Of a stretch of DNA of 64,000 nucleotides, positions 1 to 64,000 are shown one piece after another. Position numbers and translations under genes: made by a program. Source of the DNA: an uncultured archaeon. Its GTDB lineage: Archaea > Asgardarchaeota > Lokiarchaeia > Sigyniarchaeales > SOKP01. The notes below the pieces were generated by a model. It was given only the letters and a program-made list of their open reading frames with translations, was not told where the DNA came from and made no database searches. The number at the start of each line of letters is the position of its first letter. Within the stretch, counting starts at the first letter, position 1. The stretch covers positions 456,242-520,241 of the forward strand of contig CAZALK010000001.1 in NCBI GenBank assembly GCA_964486045.1, given 5' to 3'.

Positions 1-120
1 CAGGAATATGTAATTTTACTGGTCTAGAATTTTCTTTTGATGCTTTAGATTTTCTTTCAGGAATAATTTTGACTTCATTTTTAGATTCCTCAAATTTTTT
101 TAATTTATCTAATAAGCTCA

Positions 121-753
121 TTATTTTATCATCTCTTCTATAATTTTAATAGTCTCTATTTCATTTTCAGAAGGTTTTTCAATGAAATTCATTCTTTTCT
201 CCATTATTTCATGTAATTGACTTAATAATTTAGTTGGATTATAATCTACTGCTTTGTACATATTAAATCTCCCTTTCTTACCAACTTTTATAACTTTTCC
301 ACTTCTCGAAAATTGAGATATATAAGTCCAAATATGGTCTAATGGGATTCTTAATTTTTCTGCGATTTCTTTTGTTGTTAAGGCTTCAACTTTTAGTAGT
401 TCTACTAAATCATTCCTTTTGGAAGTTTCTTTAATTATTTCTTTATTTATGCCATTTTTTAATAATTTTATATGTTTGATTTTATTATCTGCGTCATATT
501 TAATATGACAACTACGATGAATATATTGAAAATTATCATTATTATCTAAACATAATCCTGTTTTATCAGATAACTCTAATCTGCCGAGATCTTCATAATA
601 TTCTGGCAATCCACATATTTCACAATTTTTTGGTTTTATTTTTCTTTTCCTAATTCGTGTATGAATAGCTAAATAACCTGCATCATCCCCTTTCCACATA
701 CCACCTTTTTCACTTTTATTAGATTCTTCATTTTTGTATGATTTGTTAACCAT
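121..753 (-). CDS. HNH-like Zn-binding N-terminal domain fused to winged-helix DNA-binding domain
   Basis: YLAIHTRIRK...CEICG...HRSCHIKYD resembles phage HNH-like domains. The C-half LTTKEIAEKLRI...GKVIKVGKKG is wHTH-like. Confidence 0.55.
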   Translation of the reverse strand: MVNKSYKNEESNKSEKGGMWKGDDAGYLAIHTRIRKRKIKPKNCEICGLPEYYEDLGRLELSDKTGLCLDNNDNFQYIHRSCHIKYDADNKIKHIKLLKNGINKEIIKETSKRNDLVELLKVEALTTKEIAEKLRIPLDHIWTYISQFSRSGKVIKVGKKGRFNMYKAVDYNPTKLLSQLHEIMEKRMNFIEKPSENEIETIKIIEEMIK

Positions 754-820
754 TTTTTATATCACCTTATATATTTTATTAGGTTACTGATCATGATCGA
801 AATAACTTCCTTTATAAATA

Positions 821-881
821 TATTTGGATTTATTAGGTTAACAAAAAATTGTATTTGGATTTATTAGGTTAACAAAAAATT
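821..881 (+). repeat. Tandem direct repeat, 2 x ~31 bp
   Basis: TATTTGGATTTATTAGGTTAACAAAAAATT at 821 and 852, with degenerate partial copies on either side, upstream of the 121..753 gene. Confidence 0.85.
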
Positions 882-1039
882 ATATTAGGAGTTATTATGT
901 AAGAAGGATTAGGAGTAGGATTATATATCCAATAATTATTTATTTTAAGTTGGAAAAATATAACAATTTATGTTTTTTTCTTTGAAAGATACTCCTAAAT
1001 TTTTTTTTAGGATAAACTCCTTACAATAAGAAAAATAAA

Positions 1040-1708
1040 TTAGATTTTAATTCCACATCTAGAACAGAATATTTTTGTTTTATCTATTTCAGCTCCACAT
1101 TCTCGACAATAGATAATTTTTGAAACTTTTCTCTCCTGAAAAACTGTTACTTCTTTTGGAGTCTTTCTTTTATGCCTTCTAATAAGAAGTATAGGAATAG
1201 CTATGACAAGAACTATAACAACTATAGAAATTATAGGAGTTAACATATTCCAAAATATGTTTTCATAAGGATTATAACGTCGTTCCCAATAATCAACAGA
1301 TAAATCAATATATACAGTTCTTCCAAAAAGCAAAGCTTCATTTTCCAAAACAACATAGTAATAATCTCCACTTCCAGTTACATCGAATGTCCAACCTTTT
1401 AAAGATATAATATTTTCCCACATCTTTTCAGAATAAAAATAACCATATTCTTGAAGTTCATCAAATTGCCATTGTTTCATAATATAAACATCAATTCCTC
1501 CATCAGAATCAATATCATTAATTAAGATTGTATCTCCATTTTCTAAATATCCCATATAATACGACGTATAAGATGATGATGGAATATTGATTGTACCTCC
1601 GTAATCTACGGCAAAAGCACTCTGAATATTAGAGAACCCTGTTATAGCAAATAAGAATATTATTCCAAATAATATCTTTTTATTTTTCATTTTTTTCTCT
1701 TTTTTCAT
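1040..1708 (-). CDS. Membrane protein with signal peptide, beta-rich ectodomain, TM helix and C-terminal zinc ribbon
   Basis: N-terminal hydrophobic signal, TM IISIVVIVLVIAIPILLI, terminal CRECG...FCSRCG. Confidence 0.7.
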   Translation of the reverse strand: MKKEKKMKNKKILFGIIFLFAITGFSNIQSAFAVDYGGTINIPSSSYTSYYMGYLENGDTILINDIDSDGGIDVYIMKQWQFDELQEYGYFYSEKMWENIISLKGWTFDVTGSGDYYYVVLENEALLFGRTVYIDLSVDYWERRYNPYENIFWNMLTPIISIVVIVLVIAIPILLIRRHKRKTPKEVTVFQERKVSKIIYCRECGAEIDKTKIFCSRCGIKI

Positions 1709-1920
1709 TTAAATTTATTTTTCATTTATAATATAAATTATATTATATTTAAACATTAACTAAATAAATGCTTACATAAGAACTTTTAGATTTAGTTAAG
1801 TGAATACATAACTAAGTTTACGGAAATGTAAAAGTGTCATAGGTAAAGCTATAGAAAATAATAATAAAATTAAAAAATATTTAGAATTTATTACATTAAT
1901 AGAAACTTAATTTCTTAAAT

Positions 1921-2079
1921 ATGCAAAATAAAATTGATAGCGTGGAGAAAATTAGAGAAATCGGTAATTCTTTGTATATTAATGTTCGAAAAGATATAGC
2001 GACTTTATTAGATTTAAGTAAAGGTGATTATGTAAAAATTTCTATCGAGAAAATTATAAAATCAAAAAAGAAAAAATAA
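1921..2079 (+). CDS. AbrB/MazE/SpoVT-family small DNA-binding protein (52 aa, not in ORF track)
   Basis: Manual translation MQNKIDSVEKIREIGNSLYINVRKDIATLLDLSKGDYVKISIEKIIKSKKKK; GNSLYI...L.KGD.V motif. Confidence 0.75.
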   Translation: MQNKIDSVEKIREIGNSLYINVRKDIATLLDLSKGDYVKISIEKIIKSKKKK

Positions 2080-2482
2080 ATTTAATCTTAAAGTAGAGTA
2101 TTTAAAGGAGAGGGTTGGAGGTAGGAAATATGGGTCACCCATATTTTTTTGGAAAGTACGACACAAGTTTTTTTTGTGTCGTTCTTGTTTTCGTGTAAAA
2201 TGCGTTTTATATTTTTTATAAAACGTACTTACAACACAGAGAAAGTGTCTAATATAAATCTTTTGATGTGTGTTTCAAAATATTACTAATTTTACTAGTA
2301 AAATTTCCAATAATTTCCAAAGTTTTTTGGAGGTTAAAAGAAGATAATCTTCCCATTTTCTTTTATGATGAATTTTATCAAAGAAGTGTTAAATACAACT
2401 ATCTAAAATATTGTTTTAGCTCTTTTAAAATATAAATTACACTTAACTATTAAGAGTATATATATTGTTTGAAACATCATAA

Positions 2483-2509
2483 AAAAATACTGAATTATTC
2501 AGTATTTTT
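2483..2509. promoter_or_regulatory. 13-bp perfect inverted repeat (candidate operator or terminator)
   Basis: AAAAATACTGAAT-T-ATTCAGTATTTTT in the intergenic region between two convergent small regulator genes. Confidence 0.4.
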
Positions 2510-2611
2510 CAAGGAATTTTCTTGTTTTTAATATCCATTTGGCAAATGGATGAAAAAATTGGTTTTCTTGATCCAAAAAAAATTTAGATTTTTTAAGTTA
2601 TATATTTTTAT

Positions 2612-2776
2612 TTATTTTTTTTTCAAATCTTTTTTGATAAGCAGTTTTATATAGGTTGACATGTACATCTCTTTACTATATGCTCTAGACATAAGTTCTT
2701 TTTTTTCTTTCTCAGACATATAGACTGTAACTCCAGTTGTACACATATCTTCTGCTTTCTTTTTTATTGGTGACAT
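2612..2776 (-). CDS. Ribbon-helix-helix protein (54 aa, not in ORF track)
   Basis: MSPIKKKAEDMCTTGVTVYMSEKEKKELMSRAYSKEMYMSTYIKLLIKKDLKKK; beta-strand VTVYM then two helices; GGAGG RBS upstream. Confidence 0.7.
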   Translation of the reverse strand: MSPIKKKAEDMCTTGVTVYMSEKEKKELMSRAYSKEMYMSTYIKLLIKKDLKKK

Positions 2777-2853
2777 TTTTTATCATAACCTCCTTATTTT
2801 TAATTTTTGATTTATATTTTTATTCATCTTTGATGTTCTAAAAAAAAATTTAA

Positions 2854-3966
2854 TCATAGTTTTTCAAGGTTTTCTATCATTTCTGTTATTTTCTCTTCAT
2901 ATCCAATAGAATCTAATACCTCTTTTGCTTTCTCTCTGTCTTCTTTAAGTTTTTTATTATATTCTTTGAATGGATCTTTACCATCTTCTTCAAGGTATTT
3001 TATTATAGCTTCATAACAATCAACCTGTGCAGCTTTTCTGACTGTCATTACTGCATTAGCTTCACATTTACGAACTCCATTCTTTTTTATGTATTCTATT
3101 TCATATTTATCAAATTTAGTTTTACCTAATGTTCCTGCTTTATATCGTTCATAAAGTTCTCCTAAATTTCTTCCTGATCCTGTAATTAAGTTGTCTATCC
3201 AGAGCAAATCGTTGTCCTCTATGAATTTAAGCGATAAGCCAAATACATCAACTTTTAGATTATCTGGATTCCAGCCAGTGGCATTTTCGAGTCTTTTTAA
3301 AATATTCATTATCTTATCAGGAATTAATATGCCTACTGGATCATAATCTCCATGCCAAAGTAAGACAGGTATTAAACCCATCTCTTCTGCCTGTTTATAT
3401 CGTTGAGCCATTAGATTCCAAGAGTTTATATCAGGCCACCCTCTCGCATTTGCTATAGGGATATGAAAATAACCACAGATAGGTTTGAACAGGTTATATG
3501 TATCTATCTTCTCTGTTCTCAACTGAATATAATACTTCTGAACTTCCCAGAAAGCAATATCATTTTTGTGCTTATATAACTCTTTAGAATCATTAAGAAT
3601 TTTTTTTATCCACTCTTTTGGGTCTTTATACTCTTTTTTCAATGGTTCTACATTAATCCATTCACGTGCTTTATCTAACGCAACAAAGTCTATAGGTAAA
3701 TATCCTTTCTCTCTACACTCTCCTATCATAGTATCTGCTATAATAAACTCGTCTTTATTAATTGCTCCAAAGTTCTCTAATAGATAACACCAACCTCGAG
3801 TAGACGTCTTTAAATTCTCTGGCACACCATCTTTCACACTATCTGCCCCAAGCATCTTAAGTTCTAATGCTTGTAGATCAGCCCCAAACTGTTTCTTCTG
3901 ATTTATCCACTCTTTATTAGTCATTTCACCTTTTATCCTTCGTGGAAACACAATTTTATCCATCAT
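2854..3966 (-). CDS. Topo VI-A/Spo11-like (Mini-A-type) Toprim protein
   Basis: TRGWCY (putative catalytic Tyr in a WH domain), TEK motif, ARGW and Toprim GDYDPVG motif. Confidence 0.6.
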   Translation of the reverse strand: MMDKIVFPRRIKGEMTNKEWINQKKQFGADLQALELKMLGADSVKDGVPENLKTSTRGWCYLLENFGAINKDEFIIADTMIGECREKGYLPIDFVALDKAREWINVEPLKKEYKDPKEWIKKILNDSKELYKHKNDIAFWEVQKYYIQLRTEKIDTYNLFKPICGYFHIPIANARGWPDINSWNLMAQRYKQAEEMGLIPVLLWHGDYDPVGILIPDKIMNILKRLENATGWNPDNLKVDVFGLSLKFIEDNDLLWIDNLITGSGRNLGELYERYKAGTLGKTKFDKYEIEYIKKNGVRKCEANAVMTVRKAAQVDCYEAIIKYLEEDGKDPFKEYNKKLKEDREKAKEVLDSIGYEEKITEMIENLEKL

Positions 3967-4447
3967 TCTCTTTTTTTCACCTCCTTTGTCGTAATTTTTA
4001 TCATAATTTTTCTTTCACATTTTTCAATGTTTTTATTAAATTTTTTACCACATTTTCAACCTTTCTTTCACACTTATTTTATGATTTTTTAACAACCTCC
4101 TTAATTTTATAAGACCTCTCCTGCTTTACTTTAAACTTCTTTTTTTCAAGAGTGAAATAGCGGGAAGTTCAAGTTGCCCACGCCATTTATAGGTCTTTAA
4201 GGGCAATATTACAACCTTTTTAAAGGTTTTTATTGGAATTCTTATTAATTAGAATAAAAAGATCACATTTAACGGCTTAGAATGAGTTTTCAATATAAAT
4301 TTTTTTTATATTTTTTTCAATTTTATATATATTCAAATATTGAACTTTCACACATTTGTAACTGTTCTTAATAAAAATATGAAGATCACATTTAACAACT
4401 TAAAATAAATTAGAGTAAAAGATTATTAATTATTTATTTTAGGTTGT

Positions 4448-5350
4448 TTAAAATGTAGTTATTAAATATGTGATATATATTCCTTTTTTATCGCATTGAA
4501 TTAACATTGGTGCTTCTTTCTCAGCAAAAATTTTTAAATCTCCACTTATGTTATTAACAGCGTTAGTAAGTCTATTAGAGAAAGTTATTGTAAAAGGTTC
4601 TTTTACATTATAATTTTCGGAATATAAATCCCTTGAAATTTTCTCTTTTTTTGCTACATCAGAACTTTTAATAGTTACATTTAATTTATCCATCTGAAAG
4701 TTAAATGGATACTCACGATTCTCAATTCTATCTCCATCAGCTATTACTTCTTTCAGTTGTTTAGCTGAAATCTCAAGACTATTTGTAAGTTTTATACCAA
4801 AGAATAATTCTACTCCATCTTCTCCTTCTTTGTAAATACTATTTCCTAATTTCTTTATGTTTTCAAGATTTACTTTGTCTGCTTCATCTCCATATTCTAA
4901 ATTTGAAATAAGGTCACAAATGATTGTATCTTCTCTCTTTGTAGAAAACACGATGTCAGTATTCAAATTTAAGAGAGCTTTTATAATAACACTTTTTAAT
5001 CCAATAAATCCTTTTTCACTTACAACTTCAACATATCCTTTATTTTTAAATGATTTCAGCCATTTTTCTATTTCTTCAATTTCAATAGGAATATTAACTG
5101 GATTATTGATATCTTTTACATTAACTTTTACCTGAACTACTAAATTTCTCTGATCATCAGTAACCATAGCCCACATTCTTCCTTTGTTATCAAATCTCAA
5201 AATACAATCAGAAATTAAACCAACTTTTGAACCAGATGAATCAACTCCAACTGATTTTATGTATTTTAAAAATGATTTAAATAAATCTATATCAATTCTA
5301 AAAGAACAAACTGTTCTTTCTTTTAATTCTACTATTTCTTCATTATTCAT
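4448..5350 (-). CDS. Divergent PCNA-like sliding clamp
   Basis: FRIDIDLFKSFLKYI...LISDCILRFDNKGRMWAMVTDDQRNLVVQV...IPIEIEEIEKWLK follows the PCNA N-terminal pattern; length 300 aa. Confidence 0.55.
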   Translation of the reverse strand: MNNEEIVELKERTVCSFRIDIDLFKSFLKYIKSVGVDSSGSKVGLISDCILRFDNKGRMWAMVTDDQRNLVVQVKVNVKDINNPVNIPIEIEEIEKWLKSFKNKGYVEVVSEKGFIGLKSVIIKALLNLNTDIVFSTKREDTIICDLISNLEYGDEADKVNLENIKKLGNSIYKEGEDGVELFFGIKLTNSLEISAKQLKEVIADGDRIENREYPFNFQMDKLNVTIKSSDVAKKEKISRDLYSENYNVKEPFTITFSNRLTNAVNNISGDLKIFAEKEAPMLIQCDKKGIYITYLITTF

Positions 5351-5598
5351 ATTTTAATTACCTCTTTTTTATTTAGTTGTTTGAGATTAGGTAGAAAGGA
5401 GTTGCTTTTAAGGAAATAATTATAGAAGTATATGAATTTGAAATAATGAAAAATCATATAGTCTTATAAGAAAAAGTTTAAATAGGATATTTTTGAAAAA
5501 AACAATAACCAAACAATTAAAATCTCTATTATTTTTTAGATTTTAATATAAAGTATTAAAAAAAATAAGAAAAAAAAATAAATAATAATCAATAAAGT

Positions 5599-6306
5599 TT
5601 AACTGGATTTTTTCCAGTTTTCATAAAATTCTTTAAATTTTTTAGTGTTAGTTTTTACAGTTTTTACTCCAAATTCAGATTTGTAATCTTCGATACAATC
5701 CAGTAGCATATCCTCTTCTTCTACTTCTTCAATTGCCTCCTCTATTTCCATTTCATCTTCTGTGTCTTTAACTTCCTCTTCTTCAACTTCCACTTCTTCA
5801 ATTTCCACTTCTTCAATTTCCTCAGGTTCTTCTTTTACAGCCTTCTCCTTTGTTGGTTCTGTTAAATCAATATCTAAAATTTGAGACATAATGAAGTTCA
5901 ATAATTTCTTTGTTTTATTATGGATAGTTTTTTCAGTTTTGATTTCTTTCTTTTCTGTATTAATAGCACTCTCGAAGAGCCCTTCCGAAACTAAATAAGA
6001 ATTTAAGATTTGGTTGCTTTCACTTTCGACTAAATTCATAAACTTTGTTCTCAGTGTATCTATATTTGCTTTATTGTAATTAGGAAAATTATCTTCGAGT
6101 TCAAATTCAACAATTATTCCTAATAAATCTCTCTTTGTTAAAGGATTAATTACTTCGACACTTTTTTTTGTTTTTAAAATTTTATTTATTTCCTCAGGGT
6201 ATCTCTCTTTCGCAGCATTTAAAATTTTAAAATAGTTTTCTTTACTCCAACTTCCCCAAGTTTGTAGAGACCTTGGGAAACCATCAGAGTCATATATTTT
6301 CGACAT
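5599..6306 (-). CDS. Hypothetical protein with acidic low-complexity tract
   Basis: ORF with GAGG RBS and an E-rich C-terminal third. Confidence 0.6.
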   Translation of the reverse strand: MSKIYDSDGFPRSLQTWGSWSKENYFKILNAAKERYPEEINKILKTKKSVEVINPLTKRDLLGIIVEFELEDNFPNYNKANIDTLRTKFMNLVESESNQILNSYLVSEGLFESAINTEKKEIKTEKTIHNKTKKLLNFIMSQILDIDLTEPTKEKAVKEEPEEIEEVEIEEVEVEEEEVKDTEDEMEIEEAIEEVEEEDMLLDCIEDYKSEFGVKTVKTNTKKFKEFYENWKKSS

Positions 6307-7138
6307 CTTTTTTACCTCTTTTTTAAGTTTTTTAATTTTTTTTAATTGGTGATATAAACGATCTTAAAATTTTCCTTTATAAATTTATGGATTTCATGGA
6401 TTAAAATGATTTAAAACATATATTTCCATTTAATAGATTGGAAATAATTTAAGTATAGTTTAGTAGAAAGAATTTAGCAGTAAAAGAAGTAATTTATTGA
6501 AGAAATATTAATATTTTTCAATTTATTTTTCAGTTACTTGAAACAAGGAAAAAATAATAAGAACATACCAAAACTGGATAAATTTAATGTTTTTTTCAAA
6601 AAATAATATATATACCATCCCTTTTCAAATTAGGAGTTCTTAATATAAATCTTTATTTCATTTAATTTTGAAAAAATCTGGAAAAATAAATTGGAAATAT
6701 ATGTGTACCGCATACACTACAAATTTATAAAAACATTACTATCTCCTTATCCTGCTAAGTAGAATACTCTTCTCACATTATTCTCCTTAATATTTAGAGA
6801 TTAATAGTTCTACTCATCTAATTATATAAATTCAAAAAGGTAGGGGTTAAATGGATGGAAGACAGGAAAACATCAGTGTGAAAAATTCACACAATATTAT
6901 GATGGAAAAAATATGACATATTAAGTTTCTTCTTTAATCTTTAAACTTTAAATATTTTTAACATAGGTTCATTATATTCATCTTAAAAATCCAAAAGATT
7001 CATTAATACAATTAATATCTTATACTGATTTTATTAATAGTTTAAGTATAGAGTACTATGTTTATAAACTATAAGAAGAAATGAGCAAATCTTATTATAA
7101 TAATAGATATTTTTATAATTTTTAAAGTTAAAAAAGAA

Positions 7139-8671
7139 TTAGCGTAATGTAATACTTTCTGGATTTAAATAATCTAATTCAATTTTTTCTGTTTTGTTTA
7201 TATTAGAATCAAAGATTACAACAAATACTTTTATCTCTTTAAATCCTCCTTTTTTATTTTTTTTAAAATGTTCTCCATATGCTTTTTCTAACTCTGGCTT
7301 AAATTCTTTAGCCTTAATAGTCTTTGGACGCTTTTTTATAAAATAATTTTTCAAAGAGAAAAGATGAAATGCATTAGTCTCTTCAATGTAAGCGAATAAA
7401 TCAGGTTTGCCACTGGCTCCATCCCAAATTACTTTATCATAAATTTTTAAGCTCTCTAAATATTTCTTATATTCTCGTTCGAAGAGCTTCCCTTTATAAT
7501 GAATCACTGCTCCTCTTACCTTTTTTAATATTACGCTAATTGTGCTATCATCAATATCATATTCTTCTCCAAGATCTTCATTAAGTCTACCAGTTTTCAT
7601 TTTTTCTTTATAAATTTCAATATCCCTTTCTTTTTTAAACCATTTTACCTCATTTTTTATTGTATCAAATATTTTTTTTTCAGAAATATCATATTTATAA
7701 GAATTTTTTTTTATCATACTTCTATCTTCAATTAGAGGAATTATTTCTTTCATATCCTCAACTTCTATTACGTTTCTCTTTTTTCCAGCCTTTACTTCTC
7801 CAGAATCTCTTAACATTCTTTTAATGAATAAATCTTTTTCATTTTCATAATATTTTCTGTATTCTTCATCGTCATGTAATTTAGAATAAATATGACCTAA
7901 ATATCTAAATTTTTTAGCCATATAATCTCTATTTAAAACCATAAATCTATTCGTTCGTGTTTTTAAATTCATTCCTGCTGTTTGTAAATGGATATCAGCT
8001 ATATTAACATTAATCTCTATAGGGTCTATAAAAATTAATGTATTTTCAAATTTCCTAATGACATGTAAGACATTGTCAATCTTCCATTTCTCTACGCGAG
8101 CTCCTGTTCCAACAGTTTTTGGCATTTCATCTTTCCAGATTATATCCCCTTTCTTTAAGATTGGCATTATATCATTAAAATCTGATTGCGTCCAAATAAT
8201 ATGAATTTTAACATCCCTATGTTTATATTTCTTATTTGCTTCTCTACTCGTAAATGCGATCTTTTGTGCAAACTCTGATTTACCTGCTCCAGGAACTCCT
8301 ATTATACCAAAGACTATAAATGTTCCACGCTTAATAGGATTTATAATATCTCTTTTAAGCATTTCAGTAAGATTATATTTTTCATCTAAGATTAAATGTG
8401 TAATTCCCAGCTCATTCATTGTATTATTAAATGCTTTAGTCTTCAATTCGCTTATAAATTTATAATCTTTCATACAATTGGAATTATAAAATCTCTTAAG
8501 AAGATTCTTTGCATCATTATATCGTGAATTTTCCAATATATCAACAGTACCGAAGTATGTACCTTCCTCTTTCTTTTCTTTTCCTCTATTTTCCTCATAT
8601 TCCTTTACTGTCTTCTCTAAATATCGCTTAATTAGATTTGGATCAAACCAATTTTCCATTATTTCTTTCAC
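7139..8671 (-). CDS. P-loop ATPase (viral packaging/Zot-like) with C-terminal HTH and PD-(D/E)xK-like domain
   Basis: Walker A GVPGAGKS, Walker B IIWKDE; C-terminal GKLFE...GKPDLFAY...FSLKN. Confidence 0.6.
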   Translation of the reverse strand: MKEIMENWFDPNLIKRYLEKTVKEYEENRGKEKKEEGTYFGTVDILENSRYNDAKNLLKRFYNSNCMKDYKFISELKTKAFNNTMNELGITHLILDEKYNLTEMLKRDIINPIKRGTFIVFGIIGVPGAGKSEFAQKIAFTSREANKKYKHRDVKIHIIWTQSDFNDIMPILKKGDIIWKDEMPKTVGTGARVEKWKIDNVLHVIRKFENTLIFIDPIEINVNIADIHLQTAGMNLKTRTNRFMVLNRDYMAKKFRYLGHIYSKLHDDEEYRKYYENEKDLFIKRMLRDSGEVKAGKKRNVIEVEDMKEIIPLIEDRSMIKKNSYKYDISEKKIFDTIKNEVKWFKKERDIEIYKEKMKTGRLNEDLGEEYDIDDSTISVILKKVRGAVIHYKGKLFEREYKKYLESLKIYDKVIWDGASGKPDLFAYIEETNAFHLFSLKNYFIKKRPKTIKAKEFKPELEKAYGEHFKKNKKGGFKEIKVFVVIFDSNINKTEKIELDYLNPESITLR

Positions 8672-8834
8672 ATTCTTTTTTATTTTTTAATTTTCCCATC
8701 ATTAATTTTTCCACCATCTTTCTCATATTTTCTAATTTCTCTTTTTTTTCATTTTCTAACTTATCATATTTTTTATTTCTATACTTTTTCCGCATTCTTT
8801 CGAATTTTTCCCGCTCAAATTCATCACTAAACAT
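8643..8834 (-). CDS. Small basic hypothetical protein
   Basis: Co-oriented ORF overlapping the start of the ATPase gene. Confidence 0.4.
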   Translation of the reverse strand: MFSDEFEREKFERMRKKYRNKKYDKLENEKKEKLENMRKMVEKLMMGKLKNKKECERNNGKLV

Positions 8835-8983
8835 ATTTATTATCTCTTATTTTTATTTTAAGAGTTCTGGAGCATCATTGGAAAGGGAAAATGAGGGGTG
8901 GAAAAACCCTAAAAACCTTTCCTCTGCTGTAGAACTCAGGTAAAATATGGTATTGCAATTTAGTAGTTTAATTTTTATCATTT

Positions 8984-9496
8984 TTATCCGCGAGCACCTA
9001 TGAGAAGTTTTGTCGTTATGAATACAAATATTTTTATTATAATATATGTCATAATCAAAGAAACAATCTCCCCTTCTTCTGTATTGAATATGCTCCTTTG
9101 TAAGATAATAACTGCTCCTGTGCAAAATATAATAGCTGTAAGAAACGTAGCGATGAAATATCGAATTCCTATTTTATTTAAGCCCTGGCTATTCAATATC
9201 CAGAAATTCTTTGTAGCCGTATTTCGATATACACCTTGAATAAATATATAAGCAAACACCCTTGCTGTCATATTTAAAGCTATTGAAACAATAAATACAT
9301 AAACGATCGACATAAAGAAATCAGAAATAAAAAGGTCCATAACCAGCTCTGATTTTACAACAAAGAACTCAAATCTAATTGCCACTATTATAAAAAATAA
9401 AACAGTAAAAAATGAATGAAATATATAATACATCCATTTATCTCCCTCAGCTCGTTTTACATCTTTTGCTTTCTGATATTTCTCATACTTCACCAT
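8984..9496 (-). CDS. Multi-pass membrane protein
   Basis: About 4 hydrophobic segments; start overlaps the upstream gene. Confidence 0.65.
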   Translation of the reverse strand: MVKYEKYQKAKDVKRAEGDKWMYYIFHSFFTVLFFIIVAIRFEFFVVKSELVMDLFISDFFMSIVYVFIVSIALNMTARVFAYIFIQGVYRNTATKNFWILNSQGLNKIGIRYFIATFLTAIIFCTGAVIILQRSIFNTEEGEIVSLIMTYIIIKIFVFITTKLLIGARG

Positions 9497-9773
9497 TTTT
9501 TAATCTCCTGTCAATATTAATTTCAACTTCTATAATCATATTTTTCATTCTTTCCTCGTCTAATATATCTTTAAAATCATAAATATGCGTTTTCCTTTTC
9601 CTATTATATTTTTTAATATCATTCTGTTTCCTTTCCTCATAAATCTTAAGTATACTAATTTTTTTTTTATGTCTCAACAAATAAGCATCTAAACAAACAC
9701 TACTACAAAATTTTCCGTTATTATTTGATTTTAGAGATTCATCACAGAAACTACAAACCTTTATTGTAAACAT
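9483..9773 (-). CDS. Zinc-finger protein (CxxC...CSxxC)
   Basis: CSFCDE...KFCSSVC. Confidence 0.6.
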   Translation of the reverse strand: MFTIKVCSFCDESLKSNNNGKFCSSVCLDAYLLRHKKKISILKIYEERKQNDIKKYNRKRKTHIYDFKDILDEERMKNMIIEVEINIDRRLKNGEV

Positions 9774-9976
9774 TAATCCCCCGCCTCTTTCATTGTTCCT
9801 TTTGGAACTAGAACAGGATCACTTGGATCTTTATTAAATAATCTCATAATTTTTCGTCGCTTTTTATTTGTACCATGCTCTAATGCCTTTGTATGAAGTT
9901 CCATTGTTTGTTTATATAAATCATAGAGCTTATCTTTCTTTTTATTTATACTTGTAGTTCTATCAATCACCATCAC
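9773..9976 (-). CDS. Hypothetical protein
   Basis: Translationally coupled ORF with a GAGGAG RBS. Confidence 0.55.
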   Translation of the reverse strand: MMVIDRTTSINKKKDKLYDLYKQTMELHTKALEHGTNKKRRKIMRLFNKDPSDPVLVPKGTMKEAGD

Positions 9977-9995
9977 TATCTCCTCAAAATAAATT

Positions 9996-10349
9996 TTAAT
10001 TATTTATGATTTCTCTAAAATCTTCTAAACTCATTCTTTTTCCATTTATTATTTTATAATTTTTATTACTATACTTAGATATGACATTAGCCTTCATAAG
10101 AGAATTAGTAAAACGATTAAATTTACCTATCAATGTTCTTACTGCTTTTTGATATATTATTTGCTTATGTAGTGCATTCCTAAGATAAGATATACCATAA
10201 TTTTTTACTAAATATTCTCTTGCAATCGTTTTATACTTAAAGTATGTATGTTCACTAAGATAATTATATAATAATAAAGTTATGTCATCAAAACTTAATT
10301 TACTAATATTCTCCTCTAATTTTTTAATTAATAATTTATTCTCCATCAT
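9996..10349 (-). CDS. Hypothetical protein, putative wHTH; paralog of the N-terminal part of 10346..10942
   Basis: FNRFTNSLMKANVISKYSNKNYKII vs FNKLINSLVNANMIRKDSSTFYKKI. Confidence 0.55.
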   Translation of the reverse strand: MMENKLLIKKLEENISKLSFDDITLLLYNYLSEHTYFKYKTIAREYLVKNYGISYLRNALHKQIIYQKAVRTLIGKFNRFTNSLMKANVISKYSNKNYKIINGKRMSLEDFREIINN

Positions 10350-10942
10350 AATAAATCAAAATCATTTTTTGAATTTATTAATTGTAATCTTTCAACTATA
10401 ACCTTAACTTTTTCACCTTTTTTCAAATTATATTTTCTTATTAACTCTTTTGTAATATAAATATAGGTATAGCCCCAACTTTTACCTTCACCGGCACATA
10501 GTATAGTTAGTTCGAATTGTATCGCACCATTGCCAAATTTATCCTTTTCTTTTATTTTACCATTACCATTAGCTAAATATTCCTTCACTATAGCACTTTT
10601 TATGATATCTATATTTATATTAACTCCTCTAATCTTCTTATAAAATGTGCTACTATCTTTTCTGATCATATTTGCGTTCACTAATGAATTAATTAGCTTA
10701 TTAAACACATTTGAAATATTAGCGAACAATCGTAAGCAGAATTTATCATTTTTTTCGTAAAGTATGAAATGTTTTTCAGAAAAATACCCTTTCGCAATCA
10801 TTATTACTTTAAAAAAATTAATCTTATTAATATAATCGGCAAAATAAACCATTAAATCAAATATATTCAGATTTTTATAAATCTTCTCATACCTTTCTAT
10901 TGTTATCAATAATCTTTTCTTCCTATTATTTAATTTTATCAA
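10346..10942 (-). CDS. Putative wHTH protein with C-terminal AbrB-like domain
   Basis: C-terminal YIYITKELIRKYNLKKGEKVKVIVE is AbrB-like. Confidence 0.55.
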   Translation of the reverse strand: MIKLNNRKKRLLITIERYEKIYKNLNIFDLMVYFADYINKINFFKVIMIAKGYFSEKHFILYEKNDKFCLRLFANISNVFNKLINSLVNANMIRKDSSTFYKKIRGVNINIDIIKSAIVKEYLANGNGKIKEKDKFGNGAIQFELTILCAGEGKSWGYTYIYITKELIRKYNLKKGEKVKVIVERLQLINSKNDFDLL

Positions 10943-11101
10943 TTTTCGTCATAATAAAATTTTTTTAATGTTTTGAATTTTTTATATAAATATTTTAATT
11001 TTTCCTGATCCGCAATTTTTTTTAATTTTTTTAATTTTAAATCAAGATGTTCCAAATCTTTTTTTGCCTTTAATATTTTTAAATCTTTTTTCGTCATTAT
11101 T

Positions 11102-14032
11102 TTATTTTTTTCTTTTTAATTTGCTTCTTAATTTTCTGTTAATCTTACTCCTATCATTTATTGTATTTTTGCCCTGAGTTACCTTCCACATTAACGCATT
11201 CTGATTAAATCTGACTTTTTTAAATTGCCATCTATTATTTAAAAAATTAAAAATAATATATATACCAACACAAATTGTAATAAACCAAAACCACGTCTCT
11301 AAATTAACAGTAATAGGCTTTGGAATCTCTGGAACTTCCGTTTTGTAAAAACCAAATTCAATAACTTTGTAATCATCTGTTAATTTTACATTTTTTTCTT
11401 TAATTAGATCTCCATTATTTTCATAAGCTGAAATTGTATAATTGACATCTTTTATCATTCTCATCTGAATTCCAGCGGTCGATCCTACGATAAACGAAAT
11501 ATTCGAACTACCTCTTTCTATTTCAATTTTAATCGTTCTATTAAAATTATTTACAACAATCAACGTATAAACTTCAACTTGTATATCATATTCATAAATT
11601 CCTGAAGTATTAATATTGCTATCGTACAATGTATATCCAAAATAGTCCTTAACTACTAAATTTATTATCATATTTTCAATTCTGTTAAATCCAAAATCAG
11701 TACGATTATTGTCTATATAGAATTTAAATGTATTTTCATATATTCCTAATCCATCATAATTATAAATTCCAAAAAATACATTTTTAGGATATTCTGGTGT
11801 TATGGTTGGTGTTCCAAACGATTCTATATGACTATTATCTGTCAGATTTATAATTCTCGAATCATATAACGTTGCATTTGTGAAGTAAATAGTTATATTA
11901 TATTCTACGTTTGGAAGGAATCTGTAAGTTAACCCAAATTGTTTTGGAAGTATCTGTTCCATCCACACACCCGAACCTACTTGAGTAATGTTTACGATAA
12001 TATCTTCATAAGTAAATTGATTTAAAATAATTAAAGAATAAATTTCTATAAAAATATTATATTCAGAATAAGCAGAAGCATCAATAGTGTCATTTGCTAA
12101 TGTATTATTAAAGAAATCCAAGATTAAAAGATTTGCTGTTTCAGATTGTATTATATTTCGACCAAAATCTTTTCTTACACCATTTATATAAAATCTCACT
12201 AAATCATGGTCTATTCCTAATCCATCATAAGTAAATAATCCAAAATAAATTTGGTAATATGTAGTGTTTATAGATATTATTTTATGTGTTGTAAATTCAA
12301 ATTCTAAACTTCTTGGATAATTATCCTCATGATTTGTATAATTTAAAATATAATTCCCTGTAGCAATGCTAAATTCAATAATTTCAATAGGGAAAATATT
12401 GCCTGATTTTTCAATACCAGAATTATTGTTTTTTAATATATAATCAGCATATTCACTTGCCTCATTTTTTATTTTAAGAGAATATACATTTAGAGTAATA
12501 TCTATAAAAGTCTCTTCATAACTATCATAATCTTTTATTAAAATATCAAAAGAGTCATAGATTTTAAATTCTATTAATGTATCATCATCTACATATAAAA
12601 TATGACTTGATAACCGTTCATTAGTGTAGGTAAAATTATCTAAAGTGTAATTAATATATGTAGTAAATAAATTAAAATCTAAATATTCATTATTAGAATC
12701 ATAATACGTTAAATAAACAATTTCAGAATCAATTCTTTCATAAATTAAAGTCTGTAATGTAGATGAAGTTGTTATATATTTAGTTTCCATTAATTCATTT
12801 CTTTCATAGATTTCTACTGTATAGTTATGTGGATAACCAATATCTAATTGTTTTCTTCCATTTGGTTCTACATAATAAACTATAGTTTCAGCATAACCTC
12901 TTTTAATTACTATTGAATCCACAATTAAATTCTTAGTATCATCAAATATTCCAGTAAATTCTAATTGGTCAACCGATATATTGGAGCCTATTGTAAAGGT
13001 TTTAGTTCTTGTGGAGAAATCTCCATTACCCTGACTTGAAAGAATATAACTTGCTTGTTGAATACTATTATTTCTTAGATTTAAATCAATTCTATTTGTT
13101 GAGCTTGTATTAAATTTAACTTCAATTTTATCTCCTTCCTGTAAAGTTAAATTAAGATTATTTAGACTTCTTAAAGTTAAGGTTTCTGTTTCATTAGTTT
13201 GCATATAAATCAGATTATTTCCTTGGTAGTTTTTTGAAATATGCCAAGCAGATATATTTCCTTCAAAATTTACGATAATTTGAGAAGCTTCAATTGTAAA
13301 AGTAAAATCTCTAAGATGTTTTGTAGTTATTTCAAGTGTGTTAATATCAGCATCAGTTAAATTTAAATCTGACCATCCTCCTGCGTATTTCCACACAAAA
13401 CTAGTAGAAGAAAACCAAGAATATATAGGATTTGTTGTTCCTGGAAGATTACCCGATACCTCTAATTGATTTGGTCCTGCATAAATTGTTTTATGATAAA
13501 TTGGATATATTATCTGAATAACCTTTCCTGAATCATAAGCAGATAAATTTATATTATCAAATGAATATATATCTGTTTGACCAGTTGTACTACTTATTAC
13601 TCGATTTCCATCAAATCCTACAGTACTTGGATAAATTACACCATCATCTAACTCATCGGCATGAACAGCAGGTGCAACAGGAATATCCCATTCATCAGAT
13701 ATATCTCCATCAGGTTCTATAACTATTGTTTCTTCAGTATATTCAGCGACACCAGAATAATTCATAAAAAGATAAGTAGGTGGTGCACCAATAAAATACC
13801 TTTCACTAACTCCATACAAACTCCAATTATCTGAACCTGCATCAAATGTTTCATTATAAAGATAATTATAACCAGCTGTTTCATTTATAAAATCCCATCG
13901 TGTAGATAAATCAGATTCACTAATGATTTCTATATTAGGAGTTTGTGCAAAGCCGTTACTAATAAAACTTGAAAAAGATAATATAAAAATAAATAAACAT
14001 AAACTTGAGCTTATTAACTTCTTATTTTTCAT
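11102..14032 (-). CDS. Large type-I membrane-anchored surface protein (putative viral spike/adhesin)
   Basis: Signal peptide, 976 aa beta-rich N/T/Y-rich ectodomain with internal repeats (FG.(F/Y).YDGLGI....(R/K)FYI...R.DFG x2), many NxS/T sites, C-terminal TM and basic tail. Confidence 0.65.
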   Translation of the reverse strand: MKNKKLISSSLCLFIFILSFSSFISNGFAQTPNIEIISESDLSTRWDFINETAGYNYLYNETFDAGSDNWSLYGVSERYFIGAPPTYLFMNYSGVAEYTEETIVIEPDGDISDEWDIPVAPAVHADELDDGVIYPSTVGFDGNRVISSTTGQTDIYSFDNINLSAYDSGKVIQIIYPIYHKTIYAGPNQLEVSGNLPGTTNPIYSWFSSTSFVWKYAGGWSDLNLTDADINTLEITTKHLRDFTFTIEASQIIVNFEGNISAWHISKNYQGNNLIYMQTNETETLTLRSLNNLNLTLQEGDKIEVKFNTSSTNRIDLNLRNNSIQQASYILSSQGNGDFSTRTKTFTIGSNISVDQLEFTGIFDDTKNLIVDSIVIKRGYAETIVYYVEPNGRKQLDIGYPHNYTVEIYERNELMETKYITTSSTLQTLIYERIDSEIVYLTYYDSNNEYLDFNLFTTYINYTLDNFTYTNERLSSHILYVDDDTLIEFKIYDSFDILIKDYDSYEETFIDITLNVYSLKIKNEASEYADYILKNNNSGIEKSGNIFPIEIIEFSIATGNYILNYTNHEDNYPRSLEFEFTTHKIISINTTYYQIYFGLFTYDGLGIDHDLVRFYINGVRKDFGRNIIQSETANLLILDFFNNTLANDTIDASAYSEYNIFIEIYSLIILNQFTYEDIIVNITQVGSGVWMEQILPKQFGLTYRFLPNVEYNITIYFTNATLYDSRIINLTDNSHIESFGTPTITPEYPKNVFFGIYNYDGLGIYENTFKFYIDNNRTDFGFNRIENMIINLVVKDYFGYTLYDSNINTSGIYEYDIQVEVYTLIVVNNFNRTIKIEIERGSSNISFIVGSTAGIQMRMIKDVNYTISAYENNGDLIKEKNVKLTDDYKVIEFGFYKTEVPEIPKPITVNLETWFWFITICVGIYIIFNFLNNRWQFKKVRFNQNALMWKVTQGKNTINDRSKINRKLRSKLKRKK

Positions 14033-14064
14033 TTTAATTATACCTCTCTTTTATATTTCTCATT

Positions 14065-14280
14065 TTAATATGATTTAATTTTTTTAATCACATAATATAT
14101 CAAAAAACTTACAATTACACTTACTAATAAAATTTCAAACCATATCTCATAAAAAAGATTGAAATGGGCTCCAACCCATCCACCATTAAATAAAGCATAA
14201 ATCAACATAGGTAAGAAAAGAACCCAACCACCTATTCCTAAAAACCATGCTATAATATCAATCATTTTTATTTCGGTCAT
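14065..14280 (-). CDS. Small two-TM protein (possible virion membrane or capsid protein)
   Basis: 71 aa with two hydrophobic helices, directly upstream of the spike-like gene. Confidence 0.5.
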   Translation of the reverse strand: MTEIKMIDIIAWFLGIGGWVLFLPMLIYALFNGGWVGAHFNLFYEIWFEILLVSVIVSFLIYYVIKKIKSY

Positions 14281-14443
14281 TTTTATCCCCTTTTATAATT
14301 TCTTCAAATTTATCAGGATTTTTCATATAATAATTAATTAAATTTCTCATAATCTTTGAACGAGATATCCTAAATTCCCATTTCTTATCTTCTATAAATT
14401 TAATCTGTTCACTATATAAATGAAAGGATGTTGATACTGCCAT
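14258..14443 (-). CDS. Ribbon-helix-helix regulator
   Basis: STSFHL...ISRSKIMRNLINYY pattern. Confidence 0.65.
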   Translation of the reverse strand: MAVSTSFHLYSEQIKFIEDKKWEFRISRSKIMRNLINYYMKNPDKFEEIIKGDKNDRNKND

Positions 14444-14654
14444 CGTATTTATTATTTTTATAATTAATTATTTTCCTATTATTTAATTGATCGTTTTTAT
14501 AATATTTAAATGGAATGCCCTAATTCATAGAATCCATATTTTACATGAATTAGATTAAAGATATAATAAAATTAAAGAATGTTATACAAGTATACCTAAA
14601 ATAAATATAAAATATTAATACAAAAACAAGGTTTAAACAACGATCCAAAAAAAA

Positions 14655-15953
14655 TTATTTTTTAATATTATCAAATTCTGCTTCTATTGCTTCCTTATAA
14701 GCTTCAGGAGGAATTCTCATATTTTTTTTAATCCATTTCAATTCCTTATCAAACTGTACTCTAATATCTCTCAATTCACTTAGAAAATTATTTTGTAATT
14801 TATGTAATTCTTCAGATATCCTCTCATTTCTATCTTTTATTTCTTTATTTTCTTGTCTTAGCTCCTGAACTTCATATGGTTGAATTATAGATTCAACACC
14901 CATCTGTTCTATATCTTCTTCATTAATAATATTTCCACATTTCCAACAGAATAGATTTTCTTGACGATTTTCTGCTTCACAAATCCTACATTGTTTTGCT
15001 TCTTTTAGTTCAGGTTTAGAAATTTCAACAACATTATTAGTCATGATATCAATTATATCTTTATCAACTAAATGGAAATATATTTTTGCCATAGTAGAAT
15101 CAGCAGACCAACCAGCAAACTTTCTAATTTGAGCTTCATTTAACTTAGTTCTTGCTAATTCAGTTAATCTTGAATGCCTAAATAGATGAGGATTAAGTTT
15201 CCTTCCTTTCCATTGTTTTGGATATTTTTTAATCAATTTTTTTAATATAAAAATCAAGTAGTTATTCACAGTAGTATTATTTTTAAAATCAAACAGCTTA
15301 TTTTCTGGTTCAAAATCATTAATTCCAGTATATTCTTTTATGTATGATGTGGCTTCAATTACAGGAACATCCCTTCCATAAGTTTTTGATTCTGATATTT
15401 TTAAAATAGTATATCCACGATTAAACCTAATATCCTTCTCTCTAATGTTAAGAGCTTCATCTATTCTTAATGCTCCTTCATATAAAATCATAAATAATGT
15501 TTTATATTTAAGATTACTGTATTTTAAAATTTGCTCTAAATCTTCTCTTGTTATTAAATCAATTTTGCTAAGTTTTTTGGTTTTTCCATTCATTTTACTT
15601 GGAAATAAATTAAATAAATCATTTCTTTCAGAATATTTTAGATATTTTTTAATTCTATTAACATGCATTTTTTGTGTGCCATTTGAAAGGTTATTCCACC
15701 AATCAGAATCAAGAAAATCTTTAATATCCTGTTCAGTAAGCAAACCTATATTATTATGTTTTAAATTAAAGTCTTTATTTTTTGCTCTCCAGCTTTCATT
15801 TCTCTGCTTATCAGTTTCAAATAATTTACTAATAGATATTAAATGGTTTAAAATTGTTCCATCAGTAGAACCTTTTAACTCTTTGTAGTAATAGTTTTCT
15901 ATATTATTATCCTTAGATTTTAATCTTTCCAAATATTTATTATAACTATCCAT
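14655..15953 (-). CDS. Tyrosine recombinase/integrase with C-terminal zinc ribbon and coiled coil
   Basis: GALRIDE (R), SKT (K), HLFRHSR (HxxR), AGWS, KIYFHL (Y); CRICE...CWKCG. Confidence 0.92.
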   Translation of the reverse strand: MDSYNKYLERLKSKDNNIENYYYKELKGSTDGTILNHLISISKLFETDKQRNESWRAKNKDFNLKHNNIGLLTEQDIKDFLDSDWWNNLSNGTQKMHVNRIKKYLKYSERNDLFNLFPSKMNGKTKKLSKIDLITREDLEQILKYSNLKYKTLFMILYEGALRIDEALNIREKDIRFNRGYTILKISESKTYGRDVPVIEATSYIKEYTGINDFEPENKLFDFKNNTTVNNYLIFILKKLIKKYPKQWKGRKLNPHLFRHSRLTELARTKLNEAQIRKFAGWSADSTMAKIYFHLVDKDIIDIMTNNVVEISKPELKEAKQCRICEAENRQENLFCWKCGNIINEEDIEQMGVESIIQPYEVQELRQENKEIKDRNERISEELHKLQNNFLSELRDIRVQFDKELKWIKKNMRIPPEAYKEAIEAEFDNIKK

Positions 15954-16070
15954 AATCGATCATATAAAAAAAATTTAAATATTTAAATGTAATTGATAAT
16001 TATAATGATTTTTATATAATTTTATAATAATTATTAATGACGAAAAAATGTCTCTGATTTTCTCGTAAAA

Positions 16071-17273
16071 ATGAAGTCATATATAGCAGATACTTTAGTC
16101 GGGATTTTCTCATTTGATGACTCCGGAAATATTTTGAATTTTATCGATTTTGAAAATAACAACCAAAAAATTATCCAATTTTATATTGATATTGATAATG
16201 ACATTATTCAGAGTATGTATGAAGAATTTTTATCTGAATTGAAGAATTCTGGTTTTGATAAGTTTGTATTTGATAACAAGAAATTACAAACACTAACAAA
16301 ACAATTAGGATATAATACATTGTTAGAAGCTGGTTCACTCGAACTTAAAAATTTTCGTTTAAATTTAGAAACTCAATTAAAAAACATGGGTATAAGTAAA
16401 ACTAAAGAGGAAATTCTTACACAATACAAAGAAATCAACGAGGAATTAACTAAGAAAAAAGTAAGTCAAGCAAGTGGTCATTCTGATAATATAATTATTC
16501 AGATCATCGGTACACTAGATATAATCAAAAAATCCATAAGCTTGTTTTCAAGTCAACTCAGAGAATGGTACGGTTTACATTTTCCAGAATTAACTGATAA
16601 AATCGTAGAAGACAACATGCTATTAGCAAATTTGGTTTCGAAATTAGGAGCTCGAGATAGATACACTTACGAAAATATTGAAGAGAATTTTGAGTTAAAT
16701 GGAAAAAAAATTAAGGCTTTACAGAGATTTGCTTTAAATTCTATGGGAGCAATCTTTGATTTAGGAATGGTCCAAGGTTATGCGGATCAAATCATTTCTA
16801 TAGATTCTTATAGGGGAGATTTAGAAAATTATTTAGCAGATTTAATGGAAAAATTTGCTCCAAGCACAAATGCGATTATCGGATCATTAATAGGCGCTAA
16901 ACTGATAGCCAAAGCAGGTAGTATGAAGAAATTGGCTTATATGCCAGCGTCAAGAATACAATTACTAGGAGCTGAAAAGGCGCTTTATCGTTTTCTCAAA
17001 ACTGGGGAGAAGAGACCAAAACATGGTTTAATATTCCAATGGAATAAAATAAGGTCAGCAAAAGCGCATCACAGAGGGAAAATTGCTAGAGTTGTTGCGG
17101 GAAAATTAGGTGTTGCTATAAAAGTTGATTATTTCAACGGAGAATTCATAGGAGATAGGTTAGGTAAAGAAGTAGAATTGAAAATAAAAGAAATTGAAAC
17201 TAAGTATCCAAATCCACCTAAAAAAGCAGAACCTGTAAAAAGCAAGAAAAAAAAGTCAAAAAAAAGAAGATGA
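16071..17273 (+). CDS. nop5: C/D box sRNP protein Nop5 (Nop56/58)
   Basis: REWYGLHFPEL, PASRIQLLGAEKALYR, PKHGLIFQ motifs. Confidence 0.95.
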   Translation: MKSYIADTLVGIFSFDDSGNILNFIDFENNNQKIIQFYIDIDNDIIQSMYEEFLSELKNSGFDKFVFDNKKLQTLTKQLGYNTLLEAGSLELKNFRLNLETQLKNMGISKTKEEILTQYKEINEELTKKKVSQASGHSDNIIIQIIGTLDIIKKSISLFSSQLREWYGLHFPELTDKIVEDNMLLANLVSKLGARDRYTYENIEENFELNGKKIKALQRFALNSMGAIFDLGMVQGYADQIISIDSYRGDLENYLADLMEKFAPSTNAIIGSLIGAKLIAKAGSMKKLAYMPASRIQLLGAEKALYRFLKTGEKRPKHGLIFQWNKIRSAKAHHRGKIARVVAGKLGVAIKVDYFNGEFIGDRLGKEVELKIKEIETKYPNPPKKAEPVKSKKKKSKKRR

Positions 17274-17291
17274 GGGATTTTTTTTTAGAAG

Positions 17292-17990
17292 ATGGCACAA
17301 ATAGAAATTAGAAAACACCCAAAATTTTATAACGTTTTTATTTCAGGGTCCAAAGAAAAATTGAGACTCTATACAAGGAATAGTGACAGGGGAAATAGAG
17401 TTTATGGAGAAAGATTAATTCAATATAGAGAAAATGAATACAGGGAATGGGATCCATTTCGGAGTAAATTAGCAGCCATAATTTTAGAAAACCCTCTCAA
17501 AAATTTTTTATCGGCTGACATAACTTGTTTATACTTAGGAGCTTCTTCTGGAACTACCATTTCTCACCTTTCCGATATACTAACAAGTGGAATTATATTT
17601 GGTATTGAATTTGCAGAAAGAAGCATTAGACAGTTAATCCAAAATACATCCCGAAGGAAAAATATTATCCCAATATTTGCTGATGCTCGTTATCCAGACA
17701 ATTATGCGAAATCAATATTTTCTACCATGGATATAATTTACCAGGATATATCTCAACCCAACCAAGCAGAAATTGCTTTAAATAATTGTAATTATTATCT
17801 AAGTGATAATGGTTTATTAATCCTAGCAGTTAAATCTCAATCTATCAATAGTATTCAGAAATCGGAATATGTCTATGCCCAAGAAAAGACGATTCTGGAA
17901 GAAGGAGGTTATGAAGTAATTGAGAGTGTTAATATTCATAAATATGCGGCAAATCATAGTGTGTTATTAGTTAAAAAAAGGCACGGTTAG
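17292..17990 (+). CDS. flpA: Fibrillarin-like rRNA/tRNA 2'-O-methyltransferase
   Basis: VYGE, YREWDPFRSKLAA, LYLGASSGTT, YQDISQPNQA; follows nop5. Confidence 0.96.
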   Translation: MAQIEIRKHPKFYNVFISGSKEKLRLYTRNSDRGNRVYGERLIQYRENEYREWDPFRSKLAAIILENPLKNFLSADITCLYLGASSGTTISHLSDILTSGIIFGIEFAERSIRQLIQNTSRRKNIIPIFADARYPDNYAKSIFSTMDIIYQDISQPNQAEIALNNCNYYLSDNGLLILAVKSQSINSIQKSEYVYAQEKTILEEGGYEVIESVNIHKYAANHSVLLVKKRHG

Positions 17991-18676
17991 AAAAAATCAT
18001 TAATTTTTTTGTTTACTAATTCTTCATTTACTAAATTCTTTGTAGTTGCCCAAGTTTTCCTCGCAATGGAGGGTACTTTCTGGTTTTTTCTAATCCAATC
18101 CCGAAGAAAGTTAATAGTTTTTTTATCAGAAGGGTATCCCGAGCCGAAGTCTCCATATTTTTCCTTTAGTTCATCAATTAATGAGTCTCTTTTATCTTTG
18201 GCAATAATTGAAGCTGCAGATACTATAGGAAATAGGTCATCAGCTTTATGCTTTGAAATAATTTCTTTTGGATTATAATTTAAAAGATTGAGGATAGATT
18301 GTGCGAATCTTGCTTCATTTACATCAACAGCGTCAATATAGATAGAATCAGGTTTTAACTCCCTAATAATTTCAGCCATTTTCAGCTCCTCCAGTTTATT
18401 CAGAGTAATTCTTTTTTCTTCTCTTTTATCAATTTCATCGGGAAGAACAACAATAACTTTAAAAGAATAACAGGACTCCTTAATTAACTTTGCTAATATG
18501 CTCCTCCTTTTAGTAGTTAATTTTTTAGAGTCTTTTACACCGATTTTTGTTAAATAAGATAAGCTGGATTCCTTAAAACATACACCACATAAAACAAGAG
18601 GTCCAATTACGGGGCCTTTTGGCATATAATCCAATAAGGATTATATTCTACCAGCCTCGTCAATACCACAAATCAT
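17987..18676 (-). CDS. rnhB: Ribonuclease HII; spliced CDS (exons 18676-18648 and 18617-17987), 219 aa
   Basis: ATG at 18676 gives MICGIDEAGR. After a 30-nt insertion the same frame continues GPVIGPLV...GVKDSKKL...KAD...VSAASIIAK...GSGYPSD. The ORF-track start (18634) lies inside the insertion and lacks the catalytic DE. Confidence 0.93.
18618..18647 (-). other. Putative 30-nt BHB mRNA intron in rnhB
   Basis: mRNA: GAGGC UGGU AG^A AUAUAAUCC UUAUU GGAUUAUAU GCCA AA^A GGCCCC; in-frame UAA. Removal restores GIDEAGRGPVIG. Confidence 0.88.
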
Positions 18677-18689
18677 TTTTTATTTCTCC

Positions 18690-19691
18690 TTAAGAATCTT
18701 GGATGAGATCAATGAATTCTTCTTCATCATTCACTTCTTCCAAATTTCTTATTTTTACAATGTGTATATCGTTTCTTTTTGGAATTCCGGGTATTCTAAT
18801 ATTATTATCAATGATATAAAGCGCATTTTTATGAAATAAATCATTAAACATCTTCATGCTATTAAAATTCATCTCATTGATGGTACTCTGCTCTTCGGAA
18901 ATATTTGAAAAAAGTGGATAAAATCCGCCCTTTTCAATTTGTTCAAGCGAGGAAAATAATGATAATTTGAAAGGAACTGTACGCTTTTTATACCAATAAG
19001 AAGACAATCCTATGTCATCAATAATTGTTTTTATGTGGGATTCAAATTCACTTAACTCTTTTTCTTCAGAAATTTCTTTATCAGATATCTCGTTTTTAAT
19101 ATTCCATTTAAAAACGTTGATTTTTTTGAATATAGCATTATTTTCCAAAATACTTAAAATTTTTTCGGCCATTTTTTCAGATGGGCACATACTTTCATTT
19201 TCGTATGCACTTACAATTCTCTTTGCTACTCCTAATTGTTCTGATAACTCTTTTCTTGTAATAGATTGTTCTTCTCTTATTTGTTTCATCAAATTTCCAT
19301 TCAAATATATGACACCACCCCCTCTGCGTGCAAGAATATGGGGAAAAATATTATTAGTAAGAATCTTCTCAAAAGTTTTAAAAGTTATGAATGGTAAACC
19401 GTTCCTTATATATATTGTATTAACTTCTAACTTTTGATACCTGTTTCTAATTCCTATTAATAACGGTTTGGATTTTAATATGAGAGAAAATGATTTGATG
19501 TCTTGGATTATGTCCGGATTTATATTATCAATATTGGGAAAAACTTTCACGCTAAAAACTGAATCGTCTTTTTTGACTAATAAATCAAAACAAAATTTGC
19601 TCTTTTTAGTAGCAAAATTTCCTAACACAAAGGTCTCAAAATTAGCTTTTTTCAGCAAATTGTTAATTTTTTCAATTACAGTGTCAGTCAT
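18690..19691 (-). CDS. Archaeal HTH-type transcriptional regulator (nuclease-like N-domain plus XRE HTH)
   Basis: CFDLLVK...VKVFPNID, ARRGG, ITRKELSEQLGVAKRIVSAYE. Confidence 0.85.
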   Translation of the reverse strand: MTDTVIEKINNLLKKANFETFVLGNFATKKSKFCFDLLVKKDDSVFSVKVFPNIDNINPDIIQDIKSFSLILKSKPLLIGIRNRYQKLEVNTIYIRNGLPFITFKTFEKILTNNIFPHILARRGGGVIYLNGNLMKQIREEQSITRKELSEQLGVAKRIVSAYENESMCPSEKMAEKILSILENNAIFKKINVFKWNIKNEISDKEISEEKELSEFESHIKTIIDDIGLSSYWYKKRTVPFKLSLFSSLEQIEKGGFYPLFSNISEEQSTINEMNFNSMKMFNDLFHKNALYIIDNNIRIPGIPKRNDIHIVKIRNLEEVNDEEEFIDLIQDS

Positions 19692-19907
19692 CTAATCCGA
19701 TTACTTAAAATGTTAAGTTATAAATAAATTTTTTTTATGATGTTAATGTGTGCCCACATTTTTAAATTATTTCAGTTTTGGTGATTTTCAATACAATATC
19801 GAAGAGATTTATAAAATGTAATGAGAGTATTTTTGATTTAATAAGGATTTTAACTGATAAATAATTTAAAAACATATTTAAACGAACTATATAGAAGTTG
19901 ATGTTTT

Positions 19908-21152
19908 ATGTTAAAGGTGACTAAAGCCGGTTTTTTACCGATAGAAAAAAGTGAATTTCCGGAGCTTGTTGAAAGGAAAGGTATTGGACATCCTGACACA
20001 GTATGTGATGCTGTTGCTGATGCTTGCTCGAGAGCCTTGTGCGCTTATTATCTTGAGAATTACGATCGTGTCTACCACCATAATGTTGATAAAGCAGCTC
20101 TTGTTGGAGGAACCGCTAAACCTGAATATGGTGGGGGTTTAATTATTCAACCGCAATATTTTTTAATTGTTGGAAGAGCAATAAATCAGATCCTTATAGA
20201 TTGTGGAGATGGTAAAAATAAGCTTGAATATATTCCGGTTGCTACTATCTGTATTGAAACACAGAGAAGAATTTTATCCGAAATATTCAGAAACCTCGAT
20301 TTGAATAGAGATATTCAGTTTGATTATGCAGTTAGACCAGGATCGATAGATTTAACAGGAGTTTTTGATGAATCCCATCATACTAATGATGTTCCACTTG
20401 CTAATGACACTAGTTTCGGAGTAGGCTATGCCCCGTATTCTGATGTTGAAATAATTGCTTTAGAGGCTGAAAAGATGATTAATTCAGATAAATTCAAGAA
20501 GAAATGTAAAGGTTCCGGTGAGGATATTAAAGTAATGGTACAGAGAATTGGAAATGAAGTTGGAATAACAGTAGCGGCAGCTATGGTTAGTAAATACATA
20601 GAAGACGCAAGTGAATATGTTAGTTATACTAACCAAATTAGGGATTCTGTTCTAGATTTAGCCTCAGATATCATTCCAGGACGAGATGTGACTTGTCAAG
20701 TAAATGTGGCGGATAACATTGAGAAAGGTATAATGTTTTTAACCATCACTGGTAGCTCAGCAGAAGCGGGAGATGATGGGGAGGTAGGACGTGGTAACAG
20801 GTCTAATGGACTTATAACTCCTTGCAGAACTATGAGTTTAGAGGCGGTTTGTGGAAAAAATCCAATTAATCATGTAGGAAAATTGTATAATATACTAAGT
20901 ACGGAAATTGCAAGAGAGATTTTTCAACGAGGTCAAGGTGATATAATTGAAGCTCAAGTGAGGTTACTCTCTCAAATAGGTCGTCCTATAACTGATCCGT
21001 GGGTGAATTCTATCGAATTAATTCCAGCAGAAAATGTGAATTTTGAATCAATAAAAAAAGTAGCGGAAGAAGTATCAGCAGAAAAACTAAGTAAAGAGAG
21101 CTTCCTCGACCTAAGAAAAAAGCTCATAGCTGGGGAAATTCAGGTATTTTAA
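19908..21152 (+). CDS. mat: Archaeal S-adenosylmethionine synthetase
   Basis: [46 protein letters not shown]. Confidence 0.96.
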
Positions 21153-21256
21153 AATTTTATTACACAAATTTAAATTTTTTTCTCATTTTTTATAAAATAT
21201 ATTTATGCATTATTCTTCCTAATTACTAAAAAAAACTTTTTTAAAGTGATAATTGA

Positions 21257-21517
21257 GTGGGATTAGACAAGTGGCTTAAACCAGAAGAAGAAGGTAAAAA
21301 ACCAAACAGAAAAGATACTGCCTCAGCAAAAGAGAAAAGAAGTCCCGATGAAAAAAGTATAAACGTAGATCCTAAAAAAGTATACAGTACTCTAACAAAA
21401 TATAAACTTACCTGTACAAATTCAAAATGTAAATACCAAAAGACGATTATGAAAAAGCAACTCACAGAAATGGATAAAATTTGTCCAAGATGTAGAAAGG
21501 AAATGAAAAATAAATGA
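21257..21517 (+). CDS. Small zinc-ribbon protein
   Basis: CTNSKC...CPRC. Confidence 0.65.
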   Translation: MGLDKWLKPEEEGKKPNRKDTASAKEKRSPDEKSINVDPKKVYSTLTKYKLTCTNSKCKYQKTIMKKQLTEMDKICPRCRKEMKNK

Positions 21518-21550
21518 GTAATTAATTATTTTTTTTTCAAATTCGTGAAT

Positions 21551-21805
21551 TCAAACATCTCTTTCTTTGATGTGGATCTCGGGAAGATTCCCCAGATCAA
21601 ATTCAGCCTCGCAATTTGGACATGTATTAGGTTTTTTGCTATATTTTAAGATGTAATAAACGATAAACCCCACACCTAAGGTTAGGATTACTAAAAAACA
21701 GAGCAGTTCATGATATTGATGTTCAAAATTCTTACGTCGTAATACAACTTCACGCTCACATGTAGGGCAATACACTGTTCTCTTTACTTTTCTCGTATGT
21801 ATCAA
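21551..21805 (-). CDS. Zinc-ribbon membrane protein (LITAF-like CxxC-hydrophobic-CxxC layout)
   Basis: YCPTC...hydrophobic hairpin...TCPNC. Confidence 0.6.
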   Translation of the reverse strand: MIHTRKVKRTVYCPTCEREVVLRRKNFEHQYHELLCFLVILTLGVGFIVYYILKYSKKPNTCPNCEAEFDLGNLPEIHIKERDV

Positions 21806-22336
21806 CCCATTTTCTAAACAAGTTATTAATATTTATTTTAAATAAATTGAACTCTAATTAACATAAGGATAACTCAATTTCTTTTATATTTTTCGCTGGT
21901 GTTCCAATATTAACAGAATTTTTATCAAGGTATTGATAACTCTTCGTATCACTTTCCCTTCCTAAAATTTCGTTCTCTTCAATTATTTTGCTATAATAAA
22001 TCGCATTATTCGCGCTCTTTGTAAATCTATCTCTTTGGAAAAATGATATTTTCAACATTTTAAAAAAATTAAGATTTTAATAGAACTATCAATACGGAAA
22101 CTGATTTGAGTGTAATGAAAATTAGCAGGAATTGTTTTGCAGGATATAAAATTGACGATAAACTGGAATATCTTGAATTAAAAAGGCATATTGTCAATAT
22201 TAAAATGCTATTGAAATTGGTAAAAATTATAAAATTAAGGATATTTAGTATGAATTAAGCTTTTTTATACTCGATTCGACCAAAATTTATAAATTAGGGG
22301 AAAGATGTTATGGGGAAATAGGAGATTCTTATTTTA

Positions 22337-22489
22337 TTACTTAAATCCGATAAAGACTTTCTTTTCTTCCTTCTTTTCTTTTTTTTCACCAGAAGACAAT
22401 AAGTTCCACGTATTATCTACCCCTAATTCAGTAAGTTTTTGTCTTTCTTCTTCTATTAGTTCTTCTTCCTTTTTTTTTTCTTCACTCAT
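22337..22489 (-). CDS. Small charged protein (50 aa, not in ORF track)
   Basis: MSEEKKKEEELIEEERQKLTELGVDNTWNLLSSGEKKEKKEEKKVFIGFK; TTTATAAA TATA-like box upstream. Confidence 0.5.
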   Translation of the reverse strand: MSEEKKKEEELIEEERQKLTELGVDNTWNLLSSGEKKEKKEEKKVFIGFK

Positions 22490-22675
22490 TACATTCAATT
22501 ATAAATCTTTTGACTCTACTTATTTAGTAGACCTCACATTTATAAAATTTGGGGAAAGAAAAGGTAAAAATTAGAGATAAAAAAGAATCTTTAACATTCT
22601 GAATAAAGTTTTAAATTTGGAATTTAATAATTTATTAAAAAATTATACTTAAATAAAATATAATAGGGAAAAAGA

Positions 22676-23635
22676 ATGGCAAATTGTGCTCACTGTGGGA
22701 ATGAAATCATGGGAGAACCTATTTATTGCAACAACTGTGGACAAGATTATTGTTCTTTGCATAAAGAACCAATAGATCATGAATGTAACATTGTTAGGGA
22801 AAGTTTAAATGCACAACAAATACAGCAGGCTACTTCTTCCTATGCGGATATAAATCACGTTTCACCTACTCAAAATGAGCAAGAATATCAACAAACCCCT
22901 CCTGGTATAGCTCGTGGAACAACAGACGGAACTTATACATGGTTTCGACAAGAAACCCATGTCCCTACAAATGCTTTTGACCCCAATTCGGGGATTAAGT
23001 TTAAGGGAATCCTACTTCCACATTTATCAGAGTTAATCCATCTTATAATTGCCTCAATTTTGATATTTATTATAGGAATTATGATCTTTTTTAAAACTTC
23101 AGGTTTTACTTGGCCCACTTTTATGCTAGCAGGAATTTATATGACTGCTTTCCTTTTCCATGAATTTGGACATCGACAAGCAGCTGTCCGCTTTAAATTA
23201 CAAACAAAATTTAGATTACTTACATTTGGGATGTTTTTAACTATGTTTTCGCTTATTGCTGGCTTAATGCAATTACCAGTACCATCTCTAGCTTTACCAG
23301 GCGCTGTAGTGGTATTAGGATTAGAAAAAGTTAGTAAAAAAACAGGGTTATGTAAAGCGGCTGGACCAGTAGTAAATCTTGTTTATGGTATTGTTTTATT
23401 TGTAATCTCATTCTTAATTCCAGTTTATCCATTAAACTATCTCTTTGTGATTTCTGCTTATTTGAATTTTATGTTAGGCGCTTTCAATATGCTCCCTGTT
23501 GGTATTTTAGATGGACAAAATATTTTAAAATGGAATAAAAAAGTATATATCCTCTTAGCGACATCCTTAGTGGGACTTTTAATAGTGACATTAGTATTAA
23601 CACAAATCCCGGAGTTGCAACTGCTCTATCAATAG
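22676..23635 (+). CDS. AN1-type zinc finger fused to M50 (site-2) metalloprotease
   Basis: CAHC...CNNCGQDYCSLHKEPIDHEC; HEFGH, AGPVVN, FNMLPVGILDG. Confidence 0.88.
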   Translation: MANCAHCGNEIMGEPIYCNNCGQDYCSLHKEPIDHECNIVRESLNAQQIQQATSSYADINHVSPTQNEQEYQQTPPGIARGTTDGTYTWFRQETHVPTNAFDPNSGIKFKGILLPHLSELIHLIIASILIFIIGIMIFFKTSGFTWPTFMLAGIYMTAFLFHEFGHRQAAVRFKLQTKFRLLTFGMFLTMFSLIAGLMQLPVPSLALPGAVVVLGLEKVSKKTGLCKAAGPVVNLVYGIVLFVISFLIPVYPLNYLFVISAYLNFMLGAFNMLPVGILDGQNILKWNKKVYILLATSLVGLLIVTLVLTQIPELQLLYQ

Positions 23636-23845
23636 AAATAGGTTCAAATCTCATTTTATTAAAAGAATATTTATCGTTTGAAGAATGAAATTAGGGTTTT
23701 TAGGGTGTATAAAGAAATTAAAAGAAAAAATGAATAATAATAACCTAAAAAATTATCAAGGATTATACTTTTTTAGAATTATACTATTGGATCTTTTTAT
23801 TCATTCTAAAAAGAAAACGATACAAAAATTCATCTGTGATTTAGA

Positions 23846-24793
23846 TTGACGTATTGCGAATTCTGTGGTGATCAAATTGGTTATCTACCTTTTAATTGTA
23901 AATATTGTGGCGGAACTTTTTGTAAGAAACATAGATTGCCTGAAAATCATGAATGCACATTTGAATTGAAGCATGTACCAATTGAACCTGCAACTCCAAG
24001 AACCTCAAAGAATCGTTATCAAGATGTAGATTTTAAAAAAGTTACTTCTCCAGAATATTTAAATCATGGACCTAAGGTATTAAAGAAATATTTAAAAAGA
24101 CAAGAACGAGAAAAACGAAAAACTCTGAAATCTTATGAGAGCAGCCAAAAATCTTATAACAGACCAACTCAATTTTCAGGTACGAAGACCTTATTTTTAA
24201 TGATAATTCTTTTTTCAATTCTTGGAATTATTTTTAGCCTTAATGAGTTTACTCGATATATATATATGAGTTTGCATAGTTTGATTTTTGATTTTACCTA
24301 CCACACATTATTTACAAGTCTTTTTACTAGTGATACAAGTTATCTTGGGTTATTCTTTTTGGTGATAATGTTAATGTTTCTCTATATTATGGCAAGAAAC
24401 ATCGAGGCAAGAAAGGGATCTAAATTTTTGTTTAAGCTCTACATTATTAGTAGCCTATTTTCTGTATTGTTTTATATCATATTGAGATTATCTCTGCATT
24501 TTTATATGCCAATAGAGTTATTTTCGGTATATGTTGGGTTTGCTTGGGGGGGAATATTAGGAATATTATCATACTCACTTTTTCCAATAATGAATCAGCA
24601 AATTACTGCTATGATGTACTTTCTTCCAATTAAATTGAAAGGCAGAACATTTTTGTATATCATCATATTATTTAGATTATTACCGGGTTTATTGCTTGCT
24701 ATTAGCAGTCCTATATATATATTGTTCTATTTACCAGATTTAGGTGGGATTTTGGGAGCTTATGTACTATACAGAACCCAAGTAGGAAGATAA
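23846..24793 (+). CDS. AN1-type zinc finger fused to rhomboid-fold membrane domain (apparently inactive)
   Basis: CEFC..LPFNCKYCGGTFCKKHRLPENHEC; TLFTSLF, GFAWGG and PDLGGILG align with the rhomboid GxSG and AHLGG positions. Confidence 0.75.
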   Translation: MTYCEFCGDQIGYLPFNCKYCGGTFCKKHRLPENHECTFELKHVPIEPATPRTSKNRYQDVDFKKVTSPEYLNHGPKVLKKYLKRQEREKRKTLKSYESSQKSYNRPTQFSGTKTLFLMIILFSILGIIFSLNEFTRYIYMSLHSLIFDFTYHTLFTSLFTSDTSYLGLFFLVIMLMFLYIMARNIEARKGSKFLFKLYIISSLFSVLFYIILRLSLHFYMPIELFSVYVGFAWGGILGILSYSLFPIMNQQITAMMYFLPIKLKGRTFLYIIILFRLLPGLLLAISSPIYILFYLPDLGGILGAYVLYRTQVGR

Positions 24794-24895
24794 GTAAATT
24801 GTTCACCTTTTCTTTTAAATACATAAAAATTATCTATGAGAATGATTTTATTAATGTAATTCATCTGATTTCAAAACATATATAAAATCTAGATA

Positions 24896-25552
24896 ATGCC
24901 CAACAAAGAAATCTCAACCGTTATTGAGTTAAATGAGGATTTACTTGCCAATAACGATAGATTAGCACAGCAAAATAGTAAGGTTTTAAAGGAACTTAAA
25001 ATAAAATCCATTGATTTTGTGGGAGCTATTGGAGCGGGAAAAACAGCAATTATTGAAGCTATAGTAAAGAGAATTTCAGGGAAATACCGAATCCTCGTAA
25101 TTAATGGTGATGTGACTACCAGAATTGATGCTGATAGGATAAGTAACCATGGTGCTACTACAATTCAAATTAACACGGGTCGGGAATGCTCATTAAATTC
25201 GTATCATATTTCTCAAGTTATAAAAAATTACGATTTAAATGAAATTGATATACTGTTTATTGAGAACGTTGGAAATTTAATTTGTCCTTCAGATTTTATC
25301 CTAGGCGTGGATAAAAGAGTTATTATCGTTTCTATTACTGAAGGTCCATGGGTTGTACGTAAACATCCAATGTTATTTAAATCTTCAGATGTAGCTGTAA
25401 TAAATAAAATAGATTTAATAGATGTAATGGATGTGAACATAGAAAAAATGATAGAGGATGCTGAAAAGATCAATCCTAATCTAAAAATTTTTACCACCAG
25501 TGCGTTAACTGAGGAAAATATAGAGAAGCTAATAAATGAGTTATTAGTTTAA
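24896..25552 (+). CDS. hypB: Hydrogenase nickel-incorporation GTPase HypB
   Basis: GAIGAGKT, QINTG, ENVGNLICP, SITEG, NKIDL. Confidence 0.9.
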   Translation: MPNKEISTVIELNEDLLANNDRLAQQNSKVLKELKIKSIDFVGAIGAGKTAIIEAIVKRISGKYRILVINGDVTTRIDADRISNHGATTIQINTGRECSLNSYHISQVIKNYDLNEIDILFIENVGNLICPSDFILGVDKRVIIVSITEGPWVVRKHPMLFKSSDVAVINKIDLIDVMDVNIEKMIEDAEKINPNLKIFTTSALTEENIEKLINELLV

Positions 25553-25616
25553 ATTAATAATAAAAGTGAAAGAAAATAATATAATAATTAAGTAAAAAAG
25601 TTCTGATGGATATATC

Positions 25617-26033
25617 ATGTCATTTAGACAATATAACACGGAGTTAGGAACTCTAGTAGAAAAAATCGTCAAAGTATATATTGATAAGGATAAATTTTTC
25701 GTTGGACAATTAAAAGGAATTTCAGAAGATTCAAACCTTATTCTTATTAATGCAAAAAATGAAAAAAATAAAGTATTTCCAAAATTGTTTATAAGAAGTA
25801 ATTTTTATAATTTTGTAAGTTTAGAAGAAGAACCATTCCCTATGGTTGCACTGAGCGACCGGATAGCCACTGTTTTCTCTAAGGGACATGTAAATTATAT
25901 TGAAGATCAAAATATAATCTCGATATTAAGTGGTAAAATCGTTGTGGACGAACATGGTGTGAAAGGGACAGGGCCTAGCGCTGAAAGGGTAAAAAAAATT
26001 TATGAACAATTTAAGATGGATCTAGAAGATTAA
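25617..26033 (+). CDS. Lsm/Sm-like RNA-binding protein with C-terminal domain (SmAP3-like)
   Basis: Sm1-like FVGQLKGISEDSNLILINA and Sm2-like LFIRSN, followed by an archaeal Lsm_C-type tail. Confidence 0.8.
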   Translation: MSFRQYNTELGTLVEKIVKVYIDKDKFFVGQLKGISEDSNLILINAKNEKNKVFPKLFIRSNFYNFVSLEEEPFPMVALSDRIATVFSKGHVNYIEDQNIISILSGKIVVDEHGVKGTGPSAERVKKIYEQFKMDLED

Positions 26034-26061
26034 CTATAGTTTTCAAATTTTTTAATTTATT

Positions 26062-26568
26062 TTATTCTTTAAACAATTCTAATAAATTCTTTAGTTGGAT
26101 ACCTGGAATTATATTTTTCATAATCGCCTTCCCTAATGGTGCTACTTTTATTATTCCTAGCTCTTCAAACTTTCTTAAATAATCATTCTCAATTAAAAAT
26201 TGGATATCTGTATCCCAAATTTCATTAAACATTTCTTTAAGATCTTCAATTTTTATATTCTCATCTATTTCTTTGCTTAAAGCTAAAATTAAAGCTAAAG
26301 ATCCGTATTGAGAAGGTGAAACTTTATCATCTTTACCCTCAGAAGTTAAAATATAAAACCTCTGTTCAAGAAATGTTGTTTTAATTAGTTCAAACCCAAT
26401 ATTCTGTAAATTTACATAAATATCGCTCATTATTAGTTCAAAATCAAAATCTTTGCTCAAATTTTTAAGATCTTCTTCTCTAATCATCATTTGAGGATTT
26501 GTTAAAATGATTTTAGTAATATTTTTAATAGCTTCTTCAATATTTTCTAGTTCCATTTTTAAAATCAC
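26062..26568 (-). CDS. Tandem winged-helix protein, possible KITE (ScpB/MukE/JetB/Nse-like)
   Basis: 168 aa; IYVNLQNIGFELI, SPSQYGSLALIL, FLIENDYL..VAPLG; follows the SMC-like gene. Confidence 0.45.
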   Translation of the reverse strand: MILKMELENIEEAIKNITKIILTNPQMMIREEDLKNLSKDFDFELIMSDIYVNLQNIGFELIKTTFLEQRFYILTSEGKDDKVSPSQYGSLALILALSKEIDENIKIEDLKEMFNEIWDTDIQFLIENDYLRKFEELGIIKVAPLGKAIMKNIIPGIQLKNLLELFKE

Positions 26569-28202
26569 TAACTTTCTTGAATTGTTATTACATTTAAGTT
26601 TTTAATTTCTTTTTTCATCTCTAAATTTGAAAGAAGAAATATTAAGTTAAATCCTAAGAAATCTTCCCGGGCAAACAGAGGAAGTATTTTTTTAATAGTT
26701 CTAAATATAGAACCTGCTTTATTAAAATTGCTTGGGATAAATAAATTTGAAAAAATTATATTATTATTTTTTAGTTGAATTTCTATTGATATGAAATATA
26801 TTATGATGAAAAAAATCTTTTCTGGAGTAGTTAATTCCCCGAAAGTGATTTGATTTTTATTATTTCGAGTGAATGACAGCTGAATATTGAATATTTTATT
26901 ATTATCACTTAAAAGCACTTGGAAATGTGATTGTAAATTTATTTTTGACGAAAAAATGTTAATAATATCTTCAAGATCGTTAATTATAATCTCTAACTTT
27001 TGAAAAGATTCAAAAATCTTTTCAAATTCACTTTCATTTTTCCTTAATTTAACTTCATTTTCTATTACACTTGCTGTGTCATTAATCTGATTTAATTTTT
27101 CAATTATACGAGATAAATCCCTCGGATTTTGCGAGTTAATTAAATTATTGGGAATTGATATGGATTTTAGCTCAGAGCTCGTATTGTTAATCTCTTCTTC
27201 GATTTCTTGGATTGATCTAAAGGATTTTAAATCAATTTTTTCATAGTCAGGGTAAGAATCTTTTTCTTTCTCCTTGATTTTTTCTTTTACCTTACTTTTT
27301 AATTCCTCTATTTTATTTGCATCATTCTTTATTAAATCGTTAAGTTTTTGATAATCATGCTTGTATGTCTGATAAAGAGGGTTGAACTCTTCATATTTTA
27401 AGTTTATTTCACTTAATTTTAAGCTCAGTTCCTTGATCTCAATTTGTGCGTCTTTTGCTTTCTTTTGGAATAATTTGATTTTTTGAGCGTTAGATAAATT
27501 ATCATCAATTTCTACTTTTCTCTCTGATTTTTCTTTCTGATTTATAGAATTCCCAGACATCTCTCGAGTTATTTTATTAATGAGGCTAAAGCTATCCTTT
27601 TTTAATTTTGTTAATTCTTGTATCCTTGAGGTATACCCTATTATTGTTTTTGTAAATTGATCTTTTTGATTTTTTCGTTTAACAAAATCCTCTTCTAAAT
27701 ATTTTAATTTCTTTCTGTTGCTTCCCATTGACTTATCTAATTTTTGTAGTAAATCTGTTATAGCTGTAATATCACTAAATTGTTTATATCTTTCTGTAAT
27801 TTCTAATTCTTTTGTCAGTTGTTCTTTTTTTTTTTGAAACTTATTGACTTTGAACAACAGAATCAAGGTTTGAGTAAATTCATTGTAATGAGAAAGGATC
27901 TCAAGATTTTTTTCTAGAATGTTATTAAATTCTTCAAATATGTTCAATAATTCAAGAGATTTCTTTAAATTACTGAATTTACCAGATCCTTTTTGATAAA
28001 CATTGATAAATTTCTCTAGTGAGATTAAATGTAAATCTTTTAAAATTTCGGAGAAAGCTTCATTTTTAAAATTTTCAGCTAATTTTCCTTTAAATTTTCC
28101 CTTAATTAAAGTGAACCTTTCTTGAATTGATATCTCCTTTGAACCAATAGAAACTTTAAAATTTTTTGTCTGAATTTTAAAACACTTTATATTTTTAATT
28201 AT
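26568..28202 (-). CDS. Degenerate SMC/Rad50-like coiled-coil protein (frame open to 28202; probable ATA/ATT start)
   Basis: Long coiled coil; C-terminal GELTTPEKIFFIIIYFISI at the ABC-signature position. The frame stays open ~85 codons upstream of the track start, up to the stop of the previous gene. Confidence 0.55.
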   Translation of the reverse strand: MIKNIKCFKIQTKNFKVSIGSKEISIQERFTLIKGKFKGKLAENFKNEAFSEILKDLHLISLEKFINVYQKGSGKFSNLKKSLELLNIFEEFNNILEKNLEILSHYNEFTQTLILLFKVNKFQKKKEQLTKELEITERYKQFSDITAITDLLQKLDKSMGSNRKKLKYLEEDFVKRKNQKDQFTKTIIGYTSRIQELTKLKKDSFSLINKITREMSGNSINQKEKSERKVEIDDNLSNAQKIKLFQKKAKDAQIEIKELSLKLSEINLKYEEFNPLYQTYKHDYQKLNDLIKNDANKIEELKSKVKEKIKEKEKDSYPDYEKIDLKSFRSIQEIEEEINNTSSELKSISIPNNLINSQNPRDLSRIIEKLNQINDTASVIENEVKLRKNESEFEKIFESFQKLEIIINDLEDIINIFSSKINLQSHFQVLLSDNNKIFNIQLSFTRNNKNQITFGELTTPEKIFFIIIYFISIEIQLKNNNIIFSNLFIPSNFNKAGSIFRTIKKILPLFAREDFLGFNLIFLLSNLEMKKEIKNLNVITIQES

Positions 28203-29239
28203 TGTTCCTCAAAATGATCTTTATAATGCCGGTATTCTTTTTCTTTTTTTCTTTTTCTTTCCCTAACAAGATCTAGTGGATCTTCTTCATCATCTTTTTG
28301 AATTAAGTATTTATCAGCAAAAGTTTTGTTAAATTTTGATTTAAATTTTTCAATTTTTTCTGAAATTTCTTTGCTGATTTCTATTTCTTTAACTTTTTTG
28401 CCGTTCTTAGTAGTAAAATTTAATTTTTCCCTGTATTTCTTACGTCTCTTTCTATCGAATTCACTATCAGATAGCTTCAAATAATCATCATATGTTTCCT
28501 TATGTTCTTCTTGTTTTTTTTTTAATTTTTTAAATTCTTCTTTTTCTTTTGTTTTTTTTACAATTTCTCTTTTTACCTTCAATTCCTGTTGAGTTAAATT
28601 TTTCTCAATTATTTGAAGAAATTCCTTAAATGACAACTCCTTATCTTCTAAAAAGTTTTTCTTATATTCTTTGATTAATAATGCATCTGTGCCTTTAGGA
28701 ATTTTACTGACTTCTAATTTCAGTTTTTCCTGTACTACTTTTACATAATAAAATTCAACCTTTTTCAAAATTGTCAAAAATAATGAGTTCTGATGCAAAG
28801 AATCCAACATTTCAAACCATTGAGAAACTTCCAAAGAAGGAGTGTAGGAAATTTTATGAATTAATTTACTAATCTTTCTATTTTCAATCAGAAATAATCC
28901 TATTTTTCTTAATGGATCTTCGTTTAATTTTAACTTCTTTATTTTTTCTTGGTTAATCTCCTTGTACTTTCTAATCAACCCCTCTTGAAAATATAACAAT
29001 CTGCTTACATTTTCCTTTGCAATTTTTTGTAGTTTATTTCTTGTAATTATCAACAAATCATATAATTCCTCAACTTGGGAAAGAAATTTTTCTTCTGAAA
29101 AACTTTCCATTGCTGATTGTTTCCATGTTTCGACTTTTAACGATTGATTGGTTAATTGGTGAACTTTAGACTGGAGCACGTCGATAGAAGAGGTAAGCTC
29201 CTTAATTTTTTCAAGATTAAATACTTGATTTTCCATCAT
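28199..29239 (-). CDS. Coiled-coil hypothetical protein
   Basis: K/E-rich helical ORF within the cluster. Confidence 0.7.
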   Translation of the reverse strand: MMENQVFNLEKIKELTSSIDVLQSKVHQLTNQSLKVETWKQSAMESFSEEKFLSQVEELYDLLIITRNKLQKIAKENVSRLLYFQEGLIRKYKEINQEKIKKLKLNEDPLRKIGLFLIENRKISKLIHKISYTPSLEVSQWFEMLDSLHQNSLFLTILKKVEFYYVKVVQEKLKLEVSKIPKGTDALLIKEYKKNFLEDKELSFKEFLQIIEKNLTQQELKVKREIVKKTKEKEEFKKLKKKQEEHKETYDDYLKLSDSEFDRKRRKKYREKLNFTTKNGKKVKEIEISKEISEKIEKFKSKFNKTFADKYLIQKDDEEDPLDLVRERKRKKEKEYRHYKDHFEEQ

Positions 29240-29263
29240 TAATTATCTTTGGATTTATTTTCA

Positions 29264-30373
29264 TTATATTTCTGGGGGTGAAGGCAAATTTTTTCTTACT
29301 TCCTTTGAATTGTTGGTTCTTCGGGCAAAAATTCTATCGCTACTCATTACGTCCTGTCTTTCTACATGAATAGCAGTGCCACCGACTAAACTTAACGAGT
29401 TATAAAAAATATCATAAGTAAGAAGCTCAGTATTTATTGCTTTAAACAGTGCAACTTTTGTTCCTCTTTCAATATCTGAACCGGAATATCCAAAAGTCAA
29501 TTTTAAAAGACCTTCTATTTTAATTTTTTTAGCAATCTCACTCCAAAAAAGATCACCATCGAACTCAGAAATTATACTCCCTAGTTTTTTTTCTAAATTT
29601 TTTTTTATCGTTTGAATTTCGTCATATTCAGCATTTAACTTCGTAAATATTGAGTTGTCTATCCCTATTTTTGCATCCTTTATTTTATTGATGAAAGATT
29701 CAAGTATTTTTTTTCGCAAGCGGTAATTAGGAAAGTCGAAGCTGAAATGGAAGGTGAAACGACGCCATATAGCGGAATCAAGTTGATGTTGATGATTTGT
29801 AGCACCAAATATCGCTAAAGGTACTCCTTCATAATTAACTCTGTCAATAACTTGAAGAAAGGAAATTACTGCACGCTTAATTTCTCCAACCTCGTGAATG
29901 TTTGATCTTTCAGAGCCAACTGCGTCAATTTCGTCAAAAAAGAGAATAAAAGCCCCTCTCTCCTTTGAAATTTCTGCAGCTAATTCAACCACATCTCTTA
30001 TATTCTTTATTGTATCACCTAGTAGTGGAGATACAAGTCGATCAGATTCTACTATGCATAAAGGAATATTATATTTCTTGGCGAATCCTCTTGTTAATGA
30101 AGTTTTACCTGTGCCTGGAGGACCATATAAAAGGACTGTTAAATTGGGATTTAATTTTGTTTGTTTTAATTGTTCCATAAATTCGTCATATTTCATCAGA
30201 GCTTTAAAAAAATCGTCCAATAATTCTTTTTTAACTTCATTTCCTAAAATATCTTCTACGGATTCTTTGATATCAGAGGAAAAATATACAGCACCATATT
30301 TACCAAGACGTTCCTTAATAATTTCATCTGTAAAGGTAATGTTTAATCCATTTTCTTCTTTTTGCTTGCTAAT
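29264..30373 (-). CDS. AAA+ ATPase (classical clade); probable ATT start at 30373
   Basis: GPPGTGKT, FFDEID, GATN..LDSAIWRRF, GYSGSDI. The in-frame upstream extension ISKQKEENG...EDILGNEVKKELL contains the typical AAA N-linker. Confidence 0.85.
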   Translation of the reverse strand: MSKQKEENGLNITFTDEIIKERLGKYGAVYFSSDIKESVEDILGNEVKKELLDDFFKALMKYDEFMEQLKQTKLNPNLTVLLYGPPGTGKTSLTRGFAKKYNIPLCIVESDRLVSPLLGDTIKNIRDVVELAAEISKERGAFILFFDEIDAVGSERSNIHEVGEIKRAVISFLQVIDRVNYEGVPLAIFGATNHQHQLDSAIWRRFTFHFSFDFPNYRLRKKILESFINKIKDAKIGIDNSIFTKLNAEYDEIQTIKKNLEKKLGSIISEFDGDLFWSEIAKKIKIEGLLKLTFGYSGSDIERGTKVALFKAINTELLTYDIFYNSLSLVGGTAIHVERQDVMSSDRIFARRTNNSKEVRKNLPSPPEI

Positions 30374-30396
30374 TTTCGTTCAACTATTTTTGTATT

Positions 30397-31701
30397 TTAT
30401 TTTTTATTTCTTTTATCAAATTTTTTACAAAAACTACCAATTTTATTAATGAAATCTTTAATGTTATCAATTTGAGAGCCAATAAAATTGAAAATTTCCT
30501 TGCGATATTGAACTGAATCCCTAATTTTCATTTTATCAACTCCTAAATAATTGGGAAAACATATGAGTTTCATTAGATAAGGGAGAATTTTCTCATTTGT
30601 TTGTAAGTCTTTAAAAATCGTATAAAAAATATTCTCGTTAGATAATTTCCATTTTAAAATACCCATATAAATTAAAAAAGCAAAATTCATTGAAATCCAA
30701 TTTACTAATTCTTTTGAAAGAAATCCTCTTCGTTGAGATGAGAATGCTAAGTAATAAATAATTAGTGTTTCATTGCTGAATTGAGGTAATAGCCTTATGG
30801 TTCCATCTGATTGTTTATTTTCACGTAAGAAATTATTTTCCAAAAGAATATTCACAAAATCTTCATGTGGTGCAAGGAAAATACCATCAATTAACCTTAA
30901 ACCTAAACGTTCAGCAATTTTTTCTATGGCATCTTCCTCAGGATTGGCAATTGACTCAATATAAGGCAAGAATACATCATTTTTTAAAATCATGGGGATT
31001 TCATGGTTTTTCATTTCAGGGAATTCTCCAAAATTTGGATCTAAATTGTAAAGAGATGTTATATTATTAATAATTTGATATATTTTTGGGGATATTCCCG
31101 GGATTTCAAAATAATCAGAGCTCTCTAATTTTTCCCTGTAATAAGTATGAGGTTGTAATATATGTCGTTGGCATTCATAAAAATCTCTGGAATTATTTAA
31201 TAATTTCTCATAAATAATTGCTAAATTTGAACCTCTTGGAAATATTTTTTCTTCGATATATTTTACTAATTGATATAAGTATGTGTTTTCGATATCGTGT
31301 TCGTCAGGGTTGGTTATATGCTGTAAAACGTTTAAAGCATTAACAGACTCATGGAGAAACTCTATAATATAATCTTTAATATCAATTATACGAATATCCT
31401 CTCGATATTTAATAATGAAATCTTTAATTATTTCATACACATTTGATCTATACATGGCAGAAAATTCTGATAAAGCTCTTACTTTTCTAACACTTCTTTT
31501 TTCTTCTTCTTGTAGGATTTTATCTAGAATTTCTGTGTCTAATAACAAATCTGGATCTAATTCTATGATAATTCTTCTAGTTTCTCTCAAAATAGGCCGC
31601 ATATGACTTATAAACGTTAAATATCTCGGAAGAATATCTGTCCATTTTTCCCTCTTTCTTCCAGGTTTTCTAGTTCTAATACTTTTTTTTTTATAACTCA
31701 T
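30397..31701 (-). CDS. Hypothetical protein
   Basis: 434-aa ORF in co-oriented cluster. Confidence 0.75.
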   Translation of the reverse strand: MSYKKKSIRTRKPGRKREKWTDILPRYLTFISHMRPILRETRRIIIELDPDLLLDTEILDKILQEEEKRSVRKVRALSEFSAMYRSNVYEIIKDFIIKYREDIRIIDIKDYIIEFLHESVNALNVLQHITNPDEHDIENTYLYQLVKYIEEKIFPRGSNLAIIYEKLLNNSRDFYECQRHILQPHTYYREKLESSDYFEIPGISPKIYQIINNITSLYNLDPNFGEFPEMKNHEIPMILKNDVFLPYIESIANPEEDAIEKIAERLGLRLIDGIFLAPHEDFVNILLENNFLRENKQSDGTIRLLPQFSNETLIIYYLAFSSQRRGFLSKELVNWISMNFAFLIYMGILKWKLSNENIFYTIFKDLQTNEKILPYLMKLICFPNYLGVDKMKIRDSVQYRKEIFNFIGSQIDNIKDFINKIGSFCKKFDKRNKK

Positions 31702-31727
31702 TTATAAAATGGACACCCTTTATATTC

Positions 31728-32867
31728 TTATTCTTCATCATATCCAACTAAAATTTCAGCAAAAATGGAGGAAATTTCAACAAATATGGGTATTTCTACT
31801 CTGCATAAATTTCCTAAGATCCATTTGTTTACATCTTTAATAAGAAATTTTATCTGTTGGTGAATTTTTTTATTGATTTCAGAATCTATAATTTTTGATA
31901 ACCATAGTCCCCCTCCCACTCTGTAGGCCACAATTTTAATCAACGGTCCAAATAATGGTTCCAGAACTTGTTTCATCATCCAAGATTTTGGAATAACACT
32001 CATATTATTTGCATCATAATTAGGATTGTTTAATAATGGATTTGTCTCATCAACCGAGAGTTTTGGCATAAAACTTAGTAGTAAAATTAATGCAAAAATA
32101 GCAGAAATTCCATTAATGGTAAAAGAACCCCCAATTTTGTCAAGATCGTCTCTATGTATAGCAATATTAGCAAGAAACATGCAAATGAATACATTTCTAT
32201 CAAATCCTTCAGATACATAAGCATAACCCAGTTCGGGATCAATTGTTAAATATTTTTCTTCAAGTAATCCAATGATCTCATCCGGGAATGTGTAAAAAGT
32301 ATAAATTTTTTCCTCGCTCTTCCTCACATCTTTTTTAATTAGGAGTTCTTTTGAAATGAGTCCAAAAATTTTCACCAATTCTTCAAGCTGATTTTTTACA
32401 TAATGGCGAGGTTTATTAGGATCTCCAAACATAGCATAAAATTGATAATCAACAATGTGAAAATCATTTCTCTTGCTAAATGCTTCAACCATCCTATCTA
32501 TTATTGGCCCTTGTGACCCTGATGCAATTGCTTTTGCCTTGGATGCGACAAATCCATTTAATAACTCATTTATAATGAAATCTTGCTCATGAGTTCTCGA
32601 TTTTAAGATCATTTCAAATGCTTTTGAAAAAATTTTTGTGTTTGGGAAAAATGCATTTTGGATTTTTTCATTTATGGATTTTATAAAGATATCTCCATCG
32701 TTTTTGGGAAAATGAAGCTTCATATTTGATAATCTTTGAATAAGGGCTGCTTTTGCCCCGGGGATATTTTCTACATCCCTTCTCTGCAATTCCTCAATTG
32801 CTAAATCAAGTCCGTTTTCAAAGTCCTTCAATAATGTTTTCCATGCAGTATCTTGAATTTCCCCCAT
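31728..32867 (-). CDS. Hypothetical protein
   Basis: 379-aa ORF with GGAG RBS. Confidence 0.75.
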   Translation of the reverse strand: MGEIQDTAWKTLLKDFENGLDLAIEELQRRDVENIPGAKAALIQRLSNMKLHFPKNDGDIFIKSINEKIQNAFFPNTKIFSKAFEMILKSRTHEQDFIINELLNGFVASKAKAIASGSQGPIIDRMVEAFSKRNDFHIVDYQFYAMFGDPNKPRHYVKNQLEELVKIFGLISKELLIKKDVRKSEEKIYTFYTFPDEIIGLLEEKYLTIDPELGYAYVSEGFDRNVFICMFLANIAIHRDDLDKIGGSFTINGISAIFALILLLSFMPKLSVDETNPLLNNPNYDANNMSVIPKSWMMKQVLEPLFGPLIKIVAYRVGGGLWLSKIIDSEINKKIHQQIKFLIKDVNKWILGNLCRVEIPIFVEISSIFAEILVGYDEE

Positions 32868-32892
32868 AAAATTAACTCCTTTTTAATGCTTT

Positions 32893-33861
32893 TTAATTAG
32901 AGACATCCCAATTTAATTCTATTGCTATAGTTTGAAGAATTTTTATAATATCGGCAATTTGCTTTTTATCATATATGTTCGGTGATGAAATTCCTCTTTG
33001 GGCTTTCCAACCCATCTGCGTACCCTCCCCCATTTCTCTTTGCCCAAATTTCAAGATATTACTAAGATCTCTTACCCACCAATAAAATCTTAGCCATTTT
33101 TTATTTGGATTGTCTTTTGAATAGATAATTACTGCTGCTTTCCATTCTCCCATCAACCACTTAACGGTTATACCGCTAACGGGTAGATAAAAATTTATTG
33201 GAAAATTTCCATGAAAATTTAAATCTATATCTGCTGAGTTAATATTAAAAATGGGCTGATTATAACCTTCTAAGATTACAATCTCACCACAATACTGACA
33301 TTCATAATGAGATTTTTTTTTATCCATTTTTTTTGAGCATTTAGGACAGGTTCTATTTTCTAATATTCTATATTTGATGATTTCTAGATTCCTCTCCTTT
33401 TCTAGCTTTTCTTTTGTTTTTTCCTCTTTTTTTCCGTAAGATCCGCTCCAATTCCAAATTTCATCAAAAGATTTATCAACCATCTTTAAGGCATAAATGG
33501 TATTAGCAAGAACATTTTTGTCATATATTTTAAACATACCTGTATGCTGTAAATTCTTCCACCAGGATAATCTAACATATTTCTCCTCTTTCAAATATGC
33601 ACTATGGCAAATTAATGCCGCAAATAATCGATTCTCAGTTTTATTTATGATTATTCCTTTTTCACAAATTTCAAATTGTTTATTTAAGCTTGCATTTTTA
33701 TGAAAATATTCCCCATCATAAAATTCTCCCAAATCTATTTTTATTTTTTCCTGCGCTTCAGCTTCTTCATCCTTCTCTTTAATAATTTTTTTACACTGAG
33801 GACACTGAAAAATACCAGCAACCAACGGCTCCATTTCAACATTACAAGATGGGCAATTCAA
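32893..33861 (-). CDS. Protein with two zinc ribbons, each followed by a PC4/YdbC-like domain
   Basis: CPSC..CPQC and CPKC..CQYC; repeated (Y/W)(V/L)R(L/F).WW...(F/P).IYDK motif. Confidence 0.6.
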   Translation of the reverse strand: MNCPSCNVEMEPLVAGIFQCPQCKKIIKEKDEEAEAQEKIKIDLGEFYDGEYFHKNASLNKQFEICEKGIIINKTENRLFAALICHSAYLKEEKYVRLSWWKNLQHTGMFKIYDKNVLANTIYALKMVDKSFDEIWNWSGSYGKKEEKTKEKLEKERNLEIIKYRILENRTCPKCSKKMDKKKSHYECQYCGEIVILEGYNQPIFNINSADIDLNFHGNFPINFYLPVSGITVKWLMGEWKAAVIIYSKDNPNKKWLRFYWWVRDLSNILKFGQREMGEGTQMGWKAQRGISSPNIYDKKQIADIIKILQTIAIELNWDVSN

Positions 33862-33863
33862 AG

Positions 33864-34964
33864 TTAATCATCATCACTAGTTATTAATAATCTTTCATAA
33901 TCCAAATTTAATAATTTTATTTCTTTCTTTGTTAAATTTGAAATTTCTTTATTTATTTCTACCAACTCTTTTCTATGTTCGATCAATGAATTCTGAATAT
34001 TAGTTAATAAATTATTTTCATTGTAAGTAACTTTTTCGATAAATTCAAGGTATTTGAGTTTTTTTTTCTTTCCAGAATAATTCCTCTTTAATTCAATTAA
34101 TTCTTGCCCTATTTGTATCATTTGATATCGTGTTTTTAGTAGTGAATATAATTTAATATTCCATTGTTGAAGTATGACATTGTCTCTACTGATTTTGCCA
34201 AAATTAAATTTCTCTGGCAGCTCAACTTTTTCATCTCTAAGATAATTTAAAATCTCTTTATCTTCTGCAATAGCATTATTTATTTTTTTTAAAAGAGGTT
34301 TTGTGTTTAAAACAGGATCAAAGATCCTTATTAATTCATTAATCTCTTCTTCAATTTCTTTAAATCGCTGATAGAATCCCTCTATTGTAATTTCGATCTT
34401 TATGGCTTGATAAACATTCCCAAATTGATCCAAAATATAGTATAAATCATCGGAAAGTGCATAATCATGTTCGTCAATTTCATATATTAAGGAGTGTATA
34501 ACGCTACTTTTTTCACACCTTACACCCTTTAATCTGGTGAGAGCTAAATTAAAGTTTCTCCTTGTTAAAGACTTAAATTTCTTATTTATTATTAAATATA
34601 AAGTATCATCCGGAACGGATATCGTGTCATGCTCAATCGTTATGGTTTCCACTCCTAATTTGATAACGAAGTCATCATCTTTTTGATCAAATTCTCTTTT
34701 ACTTCGAATGTTTTTAATTAATCCCAGATCAATGTATACATCGATAAAATCTTCATCCCAAAAGTTCACTATATTATTTTTATAGATTTCGTCTATAACT
34801 AGAACCCTATCATAGGATTCTATGAGTTGTTTGTCGCTTAAGTCTTTTAATAAATCATTTCTTATAATATAAAGGAAAAGTAGAATATATCTCATTCCCA
34901 GATCATCCATGATATTATCTATTAATTTGGCATCATCATCCAATGTCAAACTTTTATGTTCCAT
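33864..34964 (-). CDS. Hypothetical protein, putative wHTH plus coiled coil
   Basis: NFNLALTRL...YALSDD is wHTH-like; helical C-half. Confidence 0.65.
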   Translation of the reverse strand: MEHKSLTLDDDAKLIDNIMDDLGMRYILLFLYIIRNDLLKDLSDKQLIESYDRVLVIDEIYKNNIVNFWDEDFIDVYIDLGLIKNIRSKREFDQKDDDFVIKLGVETITIEHDTISVPDDTLYLIINKKFKSLTRRNFNLALTRLKGVRCEKSSVIHSLIYEIDEHDYALSDDLYYILDQFGNVYQAIKIEITIEGFYQRFKEIEEEINELIRIFDPVLNTKPLLKKINNAIAEDKEILNYLRDEKVELPEKFNFGKISRDNVILQQWNIKLYSLLKTRYQMIQIGQELIELKRNYSGKKKKLKYLEFIEKVTYNENNLLTNIQNSLIEHRKELVEINKEISNLTKKEIKLLNLDYERLLITSDDD

Positions 34965-35175
34965 ACCTAAAATCCACTCATTATTATTTAATCTGTGAAA
35001 ACATTTCTGTAAAAAAGAGTATTTTAACTAATTATTCATTCCTAAAAAATTTTACTAAATTCTGTTTAATCTTTTCATTTAAAAGCAAAAATTTTTAGTC
35101 CTTGTTTCTGTATATTTAATTAGCAAATTTTAATTATAGTTTTATAAATAAAATCAATTTTTGGAGATTATTAGT

Positions 35176-35754
35176 ATGGGACGTCGTAAAAGAAAACAAG
35201 CTTCACCAAGAAGGGTGAAACGGGTGCCGAAAATTTTCACCTGCCCAGAATGTGGGGAGAAGAGTGTTAAAGTCACTGACATTAAGAAAAAAGGAGCTTT
35301 TGCTACAGTAAAATGCGGAAATTGTGGATTGACGAAGGAAGTGTTAGTAAATTCAATATCAGAACCCGTCGATGCATTTGGGGATTTTATAGATATATTT
35401 TATGCTGATCAAGAACTTCAAAGATTAGAAAAACGTATTATAAAATTCAAAGAAGATAATGCATTGGGAGAAATTATATTATCTTATTCAATCTTATCAG
35501 ATCTTTGTAAAGTTAAAGCCGCTATATTATTAGACGAAGAACCAATAGATATAGATGCAGTAAATAGCTGGAAAATGAAAGCTGAAGAATATAAACGACT
35601 GGAAAAGGGTGCATTATTAAAACTTGATTCTGAAGAACTAGAACGAGGAGTTCGAACAGATGAAGAATCCTTGTTTACAGAGAGTGAGACCAGAATAAAA
35701 AAAGGACGAAAAATTGAAGATACCTTTGACGATCCTGGGTTTTTAGAATTTTAA
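35176..35754 (+). CDS. elf1: Transcription elongation factor Elf1 with C-terminal extension
   Basis: MGRRKRK...PKIFTCPECG..V.CGNCG...EPVDAFGDFID. Confidence 0.85.
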   Translation: MGRRKRKQASPRRVKRVPKIFTCPECGEKSVKVTDIKKKGAFATVKCGNCGLTKEVLVNSISEPVDAFGDFIDIFYADQELQRLEKRIIKFKEDNALGEIILSYSILSDLCKVKAAILLDEEPIDIDAVNSWKMKAEEYKRLEKGALLKLDSEELERGVRTDEESLFTESETRIKKGRKIEDTFDDPGFLEF

Positions 35755-36148
35755 ATTTTTAATAAAATTGTTTATCCTATTTTTTAGTGTTACAGTTCAG
35801 TTTATCAAGAATTGCGAAGAAATTTCTCTGGTGTAAGATAATTCTTTTTTATTTCAGAAGTTAAAGAGTCTCAAAGCTCTAATATATTTCAGATTAAATG
35901 GATAAATAGTCGCTTTTAATATAGGTTAGATTAAATTAAGTTAAGTTATCGAATTTTAGAAAAGGATTATTAGCTTTGGCACTTTTTGGGAGTAATTAAA
36001 ATATTTATTCTTCCAATATCTTTAGCTAAGGATGAATATTTTAATAAAACTTATGATTTTCAATAAAATTAAGTATTTAATATCTTAAATGGTAGAAAGA
36101 TCTCCAGATTTTCCCGAAATAAAAGGAAGTTGGACTAAATTTACCGGG

Positions 36149-36607
36149 TTAGCTTCCTTTGCGCTTAGCAAACAGGCTTTTTAATTCTCCCATGATAGCG
36201 CCTCTGAGTGAAACTGGATTTGCAGGGCGAGCAGGTGCGGGTGCAGGTCCTGGACCAGGTTTTGTACCTCCCGGGGGAGCACCCGGCGGAGGTGGTGCGG
36301 TTCTTGTTGGCCCTCCAGGCGGACCAGGTGGCGATCCGGGCGATCCTCCTGGTGCATCTGAGACAGCAGGACCAGCTGCTGCTGGTCTTGATTTAAGTGT
36401 AGTAATGTCTCTATTTACCGCAGTTAATTGGTTTTGCAAATTTGTGACCTTCGAATTGATATCTTGAATACTCACGTCTACCAAATCAGGTATTTTGAGT
36501 ATAATTTGCATTATTTTTTCAACAATATCTCCAAAAGCGCTTAATTTTTCTTCCATTGGGGCCTTTCTTGTACTCTCTAAAAAAGAGGAAAATTCTTCTG
36601 CACACAT
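36149..36607 (-). CDS. Coiled-coil + polyproline + C-terminal WH2-like helix protein
   Basis: INSKVTNLQNQLTAVNRDITTLK coil; PPGPPGGP..PPPPGAPPGG; SLRGAIMGELKSLFAKRK. Confidence 0.7.
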   Translation of the reverse strand: MCAEEFSSFLESTRKAPMEEKLSAFGDIVEKIMQIILKIPDLVDVSIQDINSKVTNLQNQLTAVNRDITTLKSRPAAAGPAVSDAPGGSPGSPPGPPGGPTRTAPPPPGAPPGGTKPGPGPAPAPARPANPVSLRGAIMGELKSLFAKRKGS

Positions 36608-36737
36608 ATTTCAAAACAATTTTATAATTTCAATTAAAATATTTCTATTAATTATATATATTTCTATTTAATAAATGTAAGTCTAAGGATAATAAGTCGA
36701 ATGTTATAAACAAATAAAAAAGAAGGGAGTAGCTTTA

Positions 36738-37361
36738 TTAGCTAAATTCTTTTATAGTATCTTTTAGTTTAAGCCAAAGAGCATCAATTTCTTCTCGTAC
36801 TTCCTTAAATTGATGAATTTTCTTAAGTAGGATATCACGGGCTCTATCAAAATCTCGTTGAACATCATTCAATTCTTGGTCAAGAATGTTTAATTTATCC
36901 CCATCAATTAGTTTATTTTTTGCTTTTTCAACATCTAGCGCTTTTTTAATCACAGTTGATCTTCTATTTGCGACATCAGATAACGCTTCCACGAATTCCT
37001 CCTTCTTAGCTACTAGATATTCTTTTTGAATGGCTATATCTTTAATTGCATTCAAATACGTATTATTTGCTTTAATATACTCATCATTCTGCTGAATTAT
37101 CTCTTTATATAACTGTACTTCTTCGTCTTTGATATTAGATCTATGCTCTCGAGCGAGAGTTTGCATTTGTTTTAACACATCCCTGAAAGTTCTATTCAGC
37201 ATTTCTCTTGTATTGTTAGTTTTTGAAATATTTTCAGCATATTTTTTTTGTGAATTGATCAAAGCACTTTGAGCTCTTGCTAGTTTCTTAAACTGGGAAA
37301 CGAGCTCCCTCTCAGCCCTTGCTAAGATTAATTCGTCTTCATGCGTAATTATAGGGCTCAT
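36738..37361 (-). CDS. All-helical protein resembling a BAR domain (SNX/Vps5-type)
   Basis: 207 aa in long helices; DKLNILDQELNDVQRDFDRARDILLKKIHQFKEVR resembles SNX-BAR helix 3. Confidence 0.55.
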   Translation of the reverse strand: MSPIITHEDELILARAERELVSQFKKLARAQSALINSQKKYAENISKTNNTREMLNRTFRDVLKQMQTLAREHRSNIKDEEVQLYKEIIQQNDEYIKANNTYLNAIKDIAIQKEYLVAKKEEFVEALSDVANRRSTVIKKALDVEKAKNKLIDGDKLNILDQELNDVQRDFDRARDILLKKIHQFKEVREEIDALWLKLKDTIKEFS

Positions 37362-37446
37362 ATATTAAATCTCCTACAATATGTACTTTTTTTAATTCTA
37401 TTGTTTAATATAAATCCTTCTGATAAAATAATAATGGAGCTTCAAT

Positions 37447-39174
37447 TTATAAATAATTATCCATCTTTTTCTGATCATTTTTAGTATTGTAAAATTTATT
37501 ATAGTCTATGTCTGGAATATTTGGTAATATCTGATTTGACAAGCTTTCGTATTGATTAATTATATACTCTTGCATTTTACTAGGAGGTATATAATATGGT
37601 ACTTGAATTAATGTGACATTATTTTGTTTACATAGATCTAATTTCATTAAATCATCTTCTTTTCTTTGTATGAGATCCTTTAAAGTCTGGTTAAAGTGTG
37701 TTACGGCACGATAATGTTGTTCTCCTTGTGCTTCAAAAGCCAGCTTTAAGTCTTTATTATAACCATCTAATTCCATTTGATTACCCCGAGAATTTATTAG
37801 CCAATTTGGTCGTTCCTTTGGAAATTCTTTTTGAAAAATTTCTTCGAAGAACTTCCTTGACAAGCTCTCAAATTTTCCTTGAGAACATTGAGGACACCAA
37901 TCACCTCTTATAAAGTTTGTTGGAGCGCTTTCAAATATATGGTTTTCACTACAGCGTATTTTTAACTTTTCATGTTGATTTTTGTAATCTTCTGGCATAG
38001 AAAGACATTTTCCACCTCTTTTTTCAATAAGTGTTTGAATATCCTGAAAAGACCCTCTTAGTTTTTCACCAATAACTTCGTAACTACATTTCCTACACCA
38101 TTTTCCTTGTTTTAAATTTTGAGCATTAATATTAAACTTATGACCTGCTTCGCATTCAATTTTGAATCTTGTTCTTTGATTGAAAAGTTTTTCTTTCGGA
38201 TCTTCATAGATAATTCCATTTAATTTACCACCTTTTTGAGTTATAATATTTTGATGTTCTGCTACCGAACCCCTCTGGTCATCTACTCGACTTTTTACAG
38301 CACATTTTGGACACCAAGTTTGGTTATGTATAACGGAATCTACACGAGTTTTCCATGAGTGTTTACATTTTCCACATTGGTATAATAATTTCGATTTGAT
38401 ACCTTTAAATTCTTCTGGAATTGATAAAATTTTTCCAGTCACTCCGGTTTTATCAATACCAACTTGCTTCACAATTTTTTTTAAATCTGTCAAAGTATAT
38501 TTTTTCATGAGATCTTTATATTCCTCTGCACCAATCAACTTTTTTATTCTAGATCTCATCGTTGTAATTCCAGGGACCTTTTGACCATTTTCTCGTAATT
38601 GATTTAGGACTATATTATAATTTCTATATTTCTTATAAAATTTTATCCAGTTTCTAACATCTTTTTCTGAATATTTCTTATTACCCAAATTAAGACTTTT
38701 AGTTTGAGATGGAATTATTTTTATTGTAGATCTTTGAGGTTCATTTTTTGTTTTCGTAATGGGTGAATATTTAATTCTGTTAATTCTGTTTTTAGATTTT
38801 TGGTTTGGATCGAATGTTGGTCATATAATTCTGTTTTTAGATCCATTTTTCGGATCGAGGGGAGATTTCGTGAGGGAGTTGCTGAGTTCTTTATTTGGCT
38901 GAGATGTGAGGTTAGTAATGGTATTTTTTGCATCTTTATTCATATCTGGTGGAGGTGGTTTAATGCTATTTTTAGTTTCTTGGTATGGTTTCGGTTTTTG
39001 ATTTTTAGTCTGCTGAATTTTCCCTGGTTGTGGTTTAGGGTTTTGATTAGGCGTTTGTTTCGGTTTCTGGTTAGCTGATTTTGAATTTTTTTCAGGGGTG
39101 GGTTTTGGGGGTTCGGGGTTAGCTTTTGGGCTCTGGCTAGGTTGAGATTTCGGACCTTTCGATTTGAAGCTCAT
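37447..39174 (-). pseudogene. Low-complexity leader + zinc-finger repeats + PD-(D/E)xK/Vsr-like nuclease, interrupted by one in-frame TGA (38821-38823)
   Basis: Track ORFs 38821..39174 and 37447..38688 are in the same frame and joined by an open linker. CxxxH..WCxxC repeats; MELDGYNKDLKLAFEAQGEQHY. Confidence 0.75.
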
Positions 39175-39379
39175 TTTATCATTTGAATTTTGTGAATTTT
39201 AACTATTTAAAAAAATGATAATTATACATTTATAAAAGAAAATTACCTCAAAGATCAAAATTGGAATCATTCATTTTAAGAAAATGGAGTCTTCTGGATT
39301 TATGGGTGCATTTAATTTATAGGATTATTCCAGATATACTCCGTATCTCAAAGGTTTAATCTTTTTAAGGAAAGTTAGT

Positions 39380-40417
39380 CTAAATAGGGAAAATTGCAGT
39401 TAAAATATTATCTTTATAGTTTGCTTTGATAATTTTTGCCTGGATATCCTTTCCTATTAAATTTTTGAAATCAATAAATCGCTTATTTACGAGTAATTTT
39501 ATCCCTAAATTGTTATTGGTGATTTTGCCAATGTATTCATATTCCCAACGACCCGGAGATACAACCGTTAATCCTATGATGTCACCTTTTTTAAGTTCTA
39601 AGGATGCTGGGCTCTTACGTTTGTGAATATTGAAATCACGTGGCCCAAGTTTTAATTTTATATCGTATTTCTTTTCTAATCTAGATAATTGCTTATAAAA
39701 ATAATCCCAAGTTTTTGGTCTGATCTTTTTTAATTTCCTTCCCGTTTTATACATCAAATATTTTTGAATTCCAATTTGAAGATTACGATCTGAAATACCC
39801 CGTTGTCTCCTCTCAATGATGTAGTTAATAATTTCTTCTATATCTTTATCATTTACTCCAGGGAACCATACTGGTGCTATTAATACATTTATTTTGGATT
39901 CAATGAGAACGTCAATGTTTTCTAAGAGCGAAATCATTTTATAGTCCTTAGAATTACATAAGTAGTTTGCTGTTTCCTCAATTAAAGAATTTAAGCTAAT
40001 GTTGATTCGAGTAAGATTAACATTTTCTAAATCTTTTATAACTTCAGGATTCAAGAGTAATCCATTAGATTGCATGGAAATTGTCTCAATTCCTTCTATT
40101 TCCCAAAGCTTTTGGATTAATTCAAGTAATTTAGGATAAATTAATATTTCTCCATACGGGGAAAAATGGATTTCTATACCATGTCGTCCTTTAATTTCGA
40201 TTAACTCATCCACTTTCTCGATTAAATAATTTGGATCAATAATAAAGTTATTAGAATAATCCCCAGCACTCACAAAACAATATCTACATTTTAAATTGCA
40301 TAGTGTCAAAGGTTTGAGTTCTATAACATTTGTCCCACGATCGATTACACCAATAAAATCAACACCAAATAAAGGTATTCCTGAATTTTTATCGACATAT
40401 TTAACTGAAGTAGTCAT
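39380..40417 (-). CDS. Radical SAM protein (archaeal, C-terminal TRAM-like)
   Basis: GIPLFG..FIGVIDRGTNVIE, CNLKCRYC. Confidence 0.88.
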   Translation of the reverse strand: MTTSVKYVDKNSGIPLFGVDFIGVIDRGTNVIELKPLTLCNLKCRYCFVSAGDYSNNFIIDPNYLIEKVDELIEIKGRHGIEIHFSPYGEILIYPKLLELIQKLWEIEGIETISMQSNGLLLNPEVIKDLENVNLTRINISLNSLIEETANYLCNSKDYKMISLLENIDVLIESKINVLIAPVWFPGVNDKDIEEIINYIIERRQRGISDRNLQIGIQKYLMYKTGRKLKKIRPKTWDYFYKQLSRLEKKYDIKLKLGPRDFNIHKRKSPASLELKKGDIIGLTVVSPGRWEYEYIGKITNNNLGIKLLVNKRFIDFKNLIGKDIQAKIIKANYKDNILTAIFPI

Positions 40418-40423
40418 AATTAT

Positions 40424-41500
40424 CTACCGAGTTTTATATCTTAAAATCCCTACTATTGATCCTAAATTCACCAATTGTTCTCCAGCAATATTTTCAGTGC
40501 TCATAATATTTATTTCTCCACCAGAATTTTCAACATTTGATATAATTTCTTCAATTTTCAACTTTTTTTCTTTTGAGGCTCCACGAATAACCAAATCTGC
40601 AATTAAAAGCTGTTGAATAGCACCTCTTTCAGATGCTTCAGATACTTCGTCTATCCCTATTAAAACTAGATCGGCATCATTAGAAAATTGAGCGAAAATT
40701 TTCTCAATTTTCCCTGTTTCTTGTAAAATTTTAACTTCATTTTTTAATTTGGCTAATTCCTTAGATTTCAGCGTTTCAACAATAGCACTTTCGGTTCCAG
40801 AGGTAGCATGACATAGTTCAATTTTAGCGGTAATGGTTAAATTTGGTAGTTTCTTTAAATATTCCATAAAATGTTTATTAGTATTTCCAGGACCAGATAA
40901 GACTATTAAATCAATTTCATATGCTTTTAGATTTTCCATAACTACTTTCCCAATGTCTTCATAAAATTCATTCAGTGCCGTATTACGATAGGATTGTTTA
41001 TATCTTTTTCCAGGGATATGCTTTTTTATTGTTGCTATCCTATTATAGCTAAAATTAGTTATAATAGCAATAGTAGCTAGTCCCGTTTCAATTGCTACAA
41101 ATAGAATAATAAAATTGGTTTCAAACTTGGAGCTTTCTTTAAATCTTTGCAATTCATGCTTAGACCACGTTTCCTTGATAATATTGATTTTTTGCATTAT
41201 TTCGATATTAAATGTATGGTAGGTTCCATAACTGACAAAATCATCAGGACCTTCCATAATTTTTCCTTTCACTCTTAATCGATTTGAAAACTCATGAAAG
41301 GAAATAGTTTCAGCTTTCAACTTCAATCTCATTGTCTTTCTTTCACCCTTTGATCCCTCTCTCAACACAATCCTTCTCTGTGTACGAGCAGATATTTCAT
41401 CTCCCTCATTAATAATGTTGTAAAGTGTCCACAAATCATTCAGACTTTCAGGAGTAACCGTGATTTCTTTTTGTTTTTGGTTAAAATTATGAATTTTCAA
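40424..41500 (-). CDS. pelA: mRNA surveillance protein Pelota
   Basis: PESLNDLWTLYNII, FHEFSNRLRVKG, GTYHT, IPGKR, LGSIVGILRY. Confidence 0.93.
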   Translation of the reverse strand: MKIHNFNQKQKEITVTPESLNDLWTLYNIINEGDEISARTQRRIVLREGSKGERKTMRLKLKAETISFHEFSNRLRVKGKIMEGPDDFVSYGTYHTFNIEIMQKINIIKETWSKHELQRFKESSKFETNFIILFVAIETGLATIAIITNFSYNRIATIKKHIPGKRYKQSYRNTALNEFYEDIGKVVMENLKAYEIDLIVLSGPGNTNKHFMEYLKKLPNLTITAKIELCHATSGTESAIVETLKSKELAKLKNEVKILQETGKIEKIFAQFSNDADLVLIGIDEVSEASERGAIQQLLIADLVIRGASKEKKLKIEEIISNVENSGGEINIMSTENIAGEQLVNLGSIVGILRYKTR

Positions 41501-41655
41501 GTCCTAAAATTAGCTCCTATAAAATTTCTCATTATTCGTTAGTTAGTATTAATTTACATTATAAAATAAGATTAATTTAATTAAAATCATGAAATACTAA
41601 TGCTAAAATAAAATAATTAAAAAAAAGAGAAAAAAATAATCTGTTTAACAAAAAA

Positions 41656-41811
41656 CTATTCTTTATTACCTAAAGCTTCTTTGACTTTCTCAAGTTCTTC
41701 CATACGTTTCTTTTTTTCTGTTTCCCTTTGCTGTAGTTCTGCATCATCAACTTTTTCGAGTGAGACACCTTTCTTAATTTCTTCTTGCATTTTCTTATCT
41801 ACTGGAGCCAC
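41656..41811 (-). CDS. 51-aa WH2/beta-thymosin-like microprotein (not in ORF track)
   Basis: GTG start after AGGGG RBS and TTTATAAG/TATAA-rich upstream region; MAPVDKKMQEEIKKGVSLEKVDDAELQQRETEKKKRMEELEKVKEALGNKE; T-run after the stop. Confidence 0.7.
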   Translation of the reverse strand: MAPVDKKMQEEIKKGVSLEKVDDAELQQRETEKKKRMEELEKVKEALGNKE

Positions 41812-42048
41812 TTTTTATCAACCCCTTTTATTTTAAATTGATCTGAAATTATTAATATTTACACTTATTATAATAGAATTTATTTATAAGGTTTAGTAGA
41901 AGCTAAAATTAAAAAGGTAAAGCAAGAATAAAGGTTTAAATTAAAAAGATAATCTTTAGTTCAATAAATATTTATTTAATGATAAAAAAGGAATTACAAT
42001 TTTATAACCGTCAATAAAAATTAGAACAATAAAATCCAACCGATAAAT

Positions 42049-42534
42049 TTATTCATAATTTTCAATTACAAGCTCCATTACGTAAGAACCTTCTCCGGAT
42101 CGATAGTAGTTTTCTAATATCTTTGGATTTTTCTTAAATTTGAATTTTTCATAAAGATTGATTGCAGGAGTGTTGTTTACTTGAACATTAAGAACAATCA
42201 ATTTAATTTCTTCCATTTGTTTTATTTTCTCTAAAGTGTTCTTTAAAAGAAAAGACCCATATCCTTTGTTTTGAAACCTAGGTTTTATGAGAAAATTAAC
42301 AATGTTTACCCTATCAATCCTATCTTTAATAACTATTATAAAACCAACTAAAACTTTTTTGTGTGATTTTGTTTGAAGTTTTAAAAAGAGGATATTTCTC
42401 CCTTTTTTAGAATATTGAAAAAATTGATCCATTAATTCATTTGAAAATGCATTTTCCTTAAATACCTCCCTTTCAAGGGCCATAATTGTTTTGAAATCCT
42501 TGGAATTTATTTTCTCAATAATTTTTAAATCCAT
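42049..42534 (-). CDS. GNAT N-acetyltransferase (RimI/Ard1-like)
   Basis: FQNKGYGSFLL, LNVQVNNTPAINLYEKFKF, NYY. Confidence 0.88.
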   Translation of the reverse strand: MDLKIIEKINSKDFKTIMALEREVFKENAFSNELMDQFFQYSKKGRNILFLKLQTKSHKKVLVGFIIVIKDRIDRVNIVNFLIKPRFQNKGYGSFLLKNTLEKIKQMEEIKLIVLNVQVNNTPAINLYEKFKFKKNPKILENYYRSGEGSYVMELVIENYE

Positions 42535-43666
42535 ATTCTTGTTTAAATAATTTTATAGGTGTTTTTTCCGTTATTTGTTGATATTTTAGGTCTCTAAAAG
42601 GTGTTATTTCTACTACATAACCCTTAAGTTGAAAACTTTCAAATATGGAGACAAATTGGTTATCTACTGAAACATAAAAAGGTAATTTTATATTCTCTCC
42701 GTTATAAACCAACAATTTTTCATCCATTTTCATTCCAGATGAAAGAACATGATAAAATTTTACAAGATCCTTCTTGTTTCCTTCTAGTTGAGCAAAAATT
42801 AAAAGGCCTTCTTCTGTTATTACCTCAAATGGTAATTTAATGTTTTTAGCTCTTCGTAAGTATCTGTTTTTTAACTGAAAATAATCCTTTGCTGTTGTAG
42901 AGCAAAAGTGTATTTGAATAGAAATTAATTTATTCAGATTTTTAATTAAATCAAGGGCAAATTCTTGACTTTTATTCACCGATGCAATAGTGCCTTCTTT
43001 TAAATGGAAACCTCTTTGTTTTAAGGATTGGCTGTTAGGAAAACAGTATTCAAATTCGTTTAAATTTATGAAATCCACTCCTATTTTATCAATGAAAATA
43101 GCTAAATCTTGAAGATCTTTGAAAGCTTCCTCACTAGGAATGATTGGAACTTCAACTCCTACTTTTAATCCTTTATCCAAAGCGTATTCGATGTTTGACC
43201 AGTTTTGTTTATCAGGATGGAATCTAATTTCATCCAAACCAGCTGATACGAGTTCTTCTGCTATCTTTACATTAAAATTAATACCATTAGTGTAGAGGTG
43301 AATATGGAATTTACTACCTTTTTGACCTTTGATATTCTTAATATAGTCAAGAGATTTCGATAAATTTAATTTAGAAAGCGGTTCACCTCCAGTAATACTC
43401 ATCCCTTTTGCATCTATTTTGTTTATTTCTTCTAATAACTCCTCTTTTGACTTAATTTTTATTTCATTCGCGTATGTTATATCCTTATCCTTTCTTTCTG
43501 CTGATATAGGACAATACCAAGAACAATGATCTGGTCTTTGACAAATTCCATTTAAAAATAGCACGGCTTTTTGTCCTTTTAAGCATAATTTACAGCCTTT
43601 AGGAAGCTTTCTTCCTTTAATCAAATAATTATTTTCTTTAGTTTTAACAATTTTAACTTTGCTCAC
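42515..43666 (-). CDS. Radical SAM protein (archaeal conserved)
   Basis: LPKGCKLC, CQRPDHCSWYCP, ITGGEP, HIHLYTNG, GLDEIRFHP. Confidence 0.88.
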   Translation of the reverse strand: MSKVKIVKTKENNYLIKGRKLPKGCKLCLKGQKAVLFLNGICQRPDHCSWYCPISAERKDKDITYANEIKIKSKEELLEEINKIDAKGMSITGGEPLSKLNLSKSLDYIKNIKGQKGSKFHIHLYTNGINFNVKIAEELVSAGLDEIRFHPDKQNWSNIEYALDKGLKVGVEVPIIPSEEAFKDLQDLAIFIDKIGVDFINLNEFEYCFPNSQSLKQRGFHLKEGTIASVNKSQEFALDLIKNLNKLISIQIHFCSTTAKDYFQLKNRYLRRAKNIKLPFEVITEEGLLIFAQLEGNKKDLVKFYHVLSSGMKMDEKLLVYNGENIKLPFYVSVDNQFVSIFESFQLKGYVVEITPFRDLKYQQITEKTPIKLFKQEYGFKNY

Positions 43667-44370
43667 ACTTTATATAGTTTTTTTCGTATAATTGACTTTT
43701 TTTTGGCAAGAGTTTTTAAAACTTCTTCAATAGATTCGCTTAAATGGAGTTTTCTTTTTAAAAACACTCCAGTTTTCCCGAATTTCTCTCTTTTTAATAG
43801 AACTCTTTTACGTTCATTCACAATATCAACACTAACACCTACTTCTTTTGCCGCAATGGATTCGTTTCCAATAATTGAAACCTCTTCATGCCCATTTTGG
43901 TTTGGTCTAATTAAAACAAGCCTTTTATCTATTCCAGGCACCCTAACACCTGAATTTAGATCATCCATATTTAATTTTCCGCCAAAATTATAGAACTCAA
44001 TAATATTTTTTCCTAATTTCGATAATGGAATAGTTATACTTTCTAGTTCGCTTAAATGAATGTAAAGCTTGATAGAATCTAGGGGTGTTGCCATAATTAT
44101 TTCTCTAAAAGAATTTTCGAAGCCATTTTTATGTAGAATATACTCAACCTGAAACGATGGGATTTCTTGAATAAATATAATATCAATATCACTTGACTCA
44201 TTTACATCACCCCTAGCAACGCTTCCGTAAACAAATGGTTTAAGTCCCTCCTTAACAAAGATGTTTAATAGTTTTGATGCATTAGCTCTCTTATTTTTTA
44301 ATACAGTCCAGTTATGTTCCGAATACGTTATTGAATTATAATGAACTCTTAAAACATTTCGATTTTTCAT
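43663..44370 (-). CDS. Minimal-type nucleotidyltransferase domain protein
   Basis: VYGSVARGDV..SDIDI; RVPGIDKRL, GKTGVFL. Confidence 0.88.
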   Translation of the reverse strand: MKNRNVLRVHYNSITYSEHNWTVLKNKRANASKLLNIFVKEGLKPFVYGSVARGDVNESSDIDIIFIQEIPSFQVEYILHKNGFENSFREIIMATPLDSIKLYIHLSELESITIPLSKLGKNIIEFYNFGGKLNMDDLNSGVRVPGIDKRLVLIRPNQNGHEEVSIIGNESIAAKEVGVSVDIVNERKRVLLKREKFGKTGVFLKRKLHLSESIEEVLKTLAKKKSIIRKKLYKV

Positions 44371-44373
44371 AAA

Positions 44374-45216
44374 TCAATCGGGATCTTTAGATTTAATTAA
44401 TTTTTTTTCTATAATATCAATAAGTATTCCTAACAGAATAGTTTCGTAATATTTAAATCCTCTATTGGATTTTTCAAATATAATTAGCTCTACTTTCTTC
44501 GCGTTTTTTTCTCCAAAATACTTCTCATATCGCTTAAGTTTTTTATTTTTAAAAATAAAGAATCGTCGTTTACTAAAAATATAAAACAATTGAGATTCTT
44601 GTTGTTGACCTTTAAAGATTTCTTGACGAACTCCTACATTTCTTTTACTTATTTTAGGATTAGGTAAGATTATCCCAACATTTTTAGAATCTGTAAAAAC
44701 TGCCCTGGTTAGGAAAAGTGAATCTGAAAAATTTAATAGAATGTAACTAGGATTAGAAATAAGATCTTTCTGTTCTAATTTATTTATTATTGATGAAATT
44801 AGAGGTTTGTACTCATCATTTATAGGTTCAGTTGATATCTTAGACTCTATATTTTGTCCAATTTTAATTTTTATAGTTATAACATTAAATCCATAGCTGC
44901 TTAAGCCCTCAGTTAAAATTCTTACCAATTTTTTCTTGAAAATTGTTCTTAAGATTATAATTACTTTATCGTCTGTGTTATTATCTTGAAGAGATGTGTT
45001 CTTAGTCAAATCCCAATATTTTGTACTAATAGCCCCACTTGTAACTTGTTCTTGTGTTTTATGAAAAGAGTGGCATTCAAGTGCTGTATTAGAAAAATTT
45101 AATCGCCATCGATGAGTTGATTTGAAAAATTTTACCCCGATCAATAGCAAAATCAATAAAATTATTATAATTGTATCAATAAAAACCCAATCTATACGTA
45201 TTGATAAGATTACCAT
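44374..45216 (-). CDS. Membrane-anchored hypothetical protein (degenerate alpha/beta-hydrolase-like)
   Basis: N-terminal TM; LTEGLSSYGFNVITI segment. Confidence 0.6.
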   Translation of the reverse strand: MVILSIRIDWVFIDTIIIILLILLLIGVKFFKSTHRWRLNFSNTALECHSFHKTQEQVTSGAISTKYWDLTKNTSLQDNNTDDKVIIILRTIFKKKLVRILTEGLSSYGFNVITIKIKIGQNIESKISTEPINDEYKPLISSIINKLEQKDLISNPSYILLNFSDSLFLTRAVFTDSKNVGIILPNPKISKRNVGVRQEIFKGQQQESQLFYIFSKRRFFIFKNKKLKRYEKYFGEKNAKKVELIIFEKSNRGFKYYETILLGILIDIIEKKLIKSKDPD

Positions 45217-45240
45217 GATTTATGGAGAATTTTCTTTTAA

Positions 45241-45555
45241 TCAATCAACAACATCTTTAATCCAATTTAAATATTTTTGAGATCCTTTTTCTACTTTAAA
45301 TCCGATGCATTCAGGTATGTCATATGAATGGATTTCATTTATTTTCTGAATTATTGATTCGCTATTATCTTCTGTGGTTTTGATTAGTAATAAATGTTCA
45401 TTATCTTCTTGTATTTCCCCTTTCCATCGATACACTGAAGAAATATCTTTTATTATTTGTACACAAGCTGCTAGTCTGCTTTCAACAAGACTTCCGGCTA
45501 TTTTTTTCCCCTCCTCAATATTTGGGACGGTTACTGTGAATAGATAAAAATCCAT
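45241..45555 (-). CDS. cutA: Divalent-cation tolerance protein CutA
   Basis: LVESRLAACVQI, SVYRWKG, HSYDIPE, YLNWI; ATG at 45555 preferred over the track start. Confidence 0.92.
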   Translation of the reverse strand: MDFYLFTVTVPNIEEGKKIAGSLVESRLAACVQIIKDISSVYRWKGEIQEDNEHLLLIKTTEDNSESIIQKINEIHSYDIPECIGFKVEKGSQKYLNWIKDVVD

Positions 45556-45675
45556 TTTAATTTTTCCTTTAATATATCTATTTTTGATTATGGTAATACT
45601 TGATATCAAATTATTTAAGATTTATTTCATTAAGAAATAAAAAATGTATTTATTATTCATTCACTTTTTTAAGAG

Positions 45676-48312
45676 TTGATAAGAATATTACAAAAAATTG
45701 AAAAGCTTTCATTAAATGGAACATGGGTTATAAAAAGTTTAGAGAAATCAATTAAAATATATGGTCAAGTTCCTGGAACTGTTTTTGAAGCTTTACTAGA
45801 AAATAAAATTATAGATGATCCTTTTTATGGTGAAAATGAGAAAGGAATGAAATGGGTGTATGAGTCTGATTGGCAGTATGAAATAGAATTTAGCTTAGAA
45901 CCAAATTTTCTAGAACATAAAAAAATATTATTGCGGTTTTATGGATTGGATACAATAGCAGAAGTGATTTTAAATGGTGAATCTATAGGTTCTGTAAATA
46001 ATATGTTTGTAAGATATGATTATGAAGTGAAGTCTAAATTAAGGGAAACAAATAATAAATTAGAAATCAAATTTAGAAGTCCAACTTCAAAAAGCCGTGA
46101 AGAAATAGAAAAAAATAGAATAATGTTAAATACTGGTTACGCAGCAATCCCTGGGATTCCGTATTTGAGGAAGGCACAATATTCATTCGGTTGGGATTGG
46201 GGACCTAAATTGCCAGATATCGGTATTTGGAAAACCGTTGAAATAATAGGATTCGATGAGATTAAAATCAAATCGGTTTTTCCGTTTACAAATCTCGAAT
46301 TTAACAAAAATCCTTTGAATATTAGTGATCCTAATGAATTTTCTACGATTGAGGTAAAAGCAGCAAGTATATTCATAGAAATTGAATTTGAATTAAGTAA
46401 TGAAAATATTTCGGACTTTTTTTACATAATAAAAGCCCAGTTAAAAGCGCCAAATGATGAGGTGTTTATTAAAGAAATCCCTCTGAGTAAGAAAAAGGAA
46501 ACATTTAGATTTGATATTGAAAATCCTTTTCTCTGGTGGACACACGATCTCGGGATTCCAAACCTCTATCAAATAGAAATTTTTATCTTAAAGGATGAAA
46601 TATTAGAAAGTGTAACTCAGCAGATAGGATTAAGATCTATTCAGCTTGTTAGAAAATCGGATAAGTGGGGGGAAACATTCTATTTTCTTCTAAATGGAAT
46701 TCCGCTCTTTACAAAAGGTGCAAATTGGATTCCAATAGATAGTTTTATTCCAAGGGGTAAGAAGCTAGGACTTTATTCTATGAATTTGAATTATGCCAAA
46801 AGAGCTAACATGAATATGATTCGTGTATGGGGCGGGGGGATTTATGAGGATGAAACCTTCTATAATTTGTGTGATGAATTGGGATTGTTAGTTTGGCAAG
46901 ATTTCCCATTCGCTTGCGCACTGTATCCTTATAATGCTGAATTTATTGAAAATGTAGAACAGGAAGCAATTCAAAACATAAAGAGATTAAGAAGACACAC
47001 TAGTCTTGCATTATGGTGTGGTAATAATGAAATTGAATCAATGTGGAAACGGGTCAATAATTCAAAAATTATAGAAAATAGTATAGAAAGGCTTAATTTT
47101 CTAACAAAATTTTATTTGAAAATCTTTGAAGATATCTTACCTCAATTGATTAAGAAATTTGACCCAACTCGGGCTTATTGGCCTAGTTCACCATCAAGTG
47201 GGTTTATTAGTGAAAAACTTGCAGGAGGGAGTTCAAATAATCCCAATATCGGTGATTCACACTACTGGGCAGTGTGGCATGGAAATTTGCCTTTCTCTGC
47301 TTATAAAAAGTTCAATTCTCGTTTTATGTCTGAATTCGGCTTTGAATCTTTTCCTTCCTTGAAAACTATTGAAAAATTTTGTCCCTTTGATCAATATAAT
47401 TTCAATTCCCCAAGTATGGAAAACCATCAGAAAAACTCCGCTGGCAATCAGAAAATTATGGATTATATGGATAAACGGTTTTCGATACCTGAGGAATTCG
47501 AACATCAAATATTTTTATCACAAATTACTCAAGCAGAAGCAATAGAATATGGTGTAGAGCATTGGAGACGAAATCGTAATGAATATCATTGTATGGGTTC
47601 TCTTTATTGGCAATTGAATGATTGCTGGCCTGTTGCAAGTTGGTCCTCACTGGATTACTATGGGAGGTGGAAAGCGCTTCACTATTTTGCAAAACGGTTT
47701 TACCAACCACTTTTCGCAAGTGTCCAAGAGAACCCTTTCCAAGTAGAATTTTGGGTATCAAATGATTTAAAAGAACCGTGTGAAATCGATTTAGACTGGA
47801 AAATACTAAATTCTGAAGGGGATATACTATTGAAAGGGATTAAATCTGCAAAGATTTTTCCATGTAGTTCTTCAAAACTCGAATCGGTGGATGTAAGTGG
47901 AATAAATATTGATGAAAAATCCATTCAAAATAATATCATATTCTATAAATTATTTCAAAGGGATAAACAAAAAAGATTAGTTTATAGCGGATTTCGTTTA
48001 TTTGATGCTCCTAAATTTTTTACCTTAAAAGATCCGAAAATATCGTACACATATGAAGAATTAATTGATGTAAAAAATAATAATAGCTGCTTTAGACTAA
48101 GATTAAAAGCACAGAATATCGCGTTATATGTCAACATCGACTCAGATTTAGTTGACATCATAACTACGGATAACTTCTTTTCAATGGAACCTAATGAAAC
48201 ATATACAATCGATATTGAAATCATAAGAACTGTAATGTCTACTACATCTTATTCGAATCAGAGGATTATTGACTCCTTCAAGATAAGATCGCTGTATGAT
48301 ATCTATAAATAA
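45676..48312 (+). CDS. Beta-mannosidase (GH2)
   Basis: [53 protein letters not shown]. Confidence 0.93.
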
Positions 48313-48403
48313 AAATTTACAGCTAAAAATTCTATTTTTTCTTTTATAAAGAAAAGACAGATCCATAATTAAAAAACAACTTAACAAAAAAAAGTGTTTA
48401 ATT

Positions 48404-48715
48404 ATGGATTTAGACACATATGTCTCAAGTGTTGAGGATGGGCTTGAATTCCTTATTGCATTCTTCTCGTTATTGGGATTAGCTTATACTTTTAATTTGA
48501 ACTCCTTCCATGAAATTTTCAGCTATATCTTCATATTTTTAGTGTATTATTTCTTTAAATACGGATTTAAAGGTATAAACTACTTCATACAAAATATCTC
48601 CTCAGATAAAATGAGACCACCTCGTTTTAAAAAGATCCATTATAGAGACTTAACTCGTCGAAGGAGAAAACCAATTCAATTTAGAAAATTAAAAAAATTT
48701 GAATATGAATATTAA
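48404..48715 (+). CDS. Small membrane protein
   Basis: Two hydrophobic segments and a basic tail; upstream of the ATPase. Confidence 0.5.
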   Translation: MDLDTYVSSVEDGLEFLIAFFSLLGLAYTFNLNSFHEIFSYIFIFLVYYFFKYGFKGINYFIQNISSDKMRPPRFKKIHYRDLTRRRRKPIQFRKLKKFEYEY

Positions 48716-48730
48716 AAAAAAGTTTTTAAA

Positions 48731-50752
48731 ATGGAAGCAGCTTATTGGTTAGTTAAAGTAATACTGTCACAAGGTCCCGCGAAACAAGAAAAAGAAACTT
48801 TCCTCGATTATGAGAATAAAAACAAAATTGAGATTGAAAAAACGTGGTTAAGCAATTTTTTCCAGAATGATACAGTGTATGGATTAGAACTTACTTCAAT
48901 AGGTAATAAAATTGTATGGGAATTCTTTGTTAAGGCCAGGACATATGAACAAGCAATTATACAAGGAAGCCTATTACTCAAATCATTAAAAATGAAGTTT
49001 CCGGGATTGTCTGGAACATATAAGGCGATTCCCATTACAATTGAATATTTTTCCAATCAAAATTCACTCCTTTATGAACTTGTATTACCTTCTCAAATAA
49101 TAAACAGAATCCGATTTTCCATTATAAAACAATTCATTCAAAATAGTAGAGATAACCCTAATAAGAACCGTATTTTAAGATTATTTATATCATGGCAAGA
49201 AGACGATTCTGTCTCTAATTCCAATAGTGCCCCATATGGTTTCTCGGAATTTGGAGACTTTAAAATCAAAATTTTTGTAAAGATTGATTTCAAAAATTTA
49301 CCATTTAAAAATAAGAAATCTGTAGATCCTCTACTACAAGCAGAACTTGATTTCCTTGTAATGAATATTTTAAATCTCAGAAGAGAAAGCGCTTATATAA
49401 AGGAAGTTTCCAGCAATATATTGAAAAGAATCTTAGAAGGAAAAGTTTTCTGGGTGAATCATAAACGGATACAAACTGGAAAAAGATATTACAAAATTAT
49501 GCACGAAATTCCGTTGATGATACAACCATCGTTCATTAGACCATATAATGGAGATTTTAATTTCTCTGGGCATTCTGGACTACCAAGACCATTTATTTTA
49601 GAGGATGAGAAAATTGTCGACTTGGATATTTCAGAGAATGATCAAAATTTTATTTGGTTCGGAAAAATGTTGCGACAAGGTGTCCCAACTGAAGATAACG
49701 CTTATTTTCATATAGATAACCTTTCACAAAGCTGTATTATCGCAGGTGAGACAGGAACAGGTAAAACTAACTGTGCAAGTATAATTGTTAATGAGATTAA
49801 TAGAAAAGCACCTCAAATTGGTATTTTAACCATAGGATTGTCAAAAAAAAATCAAGATATCTTTTTTAAACCTGATAAAATCATTAGGTATGGGGATGAA
49901 GAACTAAAAATTCCATATTTTGTTAAACCCAACTCGAACGTGATGACTTTGGAAAAATATGCCCAAGAAACTGCTATGTATTTAACTGCTGCTATCGGTT
50001 TGAAGGGTACTGCTACAACTTGTACTTACAATACTATGATGGCTTACAATGGTGCTAAAAATTGCCCTATGACCCCAACTGGATTGTTTGAATCGACACT
50101 CAACTATCTTGATCATCCCGAGCATAAATATCACGAAAAATTTCAGACTAATATTAAATCTGAGATATTAAATAATGTATTTGAACGATTTAATGACCCT
50201 ATTATTGAAAAAGTTCTCACGTTGACTCCTAAAATTCCTAAATGGTTTAAACAATGGCGAAATGGAGTAAACATCTATATTGACCTTACAGAAGCAAGTG
50301 TATGGTCGAAAATAATTGCATGTTTTGCCTTATTCCAAATGATAAAGACTCTTACTGCTGACCTCGACGTTCATACATTAAACAACCTGATTGTGATTGA
50401 TGAAATTAAACATCTTGGGGCAAAACCACTATCTACTCACCCATACGATGATTTTCGCATCGCTAAAGAACGTCTAGAAATTATCTTGAAAGAATTACTC
50501 GAAGAATTCCGAAGCAGAGGAATAGCTTTCCTTTTAATTGATACAGACCCTTCTACCTTGTTTAAGTCTATTTCCAAATCCCCAAGCTTAAAATTCGTGT
50601 TTAGACTCGACCTTGAGAGCGGAAAATGCTTCACGCCAGACCAAAAGGAATTAAAATATATAAAAAATCAAGTACATCGGCACGCGATATTTTTTAACGG
50701 TGCTACAGGTGAAGAGTTCATAATTAAAACGTTAAGAAATAGGATTAGATAA
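48731..50752 (+). CDS. HerA/VirB4-like (FtsK-HerA superfamily) ATPase
   Basis: IAGETGTGKT, LIVIDE, EFRSRGI, KFVFRL. Confidence 0.8.
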   Translation: MEAAYWLVKVILSQGPAKQEKETFLDYENKNKIEIEKTWLSNFFQNDTVYGLELTSIGNKIVWEFFVKARTYEQAIIQGSLLLKSLKMKFPGLSGTYKAIPITIEYFSNQNSLLYELVLPSQIINRIRFSIIKQFIQNSRDNPNKNRILRLFISWQEDDSVSNSNSAPYGFSEFGDFKIKIFVKIDFKNLPFKNKKSVDPLLQAELDFLVMNILNLRRESAYIKEVSSNILKRILEGKVFWVNHKRIQTGKRYYKIMHEIPLMIQPSFIRPYNGDFNFSGHSGLPRPFILEDEKIVDLDISENDQNFIWFGKMLRQGVPTEDNAYFHIDNLSQSCIIAGETGTGKTNCASIIVNEINRKAPQIGILTIGLSKKNQDIFFKPDKIIRYGDEELKIPYFVKPNSNVMTLEKYAQETAMYLTAAIGLKGTATTCTYNTMMAYNGAKNCPMTPTGLFESTLNYLDHPEHKYHEKFQTNIKSEILNNVFERFNDPIIEKVLTLTPKIPKWFKQWRNGVNIYIDLTEASVWSKIIACFALFQMIKTLTADLDVHTLNNLIVIDEIKHLGAKPLSTHPYDDFRIAKERLEIILKELLEEFRSRGIAFLLIDTDPSTLFKSISKSPSLKFVFRLDLESGKCFTPDQKELKYIKNQVHRHAIFFNGATGEEFIIKTLRNRIR

Positions 50753-50855
50753 CTATAGATGGGCTTATTTGGTTAAAAATTCAATAATTCTGAAATTTTC
50801 CTTTAAATACTTTTATTATAATATCTTAATAGTCAAGTTCTATGAGAGGATATAA

Positions 50856-51350
50856 ATGGAAAATCTTGGAAAAACCTTCTTAATGGTTATTGAACCTTAT
50901 GATTTTGATATGAAGCAGCAAAAAGTGTTTCATTCTGATTTTGGGTTTGTAATAGTGACCGCATCAGAATTTTTTAGAGATTCTATGATAAAACTCTGTA
51001 AAGAATGCCATAGTGTGCGAAAAAGGAACTTTGGTCCAAAAATTCTCACAAGTACTCGAAAACGTATGAGAGACTTTGTTAACAAATCAATAAAAACAGA
51101 ACGTGACTTATTAGAGTTAGTGGCAATGTTATTTGATATTGCTTACTATACTGCGGTATCTCATGATAAAAATGCTCATTTAAGGAAATTTATTGCGATT
51201 GAAGGAGCAACCCCTACATATTTTGGATTTGTAGGCTCAAAAGATTATAACAGTTTTGATATCATTAGCAAAATCCAAGAAAAAATTGGGAGCACGAAGG
51301 ATGGGAATGGGACAGGTTGTTGTTTTGAAATTTATCAAATTAAAAACTAA
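50856..51350 (+). CDS. Hypothetical protein
   Basis: 164-aa ORF with GAGG RBS. Confidence 0.6.
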   Translation: MENLGKTFLMVIEPYDFDMKQQKVFHSDFGFVIVTASEFFRDSMIKLCKECHSVRKRNFGPKILTSTRKRMRDFVNKSIKTERDLLELVAMLFDIAYYTAVSHDKNAHLRKFIAIEGATPTYFGFVGSKDYNSFDIISKIQEKIGSTKDGNGTGCCFEIYQIKN

Positions 51351-51496
51351 TAAAACATTAAAGGGATATTAGAAACAATTTAGACGAAACTTACACGCGG
51401 GGTTCTAAATAAGAGTGGGATTGAAGAATTTTTCTTTATAAATGCTTATTTATCTTTATTTCAATTAGTTAAAATTTACAAAATTCACACGATAAA

Positions 51497-54379
51497 ATGA
51501 GCTTCAAATCGAAAGGTCCGAAATCACATCCCAGCCACAGCCCTAAAGCTAAACCCGAACCGCCTAAACCCACCCCTGAAAAAGATTCAAAACCATCTAA
51601 CCAAAAACCGAACCAAAAGCCAAAACATAAACCTAATCAAAATTCTAAACCTCAACCAGGAAAAATTCGACAGGATAAAAATCAAAAACCAAAAACTAAC
51701 CCAAGTGAAAAATCTAAAAATAATATTAGCCCACCCCTCCTAGACCTGAATAACAATGCTAAAAAGATCATTACTAACCTCGCCTCTCAGCCAATTAAAG
51801 AACATACCACACCTCCTACAAAATCTCCCCTAGAACCGAATAAAGAATCTAAAAACAGAATAATCCGACCCGTTTTCAAACCGAATATGATTCAAAATGG
51901 TAATAATAGAATTAAACGCCCTAACTTCAAACCGGATCAACATAAAGGATCTAAAAATATCATCTCCCGACTAATATTCGATCCAAATAAACCTTCCTCT
52001 AATAAAAATAAAATTTCTCGGCCAAATTTCATACCTAATGATGAAGCTAAGAATAAAATCATAAAATATACAATTGAATCAACAGGAAAACCTAAAAACA
52101 GAATTAATAGATACCAAATTGACTCGGGTAAAAACCAACAATATAATAATAAAATAAGGAGGATTCCATTCAAGCCAAATGATGAAATTAAAAACAATAC
52201 CGAAAGTACACCCGCCAGACCTAAGCATATCAAAAATAATAGTCAACCAGCAATAATAAAACCAACTACTACACCCCCCCAAATAACCAAAAACAAGATT
52301 ATTAAGACTGAACCCCTCACTCACCCGCAAAAAGAAACCAGGAAAAATATAGTTAAATCCAGATGGGCATTCCTTAACTACGATGCTCAAGGAAACCTAC
52401 TCTCGCGTGAAGTCAAAATGCAAAATGCTGTCAACCACTTCAACCGAGAAATCCTTCCCGAATTAATGAAAGATCCCGCCATCGCTAAAAAAATTAAAAA
52501 ATTACACACAGTCGGTTCAAACGACCTAGTTCGTAAAAATTATAGCGGATTCCTCAACGCCTTGAGCAGAGAACATAAAATTAAATGGAGTGAACTCAAA
52601 TCTACTATAAGTCCTATTAAAATTACCACACATTTAACCATGCTGAAAGGGAAAACCTCGCTCAAGCCTAAACATAAGACTAAATCCAAACCAGATCTTA
52701 ATTATGACTACTTTTCCATGAATTATGATGATAACCTAAATCCGCTTAACCGTGAACAAAAACTTCAAAAGGCAATCACAGTCTACAATCAAAAAATTTT
52801 ACCTGATCTCCAAAATGTTCCAGAAATTAAAGAAAAACTCGAAAATGGAAAGAGTGTAAGCTACCGAGACCTTGAAAATCAAGGGTATGGGAATTTTTAC
52901 GAGGCTTTAAATAGAAATGGCGTGAAGATCAGATGGAACGAATTCAAACAAGAAGCTGGCTATAAAGTTAACATTGATCACGAAAAATACAAGTTTCTTA
53001 ACTACGATCAGAATGGCAATAGAATTAACCCTGAGGAAAAATTAGTCATTGCCCTTGACCACTACAATAATATTATCGTACCAGACTTGATGAAAATCCC
53101 TGAAATCAAACAAAAGATTGAATCTGGATATCCTCCTGCCCTTGATGATTTGATTAAATACGGACATCCGGGATTCATCGCACCCCTCTCTCAAAAAGAA
53201 CCAAAAATCCATTATAACACCTTAATTGAAGCAGCAGGCCTTAAACCAAATGTGGATCACAATAAATATCGATTCTTAAATTACAATGAACAAGATACTC
53301 CTCATTCTTATCAAGACAAAATGGAAATTGCCAAGGAATTCTTCAGTAATATCATTGTCCCAAAGCTGATCGAGAAAGATTTAATTAGACCAGGGGAAAC
53401 TCCAGGTCTCAGGGAAATGGTCAAGGGTGGATTCAGTGGATTTTTTCCTTCTCTCGCCTTTAAAGAACAGAAAATTGATTACAATGATCTAATTCAAGCA
53501 GTAGGTCTCGACCCAAATATTACTCATGGTCGTTGGGATTTCATCAAATATGACCATAACGGAAATATTCTCTCGAAGGAAGAAAAACTCGCCAACGCTG
53601 CTGATTATTTTAACACAATTGTTTACCCCGATTTAATTAACAAGGATGCTGTTAAGCAAGGAGAAGCCCCGACTTCCCTTGATCTACAGGATTATAAGCA
53701 TGAGGATTTTCTCAGTGCCTTGCGTGGTAAAGAACCTAAAGTTTCATTTAACCGTTTAATTGAGCATGCGGGATTCACCCCACATGATTTTAATACTTTA
53801 TCTACAATAGGCACTAATTTTCATTGGACCGCAGAAAAAATTTTTTTGGAACATACCAGAAATCAAAATTGCACTTCTTTCTATGAAGTTAGAGGAAATG
53901 GTGACAATTCAATTGTAGTTGATAAAAATTTTAAAAATTTATCCAATGGTGCGGATCTTCTTGCTCAATTACGTCCAAATATTAAGATTATTAATTTTGA
54001 TTATTTTCTCAGTAACTCAGAAAAAAGTAAAACTGATCATAGCCAAAGAAACTACCAAGGTGAAGAAGTAGCGCTTTGTCTTATCCCTCTAAATGCTAAT
54101 GAACCGCAAGACATAGATCAAGACATTCCTCATAGTAATAATGTTTTAGTTTTAAATCCTAAAGGTTTCGCCGCTTTCCTGGGATATAAAGATGGAATTT
54201 ACGATAAATTTATGGAAAGTGTCCAATTAGCGAGAATAGCCATGTACGATGAGGAGGCAAAAGAGATATTATATGAAATGAGAGTAGAAGCTTATGATGC
54301 CCTAAAAAGCAATGAAAACGATTTAAATTACTCGACAAAAGAATTTAAAAAGTTCCGCGATACACAAAAAGAAACTTAA
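51497..54379 (+). CDS. Low-complexity leader + five ~90-aa repeats + putative PD-(D/E)xK nuclease domain
   Basis: K/P/N-rich N-terminus with KNRI.RP.F.PN mini-repeats; 5x (F)LNYD..GN....EK...A..(F/Y)N..I.P.L...G...F..AL; C-terminal GTNFH...YE...GD...FDY. Confidence 0.7.
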   Translation: MSFKSKGPKSHPSHSPKAKPEPPKPTPEKDSKPSNQKPNQKPKHKPNQNSKPQPGKIRQDKNQKPKTNPSEKSKNNISPPLLDLNNNAKKIITNLASQPIKEHTTPPTKSPLEPNKESKNRIIRPVFKPNMIQNGNNRIKRPNFKPDQHKGSKNIISRLIFDPNKPSSNKNKISRPNFIPNDEAKNKIIKYTIESTGKPKNRINRYQIDSGKNQQYNNKIRRIPFKPNDEIKNNTESTPARPKHIKNNSQPAIIKPTTTPPQITKNKIIKTEPLTHPQKETRKNIVKSRWAFLNYDAQGNLLSREVKMQNAVNHFNREILPELMKDPAIAKKIKKLHTVGSNDLVRKNYSGFLNALSREHKIKWSELKSTISPIKITTHLTMLKGKTSLKPKHKTKSKPDLNYDYFSMNYDDNLNPLNREQKLQKAITVYNQKILPDLQNVPEIKEKLENGKSVSYRDLENQGYGNFYEALNRNGVKIRWNEFKQEAGYKVNIDHEKYKFLNYDQNGNRINPEEKLVIALDHYNNIIVPDLMKIPEIKQKIESGYPPALDDLIKYGHPGFIAPLSQKEPKIHYNTLIEAAGLKPNVDHNKYRFLNYNEQDTPHSYQDKMEIAKEFFSNIIVPKLIEKDLIRPGETPGLREMVKGGFSGFFPSLAFKEQKIDYNDLIQAVGLDPNITHGRWDFIKYDHNGNILSKEEKLANAADYFNTIVYPDLINKDAVKQGEAPTSLDLQDYKHEDFLSALRGKEPKVSFNRLIEHAGFTPHDFNTLSTIGTNFHWTAEKIFLEHTRNQNCTSFYEVRGNGDNSIVVDKNFKNLSNGADLLAQLRPNIKIINFDYFLSNSEKSKTDHSQRNYQGEEVALCLIPLNANEPQDIDQDIPHSNNVLVLNPKGFAAFLGYKDGIYDKFMESVQLARIAMYDEEAKEILYEMRVEAYDALKSNENDLNYSTKEFKKFRDTQKET

Positions 54380-54570
54380 GATGAGAATAGAATTAATTAT
54401 AAATATGAATTGTTTTACTATTTATTACAAGAACTTATATTTATAACAATTAAAAGAGTTAATTTTAGTAAAAATATAATTTATATCGAACTTAATAATA
54501 TGGTTGTTTATGATGTTTGATCGTAAAGGAAATTATTGGAATTACCAATTAAAGCTAGGAGGTGCGAGAA

Positions 54571-55356
54571 ATTCTCCATAATTTTTACTTGATACACCAG
54601 CATATCTCCCCGGAGATTCTCCGTTGAGTGTTAACGGGTATCTGTTTAATACATAGAAATTATGGCACCATCGAATTCAATCAGGATTTAGTGAGTGGCT
54701 TTCTAACCGCCCTTAAGGACTTTAGTGTTGAGTTTTCCAAGGGTAGCGGAGAACTCAAGGTTATAGGTTGTAGATAGATTTTATCTATTAATAAAGACAT
54801 GCAGATATTTTATCTGCTTTTAGTCTTTAAGGAGGGTGTCTTATGTACAGCTGCTGCTGATAAAAATGATGATGCCAAGATTACCCATAAAGCACTAACT
54901 GATATTATTGACAAATTCGTAGGAAAGTTCGGTGATCAGCTTGAGAATTGGTCTGGTGATGTACGTATTTTTCGAGACTTTGAGAGCATAATCGACGATG
55001 TCCTGAAAGTAGGTAAGGTTGCGGAGATCCAGCTAAAGATCCCGATACTCAAAATTTTCAAGAAGGATTTCATCAAGTCGCAGAAGCGCATTGCGAAGAA
55101 GGGGCTGGTGCTTTCGGAGGCGGATTTGCGAGAGGTGAAGGATGTGAAACCGGAGTGGGCTGCCAAGCGCTTACCGAAACAGGTTATAGCGACCGGAATT
55201 TTAGATGCGGTGGAGTTTGATATCGCGCATTTAGCGGACGGATTTCACACGCTTTCGGATATCGCGGAAGAGTCGGGTCACCCAGTGCCAGAGATTCAGA
55301 AGATTATGGACAATTTAGACAAGTTAGAGCTTCTTTCGTTTGTAGAGATAAAGTAA
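54571..55356 (+). CDS. Longin-like domain protein with C-terminal wHTH; spliced CDS (54571-54604, 54635-54766, 54797-55356), 241 aa, ATT start
   Basis: AGGAGGTG RBS at 54557-54564. Spliced product MLHNFYLIHQHTGICLIHRNYGTIEFNQDLVSGFLTALKDFSVEFSKGSGELKVIDMQIFYLLLVFKEGVLCTAAAD matches the Asgard longin-like pattern; DGFHTLSDIAEESG is wHTH-like. Confidence 0.82.
54605..54634 (+). other. Putative 30-nt BHB mRNA intron 1 in longin-like gene
   Basis: GAUAC(A)CC AGCA UA^U CUC CC CGGAG AUU CUCCG UU GAG UGUU AA^C GG GUAUC; in-frame UGA at 54625-54627. Confidence 0.83.
54767..54796 (+). other. Putative 30-nt BHB mRNA intron 2 in longin-like gene
   Basis: G UUAU AG^G UUGUAGAUA GAUUU UAUCUAUUA AUAA AG^A C; in-frame UAG at 54775-54777. 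Removal gives LKVIDMQ. Confidence 0.83.
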
Positions 55357-55812
55357 TTTTATTCTTTCTTTTTATATTAGACCATTTCTATAATGAAGAG
55401 TTTAGCCTATTCTTGAAAAATAATATCTTCAATTCGCTTCAAAAGCTGTTTTCCAAGCTTGGTGGGATAGACTTGTTTGAGCCATGTTGAGGTACGCCTC
55501 AATAGATTATCTCTTTCCTAGTGATTTAAGCGCTTTATTCATTAGCAGGCATACCACTCCTTTTAATTTTTTTAAATAATCCTGAGATATCTCCAATTTC
55601 TTTTTTTTTATTTTTTTAAATCTTTATATTTTATCTCTTTTCAAATCACAGCATATATACCAACCTAAATAATTATGAAGCATTAAGAGTAAAAGTAAAA
55701 AAAAATATCATAAAACAAGATGAAAAGTAAGATTAAAGTATATAATAAATTTTATGACGTTATAGAATTAAATGAATAAATTTTTGAAAACTAACTGATT
55801 TATAACGATAAG

Positions 55813-57285
55813 ATGAATGTTAATAAAGTTGAGGAGAATATTTATGAGATTCCTCCAAAAACATTGATGACCCGGATTCAAGGCAATATAGAGAAATTCC
55901 AAATGAACGTTCCTGTTAGAATTTATGCTAATAGCTATATATTAGAAAAAATCAAGGGAGATCGTACATTAGATCAAATAAGTAATGTTGCATGCTTACC
56001 AGGGGTACAAAAACACGTTATTGCATTATCCGATGCACATCAAGGATATGGTTTCTGTATTGGTGGAGTTGCTGGAACTGAAGCTGAGACAGGAATGATT
56101 TCTCCAGGAGGAGTTGGTTATGATATAAACTGCGGTGTGAGATTATTAAGGACAAATTTATTTCTCACCGATATTAAAAGTCTTTTACCTGAATTATTAG
56201 AGAATATTTATAGAAGTATCCCTTCTGGATTAGGGTCAAAAGGTAAATTAAATATTAGTTATTCTGACTTAGATAATGTTTTAAATAATGGAGTGAAATG
56301 GGCATTAGATAAGGGGTATGCTATTGATAAGGATGTTGACCATCTAGAGGAAAACGGGTGTCTAAAAAATGCGGATGCCACCTTAGTTTCACAGAAGGCA
56401 AAACAAAGAGGCATTAAGCAACTTGGTTCTTTAGGAAGCGGGAATCATTTTCTTGAAATACAAAGAGTAGATCAAATTTACAATAAAGCTATTGCGAAAA
56501 AATTAGGAATTTTCGAGAAAAACCAGATTAATATAATGGTTCATACGGGAAGTAGAGCATTAGGTCATCAAGTTTGTACAGATAGCCTGCGTACTATTGA
56601 AAAGGCGATGAAAACATATAAAATTAAAGTACCTGATAGGGAACTAGCCTGTGTACCAGCAGATACACCTGAAGCAGAAAATTACCTACAACAGATGGCA
56701 TGTGCTGCTAATTTTGGTTTTACAAATCGTCAGTTGATAACTCATTGGTTGAGAGAATCTTTTCAAAATGCATTTAATAAAGACATCGATGCATTAGATA
56801 TGCATATGATTTATGGTGTATGCCATAACATTCTAAAAATAGAAGAACATGATGTGAATGGAAAAAGAATGAATTTAAACATCCATCGTAAAGGTGCAAC
56901 AAGAGCTTTCCCTCCAGGACACCCTGATATACCTCAAGATTATAAAGACATTGGTCAACCTGTCTTGATTCCTGGAACCATGGGATCGGGTTCATACTTA
57001 TGTGTTGGTAAACCAAGGGCAATGGAGCTTTCTTTCGGATCAACCGCTCATGGCTCAGGTCGTTTAATGTCTCGATCGAAAGCCGTTAAACAATATTGGG
57101 GTGCTAAAGTAAAAGAGGATCTGGGAAAGAAAGGAATTTTAGTAAAAAGCGCTTCATTGAAGGTCCTCGCAGAAGAAAGCCCAGGTGCTTATAAAGATAT
57201 TGATCAAGTTGTTCAAGTTAGTCATAATCTTGGAATAGTTGAAAAAATCGTAAGATTTGTACCGGTAGGGGTTGTTAAAGGATAA
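55813..57285 (+). CDS. rtcB: RNA-splicing ligase RtcB
   Basis: DAHQGYGFCIGG, PGGVGYDINCG, GSGNHFLE, HTGSR, HN, HRKGAT, PGTMG, HGSGR, EESPGAYK. Confidence 0.97.
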   Translation: MNVNKVEENIYEIPPKTLMTRIQGNIEKFQMNVPVRIYANSYILEKIKGDRTLDQISNVACLPGVQKHVIALSDAHQGYGFCIGGVAGTEAETGMISPGGVGYDINCGVRLLRTNLFLTDIKSLLPELLENIYRSIPSGLGSKGKLNISYSDLDNVLNNGVKWALDKGYAIDKDVDHLEENGCLKNADATLVSQKAKQRGIKQLGSLGSGNHFLEIQRVDQIYNKAIAKKLGIFEKNQINIMVHTGSRALGHQVCTDSLRTIEKAMKTYKIKVPDRELACVPADTPEAENYLQQMACAANFGFTNRQLITHWLRESFQNAFNKDIDALDMHMIYGVCHNILKIEEHDVNGKRMNLNIHRKGATRAFPPGHPDIPQDYKDIGQPVLIPGTMGSGSYLCVGKPRAMELSFGSTAHGSGRLMSRSKAVKQYWGAKVKEDLGKKGILVKSASLKVLAEESPGAYKDIDQVVQVSHNLGIVEKIVRFVPVGVVKG

Positions 57286-57300
57286 TAATCAAAAAAAATA

Positions 57301-57738
57301 TTAAATATCAAAGACAATTCTAATCTCGACCTTGTCCTTTTTTTCTTCAATATTCATGAAAGAATAAGTAATTGCTTTAACTTCTGTCCCAATTTCATGT
57401 TTATTTCTATCAAATTGTTCTCCTTTCGCTATTGCAAATAATTTAAAATTTTCTTCAATCTTCAGTATTGATTTAACAGATACATAACTAAAAACTAAAT
57501 CTTCTACATCAAATATAAAGAGAAATTCAGATAGGAAGTCAAAGCATAGTGCATATTTATCTTCGGAGATAATTTCAATCTTTTTCTCGATTTTAGGCAT
57601 AACTTTTTTCAAGTTAGGAGTAATAGTAGTCATTAAGCTTAAAGCTGTTTGAGAAAACGCGTCTTCTAGGTTTTTTCCCCAACTTTTGACACTTACATCA
57701 GCAGTGTGGTCCATAAACTCAAATCCGGAGCCATTCAT
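57301..57738 (-). CDS. Archease
   Basis: FEFMDHTADV, GTEVKAITY, terminal VFDI; convergent with rtcB. Confidence 0.95.
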   Translation of the reverse strand: MNGSGFEFMDHTADVSVKSWGKNLEDAFSQTALSLMTTITPNLKKVMPKIEKKIEIISEDKYALCFDFLSEFLFIFDVEDLVFSYVSVKSILKIEENFKLFAIAKGEQFDRNKHEIGTEVKAITYSFMNIEEKKDKVEIRIVFDI

Positions 57739-57834
57739 CTTTGTGCTTGTTAATTTCTAAAATCGATTATTAAAATATTGGCTTAATGATTAAATTTCTT
57801 TGTACTTTAAATTTTTTCGTTAAGAAATTGTAAC

Positions 57835-58338
57835 ATGGGTTTTTACACTATCTTAGATGATTTATATTTTTATCAAATGTTATCATTTGTGAGAAAATAT
57901 TCTAATTTTGAACTTAAGTTGGGTAAGTATTTCTATAATAAAACAAAAGGAATATGTCCAGAATTTATAATTGTAATTGAAAAATTTATCTTTTTTTTTG
58001 TAAAAAATGAGAGCTATTTCATTTCTAAAATTTATTTAGACTCTATGAGAAGGGAAATTAAACCTAAAAAAGTCTAAATATTTAGAGTTGAGAATGTTTT
58101 TATAAATCTCCTGTTCAGCTTTTTTCCGGATCTGTATATCCATGATATAAAAATAGAAAAAGATAAGTCCTCAGGGATAAGAGAAATTTCAATGTATTTT
58201 TTAACTTATAAAGACAGGGGTATCGCCATTGGGAGAAAAGGAGAATATATTAAAAGTTTAAACGAGTTATGTCGAAAATTCTTAGTTCTTGAAAATAGAA
58301 TAACCCCTCTTGAAATTAAATGTAAAACGGTAGAATAA
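57835..58338 (+). pseudogene. NusA-like KH-domain gene with one in-frame TAA (58075-58077)
   Basis: After the TAA the frame continues IFRVENVFINLLFSFFP...KDRGIAIGRKGEYIK...KTVE* (KH GxxG motif of archaeal NusA). Confidence 0.65.
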
Positions 58339-58343
58339 TAATT

Positions 58344-59114
58344 TTAGTAGGGTACAGACTTCAATCCTACTAAGAAAGCCACAATATTTGCGATTAAACT
58401 TACGGCAGGTGTAAGTAATATCAAGAAAATGAGAATGTAAATGTCTGGTAATAAAAATAATTCCGGAGAGATAAATCCAGGAATAGATACAAAAAGAATT
58501 GCTAATAAAGCATAATCTAACTGGTCTACAATCCAAAATGGTGCACCACTCTTAATATCGAATCTTCTTTTAAGAAAAGAGCCTACTAAATCACCAAATA
58601 CAGCCCCATATGATGCAAGAATAATTCTTATTAGTAACACTAAAAAATTTAATGGGATATCACCGCCAATAAAGTAATATTGAAATATATTTGTATCATT
58701 GTACAGAATGTATTGTCCTTCTGCTGAAGCTTGGATTATAATATCTTCAATTGGCTGCCAAAGAATGAAAAAAAGTAGAAAAATAATGAAGGAAATAGGT
58801 ATGCCAATATATAATGGCCCTTTTAAACCTTTAACTGTTTTATGATCTCCCAATATTCTTCTTCCATCTCTAAAAAGTTTCCCTCCATCAATTGGGCGTC
58901 CCCCACCAGTGATAACCATTGAGGCGTTTGAAATATAGGCTGGAACAAAAAGTAGAAGTGAGAAAATTAATAAACTAACCCAATCTGCCCATGAAAAAAT
59001 AATTGAAATAACTATGAAATTTATAAAAATTAAGAAGATGAAAAACAAAGCTAGAAATATCGCGATTTTTTTATTTCTTTTTTCCATTTCGTTTAATTTT
59101 TCGTCTGCTAGCAA
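58344..59114 (-). CDS. carS: CDP-archaeol synthase
   Basis: PAYISN, PIDGG...DGRRILGDHKT, GDLVGSFLKRR, DQLD. Confidence 0.92.
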   Translation of the reverse strand: MLADEKLNEMEKRNKKIAIFLALFFIFLIFINFIVISIIFSWADWVSLLIFSLLLFVPAYISNASMVITGGGRPIDGGKLFRDGRRILGDHKTVKGLKGPLYIGIPISFIIFLLFFILWQPIEDIIIQASAEGQYILYNDTNIFQYYFIGGDIPLNFLVLLIRIILASYGAVFGDLVGSFLKRRFDIKSGAPFWIVDQLDYALLAILFVSIPGFISPELFLLPDIYILIFLILLTPAVSLIANIVAFLVGLKSVPY

Positions 59115-59389
59115 GTTTCCTTATCTCTAGTTAGTGAATATTATTGTAAAATTAGATAATTAAACCAATTATTGATTAAATTAAATTATTTGCAATAATG
59201 TTTCTATCAATAAGATCTTAATATATATTGCTTGATAAATAATATTCTTTTAAAGTAGCGACATTAATAAAGTAACGTACTGAAAATATTACTCAAAATT
59301 AGATATTAAACCTTTAACATCTTTTTATTAAATTAAAGATTAATAAATAATTTTATAAATACAGTAGAAATATATTTTGTAGTATAATA

Positions 59390-59404
59390 TTTCGAGTGGA
59401 AATT
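59390..59404 (+). promoter_or_regulatory. ORB/mini-ORB-like Orc1/Cdc6 binding site
   Basis: TTTCGAGTGGAAATT ~20 bp upstream of cdc6 in an AT-rich intergenic region; one mismatch to the TTCCAGTGGAAA core. Confidence 0.45.
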
Positions 59405-59424
59405 ATTCTTTGAAAAGCTAGTCG

Positions 59425-60744
59425 ATGGTGTTATGGTTGTTGAAAAATGAAAATAATAATTACAAATTTAGTATTGAGAAATTTTACAAGAATTACCTCA
59501 AAGGACCGAAGATTTTCAATAATCGAGATGCTTTAGAACCCTCTTATATCCCACATGAATTACCTCATCGAGATGTTCAAATTAAAGACATTGCTGAAAA
59601 AACTGCTTGCGCTTTACTTGGCGACGCTCCTCCAAGCTTTTTATGTTATGGTCAGACGGGAACCGGTAAAACTGCAACTATTAGATATATAAGCCAAAAA
59701 TTAGGGCAACAAAACACGGAGATTAAACCCTGGTGGATATATATCAACTGTAATGTTGTTGCCACACCATATCGCATTTTAGCACATATATACAATACTA
59801 TCTCAAGAGAAGAGAAAATCCCACCAACAGGTCTTCCCAAAGATGTAATCTTTAAGAAATTATTGGGTTTATTAGATTCCAAAGTGAAGAATTCAATTTG
59901 TTTCTTGGTATTAGATGAGATAGATATTTTAATAGAGAAAAAAGGAGGAAACGAAATACTCTATGACTTAACAAGATTGAATGAAAACTTGGATGAGTGT
60001 AAAACTAGCTTAATAGGTATTTCGAATAAATTGAAGTTTAAAAGAAGCTTAGATCCGAGAATTTTATCCAGTTTAGGAGAGGAATATATAGTATTTCCCT
60101 CCTATGATGCAAGTGAACTTAGAGATATCCTTAACAAAAGAGCAAAAATAGCTTTTCACGAAAACGTTTTAAAAGAGGATATAATACCTTTATGTGCAGC
60201 TATCGCTGCTAAAGAGCATGGGGATGCTAGAAAAGCATTACAATTGTTAAGAAAAGCAGGAGAATTAGCTGAAAGAGCTCAAAGTAAAAGTGTAAACTCT
60301 AAATATGTTGAAAGAGCTCAAGATGATTTAGAAAAAGATCATATTATGGAATATATTAAAGGTATGCCACTTCAAGCTCAACTAGTTCTAACAGCTGTAT
60401 TTTTAATTTCCAAATTTAGTCGAGATCATATAATAATTTCAGGTGATATTTATGAGGTACATTCTGAAATAAAAAGTTTTATCCCAGGTTTAAGACAGTT
60501 AACTAAACGAAGAATTAGCGATTACATAAATGAACTTGCTTTATCTGGTATAATTTCTGCTGTAGTTAAATCAATGGGTCATTATGGAAGAACTAAAATC
60601 ATTAAATTAGACATTGGATTAGATATAATTGAAAAGGTCCTTTCCGAAATTGATAAAATTCAGGCAATATTAAATCATAAACCAACCTTATTACAAACAG
60701 ATAAAGTTAAATTAAAAAATAATATATTTAAAAAGTTAATCTAA
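59425..60744 (+). CDS. cdc6: Orc1/Cdc6 replication initiator
   Basis: LPHRDVQI, YGQTGTGKT, YINC, VLDEID, HGDARKALQLLR, GHYGRT. Confidence 0.95.
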   Translation: MVLWLLKNENNNYKFSIEKFYKNYLKGPKIFNNRDALEPSYIPHELPHRDVQIKDIAEKTACALLGDAPPSFLCYGQTGTGKTATIRYISQKLGQQNTEIKPWWIYINCNVVATPYRILAHIYNTISREEKIPPTGLPKDVIFKKLLGLLDSKVKNSICFLVLDEIDILIEKKGGNEILYDLTRLNENLDECKTSLIGISNKLKFKRSLDPRILSSLGEEYIVFPSYDASELRDILNKRAKIAFHENVLKEDIIPLCAAIAAKEHGDARKALQLLRKAGELAERAQSKSVNSKYVERAQDDLEKDHIMEYIKGMPLQAQLVLTAVFLISKFSRDHIIISGDIYEVHSEIKSFIPGLRQLTKRRISDYINELALSGIISAVVKSMGHYGRTKIIKLDIGLDIIEKVLSEIDKIQAILNHKPTLLQTDKVKLKNNIFKKLI

Positions 60745-61427
60745 GGATTAAAGCTCCAATTTTCAAGGTTTTCTGATAAAGTCTTAAGAAATTGCTCAGT
60801 TGAAGCCTTATGACTATCTCTCAGCATCAAAAAGAACTTAGCTAAATGCTTGCAGAATTGTTTATTTTTACTTCTTCTTTCTTCAAAATCATGACAGTTA
60901 TGTTTTATAAATTTTTTGTTTACATCCATTTCAATTACATAAGGGTCTTCTTTCGATCCGGAAACTGTTGCCTTAATAAATCCTTTGTCAAAATCGAGTT
61001 CTTTTATATTAAAAGCCTTGTTCGTAATTCTTGCAGCTCTATTTAAGGTTTCTTTTTCTACAAGAGATTTAAGATGTCCACCAAAATTTGTGGATTTCCC
61101 CTTCTCAATAGTTGCTTTTAATTGAAAAATCTTCTTTATTGAATTAACGTTCTGTCTAATCTCATTTTTTCTGGTTTTTTGCCAATCTTCTAATTCTGTA
61201 TCTAAGGATTTTGATAAGATTAGATCTCTTTTTCCAGTTACAAATAGTAGTTTATCGTCTATACATGAATTTATAAACTCAAATGCTTTATTCGGAGGTA
61301 GTAAAAAGAGATCGTAGGATATTTTGAATAAAAGGTTTTTTAATGAAATTATAGGTAAATCAATTATTTTCCAAATGTACAACAATAATAATTTTGGTTC
61401 ATTTATTGGAGGATCTGCAAAATTCAT
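60741..61427 (-). CDS. SWIM zinc-finger protein
   Basis: ATVSGS...Y...HNCHDF...FCKHL. Confidence 0.8.
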   Translation of the reverse strand: MNFADPPINEPKLLLLYIWKIIDLPIISLKNLLFKISYDLFLLPPNKAFEFINSCIDDKLLFVTGKRDLILSKSLDTELEDWQKTRKNEIRQNVNSIKKIFQLKATIEKGKSTNFGGHLKSLVEKETLNRAARITNKAFNIKELDFDKGFIKATVSGSKEDPYVIEMDVNKKFIKHNCHDFEERRSKNKQFCKHLAKFFLMLRDSHKASTEQFLKTLSENLENWSFNP

Positions 61428-61466
61428 GGATTATTGTCGTTTCTTATATTTGATTAAATAGAATTA

Positions 61467-63266
61467 TTAAACACTACTTTTTAAGTCTAGCTGTGTTCCT
61501 TTTAACGTATCCAAATCAACTATAGACAAAACTCCTGGCGTAGGATGGATTCCTAATGATTTCATAAAATCTGTTTGGCTTTGAAAACAACCCGAGTTAA
61601 CTAATAGAATCCTATTGTATGATCCCATACCATTAATATGAATATGTCCTGTGTGAAAAATATCCGGAATTTTATCAATTGTCAGCCAATCTTTACTAAT
61701 TGGGGCAATTTGGGTCTTTTTTCCAAAAATCGGGGCTAAATGACGACATTTTAAAATCTCTTTCATGGTTTCAACAGGTTTATCATTGTTTAAACCGGGG
61801 ATCAACATATTAAAATCGAGCATACTATCACCATGAAAAACCAATGTATTTACTCCATGAGTTTGAACTAATGCTGGATTGCCGATACATGTTATGTCCA
61901 TGTTTATTAGTTCCCCTGAATATTTTTTTGGTACAGCTGGTCGAGGTAATGCATTTCTTACAGGTTCATGATTTCCGGAACTATAAATAATTTTTATATA
62001 TTCAGGGATTTCTGAAAGCAATTCTGTTGCTCTACTAAACTGTTTATAAATATTGGAAATATCAAGGTCGCTTTTTTGTGTAGGATAAATTCCAATACCA
62101 TCAACTAAGTCACCATTGATTATAATATATTTAATTTTTCCGGCACGCTCTTTTTGTGCTTTATTCCCAATTCTTCCATTTAAAAGATCAATAAATCTAT
62201 TCCATAATTTTGATTCAAATTCTCTACTACCTATATGAATATCTGAGATGAGTGCAAGAGATAATGGTTCATGAGATTTATTTGGTTCAAAATCTCTTTG
62301 CACATCAATTTTTGTTATATAATTTCCATAAATTATACTATTTTTACGCTTATCTCCTGGATTATATGTGCCTTTGACGAATACCATCTGATCGCTAAGA
62401 ATTCTCTCAGCAATTTTTATATTTAAATTATCTTGATTTTCAGAGCCGTTTCTGATGATTACATTAATTAATCCAGTAAGATCTTCTATTGTTATAAAAT
62501 AGTTTCCGTTTTTAGTTTTTCGAATAATAGTTACAAGTCCTATAACGGAGACCTCTACTTTGCTTGATAACCTTAAAATATTGATAATGTTGTCTGCCGT
62601 TTGAACTTCTATTCTTTTTCTCATTAACTTGCGGAGTCTATTAAATTTATTAAATGTTAAATCATAAAATTCTTTATAATCTCCATTTGTGAACAATTTT
62701 CCAGTAGGATCTTTTAAAATCTCTATTAAAATATCATACTCTTTTGCAATTGGAGTGAAGGCAGTAGTTGATTTAGGATTTTCTATTGATTTAATGTCTA
62801 TCTCCTTTTTTTCTTCTAAATTATGAAATATATCATTATTTTCTATTTTAGAGAGGGGAAATGTTGAAAAACTTTCTTTAATTTTTTCATTGGGATAAAT
62901 TTTTTTATCACTGTTAATATTCAAATCAATTTCGTTAGTGGTAGAATCTACCGATGTCGTTGTTTGATGTATTACACTTTTATCATTTTTTCCCATTTCC
63001 TCTTCTGTAGAATAAGATTCTTGATTAATTAGTTTTCTTTTTAATACTCTCTTGATTTCTTCATTTGAGATTTTAGCTAAAATATTTTCAGTTAAGTGAC
63101 TCTTAAAGCTAGCAATAAAGCTTGAATCTTTTATTATTATGTTTGTCTTCTTAAGAGGATCATCCAAATTTAATATAAATTCTAGAAGAGAAGGTGTGAT
63201 ATTTATCCCTGAATTTACTAGTTTTCTTAAGATGATTTTTTTGTCCTTATTATTCTTAACGTTCAA
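61467..63266 (-). CDS. polB: DNA polymerase D small subunit DP1
   Basis: OB fold (IEDLTG), SDIHIGS, GDLVDGIGIYP, GNHE, FHG, RHLAP, FHTGHIH, QSQTDF. Confidence 0.95.
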   Translation of the reverse strand: MNVKNNKDKKIILRKLVNSGINITPSLLEFILNLDDPLKKTNIIIKDSSFIASFKSHLTENILAKISNEEIKRVLKRKLINQESYSTEEEMGKNDKSVIHQTTTSVDSTTNEIDLNINSDKKIYPNEKIKESFSTFPLSKIENNDIFHNLEEKKEIDIKSIENPKSTTAFTPIAKEYDILIEILKDPTGKLFTNGDYKEFYDLTFNKFNRLRKLMRKRIEVQTADNIINILRLSSKVEVSVIGLVTIIRKTKNGNYFITIEDLTGLINVIIRNGSENQDNLNIKIAERILSDQMVFVKGTYNPGDKRKNSIIYGNYITKIDVQRDFEPNKSHEPLSLALISDIHIGSREFESKLWNRFIDLLNGRIGNKAQKERAGKIKYIIINGDLVDGIGIYPTQKSDLDISNIYKQFSRATELLSEIPEYIKIIYSSGNHEPVRNALPRPAVPKKYSGELINMDITCIGNPALVQTHGVNTLVFHGDSMLDFNMLIPGLNNDKPVETMKEILKCRHLAPIFGKKTQIAPISKDWLTIDKIPDIFHTGHIHINGMGSYNRILLVNSGCFQSQTDFMKSLGIHPTPGVLSIVDLDTLKGTQLDLKSSV

Positions 63267-63507
63267 GATTTTCCATTTAAATATTGATTGATTTCTATTA
63301 GGAAAAATGAAATTTAATTATTTATTATTAATGAAAAAATATTTTTACCTTTTATATCACGAGAGAGTAATAAATTAGCATTCTCTTTGCACTTATTAAT
63401 GAAATAGCAGATTAATAATTGAATTTAATTTATGGTATGATATACCTATAATGACTTATGCAAAATTTATTATATAACCCCAAAAATATTTTCTATTAAA
63501 ATTTATC

Positions 63508-64000
63508 ATGGTAAAGACTACTAAAGAAATGGGAGAGTATTTTACTAAAATTCAAAGTCAAGTAGATCAATGTTACAACATAGCTGAAGAAGCAAGGAGC
63601 AAGGGCCTTGATCCTGAAATTTATGTAGAATGTCCTCAGGCAAAAGATCTTGCTGGAAGAGTCGAAAAGCTAGTGGGTCCCGAAGGAATAGCAAAAGTAA
63701 TAAGAGAGTTAAAGAAAAACGGATTAAATGATGATGAGATCGTATTTCAAGTAGTGACTGATATATTAGATAAAAAAATAGGTAATATAGAAACCTTAGA
63801 AGAACAAGTAGAAAGAGCTATAAGAGCAGGATTAGCGATAAAAACAATGGGAGTGGTTAGCGCCCCCCTTGAGGGAATTTCCAGGATATTAATCCGAAAA
63901 GATCAGATGGGAAAAAGTTATATTTCACTATACTTTGCTGGCCCAATTAGAGCAGCAGGTGGAACTACAGCAGCCTTATGTGTGCTAATTGCTGATTATG
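63508..64000 (+). CDS. polC: DNA polymerase D large subunit DP2 (5' part; runs off the window)
   Basis: MVKTTKEMGEYF...IAEEARSKGLDP..VECPQAKDLAGRVEKLVGP...GVVSAPLEGI...YFAGPIRAAGGT. Confidence 0.93.
   Translation, partial: MVKTTKEMGEYFTKIQSQVDQCYNIAEEARSKGLDPEIYVECPQAKDLAGRVEKLVGPEGIAKVIRELKKNGLNDDEIVFQVVTDILDKKIGNIETLEEQVERAIRAGLAIKTMGVVSAPLEGISRILIRKDQMGKSYISLYFAGPIRAAGGTTAALCVLIADY

Follow-up and report, generated by a model that had tools for sequence, protein, structure and literature searches.

The window, i.e., the whole stretch of 64,000 nucleotides analysed here, comes from the metagenome-assembled genome (MAG) of an uncultured Asgard archaeon (Promethearchaeota), in agreement with the Asgard-like host proposed in the preliminary description; the contamination estimate of the MAG is 7.8%. 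Two of its protein-coding genes are interrupted by short inserts. One encodes RNase HII and carries a single insert, and the other, referred to as gene 2, encodes a longin-like and winged-helix protein (with a weak match to the HTH_47 winged helix at its C-terminus) and carries two. The RNA ligase gene rtcB, the sole copy found in the genome, lies directly downstream of gene 2, the one with two inserts. The relevant features are the following:

17987..18617, minus strand: RNase HII exon 2 with stop codon (Pfam RNase_HII, 1.4e-43 for this exon by itself)
18618..18647, minus strand: candidate intron 1, in RNase HII (30 nt, in-frame UAA)
18648..18676, minus strand: RNase HII exon 1 (ATG to codon 10; MICGIDEAG plus AG of the Arg codon)
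54562..54604, plus strand: gene 2 exon 1 (start codon uncertain)
54605..54634, plus strand: candidate intron 2 (30 nt, in-frame UGA)
54635..54766, plus strand: gene 2 exon 2
54767..54796, plus strand: candidate intron 3 (30 nt, in-frame UAG)
54797..55356, plus strand: gene 2 exon 3 with stop codon
55813..57285, plus strand: RtcB RNA ligase (PF01139, 3.6e-167; C1:512216-513523, which is window 55975-57282)
57303..57756, minus strand: archease, the RtcB cofactor, convergent with rtcB (PF01951, 1.1e-39; C1:513545-513964, which is window 57304-57723)
C7:36262-36867 and C10:136871-137473, elsewhere in the genome: two paralogs of the splicing endonuclease EndA

All three inserts were found at the coordinates given in the preliminary description, in two genes, each exactly 30 nt long and each with the in-frame stop codon claimed for it. 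Since all three stop codons occur, no single recoding explains the inserts. The same description had assigned to each of them a bulge-helix-bulge (BHB) fold with a 4-bp central helix, 3-nt bulges and an internal hairpin, and this holds to different degrees. Intron 2 is a canonical hBHBh' structure, drawn by the MFE fold exactly with 4 bp and 3-nt bulges: its outer helix consists of CC/GG plus GAUAC/GUAUC, its central helix of AGCA/UGUU, its bulges of UAU and AAC, and an inner helix CUC/GAG is followed by a 5-bp hairpin. Intron 1 is composed of a 5' bulge AGA, a 9-bp hairpin with a 5-nt loop, a central helix UGGU/GCCA and a 3' bulge AAA. Here, the MFE fold contains the 5' bulge, the inner hairpin, a 3-bp central helix and a 4-nt 3' bulge, and the canonical 4-bp/3-nt register is just as accessible; the outer helix is interrupted. 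Intron 3 is a relaxed BHB with a central helix made of A-U pairs throughout (UUAU/AUAA), bulges AGG and AGA and an inner hairpin of 7-9 bp. Its outer helix has merely 1-2 bp, and the MFE fold does not draw the motif.

Cutting after the second nucleotide of each bulge had been claimed to restore a family-typical protein, and in silico this was borne out for both genes. Intron 1 interrupts the catalytic motif of RNase HII (GIDEAGR|GP). Removal of the insert yields MICGIDEAGR|GPVIGPLV..., with the Pfam RNase_HII domain (1.6e-45) running as a single stretch across the site. This intron is present in 17 of the 17 same-genus genomes in which the site can be read and also in additional MAGs, giving 24 distinct sequences with 30 nt in each, and it is absent from other families (L019, L020, L094). 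Among the 24 distinct sequences, 92.9% of the cells are paired vs. at most 40% with slid partners, and the central helix is paired in 92.7%; five pairs have changed on both sides, and none of 500 shuffles reaches the observed values.

Removal of introns 2 and 3 from gene 2 gives a 244-aa protein that aligns collinearly with the 241-aa ortholog of the closest relative (G013), which has no inserts, and the junction residues are identical. The candidate start codon, a GTG at 54562, is located within the Shine-Dalgarno-like run AGGAGGTG; the G013 ortholog begins with MLHNFY. The comparison with orthologs proposed in the preliminary description revealed that both introns are missing as clean 30-nt gaps in 16 congeners, and they are therefore regarded as recent gains. 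Support at the DNA level was likewise obtained: intron 1 occurs in 24 distinct, independent assemblies, intron 2 is contained in Logan contigs X1 and X2, contigs of a second sample contain both introns of gene 2, and intron 3 is bridged by a contig from an independent study (X3 record 8). A contig of Logan run X4 over intron 3 extends just 16 nt beyond the insert and was left out of the bridging count.

Moreover, inserts of the same architecture were found in other genes of this genome, among them two that are counted as single-copy genes and encode essential functions. RpoA' (one match in G000) is interrupted inside CMGHFGH|IELARP and EF-2 inside AH|IDHGKTT, and in both cases a Pfam domain spans the site. 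Within the family, 10 of 135 genomes, from 5 of 13 genera, carry an insert at the RpoA' site. Eight RpoA' intron sequences from four genera are 95.2% paired vs. at most 44% in the control, with compensatory changes in 8 of 13 pairs, a covariation score of 0.604 vs. 0.225 and a central helix that is paired in 100%. At both shared sites, RNase HII and RpoA', none of the 500 shuffles and none of the slid-partner controls comes up to the observed covariation. The same architecture was further recognised in genes for a thiolase, an AIR-synthase-like protein, a LOR/Zn-ribbon protein and four small GTPases. A structure-blind alignment yielded three G000-specific coding insertions (two in gene 2, one on contig C18), all of which have 4/4 central-helix pairs in the required register, an outcome with a chance of about 0.03 per register as estimated from the genome pairing frequency. 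If spliced, the mRNAs are predicted to give the junction-spanning peptides FSITAHIDHGK, GHFGHIELAR, GIDEAGRGPVIGPLV and ELKVIDMQIF. Two other Ras-family matches contain a stop but no added length and were not counted as introns; one is an Arf-like gene with a TAA (C6:93937-94413), and the other has a TGA at a Trp position (C2:161086-161439).

These results bear on three broader claims of the preliminary description. The length, described there as uniformly 30 nt, is the commonest one, but inserts at the RpoA' site can also measure 31 or 40 nt, a congener has one of 32 nt, and one of 26 nt was seen in a different phylum. The prediction that gene callers report truncated reading frames proved correct for EF-2, which is deposited from the source and related genomes as 702 aa, starting past the P-loop, and measures 750 aa in intron-less relatives. 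mRNA splicing on a broad scale, extrapolated from three cases in 64 kb, agrees with the further genes, RpoA' and EF-2 included, but the density was overstated: sampling, including about 200 kb aligned against one relative, suggests an intron load of about 1-2% of genes, i.e., dozens rather than hundreds.

The genome scan for BHB motifs that had been proposed as a check was carried out in several ways. When counted genome-wide by structure alone, BHB motifs of 30 nt showed no excess compared with other lengths (12-90) or with the reversed genome, against a background per length of about 6,500 under loose and about 1,000 under strict criteria. This absence of a visible 30-nt excess implies that the intron population is modest. 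Filters for ORF fusion and codon score were still dominated by gene boundaries. A small excess appeared with a strict filter only, which left 233 hits at 30 nt vs. 176 at 27 nt and 220 at 33 nt. In an unbiased length scan under very strict filters, 6 hits remained at 30 nt vs. 0-8 at other lengths. The individual true hits were picked out by their restored protein motifs.

The origin of the inserts was followed up within the genome. Nine introns searched against the whole genome gave a full-length match to themselves only, with all other matches at most 23 nt long and at chance-level E-values. A MITE-like repeat family was ruled out, as no further intron copies occur in the genome. Local duplication was rejected for the two recent introns, in which the longest word shared between intron and flank falls short of significance (P = 0.10 and 0.17). 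Group I and II introns possess a ribozyme core of hundreds of nucleotides, and an intein is an in-frame protein-splicing domain without stops; self-splicing introns of these groups and inteins were ruled out for inserts of 30 nt with stop codons.

The genome encodes the enzymes that removal of BHB introns would require. In addition to RtcB and archease, there are two EndA paralogs. The catalytic one has a tRNA-splicing endonuclease chain as its best PDB match (3p1z_B/3ajv_B, 1e-33), and the second appears by eye to be without the catalytic His. Judged from these sequences, a two-subunit EndA is probably encoded, with putative roles assigned to the two subunits. Aragorn recognised just 29 tRNAs and gave mostly odd intron calls, suggesting heavily interrupted tRNA genes; this agrees with a report on tRNA introns and two-paralog EndA in Asgard archaea (bioRxiv 10.64898/2026.10.13.758758). 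Across the introns, the inner flanking helix h' is strong everywhere (7-9 bp), and the outer helix h is good in intron 2, interrupted in intron 1 and limited to 1-2 bp in intron 3, RpoA' and EF-2. The weak or interrupted outer helix in these four implies that an enzyme of relaxed specificity would be needed. According to PMC5829648, relaxed BHB forms need (alpha-beta)2 or epsilon2 enzymes, and a relaxed specificity of the source EndA is assumed here from its two-subunit architecture.

We propose that in the pre-mRNA four nucleotides of the 5' exon would pair with four nucleotides near the 3' end of the intron, forming a central helix with a 3-nt bulge per strand, and that the intron hairpin of about 9 bp would extend this stack. 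EndA, which we infer to be the nuclease, would cut after the second nucleotide of each bulge; RtcB, the presumed ligase, would join the exons with the help of archease, and the 30-nt intron would probably be circularised. Splicing would have to precede translation, with the full protein made from ligated mRNA only and unspliced RNA ending at the in-frame stop. Against this reading stand the need for splicing to outrun coupled translation, above all for introns located 10-60 codons from the start, the weak or interrupted outer helices, the missing 30-nt excess in the counts by structure alone, and the uniqueness of 30-nt hairpins whose ends are complementary to the exon. Among the runs listed for the gene 2 region and for EF-2 none was an RNA run, and metagenome_contigs contained no exact match to the spliced EF-2 junction. 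Since no full-length EF-2 at least 98% identical to an N-truncated one is on record (the best reaches 97.7%), no candidate spliced transcript was found among these proteins.

Overall, membership in a genome-wide intron population of one Asgard (Promethearchaeota) family is the best explanation of the three inserts. It is likely, as far as can be predicted from DNA, that they are BHB introns spliced by EndA and RtcB within protein-coding mRNAs, with a few dozen to about 100 such introns per genome, and many mRNAs are very probably spliced in the source lineage. We consider it reasonably probable that the whole family routinely processes dozens of mRNAs via the tRNA-splicing pathway, with RpoA', EF-2 and RNase HII among the targets, ongoing gain and loss between species, a bias to the 5' third of genes and one preferred 30-nt plan.

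A different RNA-removal machinery, such as another hairpin endonuclease with a ligase or a ribonucleoprotein, might act on these inserts, the BHB-like fit arising incidentally from a hairpin that is flanked by short complementary stretches. The weak outer helix of several introns could be read in this way, as could the preference for 30 nt, the 9-bp stem and the 5-nt loop, which are no known requirements of EndA; indeed, Asgard tRNA introns have a median length of 22-23 nt (10.64898/2026.10.13.758758). However, conservation concerns precisely the features by which an EndA substrate is defined, namely a helix of 4 bp with a 3-nt bulge on either strand, in a register fixed by the restored frame, and covariation extends to the central helix instead of being confined to the hairpin. 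With EndA, RtcB and archease encoded and no other candidate seen, we regard such a machinery as improbable.

Programmed translational bypassing, as in T4 gene 60 and the mitochondrial byp elements, would leave the mRNA uncut and let the ribosome skip the 30 nt. Known bypass gaps span 27-55 nt, and the inserts resemble them in size range, in their hairpin and in the stop within the gap, which is in frame in all three. The take-off and landing codons, however, are unmatched (AGA/AAA, CAU/UUA and AUA/AAA for inserts 1-3, respectively), and the stop is not placed immediately after the take-off codon. Inserts of 26, 31, 32 and 40 nt at equivalent sites would shift the frame yet fit the BHB cut register, and a covarying 4-bp helix with opposed 3-nt bulges would have no role in bypassing, which leaves this explanation a slim chance.

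Still less probable is that the inserts are simply retained, in pseudogenes, in split or truncated proteins, or by read-through with a 10-residue insertion. Gene callers do produce plausible-looking truncated ORFs, such as the 702-aa EF-2, and the contamination estimate calls for some caution; but truncation would cost EF-2 its P-loop, RpoA' its zinc-clamp motif and RNase HII its catalytic DEAG motif, all in single-copy genes. In addition, the exons on either side are intact and conserved in up to 24 lineages, and within the inserts structure rather than sequence is kept. An assembly or sequencing artefact, for which nothing was found beyond the general caution due to MAGs, or a DNA-level element excised before expression is hardly credible, given that dozens of independent assemblies, as well as Logan contigs from further samples and a further study, contain the same inserts and that the strain was not seen in an intron-less DNA form.

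Splicing of mRNA introns by EndA has so far been known for just one or two archaeal genes, cbf5 and one 5'-UTR case (PMC7714728), and our literature search found no publication describing 30-nt mRNA introns of this kind in Asgard archaea. Here, dozens of genes, essential informational ones included, appear to rely on this chemistry in close prokaryotic relatives of eukaryotes. If true, the lineage would be the first among prokaryotes whose protein-coding gene set bears introns, and mRNA maturation would have to come before translation in relatives of the eukaryotic ancestor. If confirmed, Asgard gene catalogues would systematically hold truncated or split proteins, as with the P-loop-less EF-2 already deposited under that name. 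The expression of core genes would then hinge on the capacity of EndA/RtcB and on whether splicing outpaces translation, offering a concrete handle on the uncoupling of transcription and translation in Asgard cells. Such introns would further represent a natural system for the birth of protein-spliced introns in coding DNA and a non-spliceosomal precedent for debates on intron origin; a link to spliceosomal introns is not established by these introns alone.

The closest known counterpart is the cbf5 pre-mRNA intron of Crenarchaeota, a BHB-type intron that is spliced out through the tRNA-splicing pathway (Watanabe et al., 2002; Yokobori et al., 2009, PMC2738675). Both cases share a BHB intron within a gene that codes for a protein, lineage-specific gain and loss, omission by gene prediction and a host with a two-subunit EndA. 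In thermophilic Crenarchaeota, however, cbf5 is a single gene in each genome, and its splicing was shown experimentally, whereas the introns predicted here would affect dozens of genes per genome in an Asgard family that is mesophilic, rpoA1 and EF-2 among them; gains are ongoing, and an architecture of 30 nt is strongly preferred. Haloferax volcanii HVO_1309, with a BHB intron in its 5' UTR, was described when cbf5 was the only other mRNA case (PMC7714728). It likewise presents an mRNA as EndA substrate outside tRNA and rRNA, but is a single case in an untranslated leader that leaves the reading frame uninterrupted. Heavily interrupted tRNA genes have been reported for Asgard archaea, and two EndA paralogs for most Asgard genomes, in a study that does not mention mRNA introns (bioRxiv 10.64898/2026.10.13.758758). 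Archaeal tRNA and rRNA BHB introns share the motif, presumably the enzymes and the repeated independent gains; there, however, the fold of the host RNA supplies the exon half of the motif, whereas here this half is coding sequence.

Among eukaryotes, XBP1/HAC1 mRNA is spliced independently of the spliceosome by IRE1, the XBP1 intron being 26 nt long and the ligation of RtcB type. A very short mRNA intron, protein-only removal, RtcB-type ligation and an outcome that sets which protein is made would be common to both systems, but there the nuclease is IRE1, the motif consists of twin 7-nt loops and one regulated target is spliced instead of a genome-wide set (IRE1/RtcB splicing is mentioned in PMC13149111). 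T4 gene 60 and byp share a short stop-containing hairpin gap within an ORF, but they depend on the matched take-off and landing codons that are absent here and involve neither BHB geometry nor RNA cutting.

The three inserts proposed in the preliminary description, one in the RNase HII gene (intron 1, 18618-18647, minus strand) and two in the gene of a longin-like and winged-helix protein, here called gene 2 (introns 2 and 3, 54605-54634 and 54767-54796, plus strand), agree with the translated frames; each is 30 nt long, and they bring UAA, UGA and UAG into frame, respectively. In the RNase HII frame, MICGIDEAGR is followed by ten codons including the UAA and then by GPVIGPLV..., and removal of the insert gives an uninterrupted RNase HII of 219 aa; when X stands in for the stop codon, the whole frame matches Pfam RNase_HII in one stretch across the site (1.6e-45). 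Gene 2 starts near 54562, and removal of both inserts gives a 244-aa protein whose Longin and winged-helix Pfam matches are weak, all below threshold, and whose junctions (...IHQH/TGICL... and ...ELKVI/DMQIF...) have the residues of the uninterrupted 241-aa ortholog in the closest relative. Cutting in silico after the second nucleotide of the bulges removed exactly the 30 nt required by the protein in all three cases, as had been claimed. An assembly artefact was excluded by independent assemblies. Two Logan metagenome contig sets from one study, the probable source sample and a second sample, hold both gene 2 introns with 0 and 1 differences, and intron 3 is bridged, with 5 differences and no gaps, by a contig of 222 nt (X3 record 8) that comes from another study. 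The run of this contig also has loose ends resembling intron-less relatives.

The inserts were folded by minimum energy (MFE), the 35-nt flank on each side being left out of view. For intron 2 the MFE structure is an exact bulge-helix-bulge (BHB), the substrate shape of the tRNA-splicing endonuclease EndA, with an outer helix, a 4-bp central helix (AGCA/UGUU), an inner helix and two 3-nt bulges, UAU on one strand and AAC on the other. In intron 1 the MFE draws AGA as the 5' bulge and closes a 5-nt loop with nine perfect base pairs; its central helix is either canonical (UGGU/GCCA with bulge AAA) or drawn one nucleotide shifted. Intron 3 fits the plan (UUAU/AUAA, bulges AGG and AGA, 7-9-bp hairpin) as a relaxed motif, since its central helix is all A-U and its outer helix nearly absent. 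The proposed build of 4-bp helix, 3-nt bulges and hairpin is thus exact in intron 2, holds for intron 1 with its shifted alternative and is relaxed in intron 3. In the shared plan, 1 nt is followed by 23 nt that form a 9-bp stem with a 5-nt loop or an equivalent, then by 4 nt and 2 nt, making 30 nt.

The comparison of orthologs, suggested earlier as a check, separated the two genes. RNase HII was sought in 30 relatives and the nucleotides preceding the GPVIGP motif were read; a 30-nt insert, always with an in-frame stop, was found in 17 of 17 readable same-genus genomes and was absent from two genomes of other families of the same order. A scan of public genomes added further carriers, named there as Promethearchaeota (Asgard) MAGs, and one related MAG (L094) that lacks the insert. 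Both gene 2 inserts are missing in all 16 aligned congeners, leaving clean 30-nt gaps in an otherwise collinear coding sequence, and therefore one old intron and two recent gains on the lineage of the genome holding the window (G000) are indicated. Among 24 distinct RNase HII sequences, 92.9% of cells were paired under a model of 1 outer, 4 central and 9 inner pairs, versus 28-40% with partners slid by 1-3 columns; five pairs had changed on both sides, and 500 shuffles all fell short of the observed values. At the same GR/GP site, a GC-rich MAG labelled Bathyarchaeia (CAYWPD010000039.1, ~275-300; L116) has a 26-nt insert for which a BHB fold is possible, with a 6-bp hairpin, a 4-bp helix (CGGG/CCCG) and the bulges AGA and AAG. 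The MFE favours a continuous helix instead. This case suggests that BHB introns occur in mRNAs beyond Asgard, or that the gene was transferred.

G000 is a 99%-complete, 5.18-Mb MAG of 45 contigs with 31% G+C. Structure-only scans were unable to count introns because chance BHB-like matches run to thousands. A strict scan demanded 4/4 central-helix pairs, at least 7/9 inner pairs and a stop in frame, with the reading frame open to either side of the insert, and cases were accepted where a conserved motif was restored:

C13:44101-44130, RNA polymerase A' (RpoA'), restoring CMGHFGH/IELARP
C13:92018-92047, elongation factor 2 (EF-2), restoring ITAH/IDHGKTT
C3:186175-186204, thiolase
C5:195271-195300, AIR-synthase-like protein
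C18:43552-43581, LOR/Zn-ribbon protein, insert absent in the closest relative (G013)
Four small GTPases, three broken just before the P-loop strand

Pfam domains cross the RpoA', thiolase and RNase HII sites as a single stretch, and RpoA' domain-1 has one match in G000. A 30-nt insert lies within the matched domain in 1 of 89 Ras-family matches and just before it in a second; the radical-SAM domains of G000 had none (0/56). In ~200 kb aligned with the closest relative, three G000-specific coding insertions, all of 30 nt, and no relative-specific ones were found. Together with sampling of families, this alignment suggests introns in ~1-2% of genes, i.e. a few dozen to about 100. The claim of mRNA introns on a broad scale is consistent with the many G000 genes apparently hit; the window, with three per 64 kb, is above average.

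The small-GTPase paralogs at C17:96895-96924, C1:~29540 and C6:~13933 share one position for their 30-nt introns, just before the beta1/P-loop strand; these introns either predate the duplications or reflect recurrent insertion at one site. Two Ras/Arf-like genes bear stops that are not introns, TGA at a conserved Trp position (C2:161086-161439, minus strand, 2 TGA) and TAA without added length (C6:93937-94413, plus strand); pseudogenes, recoding, errors or contamination may account for them. For thirteen introns on several contigs there was confirmation from orthologs, from a Pfam domain running across the site or from recovery of a motif; none of them falls beyond the first 40% of its stop-to-stop frame (position as U/(U+D)), and they are often within the first 10-80 codons. 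The scan treated both frame ends alike, but motifs near the N-terminus are the more readily recognised by eye and the GTPases include three paralogs, so that this 5' bias is a lead and not a result.

RpoA' was searched in 135 family genomes with a degenerate pattern for both exon edges and a 20-50-nt gap. The site is occupied in 10 genomes from 5 of 13 genera (30 nt in eight, 31 and 40 nt in one each), and the reversed pattern gave no match. The hairpins are almost wholly different in sequence between genera, and 95.2% of cells pair, versus at most 44% when slid; 8 of 13 pairs, one of them in the central helix, show compensatory change. In these alignments this covariation is the strongest single argument for selection on an RNA structure of exact BHB shape.

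The uniform length first proposed did not stand: 30 nt is the commonest, but 26, 31, 32 and 40 nt were seen, and 27 nt is probable. The 32-nt case is a frame-changing, relaxed BHB insert in a small Zn-ribbon gene of the congener G003 (C18, L061-L063; ...KIFTCPE/CGEKSV...), and the window ortholog (~35190-35300, plus strand; ~35248) is uninterrupted. The probable 27-nt intron (C7:~54807, plus strand) lies in a BcrAD/BadFG-type ATPase and restores ...DFQMND/KCAAGTGRFLE.... As the genome scan was aimed at 30 nt, most 30-nt cases were ascertained by length; of the five cases found without regard to length, namely the alignment indels and the match in the Ras domain, 4 have 30 nt.

G000 has two EndA paralogs of ~200 aa each. 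By eye, the first has the catalytic Tyr/His/Lys residues and the second lacks the His. The best solved-structure match of the first is to tRNA-splicing endonuclease chains 3p1z_B/3ajv_B (186 residues, 1e-33), the catalytic chains in the heterotetrameric enzyme of Aeropyrum pernix. The pair has the predicted (alpha-beta)2 pattern, which has been reported for most Asgard genomes (10.64898/2026.10.13.758758) and is known to accept relaxed BHB motifs (PMC5829648). Aragorn called only 29 tRNA genes in G000, 18 with introns of 6-68 nt, many of them odd, and miscalled several tRNAs as Pyl or Stop; the tRNA genes are probably heavily and non-canonically interrupted. The RNA ligase RtcB, its cofactor archease and three ORFs flank gene 2:

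48716-50750, ORF of 678 aa
50856-51348, ORF of 164 aa
51497-54379, ORF of 960 aa
55813-57285, plus strand, RtcB, only copy in G000, directly downstream of gene 2
57303-57756, minus strand, archease

The proximity of RtcB/archease to the intron-gaining gene 2 may be fortuitous or may reflect a link in regulation; relatives that lack the gene 2 introns have the same order of genes. The ORFs lie in ~6.3 kb (~48318-54633) without counterpart at this place in G013 or genome G002, where only ~130 nt separate the flanking genes. This lineage-specific insertion stops just short of gene 2 on its upstream side, and part of it has 70% identity to another region of the G013 contig.

The inserts are probably BHB introns of mRNAs, a reading with which all sequence-level tests that could be run agree. 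Their removal by machinery other than EndA is conceivable, and nothing points to one. Pseudogenes, split proteins or read-through are implausible where single-copy RpoA' and EF-2 are cut inside catalytic motifs, exons are conserved across many lineages and UAA, UGA and UAG are all used. Translational bypassing of the gene-60 type fails its defining test, as take-off and landing codons are mismatched and homologous sites have frame-changing lengths. As to origin, whole-genome comparison of the introns rejected a repeat family, and comparison of introns with their flanks gave no sign of local duplication. The suspicion that gene callers truncate such genes proved correct for EF-2, which in G000 and ~20 related clusters is recorded with 702 aa or fewer (NCBI lists one of them under the name elongation factor EF-2); the recorded protein begins at MRPEDAG..., residue 49, and therefore lacks the G1 motif, whereas intron-less relatives have 750 aa.

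A literature search outside subscription journals returned only work on the protein-coding cbf5 intron (PMC2738675), a Haloferax study adding one 5'-UTR case and stating cbf5 as the only other (PMC7714728), and a 2026 preprint on Asgard tRNA introns in which mRNAs are unmentioned (10.64898/2026.10.13.758758). The predicted mechanism would be of a known kind, the BHB mRNA intron; what appears new is the scale, the host lineage, the evolutionary dynamics and the stereotyped 30-nt build. The patchy distribution at the RpoA' site implies repeated loss or transfer, as has likewise been described for cbf5 (PMC2738675).

What the first reader, a model, noticed from the sequence alone, without database searches (positions are those of the whole stretch)
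18618..18647. 30-nt BHB intron splitting the catalytic DEAGR|GP motif of RNase HII
The minus strand reads ATG ATT TGT GGT ATT GAC GAG GCT GGT AGA [ATA TAA TCC TTA TTG GAT TAT ATG CCA AAA] GGC CCC GTA ATT GGA. The fold has central helix UGGU/GCCA, bulges AGA and AAA, and a perfect 9-bp inner stem AUAUAAUCC/GGAUUAUAU. The outer helix ACGAGGC/GGCCCCGU is imperfect. Canonical cuts AG^A and AA^A rejoin as GGU AGA GGC, giving the invariant GIDEAGRGPVIG. The remaining ~205 codons are intact, which argues against a dead gene. Without splicing only an 11-aa peptide would be made, so RNase HII output would depend on EndA activity (inference).
Basis: partly seen in the sequence, partly recalled or inferred. 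Interest (0 to 1): 0.93.

Follow-up and report, generated by a model that had tools for sequence, protein, structure and literature searches.

The report
tRNA-type intron splits Asgard RNase HII
The only RNase HII gene of this Asgard (Lokiarchaeia) archaeon is interrupted inside its active-site motif by a 30-base hairpin shaped like an archaeal tRNA intron, kept at the same spot with compensating mutations in dozens of relatives and in Bathyarchaeia, so the enzyme can very probably be made only after the tRNA-splicing machinery cuts and rejoins the mRNA.

Summary
Confirmed. Window 18647-18618 (minus strand) is a 30-nt stop-containing insert in the genome's only rnhB. Removing it at the canonical bulge-helix-bulge (BHB) cuts gives a 219-aa RNase HII. 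The insert sits at the same site in 65 distinct sequences from eight genera of the family (28-31 nt) and in 13 loci from a Bathyarchaeia genome and its relatives (19-32 nt, mostly frame-breaking). Central helix and stem covary; a near-identical strain shows a double compensatory change. The canonical cut restores Arg/Lys in 78/78 copies, while bypass-type matched codons occur in 3/78. Exon 2 is under purifying selection. The genome encodes a two-subunit EndA, RtcB and archease. A blind homology scan found four more 30-nt BHB inserts in three other genes, so this is one of a genome-wide set. In the papers I could search, only cbf5 has such an intron in an archaeal coding sequence. This scan noted the same rnhB intron before on other DNA (44 notes, at least 39 genomes). 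Splicing is inferred at about 0.92; regulation is untested.

The parts
18686..18689 (-). Shine-Dalgarno-like GGAG, 9 nt before the rnhB start and directly after the stop of the upstream HTH regulator gene
   Evidence: sequence; upstream ORF ends at 18690
18648..18676 (-). rnhB exon 1 (29 nt): MICGIDEAG plus the first two bases of the Arg codon; holds the catalytic Asp-Glu pair and the 5' strand of the central helix (18653-18650)
   Evidence: residue roles from PMC3025331 and alignment to solved RNase HII
18618..18647 (-). 30-nt BHB intron: stem arms 18646-18638 and 18632-18624, loop 18637-18633, 3' helix strand 18623-18620; in-frame TAA at 18643-18641; cuts AG^A (18648/18647) and AA^A (18618/18617)
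18623..18625 (-). in-frame ATG inside the intron, used by gene callers as the start of a truncated 212-aa protein; a by-product of the stem and helix, not conserved
17987..18617 (-). rnhB exon 2: third base of the Arg codon, then 209 codons and the stop; intact, under purifying selection
   Evidence: (TIGR00729, 205 bits)
55813..57285 (+). rtcB, the RNA ligase expected to join the exons (trans-acting; intact)
57301..57738 (-). archease, the RtcB cofactor (trans-acting)

Best explanation
This is a true EndA-type intron in the rnhB mRNA. The pre-mRNA folds a 4-bp helix between exon 1 and the intron end, flanked by two 3-nt bulges and closed by the 9-bp intron hairpin (shown by sequence and covariation). 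The two-subunit splicing endonuclease cuts after the second base of each bulge, and RtcB with archease joins the exons to rebuild the Arg codon of the GRG motif, giving a 219-aa RNase HII (inferred from tRNA, rRNA and cbf5 splicing). Unspliced mRNA stops after 11 codons, so no enzyme with a 10-residue insert in the active site is made (shown for the frame; that the stop is selected for is inferred). It is one of a set of same-size introns in this genome's coding sequences.
For: Only rnhB in a 99%-complete genome. Insert at the same site in 30/30 best genus loci and 65 distinct family sequences of 28-31 nt. In 61 aligned copies 90.8% of cells pair, 64 cells show changes on both sides, 0/500 shuffles reach either, and slid controls pair 25-47%. 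The Gly wobble base of exon 1 tracks its intron partner in 65/66 (UG 35, GC 14, CG 10, UA 6); GGA is used in 0/66 intron-bearing versus 17/32 intronless copies. A strain differing at 8/660 exon bases differs at 5/30 intron bases, all structure-keeping, one a double compensatory change. Same site in 13 loci among a Bathyarchaeia genome and its relatives, 10 of 12 distinct ones not a multiple of three, helix 4/4 in 12 of 13. Only the canonical register restores DEAG[RK]G[PS] in 66/66; the +1 register fails in three copies with AG^U. EndA alpha matches A. pernix EndA best (E 1e-33) with Tyr, His, Lys and the loop Lys equivalent to K44 kept; a second, His-less paralog is present. RtcB and archease are present. 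Four more 30-nt BHB inserts in other genes, in more than one codon phase.
Against: The outer exon helix is weak, only 47/66 copies have a 4/4 central helix, often with several G-U pairs, and RNAalifold preferred an exon-exon pairing to the central helix. The sequences are related, so the shuffle counts are not probabilities.
Confidence: 0.92

Rival explanations
1. The ribosome skips the hairpin (translational bypass as in T4 gene 60 or yeast mitochondrial byps) and the RNA is never cut.
For: A stop codon early in a hairpin and a fixed length near 30 nt resemble bypass elements (own knowledge). No spliced RNA was seen.
Against: Bypass needs matching take-off and landing codons: they match in 3/78 copies for the Arg codon and 0/78 for the Gly codon. 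Three copies read AG-U into the insert, so Arg can only be built by joining inside the codon. Bypass does not explain covariation of an exon base with the far end of the insert in BHB geometry.
Confidence: 0.02
2. A different nuclease-ligase pair (not EndA, for example an IRE1-like or unknown hairpin nuclease) removes the insert from the RNA.
For: The exon-side helix is poor and the fixed 9-bp stem plus 5-nt loop is more uniform than tRNA introns in this genome.
Against: Both cut sites fall exactly after the second base of 3-nt bulges around a 4-bp helix, the EndA rule (PMC2738675). The EndA here is of the type that cuts relaxed motifs (PMC5829648). Bathyarchaeia copies vary in stem and loop but keep the BHB.
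Confidence: 0.03
3. No processing: the protein is made by stop-codon readthrough, or by restarting at the in-intron AUG to give a truncated 212-aa protein.
For: 61 of 65 family copies are in frame; an in-frame ATG, GTG or TTG lies in the intron tail in 42 of 65; public annotation calls that protein.
Against: Four family copies and 10 of 12 distinct Bathyarchaeia copies break the frame; all three stop codons and double stops occur. The truncated protein lacks the Asp-Glu whose loss abolishes activity in archaeal RNase HII (PMC3025331). The start codon is missing in 23 of 65 family copies and in all Bathyarchaeia copies.
Confidence: 0.02
4. Dead gene or assembly artefact.
For: An in-frame stop at codon 12. 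An RNase HI-like domain elsewhere in the genome could cover part of the function.
Against: Same site in many independent assemblies, dN/dS 0.07-0.23 in exon 2, conserved exon 1 and ribosome-binding site.
Confidence: 0.01

Closest known systems
cbf5 pre-mRNA intron of Desulfurococcales and Sulfolobales (Watanabe 2002; Yoshinari 2006; Yokobori 2009, PMC2738675)
   Same: Short intron (16-44 nt there) in a coding sequence, relaxed BHB at the borders, cuts after the second bulge base, splits a codon of the active-site motif, two-subunit EndA in the host, patchy presence with precise loss.
   Different: Different gene and phyla (Asgard Lokiarchaeia and Bathyarchaeia). Not a lone case in its genome: at least four genes carry five same-size introns. 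Every in-frame copy has a stop (61/61), whereas some cbf5 introns keep the frame. cbf5 splicing is shown by cDNA; this one is not.
BHB intron in the 5' UTR of Haloferax HVO_1309 (PMC7714728)
   Same: mRNA substrate of EndA with a BHB motif.
   Different: Lies in the untranslated leader, so it does not gate the reading frame.
Non-canonical tRNA introns of Asgard archaea (bioRxiv 10.64898/2026.10.13.758758)
   Same: Same motif and enzyme type, same phylum, repeated gains.
   Different: That study covers tRNA genes; a term search found no mention of mRNA or cbf5. The rnhB intron has no second copy in this genome.
XBP1/HAC1 non-spliceosomal mRNA intron of eukaryotes
   Same: Short mRNA intron cut by a protein nuclease and sealed by a tRNA ligase (RtcB in animals; own knowledge); splicing switches on the protein.
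   Different: IRE1 cuts two separate stem-loops, not a BHB, and that splicing is known to be regulated. No homology is claimed.

Membership tests
Archaeal BHB (EndA-spliced) intron | 4-bp central helix between exon and intron end | tested here: met
   4/4 in the window; 92% of cells paired in 61 copies, with compensatory changes; 4/4 in 12 of 13 Bathyarchaeia loci
Archaeal BHB (EndA-spliced) intron | Two 3-nt bulges on opposite strands, cut after the second base | tested here: met
   Only this register restores the motif in 66/66; Arg/Lys in 78/78
Archaeal BHB (EndA-spliced) intron | Intron-side helix (h') closing the motif | tested here: met
   9/9 in the window; 89% paired, 8 of 9 pairs with changes on both sides
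Archaeal BHB (EndA-spliced) intron | Exon-exon outer helix (h) of a strict motif | tested here: inconclusive
   One invariant C-G then G.G in 65/66; alternative exon pairing predicted. Fits the relaxed HBh' form, which two-subunit EndAs cut (PMC5829648)
Archaeal BHB (EndA-spliced) intron | Host encodes a splicing endonuclease able to cut relaxed motifs, and an RNA ligase | tested here: met
   Two EndA paralogs, catalytic Tyr/His/Lys and loop Lys in one; RtcB; archease
Archaeal BHB (EndA-spliced) intron | Spliced RNA observed, or cleavage by EndA shown | not testable with these tools
Translational bypass element (T4 gene 60, byps) | Matching take-off and landing codons | tested here: not met
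   3/78 and 0/78
Homing-endonuclease-mobilised intron | Endonuclease gene inside or beside the intron | tested here: not met
   Intron too short to code; no LAGLIDADG motif in ORFs of 20 flanking loci and no endonuclease Pfam hit in 8 neighbours scanned (one had no hit at all); the genome's one LAGLIDADG_3 hit is on another contig
Group I / group II self-splicing intron or known Rfam element | Ribozyme core of hundreds of bases; Rfam match | tested here: not met
   30 nt; no Rfam match near threshold
Archaeal RNase HII (TIGR00729) | Profile score above cut-off; DEAGRG motif and downstream Asp residues | tested here: met
   205 bits versus cut-off 123; motif restored on splicing, downstream IDA and KADD motifs present

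The most novel reading that the evidence does not exclude
This Lokiarchaeia family runs routine, genome-wide mRNA splicing with its tRNA endonuclease and RtcB. Some tens of coding genes carry roughly 30-nt BHB introns that are kept stop-containing so that unspliced messages are not translated through. rnhB is the most widely shared site, reaching into Bathyarchaeia either by descent from a common ancestor or by repeated gain at the same GGN-AG^R-GG target.
Probability: 0.7. Interest if true: 0.9.

Novelty: new variant of a known kind. Interest (0 to 1): 0.8.

Why it matters
In the papers I could search, protein-catalysed splicing inside an archaeal coding sequence is documented for one gene, cbf5. 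This case extends it to a genome-maintenance enzyme in Asgard archaea, the closest prokaryotic relatives of eukaryotes, and to Bathyarchaeia. It also appears to be one of many in its genome. That bears on how common mRNA introns were before the spliceosome and on the background of RtcB-sealed mRNA splicing such as XBP1/HAC1. It gives a small, cheap test substrate (60-nt RNA plus recombinant EndA). In practice, public annotation of these genomes calls N-terminally truncated RNase HII proteins that lack two catalytic residues, and other genes are probably mis-called in the same way.

Tried and rejected
Two exact junction patterns gave no match in metagenome contigs. No intact protein lay above 92% identity to an interrupted copy. 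A motif-only BHB scan of the genome did not separate real from shuffled DNA well and showed no 30-nt peak, so I dropped it for a homology-based scan. A search for frame-shifting introns in that sample gave no convincing case. A neighbouring homing endonuclease, suggested by earlier notes for other archaea, was not found at these loci. No second copy of the intron, in tRNA genes or elsewhere, was found by short-word BLAST. Sigma-70 promoter and terminator scans were uninformative for an archaeon. The careful tree did not finish; the quick tree was used, unrooted, so gain and loss cannot be told apart. Phylum-wide search listed stops only in family f1 among the rows shown, but 96 weaker matches were not listed, so absence elsewhere in Asgard is not shown.

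Full report
Observation. On the minus strand an ATG at 18676 follows a GGAG ribosome-binding site and opens MICGIDEAGR, then Ile and TAA. The frame resumes at GPVIGP and runs to the stop at 17987. Deleting 18647-18618 gives a 219-aa protein; without deletion 11 aa are made. The downstream part scores 205 bits on the archaeal RNase HII model. It is the only rnhB in the 5.18-Mb, 99%-complete assembly. The insert is 1 nt, a 9-bp stem with a 5-nt loop, the 3' strand of a 4-bp helix with exon 1, and 2 nt. Only 1 of 200,000 shuffles matched all 13 pairs. The exon-exon outer helix is weak, and the energy minimum draws one bulge as 4 nt. The closest named relatives are Promethearchaeota/Lokiarchaeota, so the host is a Lokiarchaeia-type Asgard archaeon.

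What is split. Exon 1 holds the Asp-Glu pair, and the junction falls inside the Arg codon of the GRG motif. In RNase H2 structures the Asp-Glu pair binds the metals and GRG reads the ribonucleotide 2'-OH; mutating the Asp or Glu abolishes activity in archaeal enzymes (PMC3025331). Solved archaeal RNase HII chains read through this motif without an insert. Gene callers start at an AUG inside the intron and report 212-213-aa proteins without these residues.

Conservation in the family. All 30 best loci of the genus carry the insert at the same base. Wider sampling gave 65 distinct copies in genera g1, g19, g21, g22, g23, g27, g28 and g29, of 30 nt (61), 29 (2), 28 and 31 nt, alongside 32 exactly intronless copies. 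On 61 aligned copies 90.8% of cells pair and 64 show changes on both sides; no shuffle of 500 reached these, and slid partners pair 25-47%. The synonymous Gly base in exon 1 follows its intron partner in 65 of 66 copies, and GGA, the commonest codon in intronless copies (17/32), never occurs with the intron. A near-identical strain (L231) differs at 8 of 660 exon bases but 5 of 30 intron bases: one T-A to A-T double change, one U-A to U-G, two loop bases. Exon 2 dN/dS is 0.07-0.23 in intron-bearing pairs and 0.11-0.25 in intronless pairs. All 61 in-frame introns hold a stop in the reading frame, against 0.66 expected per shuffled intron and 31 and 9 in the other two frames; TAA, TAG and TGA are all used, at four codon positions. 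These copies share ancestry, so selection for the stop is suggested, not proven.

Beyond Asgard. A contig titled Bathyarchaeia (L063) has a 26-nt insert at the same base with a perfect helix. Among 51 loci from that genome and its relatives, chosen partly because they looked interrupted, 13 have an insert at the same base. The 12 distinct ones are 19-32 nt, 10 break the frame, sequences are unlike the Asgard ones, and the helix is 4/4 in 12 of 13 with matched changes (AGGG/CCCU, GGGG/CCCC, CGGG/CCCG, UGGG/CCCA). The taxonomy of these relatives rests on the tool's kinship to that genome, not on names. On an exon-2 protein tree the intron needs 21 changes, at least 7 forced by well-supported branches. 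Intronless copies nest among intron-bearing ones. The tree is a quick, unrooted one and cannot say whether this is loss, gain or both.

Mechanism. The canonical cut after the second base of each bulge yields Arg or Lys in 78 of 78 copies. It is the only register that works in all 66 tested; three copies read AG-U into the insert, so a between-codon skip would give Ser. Matching take-off and landing codons, needed for ribosomal bypass, occur in 3 of 78. Frame-breaking lengths exclude readthrough. The genome has two EndA paralogs. One matches the A. pernix catalytic subunit best and keeps Y125, H133, K164 and the loop residue K44 equivalents (PMC3241643); the other lacks the His. Asgard EndAs are reported as this two-subunit, relaxed-specificity type (PMC5829648). 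RtcB and archease lie in the window itself. Shown: fold, covariation, frame logic, enzymes present. Inferred: cutting by EndA, joining by RtcB, and any regulation.

Not a lone case. Prompted by earlier scan notes on this genome, I compared 621 six-frame ORFs from 400 kb of two relatives with this genome, blind to BHB. Of 338 with an orthologue, every coding-strand in-frame insertion with a stop was 30 nt long with a 4/4 helix and a 7-9/9 stem: rnhB, a SelD/PurM-like gene, a thiolase, and two in the gene just upstream of rtcB in this window. The antisense shadow of the rnhB insert scored 1/4 on the helix, and none of the stop-free insertions had both a full helix and such a long stem. Cuts fall in all three codon phases, though some can slide. 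Four genes in 338 suggests some tens per genome, a rough figure.

Comparison with what is known. The closest system is the cbf5 intron of Crenarchaeota, which also splits an active-site codon and is cut by a two-subunit EndA (PMC2738675). A 2020 study names cbf5 as the only other known mRNA case besides a Haloferax 5'-UTR intron (PMC7714728). A 2026 preprint on Asgard introns deals with tRNA genes. Nine literature searches on this question found no report of an rnhB intron or of coding-sequence BHB introns in Asgard or Bathyarchaeia; the library lacks most subscription journals. This scan's own unchecked notes hold the same rnhB intron in at least 39 genomes. Two of them tie it to a neighbouring homing endonuclease in other archaea; I found none at these loci.

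Limits. No RNA evidence was obtained. Many genus copies have a central helix rich in G-U pairs, and RNAalifold preferred another pairing, so splicing efficiency may vary.

Verdict. A real, conserved BHB intron in an Asgard RNase HII coding sequence, very probably spliced by EndA and RtcB (0.92). It is a new variant of the kind known from cbf5, notable for the shared site across two phyla and for being one of a set. Interest 0.8.

Noticed in passing
window 54605-54634 and 54767-54796 (+): Two further 30-nt stop-containing BHB inserts split the gene directly upstream of rtcB (about 245 codons when joined, C-terminal winged helix); an orthologue in a relative lacks both.
   Followed up: partly
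G000:C1:759271 (+) and G000:C3:186175 (+): 30-nt BHB inserts with stops in a SelD/PurM-like gene and a thiolase; same geometry of 9-bp stem and 5-nt loop.
   Followed up: partly
L231:1530-1559: In a near-identical strain the intron differs at 17% of bases versus 1.2% in exons (dS 0.05), all structure-keeping; the intron may change faster than synonymous sites.
   Followed up: no
L009-L030 (part of genus g1): Many intron-bearing copies have Ser instead of Pro two codons after the junction (GRGS); the C-to-U change adds an A-U pair to the weak exon-exon helix (25/66 versus 2/32 intronless).
   Followed up: partly
window 55813-57738: rtcB and archease are adjacent and convergent; neither appears interrupted, nor do the two endA genes.
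   Followed up: partly
window 14655-15953 (-) and 11102-14032 (-): A tyrosine recombinase next to a large secreted-looking protein, just upstream of nop5-fibrillarin; possibly the edge of an integrated element.
   Followed up: no
window 51497-54379 (+): A 960-aa protein with a low-complexity Pro/Lys/Asn N-terminus and repeated C-terminal units, unidentified.
   Followed up: no
G000 whole genome: ARAGORN finds only 31 tRNAs, many mis-typed, consistent with heavily interrupted tRNA genes; a tRNA-Sec is present on C15.
   Followed up: no
L135 (G022): rnhB 5' region has an assembly gap and extra sequence after the intron; left out of the counts.
   Followed up: no

What the first reader, a model, noticed from the sequence alone, without database searches (positions are those of the whole stretch)
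54605..54634. BHB intron 1 in a longin-like (eukaryotic-signature-type) gene
This is the most complete BHB of the three. Outer helix GAUAC(A)CC/GGGUAUC, central helix AGCA/UGUU, bulges UAU and AAC, inner stems CUC/GAG and CGGAG/CUCCG. It carries an in-frame UGA. Excision gives CAU A|CG, yielding MLHNFYLIHQHTGICLIHRNYG, a typical first-strand 'hYhI...GhCL' start for Asgard longin-like domains. The ORF track misses the first ~55 residues entirely.
Basis: partly seen in the sequence, partly recalled or inferred. Interest (0 to 1): 0.88.

Follow-up and report, generated by a model that had tools for sequence, protein, structure and literature searches.

The report
tRNA-type introns split Asgard longin gene
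A conserved longin-plus-DNA-binding-domain gene of a Loki-type Asgard archaeon is broken by two 30-base inserts shaped like archaeal tRNA introns, so its mRNA almost certainly has to be cut and rejoined by the tRNA-splicing enzymes before the protein can be made; the papers I could search describe this for only one other archaeal protein gene family (cbf5), and no RNA data were available to prove it here.

Summary
Window 54605-54634 is a 30-nt insert with an in-frame TGA. The minimum-energy fold reproduces the drawn bulge-helix-bulge (BHB) exactly. Cutting after the second nucleotide of each bulge gives CAGCATA|CGGGTATC.

Uninterrupted 241-aa orthologues, up to 97% identical, lack exactly these 10 codons and a second 10-codon insert (54767-54796, with TAG). 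The spliced product aligns to them without gaps (233/240 identical).

Across relatives:
- The insert sits at the same site in at least 10 other distinct Lokiarchaeia sequences, with compensatory base changes.
- Two relatives carry 31-nt versions, which shift the frame.
- Two others carry 31- and 35-nt BHB-like inserts two codons downstream.
- Exons 1 and 2 are under strong purifying selection in carriers (dN/dS 0-0.09).

The genome encodes two EndA-family proteins, and RtcB lies directly downstream.

The N-terminal domain folds as a longin domain (pLDDT 90).

What is missing is RNA-level proof: no RNA run was listed.

The kind is known from the cbf5 pre-mRNA intron of Crenarchaeota. A three-exon archaeal protein gene in Asgard is new in the literature I could search. 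This scan has already noted the same phenomenon in many other Asgard genes and genomes.

The parts
54562..54604 (+). Exon 1. The start is either GTG 54562 or AUU 54571, which is homologous to the ATG/TTG start of orthologues. It encodes (MRE)ILHNFYLIHQH plus the first base of the Thr codon.
   Evidence: Some orthologues start three codons upstream in the same way (P0009, P0037). The Shine-Dalgarno-like GGAGGT at 54558-54563 lies 7 nt before 54571.
54605..54634 (+). Intron 1: a 30-nt BHB intron with in-frame TGA at 54625-54627. Because A54604 = A54634, boundaries of 54604-54633 would give the same product.
   Evidence: MFE fold; absent from 241-aa orthologues; covariation.
54591..54598 (+). 5' strand of the outer (exonic) helix of BHB 1, GAUACACC, with A54596 bulged.
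   Evidence: All 7 pairs form in 8 of 11 carrier rows (two of them, L001 and L002, repeat the window's own sequence) and in 0 of 57 intronless orthologues.
54599..54602 (+). 5' strand (exonic) of the central 4-bp helix of BHB 1, AGCA. It pairs with 54629-54632 (UGUU).
   Evidence: The C-G pair switches to U-A together with the His/Tyr codon in relatives.
54603..54605 (+). 5' bulge UAU. The predicted cut is between 54604 and 54605.
   Evidence: The cut position is inferred from the archaeal EndA rule and is consistent with the orthologue junction.
54606..54628 (+). Inner hairpin of intron 1 (CUC..CGGAG AUU CUCCG..GAG).
   Evidence: The GGAGnUUCUCC core is largely conserved (exact in 4 of 11 rows), and the lower stem shows compensatory changes.
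54629..54632 (+). 3' strand (intronic) of the central helix of BHB 1, UGUU.
54633..54635 (+). 3' bulge AAC, invariant in all 11 carriers. The predicted cut is between 54634 and 54635.
54636..54642 (+). 3' strand of the outer (exonic) helix of BHB 1, GGGUAUC.
54635..54766 (+). Exon 2, encoding (T)GICLIHRNYGTIEFNQDLVSGFLTALKDFSVEFSKGSGELKVI plus the first base of the Asp codon.
   Evidence: For exons 1+2 among carriers, dN is 0-0.036 and dS is 0.14-2.0.
54767..54796 (+). Intron 2: 30 nt, with in-frame TAG at 54775-54777. It is a relaxed BHB (HBh'-like). The central helix is UUAU (54761-64) / AUAA (54791-94), the bulges are AGG (54765-67) and AGA (54795-97), the inner hairpin is 54768-54790, and the outer helix is essentially one G-C pair (54760/54798).
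   Evidence: Absent from 241-aa orthologues. Present at the same site in 12 other distinct sequences; 92% of cells are paired against 26-56% for slid controls.
54797..55356 (+). Exon 3: the rest of the longin domain plus a C-terminal winged-helix domain. The stop is TAA at 55354-55356.
   Evidence: (HTH_47, E = 2.3e-5, below the cut-off).
54801..54817 (+). Exonic hairpin GCAGAUA-UUU-UAUCUGC, 4 nt downstream of the intron-2 3' splice site.
   Evidence: It is better paired in intron-2 carriers (mean 6.1 of 7) than in non-carriers (5.1 of 7), Mann-Whitney p = 0.0014. The CAA/UUG and CAG/CUG codon pairs co-vary.
55813..57285 (+). rtcB, the RNA 3'-phosphate/2',3'-cyclic phosphate ligase. It is the enzyme expected to rejoin the exons.
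   Evidence: Pfam RtcB, E = 4.7e-167. It lies directly downstream on the same strand in 66 of the 80 species loci, 78 of which hold at least 700 nt downstream.

Best explanation
The gene at 54562-55356 encodes a 241-244-aa protein with an N-terminal longin domain and a C-terminal winged helix. In the DNA it is written in three exons, separated by two 30-nt archaeal bulge-helix-bulge introns (54605-54634 and 54767-54796).

Proposed mechanism:
1. In the primary transcript, exon sequence pairs with the intron to form the BHB. For intron 1 this is a 7-bp exon-exon outer helix, a 4-bp exon-intron central helix, two 3-nt bulges and an intron hairpin.
2. The tRNA-splicing endonuclease EndA cuts after the second nucleotide of each bulge. 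This genome has two EndA paralogues, which fits the heteromeric (alpha-beta)2 type reported for Asgard.
3. RtcB, encoded immediately downstream, ligates the exons, and the intron is released, probably as a circle.
4. Only the spliced mRNA yields the full protein. Unspliced mRNA terminates at UGA after 21 codons.

What is shown here: the inserts, their geometry, their exact absence from orthologues, covariation, selection on the exons, and the presence of the enzymes.

What is inferred: cleavage, ligation and circularisation in vivo.
For: 1. The MFE fold equals a canonical hBHBh' motif.

2. 241-aa orthologues at up to 97% identity lack exactly the two 10-codon inserts. The predicted spliced product is gapless and 233/240 identical to P0002.

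3. Of 80 species-representative loci, most are uninterrupted. Three have both inserts, six have insert 2 only and one has insert 1 only, always at the same nucleotide positions.

4. The insert-1 versions in L050 and L085 are 31 nt. L093 and L096/97 carry 31- and 35-nt BHB-like inserts two codons downstream (central helix CUGG/CCAG in L093). These shift the frame, so only removal at RNA level can restore the conserved protein.

5. Covariation in intron 1:
- 9 of 21 pairs change on both sides.
- 85% of cells are paired, against 35-49% when partners are slid.
- 0 of 500 shuffles reach the observed score.

6. The exonic outer helix is fully paired in 8 of 11 carrier rows (two of them, L001 and L002, repeat the window's own sequence) and 0 of 57 intronless orthologues (Fisher p = 2e-8, not corrected for phylogeny).

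7. Exons 1+2, which are cut off from any long ORF, have dN/dS of about 0-0.09 among double carriers, with dS up to 2.

8. The enzymes are present. There are two EndA-family genes, one closest to crenarchaeal catalytic alpha subunits. rtcB is adjacent. Asgard EndA is reported as (alpha-beta)2 with the L1 loop linked to broad specificity (PMC5829648).

9. The same sequence appears in two independent assemblies (L001, L002), so it is not an assembly artefact.
Against: - Splicing has not been observed directly for this gene.
- The folding energy of the BHB region is not exceptional (z = -1.84).
- In 10 of 11 carriers the outermost central-helix pair is an A.G mismatch. MFE folds of most relatives show an internal loop instead of the central helix. 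The window's copy is therefore the best-formed one.
- Intron 2 has almost no outer helix and a mismatch in the inner stem, so it needs a permissive endonuclease.
- The cut position within the bulges is taken from the known EndA rule, not measured.
Confidence: 0.88

Rival explanations
1. The gene is a pseudogene, or is now truncated. The inserts are inactivating insertions, and only the 185-aa ORF from ATG 54799 (or nothing) is expressed.
For: Both inserts carry in-frame stops. Gene callers report 185-aa products for many relatives.
Against: - Exons 1+2 upstream of the 185-aa ORF stay under strong purifying selection among carriers that differ at up to saturated synonymous sites.
- The inserts are retained at identical sites, with compensatory changes, in several lineages.
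- The 185-aa product would lack beta1-beta3 and alpha1 of the longin fold.
Confidence: 0.03
2. The inserts are skipped or read through by the ribosome, either by programmed translational bypassing as in T4 gene 60 or by stop-codon recoding. They are not removed from the RNA.
For: Each insert is a short hairpin with a stop codon, which superficially resembles a bypass element.
Against: - There is no matching take-off and landing codon pair at either insert (sequence).
- Read-through would add 10 residues in the beta1-beta2 turn and after beta3, and no orthologue has them.
- The 31- and 35-nt variants would need bypasses of exact, differing lengths.
- The inserts' boundaries coincide with BHB cut sites rather than codon boundaries: all are phase 1.
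Confidence: 0.03
3. The inserts are genuine BHB substrates, but cleavage serves mainly to destroy or down-regulate the mRNA. Exon ligation is inefficient, so the element acts as an off-switch rather than a constitutively removed intron.
For: [quoted passage not shown] The weak BHBs in relatives suggest sub-optimal substrates.
Against: Purifying selection on exon 1, which is only 11-14 codons, makes sense only if the exons are joined and translated. Frame-restoring precision is conserved across 30-, 31- and 35-nt versions.
Confidence: 0.06

Closest known systems
cbf5 pre-mRNA intron of Crenarchaeota (Aeropyrum, Sulfolobales, Desulfurococcales; Watanabe 2002, Yoshinari 2006, Yokobori 2009 = PMC2738675)
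   Same: - A BHB-type intron lies inside a protein-coding sequence.
- It is predicted or shown to be cut by a hetero-oligomeric splicing endonuclease.
- Presence and absence are lineage-specific, with inferred secondary losses.
- It causes gene callers to mis-predict the gene.
   Different: - The gene is different (longin-wHTH, not a pseudouridine synthase) and so is the phylum (Asgard/Lokiarchaeia).
- There are two introns in one mRNA, and a third site in relatives.
- The distribution is far more scattered: at least 9 changes for intron 2 on the gene tree.
- There is no RNA-level proof here, whereas cbf5 splicing was shown experimentally.
[quoted passage not shown]
   Same: The hBHBh' geometry and the expected enzymes (EndA, RtcB) are the same. 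Gains appear repeated and patchy, and no arrival route has been identified.
   Different: The host RNA is an mRNA. The exonic halves of the helices are coding sequence, so synonymous sites carry the structural constraint.
HAC1/XBP1 unconventional cytoplasmic mRNA splicing in eukaryotes (IRE1 cleavage, ligation by Trl1 or RtcB)
   Same: Splicing is spliceosome-independent. An endonuclease cuts at stem-loops, and a tRNA ligase (RtcB in metazoa) joins the exons of an mRNA that encodes a DNA-binding protein.
   Different: The nuclease is unrelated (IRE1 rather than EndA) and so is the motif. Regulation by stress is established there and is pure speculation here. This comparison rests on my own knowledge.

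Membership tests
Archaeal BHB (EndA-dependent) intron | Two 3-nt bulges on opposite strands, separated by a 4-bp helix. | tested here: met
   The MFE fold of 54586-54647 gives bulges at 54603-05 and 54633-35, with the central helix 54599-602 / 54629-32.
Archaeal BHB (EndA-dependent) intron | Flanking helices h and h' (strict hBHBh'). | tested here: met
   The outer helix has 7 bp with one bulged A. The inner stems have 3 + 5 bp. Intron 2 meets only the relaxed HBh'-like form.
Archaeal BHB (EndA-dependent) intron | Cutting at the symmetric bulge positions restores a functional, uninterrupted RNA. | tested here: met
   Excision gives a gapless match to intronless orthologues, 233/240 identical.
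Archaeal BHB (EndA-dependent) intron | The structure is conserved by compensatory substitutions in homologous introns. | tested here: met
   9 of 21 pairs change on both sides, and 0 of 500 shuffles reach the observed score. Slid controls pair at 35-49%, against 85% observed. The central-helix pair 12-46 is unpaired in 10 of 11 sequences.
Archaeal BHB (EndA-dependent) intron | The host encodes the splicing endonuclease and an RtcB-type ligase. | tested here: met
   There are two PF01974 genes in G000, with PDB matches to EndA alpha subunits. RtcB is at 55813-57285.
Archaeal BHB (EndA-dependent) intron | Spliced RNA and/or circular intron observed. | not testable with these tools
   No RNA holder was listed for the window gene or for L086.
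cbf5 pre-mRNA intron family | The intron resides in the cbf5 (pseudouridine synthase) gene at its conserved site. | tested here: not met
   The host gene is a longin-wHTH protein. The mechanism is the same kind, but this is not the same intron family.
Longin domain (host protein N-terminus) | beta-beta-alpha-beta-beta-beta-alpha-alpha fold with structural similarity to known longin domains. | tested here: met
   The AF2 model of P0002:1-130 has pLDDT 90.2 with the topology E-E-H-E-E-E-H-H. Foldseek top hits are AP-3/AP-1/AP-2 sigma and mu, TRAPP Bet5/Trs23, Sec22b and Mon1-Ccz1, with TM 0.6-0.73. The window's own Pfam Longin hit is only E = 0.077, but relatives hit Fuz_longin_1, Longin and Clat_adaptor_s.

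The most novel reading that the evidence does not exclude
The longin-wHTH gene is a conserved upstream neighbour of rtcB. If its product regulates rtcB or the RNA-repair/splicing locus, then in intron-bearing species the regulator's own mRNA needs EndA and RtcB to be made. That would form a ligase-sensing feedback loop, functionally analogous to RtcB-dependent XBP1/HAC1 splicing, in the archaeal lineage closest to eukaryotes.

Shown here: conserved synteny (66 of the 80 loci, 78 of which hold enough downstream flank) and the intron architecture.

Not shown: any regulatory role for the protein, co-transcription with rtcB, or condition-dependent splicing. Most species lack the introns, so any such loop would be lineage-specific.
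Probability: 0.1. Interest if true: 0.85.

Novelty: new member of a known kind. Interest (0 to 1): 0.66.

Why it matters
Protein-gene introns removed by the tRNA-splicing machinery are documented in print for essentially one archaeal gene family (cbf5).

This case adds several things:
- It shows the mechanism in Asgard archaea.
- It shows that one mRNA can carry two such introns, with a third site used in relatives.
- It shows that such introns come and go often among close relatives. This is the pattern recently reported for Asgard tRNA introns.

There are two practical consequences. Gene callers truncate the protein to 185 aa or split it in many public genomes, so Asgard proteomes, including the 'eukaryotic signature' longin and GTPase-regulator inventories, are under-called wherever such introns sit. 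It also gives a clean, short substrate (62 nt) for testing Asgard EndA/RtcB specificity.

Tried and rejected
- **RNA evidence.** No RNA holder was listed for window:54400-55400 or for the carrier locus L086.
- **Full-length structure.** The first prediction, from a shallow alignment, was poor (pLDDT 41). It was replaced by an N-domain model from a 60-sequence alignment.
- **Genome-wide scan of G000.** I looked for BHB motifs whose excision fuses ORFs (one run timed out). Observed counts were close to chance expectation at every length. The filter also excluded the window's own intron, because exon 1 has only 14 codons. The scan is uninformative in both directions.
- **Extra copies of the introns.** I searched the genome for further copies of either intron and found only the original copies, so there is no sign of a multi-copy mobile family.
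- **Metagenome pattern scan for intron 1.** This gave only 2 loci.
- **Recent intron gain or loss.** I compared the 97%-identical intronless P0002 locus with the window. The DNA is only about 80% identical, so this is not a recent allele pair.
- **Rfam and ARAGORN.** Both found nothing in the window.
- **Literature.** Four searches found no paper on BHB introns in Asgard protein-coding genes. The library is incomplete, so this is not proof that none exists.

Full report
**1. The observation**

The + strand frame that starts at GTG 54562 runs to TAA 55354-55356. It is interrupted by only two stops: TGA 54625-54627 and TAG 54775-54777.

- Outer helix 54591-98 / 54636-42, with A54596 bulged.
- Central 4-bp helix AGCA / UGUU.
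- 3-nt bulges UAU and AAC on opposite strands.
- An inner hairpin.

Stability alone is ordinary: z = -1.84, and 10 of 200 shuffles fold as well. The informative point is that this geometry sits at boundaries fixed independently by homology. A comparable motif (4 central, 2 outer, 3 inner pairs, spacing 30) occurs at 2.6e-4 of positions in this genome.

**2. Orthologues**

A search with the 185-aa ORF found 409 relatives. All the named ones are Lokiarchaeia/Promethearchaeota-type Asgard MAGs (some labelled Thor-, Hod- or Hermodarchaeota). Many are 241 aa and many are 185 aa.

I aligned the read-through translation with fourteen 241-245-aa orthologues, which are up to 97% identical. They lack exactly two 10-codon blocks: HQH|ISPEILR*VL|TGICL and KVI|GCR*ILSINK|DMQ.

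Joining 54562-54604, 54635-54766 and 54797-55356 gives a 244-aa product (241 aa from the AUU at 54571). It is gapless and 233/240 identical to P0002. The junctions are CAGCATA|CGGGTATC and GTTATAG|ACATGCAG.

**3. Distribution and variants**

Among 80 species-representative loci from GTDB genomes:
- Most are uninterrupted (723 nt).
- L010, L013 and L014 have both inserts.
- L024, L030, L038, L047, L055 and L072 have insert 2 only.
- L050 has insert 1 only.

Metagenome contigs add further carriers: L085, L086, L088-L092 and L094-L097.

Three points matter:
- Positions are identical to the nucleotide, and all sites are phase 1.
- The insert-1 copies of L050 and L085 are 31 nt. L093 and L096/97 instead carry 31- and 35-nt A-rich inserts two codons downstream, between TG and ICL. 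These have their own BHB-like geometry. In L093 the central helix is CUGG/CCAG with bulges CAA and AGU, and the excised product reads HTGICL. These lengths shift the frame, so neither read-through nor an 'extra loop' reading can rescue the protein.
- On a gene tree, intron 1 needs at least 4 changes of state and intron 2 at least 9. Carriers are often well-supported sisters of intronless species. This is a single 723-nt gene tree, so it shows scatter and cannot tell gain from loss.

**4. Structure conservation**

For intron 1 (11 distinct sequences, alignment A3), the named structure gives 85% paired cells, against 35-49% for slid partners. Nine of 21 pairs change on both sides, and 0 of 500 shuffles reach the observed score.

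A telling case is the central-helix pair whose exonic base is the first base of the His/Tyr codon. It switches from C-G to U-A together with the intronic partner.

The 3' bulge AAC is invariant. The hairpin core GGAGnUUCUCC is largely conserved (exact in 4 of the 11 rows), while the lower stem varies by compensatory changes.

The outer helix is made entirely of coding sequence. All 7 pairs form in 8 of 11 carrier rows, two of which (L001, L002) repeat the window's own sequence, and in 0 of 57 intronless orthologues, which have 4-6 pairs. The site was therefore predisposed, and synonymous positions appear tuned in carriers. This comparison is not corrected for phylogeny.

Caveats:
- The outermost central pair is A.G in 10 of 11 carriers.
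- MFE folds of most relatives show an internal loop where the central helix should be.

Intron 2 (13 sequences, A4) is 92% paired, but only 2 pairs have double changes and the outer helix is a single base pair. It is a relaxed, HBh'-like motif.

**5. The exons are translated**

Among double carriers, the 54 codons of exons 1+2 are cut off from any long ORF by the stop-bearing inserts. They show dN of 0-0.036 against dS of 0.14-2.0. This rules out a pseudogene or a truncated 185-aa gene.

The same sequence occurs in two independent assemblies, which rules out an assembly artefact.

**6. Machinery**

The genome (5.18 Mb, 45 contigs) has two EndA-domain genes of 200-201 aa. One is closest to the catalytic alpha subunits of the crenarchaeal (alpha-beta)2 enzymes (3p1z_B, 3ajv_B, 2zyz_B). 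The other is closest to M. jannaschii and M. kandleri EndA.

This fits the published statement that Asgard archaea have (alpha-beta)2 EndA with the L1 loop, which is associated with broad substrate specificity (PMC5829648).

RtcB is encoded 456 nt downstream.

**7. The host protein**

Residues 1-130 of the intronless orthologue fold with pLDDT 90.2 into beta-beta-alpha-beta-beta-beta-alpha-alpha.

The best structural matches are longin domains: AP sigma/mu, TRAPP Bet5/Trs23, Sec22b, Mon1-Ccz1 and Fuzzy. Roadblock/MglB proteins rank lower. Distant relatives hit Pfam Fuz_longin_1, Longin and Clat_adaptor_s.

The C-terminus gives a sub-threshold winged-helix match (HTH_47).

Intron 1 falls in the beta1-beta2 turn. 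Intron 2 falls at the end of beta3.

**8. Rivals**

- Pseudogene or truncation is excluded by point 5.
- Translational bypassing or read-through lacks take-off and landing codons. It would also need different exact hop lengths in different species, and it does not explain why the boundaries coincide with BHB cut sites.
- A cleavage-only 'off-switch' is hard to reconcile with selection on an 11-14-codon exon 1.

**9. Comparison with what is known**

The kind is the archaeal BHB pre-mRNA intron, established for cbf5 in Crenarchaeota (PMC2738675; references 22-24 of PMC5829648). Four literature searches found no report of such introns in Asgard protein-coding genes. A 2026 preprint describes heavy, repeatedly gained tRNA introns in Asgard but does not treat mRNAs.

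Within this scan the phenomenon has been noted many times. There are 421 notes in at least 98 genomes. Several are in this same genome, and follow-ups in other genomes reported spliced reads for other genes. I did not test those.

This is therefore a new member of a known kind. The added features are two introns in one gene, a third site in relatives, and a highly scattered distribution.

**10. Context worth following**

rtcB lies directly downstream on the same strand in 66 of the 80 loci, 78 of which hold at least 700 nt downstream. The typical gap is 100-250 nt. A wHTH protein conserved next to the ligase gene, whose own mRNA in some species needs that ligase, invites a feedback hypothesis. 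Nothing here tests it.

No spliced RNA could be examined, because no RNA run was listed. That remains the decisive gap.

Noticed in passing
window 54562-57285 and loci L003-L082: The longin-wHTH gene and rtcB are conserved same-strand neighbours in 66 of the 80 species loci, 78 of which hold at least 700 nt downstream, typically 100-250 nt apart. This suggests a functional or transcriptional link that has no description I could find.
   Followed up: partly
L093:~470-505; L096/L097 (equivalent region): Other Lokiarchaeia carry a different A-rich intron of 31 or 35 nt two codons downstream of site 1 (between TG and ICL). It has its own BHB-like motif. This makes a third intron position in the same gene, and all three sites are phase 1.
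   Followed up: partly
window 54801-54817: A perfect 7-bp exonic hairpin (GCAGAUA-UUU-UAUCUGC) lies 4 nt after the intron-2 3' splice site. It is better paired in intron-2 carriers than in non-carriers (p = 0.0014), with CAA/UUG versus CAG/CUG co-variation. It may compensate for the missing outer helix of intron 2.
   Followed up: partly
window 54558-54573: The position homologous to the ATG/TTG start of orthologues is AUU (54571), 7 nt after a GGAGGT. Several other orthologues also have Ile codons there. The start may be GTG 54562 or a non-canonical AUU.
   Followed up: no
window 51497-54379: The upstream 960-aa ORF has a long Pro/Lys/Asn-rich N-terminus and roughly 90-aa repeats. It has no Pfam hit, and its relatives flank the longin gene in only 4 of 80 loci.
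   Followed up: no
L099 and L086 (JGI sample 3300024432, Ga0209977): An intronless copy and a two-intron copy of the gene occur in the same metagenome sample. The intronless L099 is about 80% identical in DNA to the window and the two-intron L086 about 86%, so they probably come from different species.
   Followed up: partly

What the first reader, a model, noticed from the sequence alone, without database searches (positions are those of the whole stretch)
54767..54796. BHB intron 2 in the same longin-like gene (two introns in one archaeal mRNA)
Central helix UUAU/AUAA, bulges AGG and AGA, closing G-C pair (weak outer helix), inner stem UUGUAGAUA/UAUCUAUUA, in-frame UAG. Excision gives GUU AUA G|AC AUG = KVIDM, restoring DLVSGFLTALKDF...ELKVIDMQ. 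A three-exon archaeal protein gene, with possible ordered or partial splicing, would be very unusual. The 3' part of this gene also looks more GC-rich than its flanks (by eye).
Basis: partly seen in the sequence, partly recalled or inferred. Interest (0 to 1): 0.86.

Follow-up and report, generated by a model that had tools for sequence, protein, structure and literature searches.

The report
Two tRNA-type introns in Asgard gene
A conserved gene of a Loki-type (Asgard) archaeon is broken by two 30-base inserts shaped like archaeal tRNA introns. The full protein can almost certainly be made only after the messenger RNA is cut and re-joined twice, which the papers I could search report for only one archaeal gene with one intron (cbf5).

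Summary
Confirmed. Removing them joins GTTATAG|ACATG, giving KVIDMQ, which is what uninterrupted orthologs encode (97% identical over 241 aa).

Of 161 ortholog loci from Lokiarchaeia assemblies, 24 carry an insert at this exact site: 22 of 30 nt and 2 of 29 nt, the latter frameshifting.
- All 24 keep the 4-bp helix and the two 3-nt bulges.
- The bulge-helix-bulge (BHB) fold is 93% paired, against 31-50% for slid controls, and six pairs show compensatory changes.
- All 24 carry an in-frame stop or a frameshift.
- The exon half of the helix (xTTATAG) is fixed in 23/23 bearers but occurs in only 7/128 intronless orthologs.

A second 30-nt BHB intron lies at 54605-54634, so the gene has three exons. 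Some relatives have a third insertion site 6 nt downstream of intron 1.

The genome encodes two EndA paralogs. RtcB and archease lie immediately downstream, and that linkage is conserved.

No RNA data could be obtained, so splicing is inferred and not observed.

This scan has flagged the same class in other Asgard genomes, and this gene on an overlapping window. In the searched papers only cbf5 of Crenarchaeota is known. New here are two introns in one mRNA, recurrent precise loss, and linkage to the ligase locus.

The parts
54562..55356 (+). Whole three-exon gene. The spliced product is 244 aa: an N-terminal longin fold and a C-terminal winged helix-turn-helix (wHTH).
   Evidence: The spliced translation has no stop and is 233/241 identical to intronless P0002. 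The AF2 model has pLDDT 87 and topology bb-a-bbb-a-a. Foldseek matches AP sigma, Sec22b and VAMP7 longin domains. The wHTH hits (HTH_47, TrmB) are sub-threshold.
54562..54604 (+). Exon 1. The likely start is GTG 54562, and the exon ends in CAG CAT A.
   Evidence: GTG 54562 aligns with the M of homologs that start MINILHN/MITILHN. The start codon is inferred.
54605..54634 (+). Intron 1, 30 nt, with a complete BHB and an in-frame TGA. The outer helix is 54591-54598 with 54636-54642, the central helix is AGCA/UGUU, and the bulges are UAU and AAC.
   Evidence: It is absent in L001/L002 and present in L003. The BHB is the minimum-free-energy fold, -16.4 kcal/mol. Seven loci carry it with compensatory changes in the inner stem.
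54635..54766 (+). Exon 2 (44 codons). It ends in GTT ATA G.
54767..54796 (+). Intron 2, the finding itself: 30 nt, with an in-frame TAG at 54775-54777.
   Evidence: It is absent to the base in intronless orthologs. It is present at this site in 24 of 161 loci. See also (covariation; frozen exon sites).
54758..54800 (+). The full BHB motif of intron 2.
- Outer pairs: 54760-54798 and 54758-54800.
- Central helix: 54761-54764 with 54791-54794.
- Bulges: 54765-54767 and 54795-54797.
- Inner stem: 54768-54776 with 54782-54790.
   Evidence: - 93% of cells are paired, against 31-50% for slid controls.
- Six pairs have changes on both sides.
- 0/500 shuffles reach the observed score.
- The outer pair covaries between G-C and A-U.
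54797..55356 (+). Exon 3. Gene callers report ATG 54799 to the stop as a separate 185-aa ORF.
   Evidence: P0001 and about 20 further 185-aa entries are the truncated calls.
55813..57285 (+). rtcB, the RNA ligase that would join the cut exons.
   Evidence: Pfam RtcB, E = 4.7e-167. It lies downstream on the same strand in 127 ortholog loci.
57301..57738 (-). Archease, the RtcB cofactor.
   Evidence: Pfam Archease, E = 2.5e-40.

Best explanation
The 30 nt at 54767-54796 are a bulge-helix-bulge (tRNA-type) intron in the pre-mRNA of a longin-wHTH gene. It is the second of two such introns.

Proposed mechanism:
1. The transcript folds so that exon bases UUAU pair with intron bases AUAA. This places two 3-nt bulges 4 bp apart, next to a 9-bp intron hairpin.
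2. The heterotetrameric splicing endonuclease EndA cuts after the second base of each bulge.
3. RtcB, with archease, joins the exons (GUUAUAG|ACAUG) and probably circularises the 30-nt intron.
4. The same steps at 54605-54634 remove intron 1.

Only the doubly spliced mRNA encodes the 244-aa protein. Unspliced RNA terminates at UGA 54625 or UAG 54775.

Shown here: the motif, the exact joints, their conservation and covariation, and the presence of the enzymes. Inferred: the cleavage and ligation themselves.
For: 1. Intronless orthologs read ...GSGELKVIDMQIFY... and ...HQHTGICL... across both joints. The DNA alignment shows two exact 30-nt gaps. The spliced product is 233/241 identical to P0002.
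2. 24 of 161 loci carry an insert at site 2, and all 24 have the central helix 4/4 and 3-nt bulges. Two of the inserts are 29 nt, so they shift the frame.
3. The BHB fold is 93% paired against 31-50% for slid controls. Six pairs have double changes (28 cells), and 0/500 shuffles reach this. The rival hairpin register shows no covariation.
4. Exon bases xTTATAG are fixed in 23/23 bearers against 7/128 intronless orthologs. This is an uncorrected Fisher test (2e-21); relatedness inflates it, but bearers occupy at least 11 separate places on the tree. In bearers the outer pair is G..C (18) or A..T (4), whereas G..T is commonest in intronless genes.
5. Every copy has an in-frame stop or a frameshift, and the would-be read-through peptides are not conserved.
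6. All 152 spliced coding sequences are free of stops.
7. The genome has two EndA paralogs with both domains, plus RtcB and archease. Asgard EndA is the broad-specificity (alpha-beta)2 type (PMC5829648).
8. The inserts are real DNA, present in two independent assemblies.
9. The same genome has further genes with the same kind of insert, for example RNase HII at 18618-18647 on the minus strand, where excision restores GIDEAGRGP.
Against: - No RNA evidence: no run on record as RNA holds this DNA.
- The BHB of intron 2 is a minor conformer in nearest-neighbour energetics: -1.8 to +0.2 kcal/mol against an MFE of -6.2, and the region folds no better than shuffles (z = +0.95).
- The outer helix is only one Watson-Crick pair, a mismatch and one A-U pair, so the motif is relaxed rather than canonical.
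- ATG 54799 directly follows the intron, so a separate 185-aa product from unspliced RNA cannot be excluded.
Confidence: 0.9

Rival explanations
1. Split or truncated gene. The inserts are fixed DNA insertions that are never removed. The cell makes the 185-aa C-terminal part from ATG 54799, and perhaps small N-terminal peptides, as gene callers annotate.
For: ATG 54799 is present, and gene callers report 185-aa ORFs for the window and about 20 relatives. No RNA shows splicing.
Against: - The ATG is the conserved Met57 of all orthologs, with or without the intron.
- The cut falls in the b3-b4 turn of a single longin fold, so the 185-aa piece lacks b1-b2-a1-b3.
- Exons 1-2 stay intact and almost invariant in all bearers.
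- This model does not explain the conserved RNA pairing or the frozen exon sites.
Confidence: 0.05
2. Translational bypass or stop read-through. The ribosome hops over or reads through the 30 nt, as in phage T4 gene 60.
For: There is a hairpin with an in-frame stop right after the take-off region, and the insert length is a multiple of three in the window.
Against: - Landing on the only matching ATA (54791-54793) gives the wrong frame and residues (direct reading).
- The 29-nt copies, and site-1 inserts of 29-37 nt, need an exact nucleotide-level excision.
- Both TAG and TGA occur as the stop, so recoding is unlikely.
- The conserved element is a BHB with cut sites at the joints, not a take-off/landing pair.
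Confidence: 0.02
3. A recent insertion of a small palindromic mobile DNA element (MITE-like) that has inactivated the gene, making it a pseudogene.
For: The insert is a short AT-rich hairpin flanked by AG at both ends.
Against: - There is no second copy of either insert in the 5.18-Mb genome.
- The same site is occupied in lineages whose exon 3 is only 67-96% identical, in both major clades of the gene tree.
- The exons are under strong purifying selection.
Confidence: 0.02

Closest known systems
The cbf5 pre-mRNA BHB intron of Crenarchaeota (Watanabe 2002; Yoshinari 2006; Yokobori 2009, PMC2738675)
   Same: It is a BHB intron inside a protein-coding mRNA. It is predicted or shown to be cut by a heteromeric EndA and re-ligated. 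It is patchily present among relatives through gain and loss.
   Different: - The gene is different (longin-wHTH rather than a pseudouridine synthase), and so is the phylum (Asgard/Lokiarchaeia).
- There are two introns in one mRNA, and a third site is used in relatives.
- The introns are very short (29-37 nt).
- The gene is linked to rtcB and archease.
- Splicing of cbf5 was shown experimentally; here it is inferred.
Non-canonical and multiple BHB introns of archaeal tRNA genes, which are very frequent in Asgard genomes (PMC11291895; preprint 10.64898/2026.10.13.758758)
   Same: The motif, the cut rule (after the second bulge base), the size range and the machinery are the same. A relaxed outer helix is tolerated by (alpha-beta)2 EndA (PMC5829648).
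   Different: The host RNA is an mRNA, so the exon half of the motif is also constrained by codons, and the intron carries stop codons. There is no tRNA body to help recognition.
HAC1/XBP1 unconventional mRNA splicing in eukaryotes
   Same: It is non-spliceosomal: an endonuclease cuts at paired stem-loops, and in metazoans RtcB ligates. Splicing is needed to make a DNA-binding protein.
   Different: The endonuclease there is IRE1, not EndA/TSEN. The motif is twin 7-nt loops, not a BHB. It is stress-regulated, and no regulation is shown here.

Membership tests
Archaeal BHB intron (EndA/RtcB-spliced) | [quoted passage not shown] | tested here: met
   UUAU/AUAA with bulges AGG and AGA in the window. 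The central helix is 4/4 with 3-nt bulges in 24/24 copies.
Archaeal BHB intron (EndA/RtcB-spliced) | Cutting after the second base of each bulge yields a functional joined RNA | tested here: met
   The joint GTTATAG|ACATG gives KVIDMQ, as in intronless orthologs. All 152 spliced coding sequences are open.
Archaeal BHB intron (EndA/RtcB-spliced) | Flanking helices: inner h' and outer h (the canonical hBHBh' form) | tested here: inconclusive
   The inner helix has 9 pairs, 89% paired, and 5 of them covary. The outer helix is one covarying Watson-Crick pair, a mismatch and an A-U, which is a relaxed form. Intron 1 has a full 7-bp outer helix.
Archaeal BHB intron (EndA/RtcB-spliced) | The fold is maintained in evolution by compensatory substitutions | tested here: met
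   93% paired, 28 double-change cells, 0/500 shuffles; the rival register shows none; exon sites are frozen only in bearers.
Archaeal BHB intron (EndA/RtcB-spliced) | The splicing endonuclease and ligase are encoded by the host | tested here: met
   Two EndA paralogs of 201 and 200 aa, each with N and C domains. RtcB and archease are also present.
Archaeal BHB intron (EndA/RtcB-spliced) | The excised junction and circular intron are observed in RNA | not testable with these tools
Longin domain protein | b-b-a-b-b-b-a-a fold resembling SNARE or adaptor-sigma longin domains | tested here: met
   The AF2 model has pLDDT 87 and elements in that order. Foldseek matches AP-1 sigma, Sec22b (TM by target 0.73) and VAMP7.
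Longin domain protein | Match to Pfam Longin (PF13774) above the curated cut-off | tested here: not met
   E = 0.016-0.12 and 12.8-15.6 bits, against a cut-off of 26.2. It is longin-like by fold only.
Programmed translational bypass (T4 gene 60 type) | Matched take-off and landing codons that restore the ortholog frame | tested here: not met
   The only matching ATA (54791-54793) lands out of frame. The 29-nt and 31-37-nt inserts also argue against it.

The most novel reading that the evidence does not exclude
Making this longin-wHTH protein depends on the RNA ligase encoded next to it, forming a splicing-gated feedback loop.

The protein stays linked to rtcB and archease in two different gene arrangements, and it ends in a DNA-binding-type winged helix. 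It may therefore regulate or partner the RtcB-archease system. Because its own mRNA needs two EndA/RtcB splicing events, ligase capacity could set the level of its own regulator, as an archaeal analogue of RtcB-dependent XBP1 activation.
Probability: 0.12. Interest if true: 0.9.

Novelty: new variant of a known kind. Interest (0 to 1): 0.8.

Why it matters
Endonuclease-type (BHB) splicing of a protein-coding message was documented, in the papers I could search, for one gene (cbf5) with one intron in Crenarchaeota.

This case differs in several ways:
- A message in the closest archaeal relatives of eukaryotes needs two such splicing events.
- Relatives use a third insertion site.
- The intron is old, has been lost precisely many times, and visibly constrains the codons that form its helix.
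- The same genome has several other interrupted genes.

Together these suggest that tRNA-type splicing is a regular part of mRNA maturation in Lokiarchaeia.

Practical consequence: gene callers truncate or split such genes, as with the 185-aa entries in public databases, so Asgard proteomes and gene-content comparisons are systematically affected.

Biological consequences:
- It raises the question of how a cell with coupled transcription and translation handles unspliced mRNA.
- It offers a tractable model for intron gain and loss in protein genes without a spliceosome.

Tried and rejected
- **RNA evidence.** No RNA holder was listed for the stretch. Only DNA contigs could be laid, and they show the inserts but cannot show splicing.
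- **Thermodynamic folding.** The MFE of 54745-54815 is not the BHB and is no better than shuffles. The BHB energy is marginal at 37, 20 and 10 C. The alternative MFE register of the hairpin was tested on the alignment and rejected: 73% paired and no covariation.
- **Genome-wide census.** A homology-free scan for BHB plus joined ORFs gave thousands of hits with no enrichment over slid-partner controls, even after a codon-usage filter: 53 hits against 32-79. It also missed the two known introns because of my thresholds. No census can be given. Only individual hits recognisable by restored conserved motifs were kept.
- **Multi-copy element.** BLAST of both introns against the genome found only short AT-rich chance matches, and the best one lies in non-coding DNA.
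- **Other points.** ARAGORN found no tRNA in the window. Pfam Longin stays below its cut-off. No binding test between the protein and RtcB was run, because I make no binding claim.

Full report
**The observation**

The window shows a broken reading frame. An ORF at 54628-54777 ends ...GSGELKVIGCR at a stop. A second ORF starts at ATG 54799 and runs for 185 aa.

- Central helix UUAU (54761-54764) with AUAA (54791-54794).
- Bulges AGG (54765-54767) and AGA (54795-54797).
- Outer pair G54760-C54798.
- Inner stem 54768-54776 with 54782-54790, containing one U.U.
- In-frame TAG at 54775-54777.

The archaeal endonuclease cuts after the second base of each bulge. Applied here, that rule gives GTT ATA G|AC ATG.

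**Comparison with orthologs**

A protein search with the 185-aa ORF found 409 relatives, nearly all from Lokiarchaeia/Promethearchaeota assemblies. Most are 241-244 aa. They read ...GSGELKVIDMQIFYLL... across the proposed joint and ...LIHQHTGICL... across a second break upstream.

A DNA alignment with the loci of a 96%-identical intronless ortholog shows two exact 30-nt gaps and nothing else. A third locus carries only the upstream insert.

The window's gene therefore has three exons:
- Exon 1: 54562-54604.
- Exon 2: 54635-54766.
- Exon 3: 54797-55356.

The spliced product is 244 aa and 233/241 identical to the intronless ortholog. Unspliced, the frame stops at TGA 54625 and again at TAG 54775.

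**Distribution of the inserts**

I fetched 161 ortholog loci and located inserts by alignment to an intronless reference, refined by the BHB rule.
- 132 loci have no insert.
- 24 have an insert at exactly the site of the finding. Of these, 22 are 30 nt and 2 are 29 nt, which shifts the frame.
- Site 1 comes in two versions. One is at the window's position (30-31 nt, 7 loci). The other lies 6 nt downstream (29-37 nt, 8 loci).

After removal of the inferred introns, all 152 usable coding sequences are free of stops and the N-terminal 56 residues are almost invariant. Every insert copy carries an in-frame stop or a frameshift, and the peptides that read-through would add are not conserved.

**RNA structure**

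All 24 site-2 copies keep a 4/4 central helix and two 3-nt bulges. On an alignment of 20 distinct copies (A2), the BHB fold gave these results:
- 93% of cells are paired, against 31-50% when the 3' partners are slid by 1-3 columns.
- Six pairs have changes on both sides (28 cells).
- 0 of 500 shuffles reach the observed covariation.
- The single outer Watson-Crick pair switches between G-C and A-U.

The register that ViennaRNA prefers for the hairpin shows no covariation: 73% paired, with 250/500 shuffles as good.

An independent signal comes from the exons. The bases that form the exon half of the helix and the first bulge (xTTATAG, codons Val/Ile-Ile-Asp) are fixed in 23/23 intron bearers. 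They occur in only 7/128 intronless orthologs, where the third codon positions vary freely (uncorrected Fisher 2e-21). In bearers the outer pair is G..C or A..T in 22/23, whereas G..T is the commonest combination in intronless genes. These counts are not corrected for relatedness. However, bearers occupy at least 11 separate, well-supported places on the gene tree.

**Weak points of the motif**

On its own, the BHB of intron 2 is a poor fold. Its energy is -1.8 to +0.2 kcal/mol against an MFE of -6.2 at 37 C, and it remains a minor conformer at 10-20 C. The outer helix is minimal, so this is a relaxed motif.

Intron 1 is different. Its BHB, with a 7-bp outer helix, is the MFE structure at -16.4 kcal/mol and makes up about 25% of the ensemble.

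Asgard archaea are reported to have the (alpha-beta)2 EndA with the loop that confers broad specificity (PMC5829648). This genome has two EndA paralogs of 200-201 aa, each with both domains.

**History**

The intron occurs in both major clades of the gene tree, and copies in the two clades are recognisably similar in sequence. Parsimony needs 15 changes, and starred branches force at least 11. The simplest reading is an old intron that has been lost precisely many times. Repeated gain at one site is not excluded.

Site-1 and site-2 introns tend to occur together. 13 of the 23 intron-2 bearers on the tree also have a site-1 intron, against 2 of 128 non-bearers. This fits loss by short conversion tracts, which is an inference.

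**The gene and its neighbours**

An AlphaFold2 model of the intronless ortholog (pLDDT 87) has the b-b-a-b-b-b-a-a order of a longin domain at residues 1-128, followed by a C-terminal winged helix. Foldseek finds adaptor sigma subunits, the Sec22b and VAMP7 longin domains, and then roadblock/MglB proteins. Pfam Longin and the wHTH families score below their cut-offs.

Both introns fall in b-hairpin turns, and both split a codon after its first base.

rtcB lies downstream on the same strand in 127 ortholog loci, including 68 of the 79 with at least 700 nt of downstream DNA. Archease follows, convergent to rtcB. A 44%-identical homolog sits between a divergent rtcB and a downstream archease, so the linkage survives a rearrangement. 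A functional tie to the ligase system is plausible but untested.

**Not an artefact, not a repeat**

Logan contigs of two runs hold the stretch with both inserts and no indel. Neither intron has a second copy in the 5.18-Mb genome.

**Wider context**

The same window has a 30-nt BHB insert in RNase HII (18618-18647, minus strand). Its excision restores GIDEAG-R-GP.

My crude genome scan gave no usable census. It did recover inserts whose removal restores conserved motifs in uL11, a thiolase and a DKHS|TGGV phosphorylase-like gene.

Notes of this scan list more such genes in this genome and in other Asgard genomes. By their own account, two of the other-genome cases have RNA contigs lacking the insert. 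I did not test those.

In the searched literature, only cbf5 is reported as a BHB-spliced archaeal coding sequence (PMC2738675). The Asgard papers found deal with tRNA introns only.

**Verdict**

This is a real, selected BHB intron, one of two in a three-exon archaeal protein gene. The remaining gap is direct RNA evidence.

Noticed in passing
window 18618-18647 (minus strand): A 30-nt BHB insert sits in the RNase HII gene, with central helix UGGU/GCCA, bulges AGA and AAA, and an in-frame TAA. Excision gives GCT GGT AG|A GGC CCC and restores the catalytic motif GIDEAGRGP.
   Followed up: partly
genome C5:238662-238689 (+), C3:186175-186204 (+), C7:186723-186752 (-): There are further 28-30-nt BHB-like inserts whose removal restores conserved motifs:
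- uL11: PPIGPAVGPTGI|NIKD.
- A thiolase: NYCASGM|DAFR.
- A DKHS|TGGVPGN phosphorylase-like gene.

They were found by a scan that as a whole showed no enrichment over controls.
   Followed up: partly
window 55000-55300: The 3' third of the gene has GC 0.50-0.545 in a 0.2-0.4 background. Its third-codon-position GC (GC3) is 0.62, the highest of 151 orthologs (median 0.33). Its closest relatives (L001/L002, L086) share the trend. The cause is unknown.
   Followed up: partly
window 54562-57738; loci L004-L165; L166: The longin-wHTH gene is linked to rtcB in 127 ortholog loci. In a 44%-identical homolog it sits between a divergent rtcB and a downstream archease. The linkage to the RNA ligase system therefore holds in two arrangements.
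   Followed up: partly
loci L052, L060, L069, L078, L097, L124, L145, L147 (about 160 nt upstream of exon 3): A third intron position lies 6 nt downstream of the window's intron 1. It has the form CNGG[NA|A]...CCNG[AA|T] and lengths of 29-37 nt, mostly not multiples of three. It is either an independent gain or intron sliding within the same b1-b2 loop.
   Followed up: partly
window 54556-54573: The codon aligned with the Met of many 241-aa orthologs is ATT here, and it is TTG, ATT, ATC, ATG and others across orthologs. An in-frame GTG at 54562 matches the start of the 244-aa homologs, but it lies inside a GGAGGTG Shine-Dalgarno-like string. The true start is uncertain.
   Followed up: partly
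window 51497-54379: A 960-aa ORF upstream has a Pro/Lys/Asn-rich leader, about five ~90-aa repeats, and no Pfam match at E <= 1.
   Followed up: no
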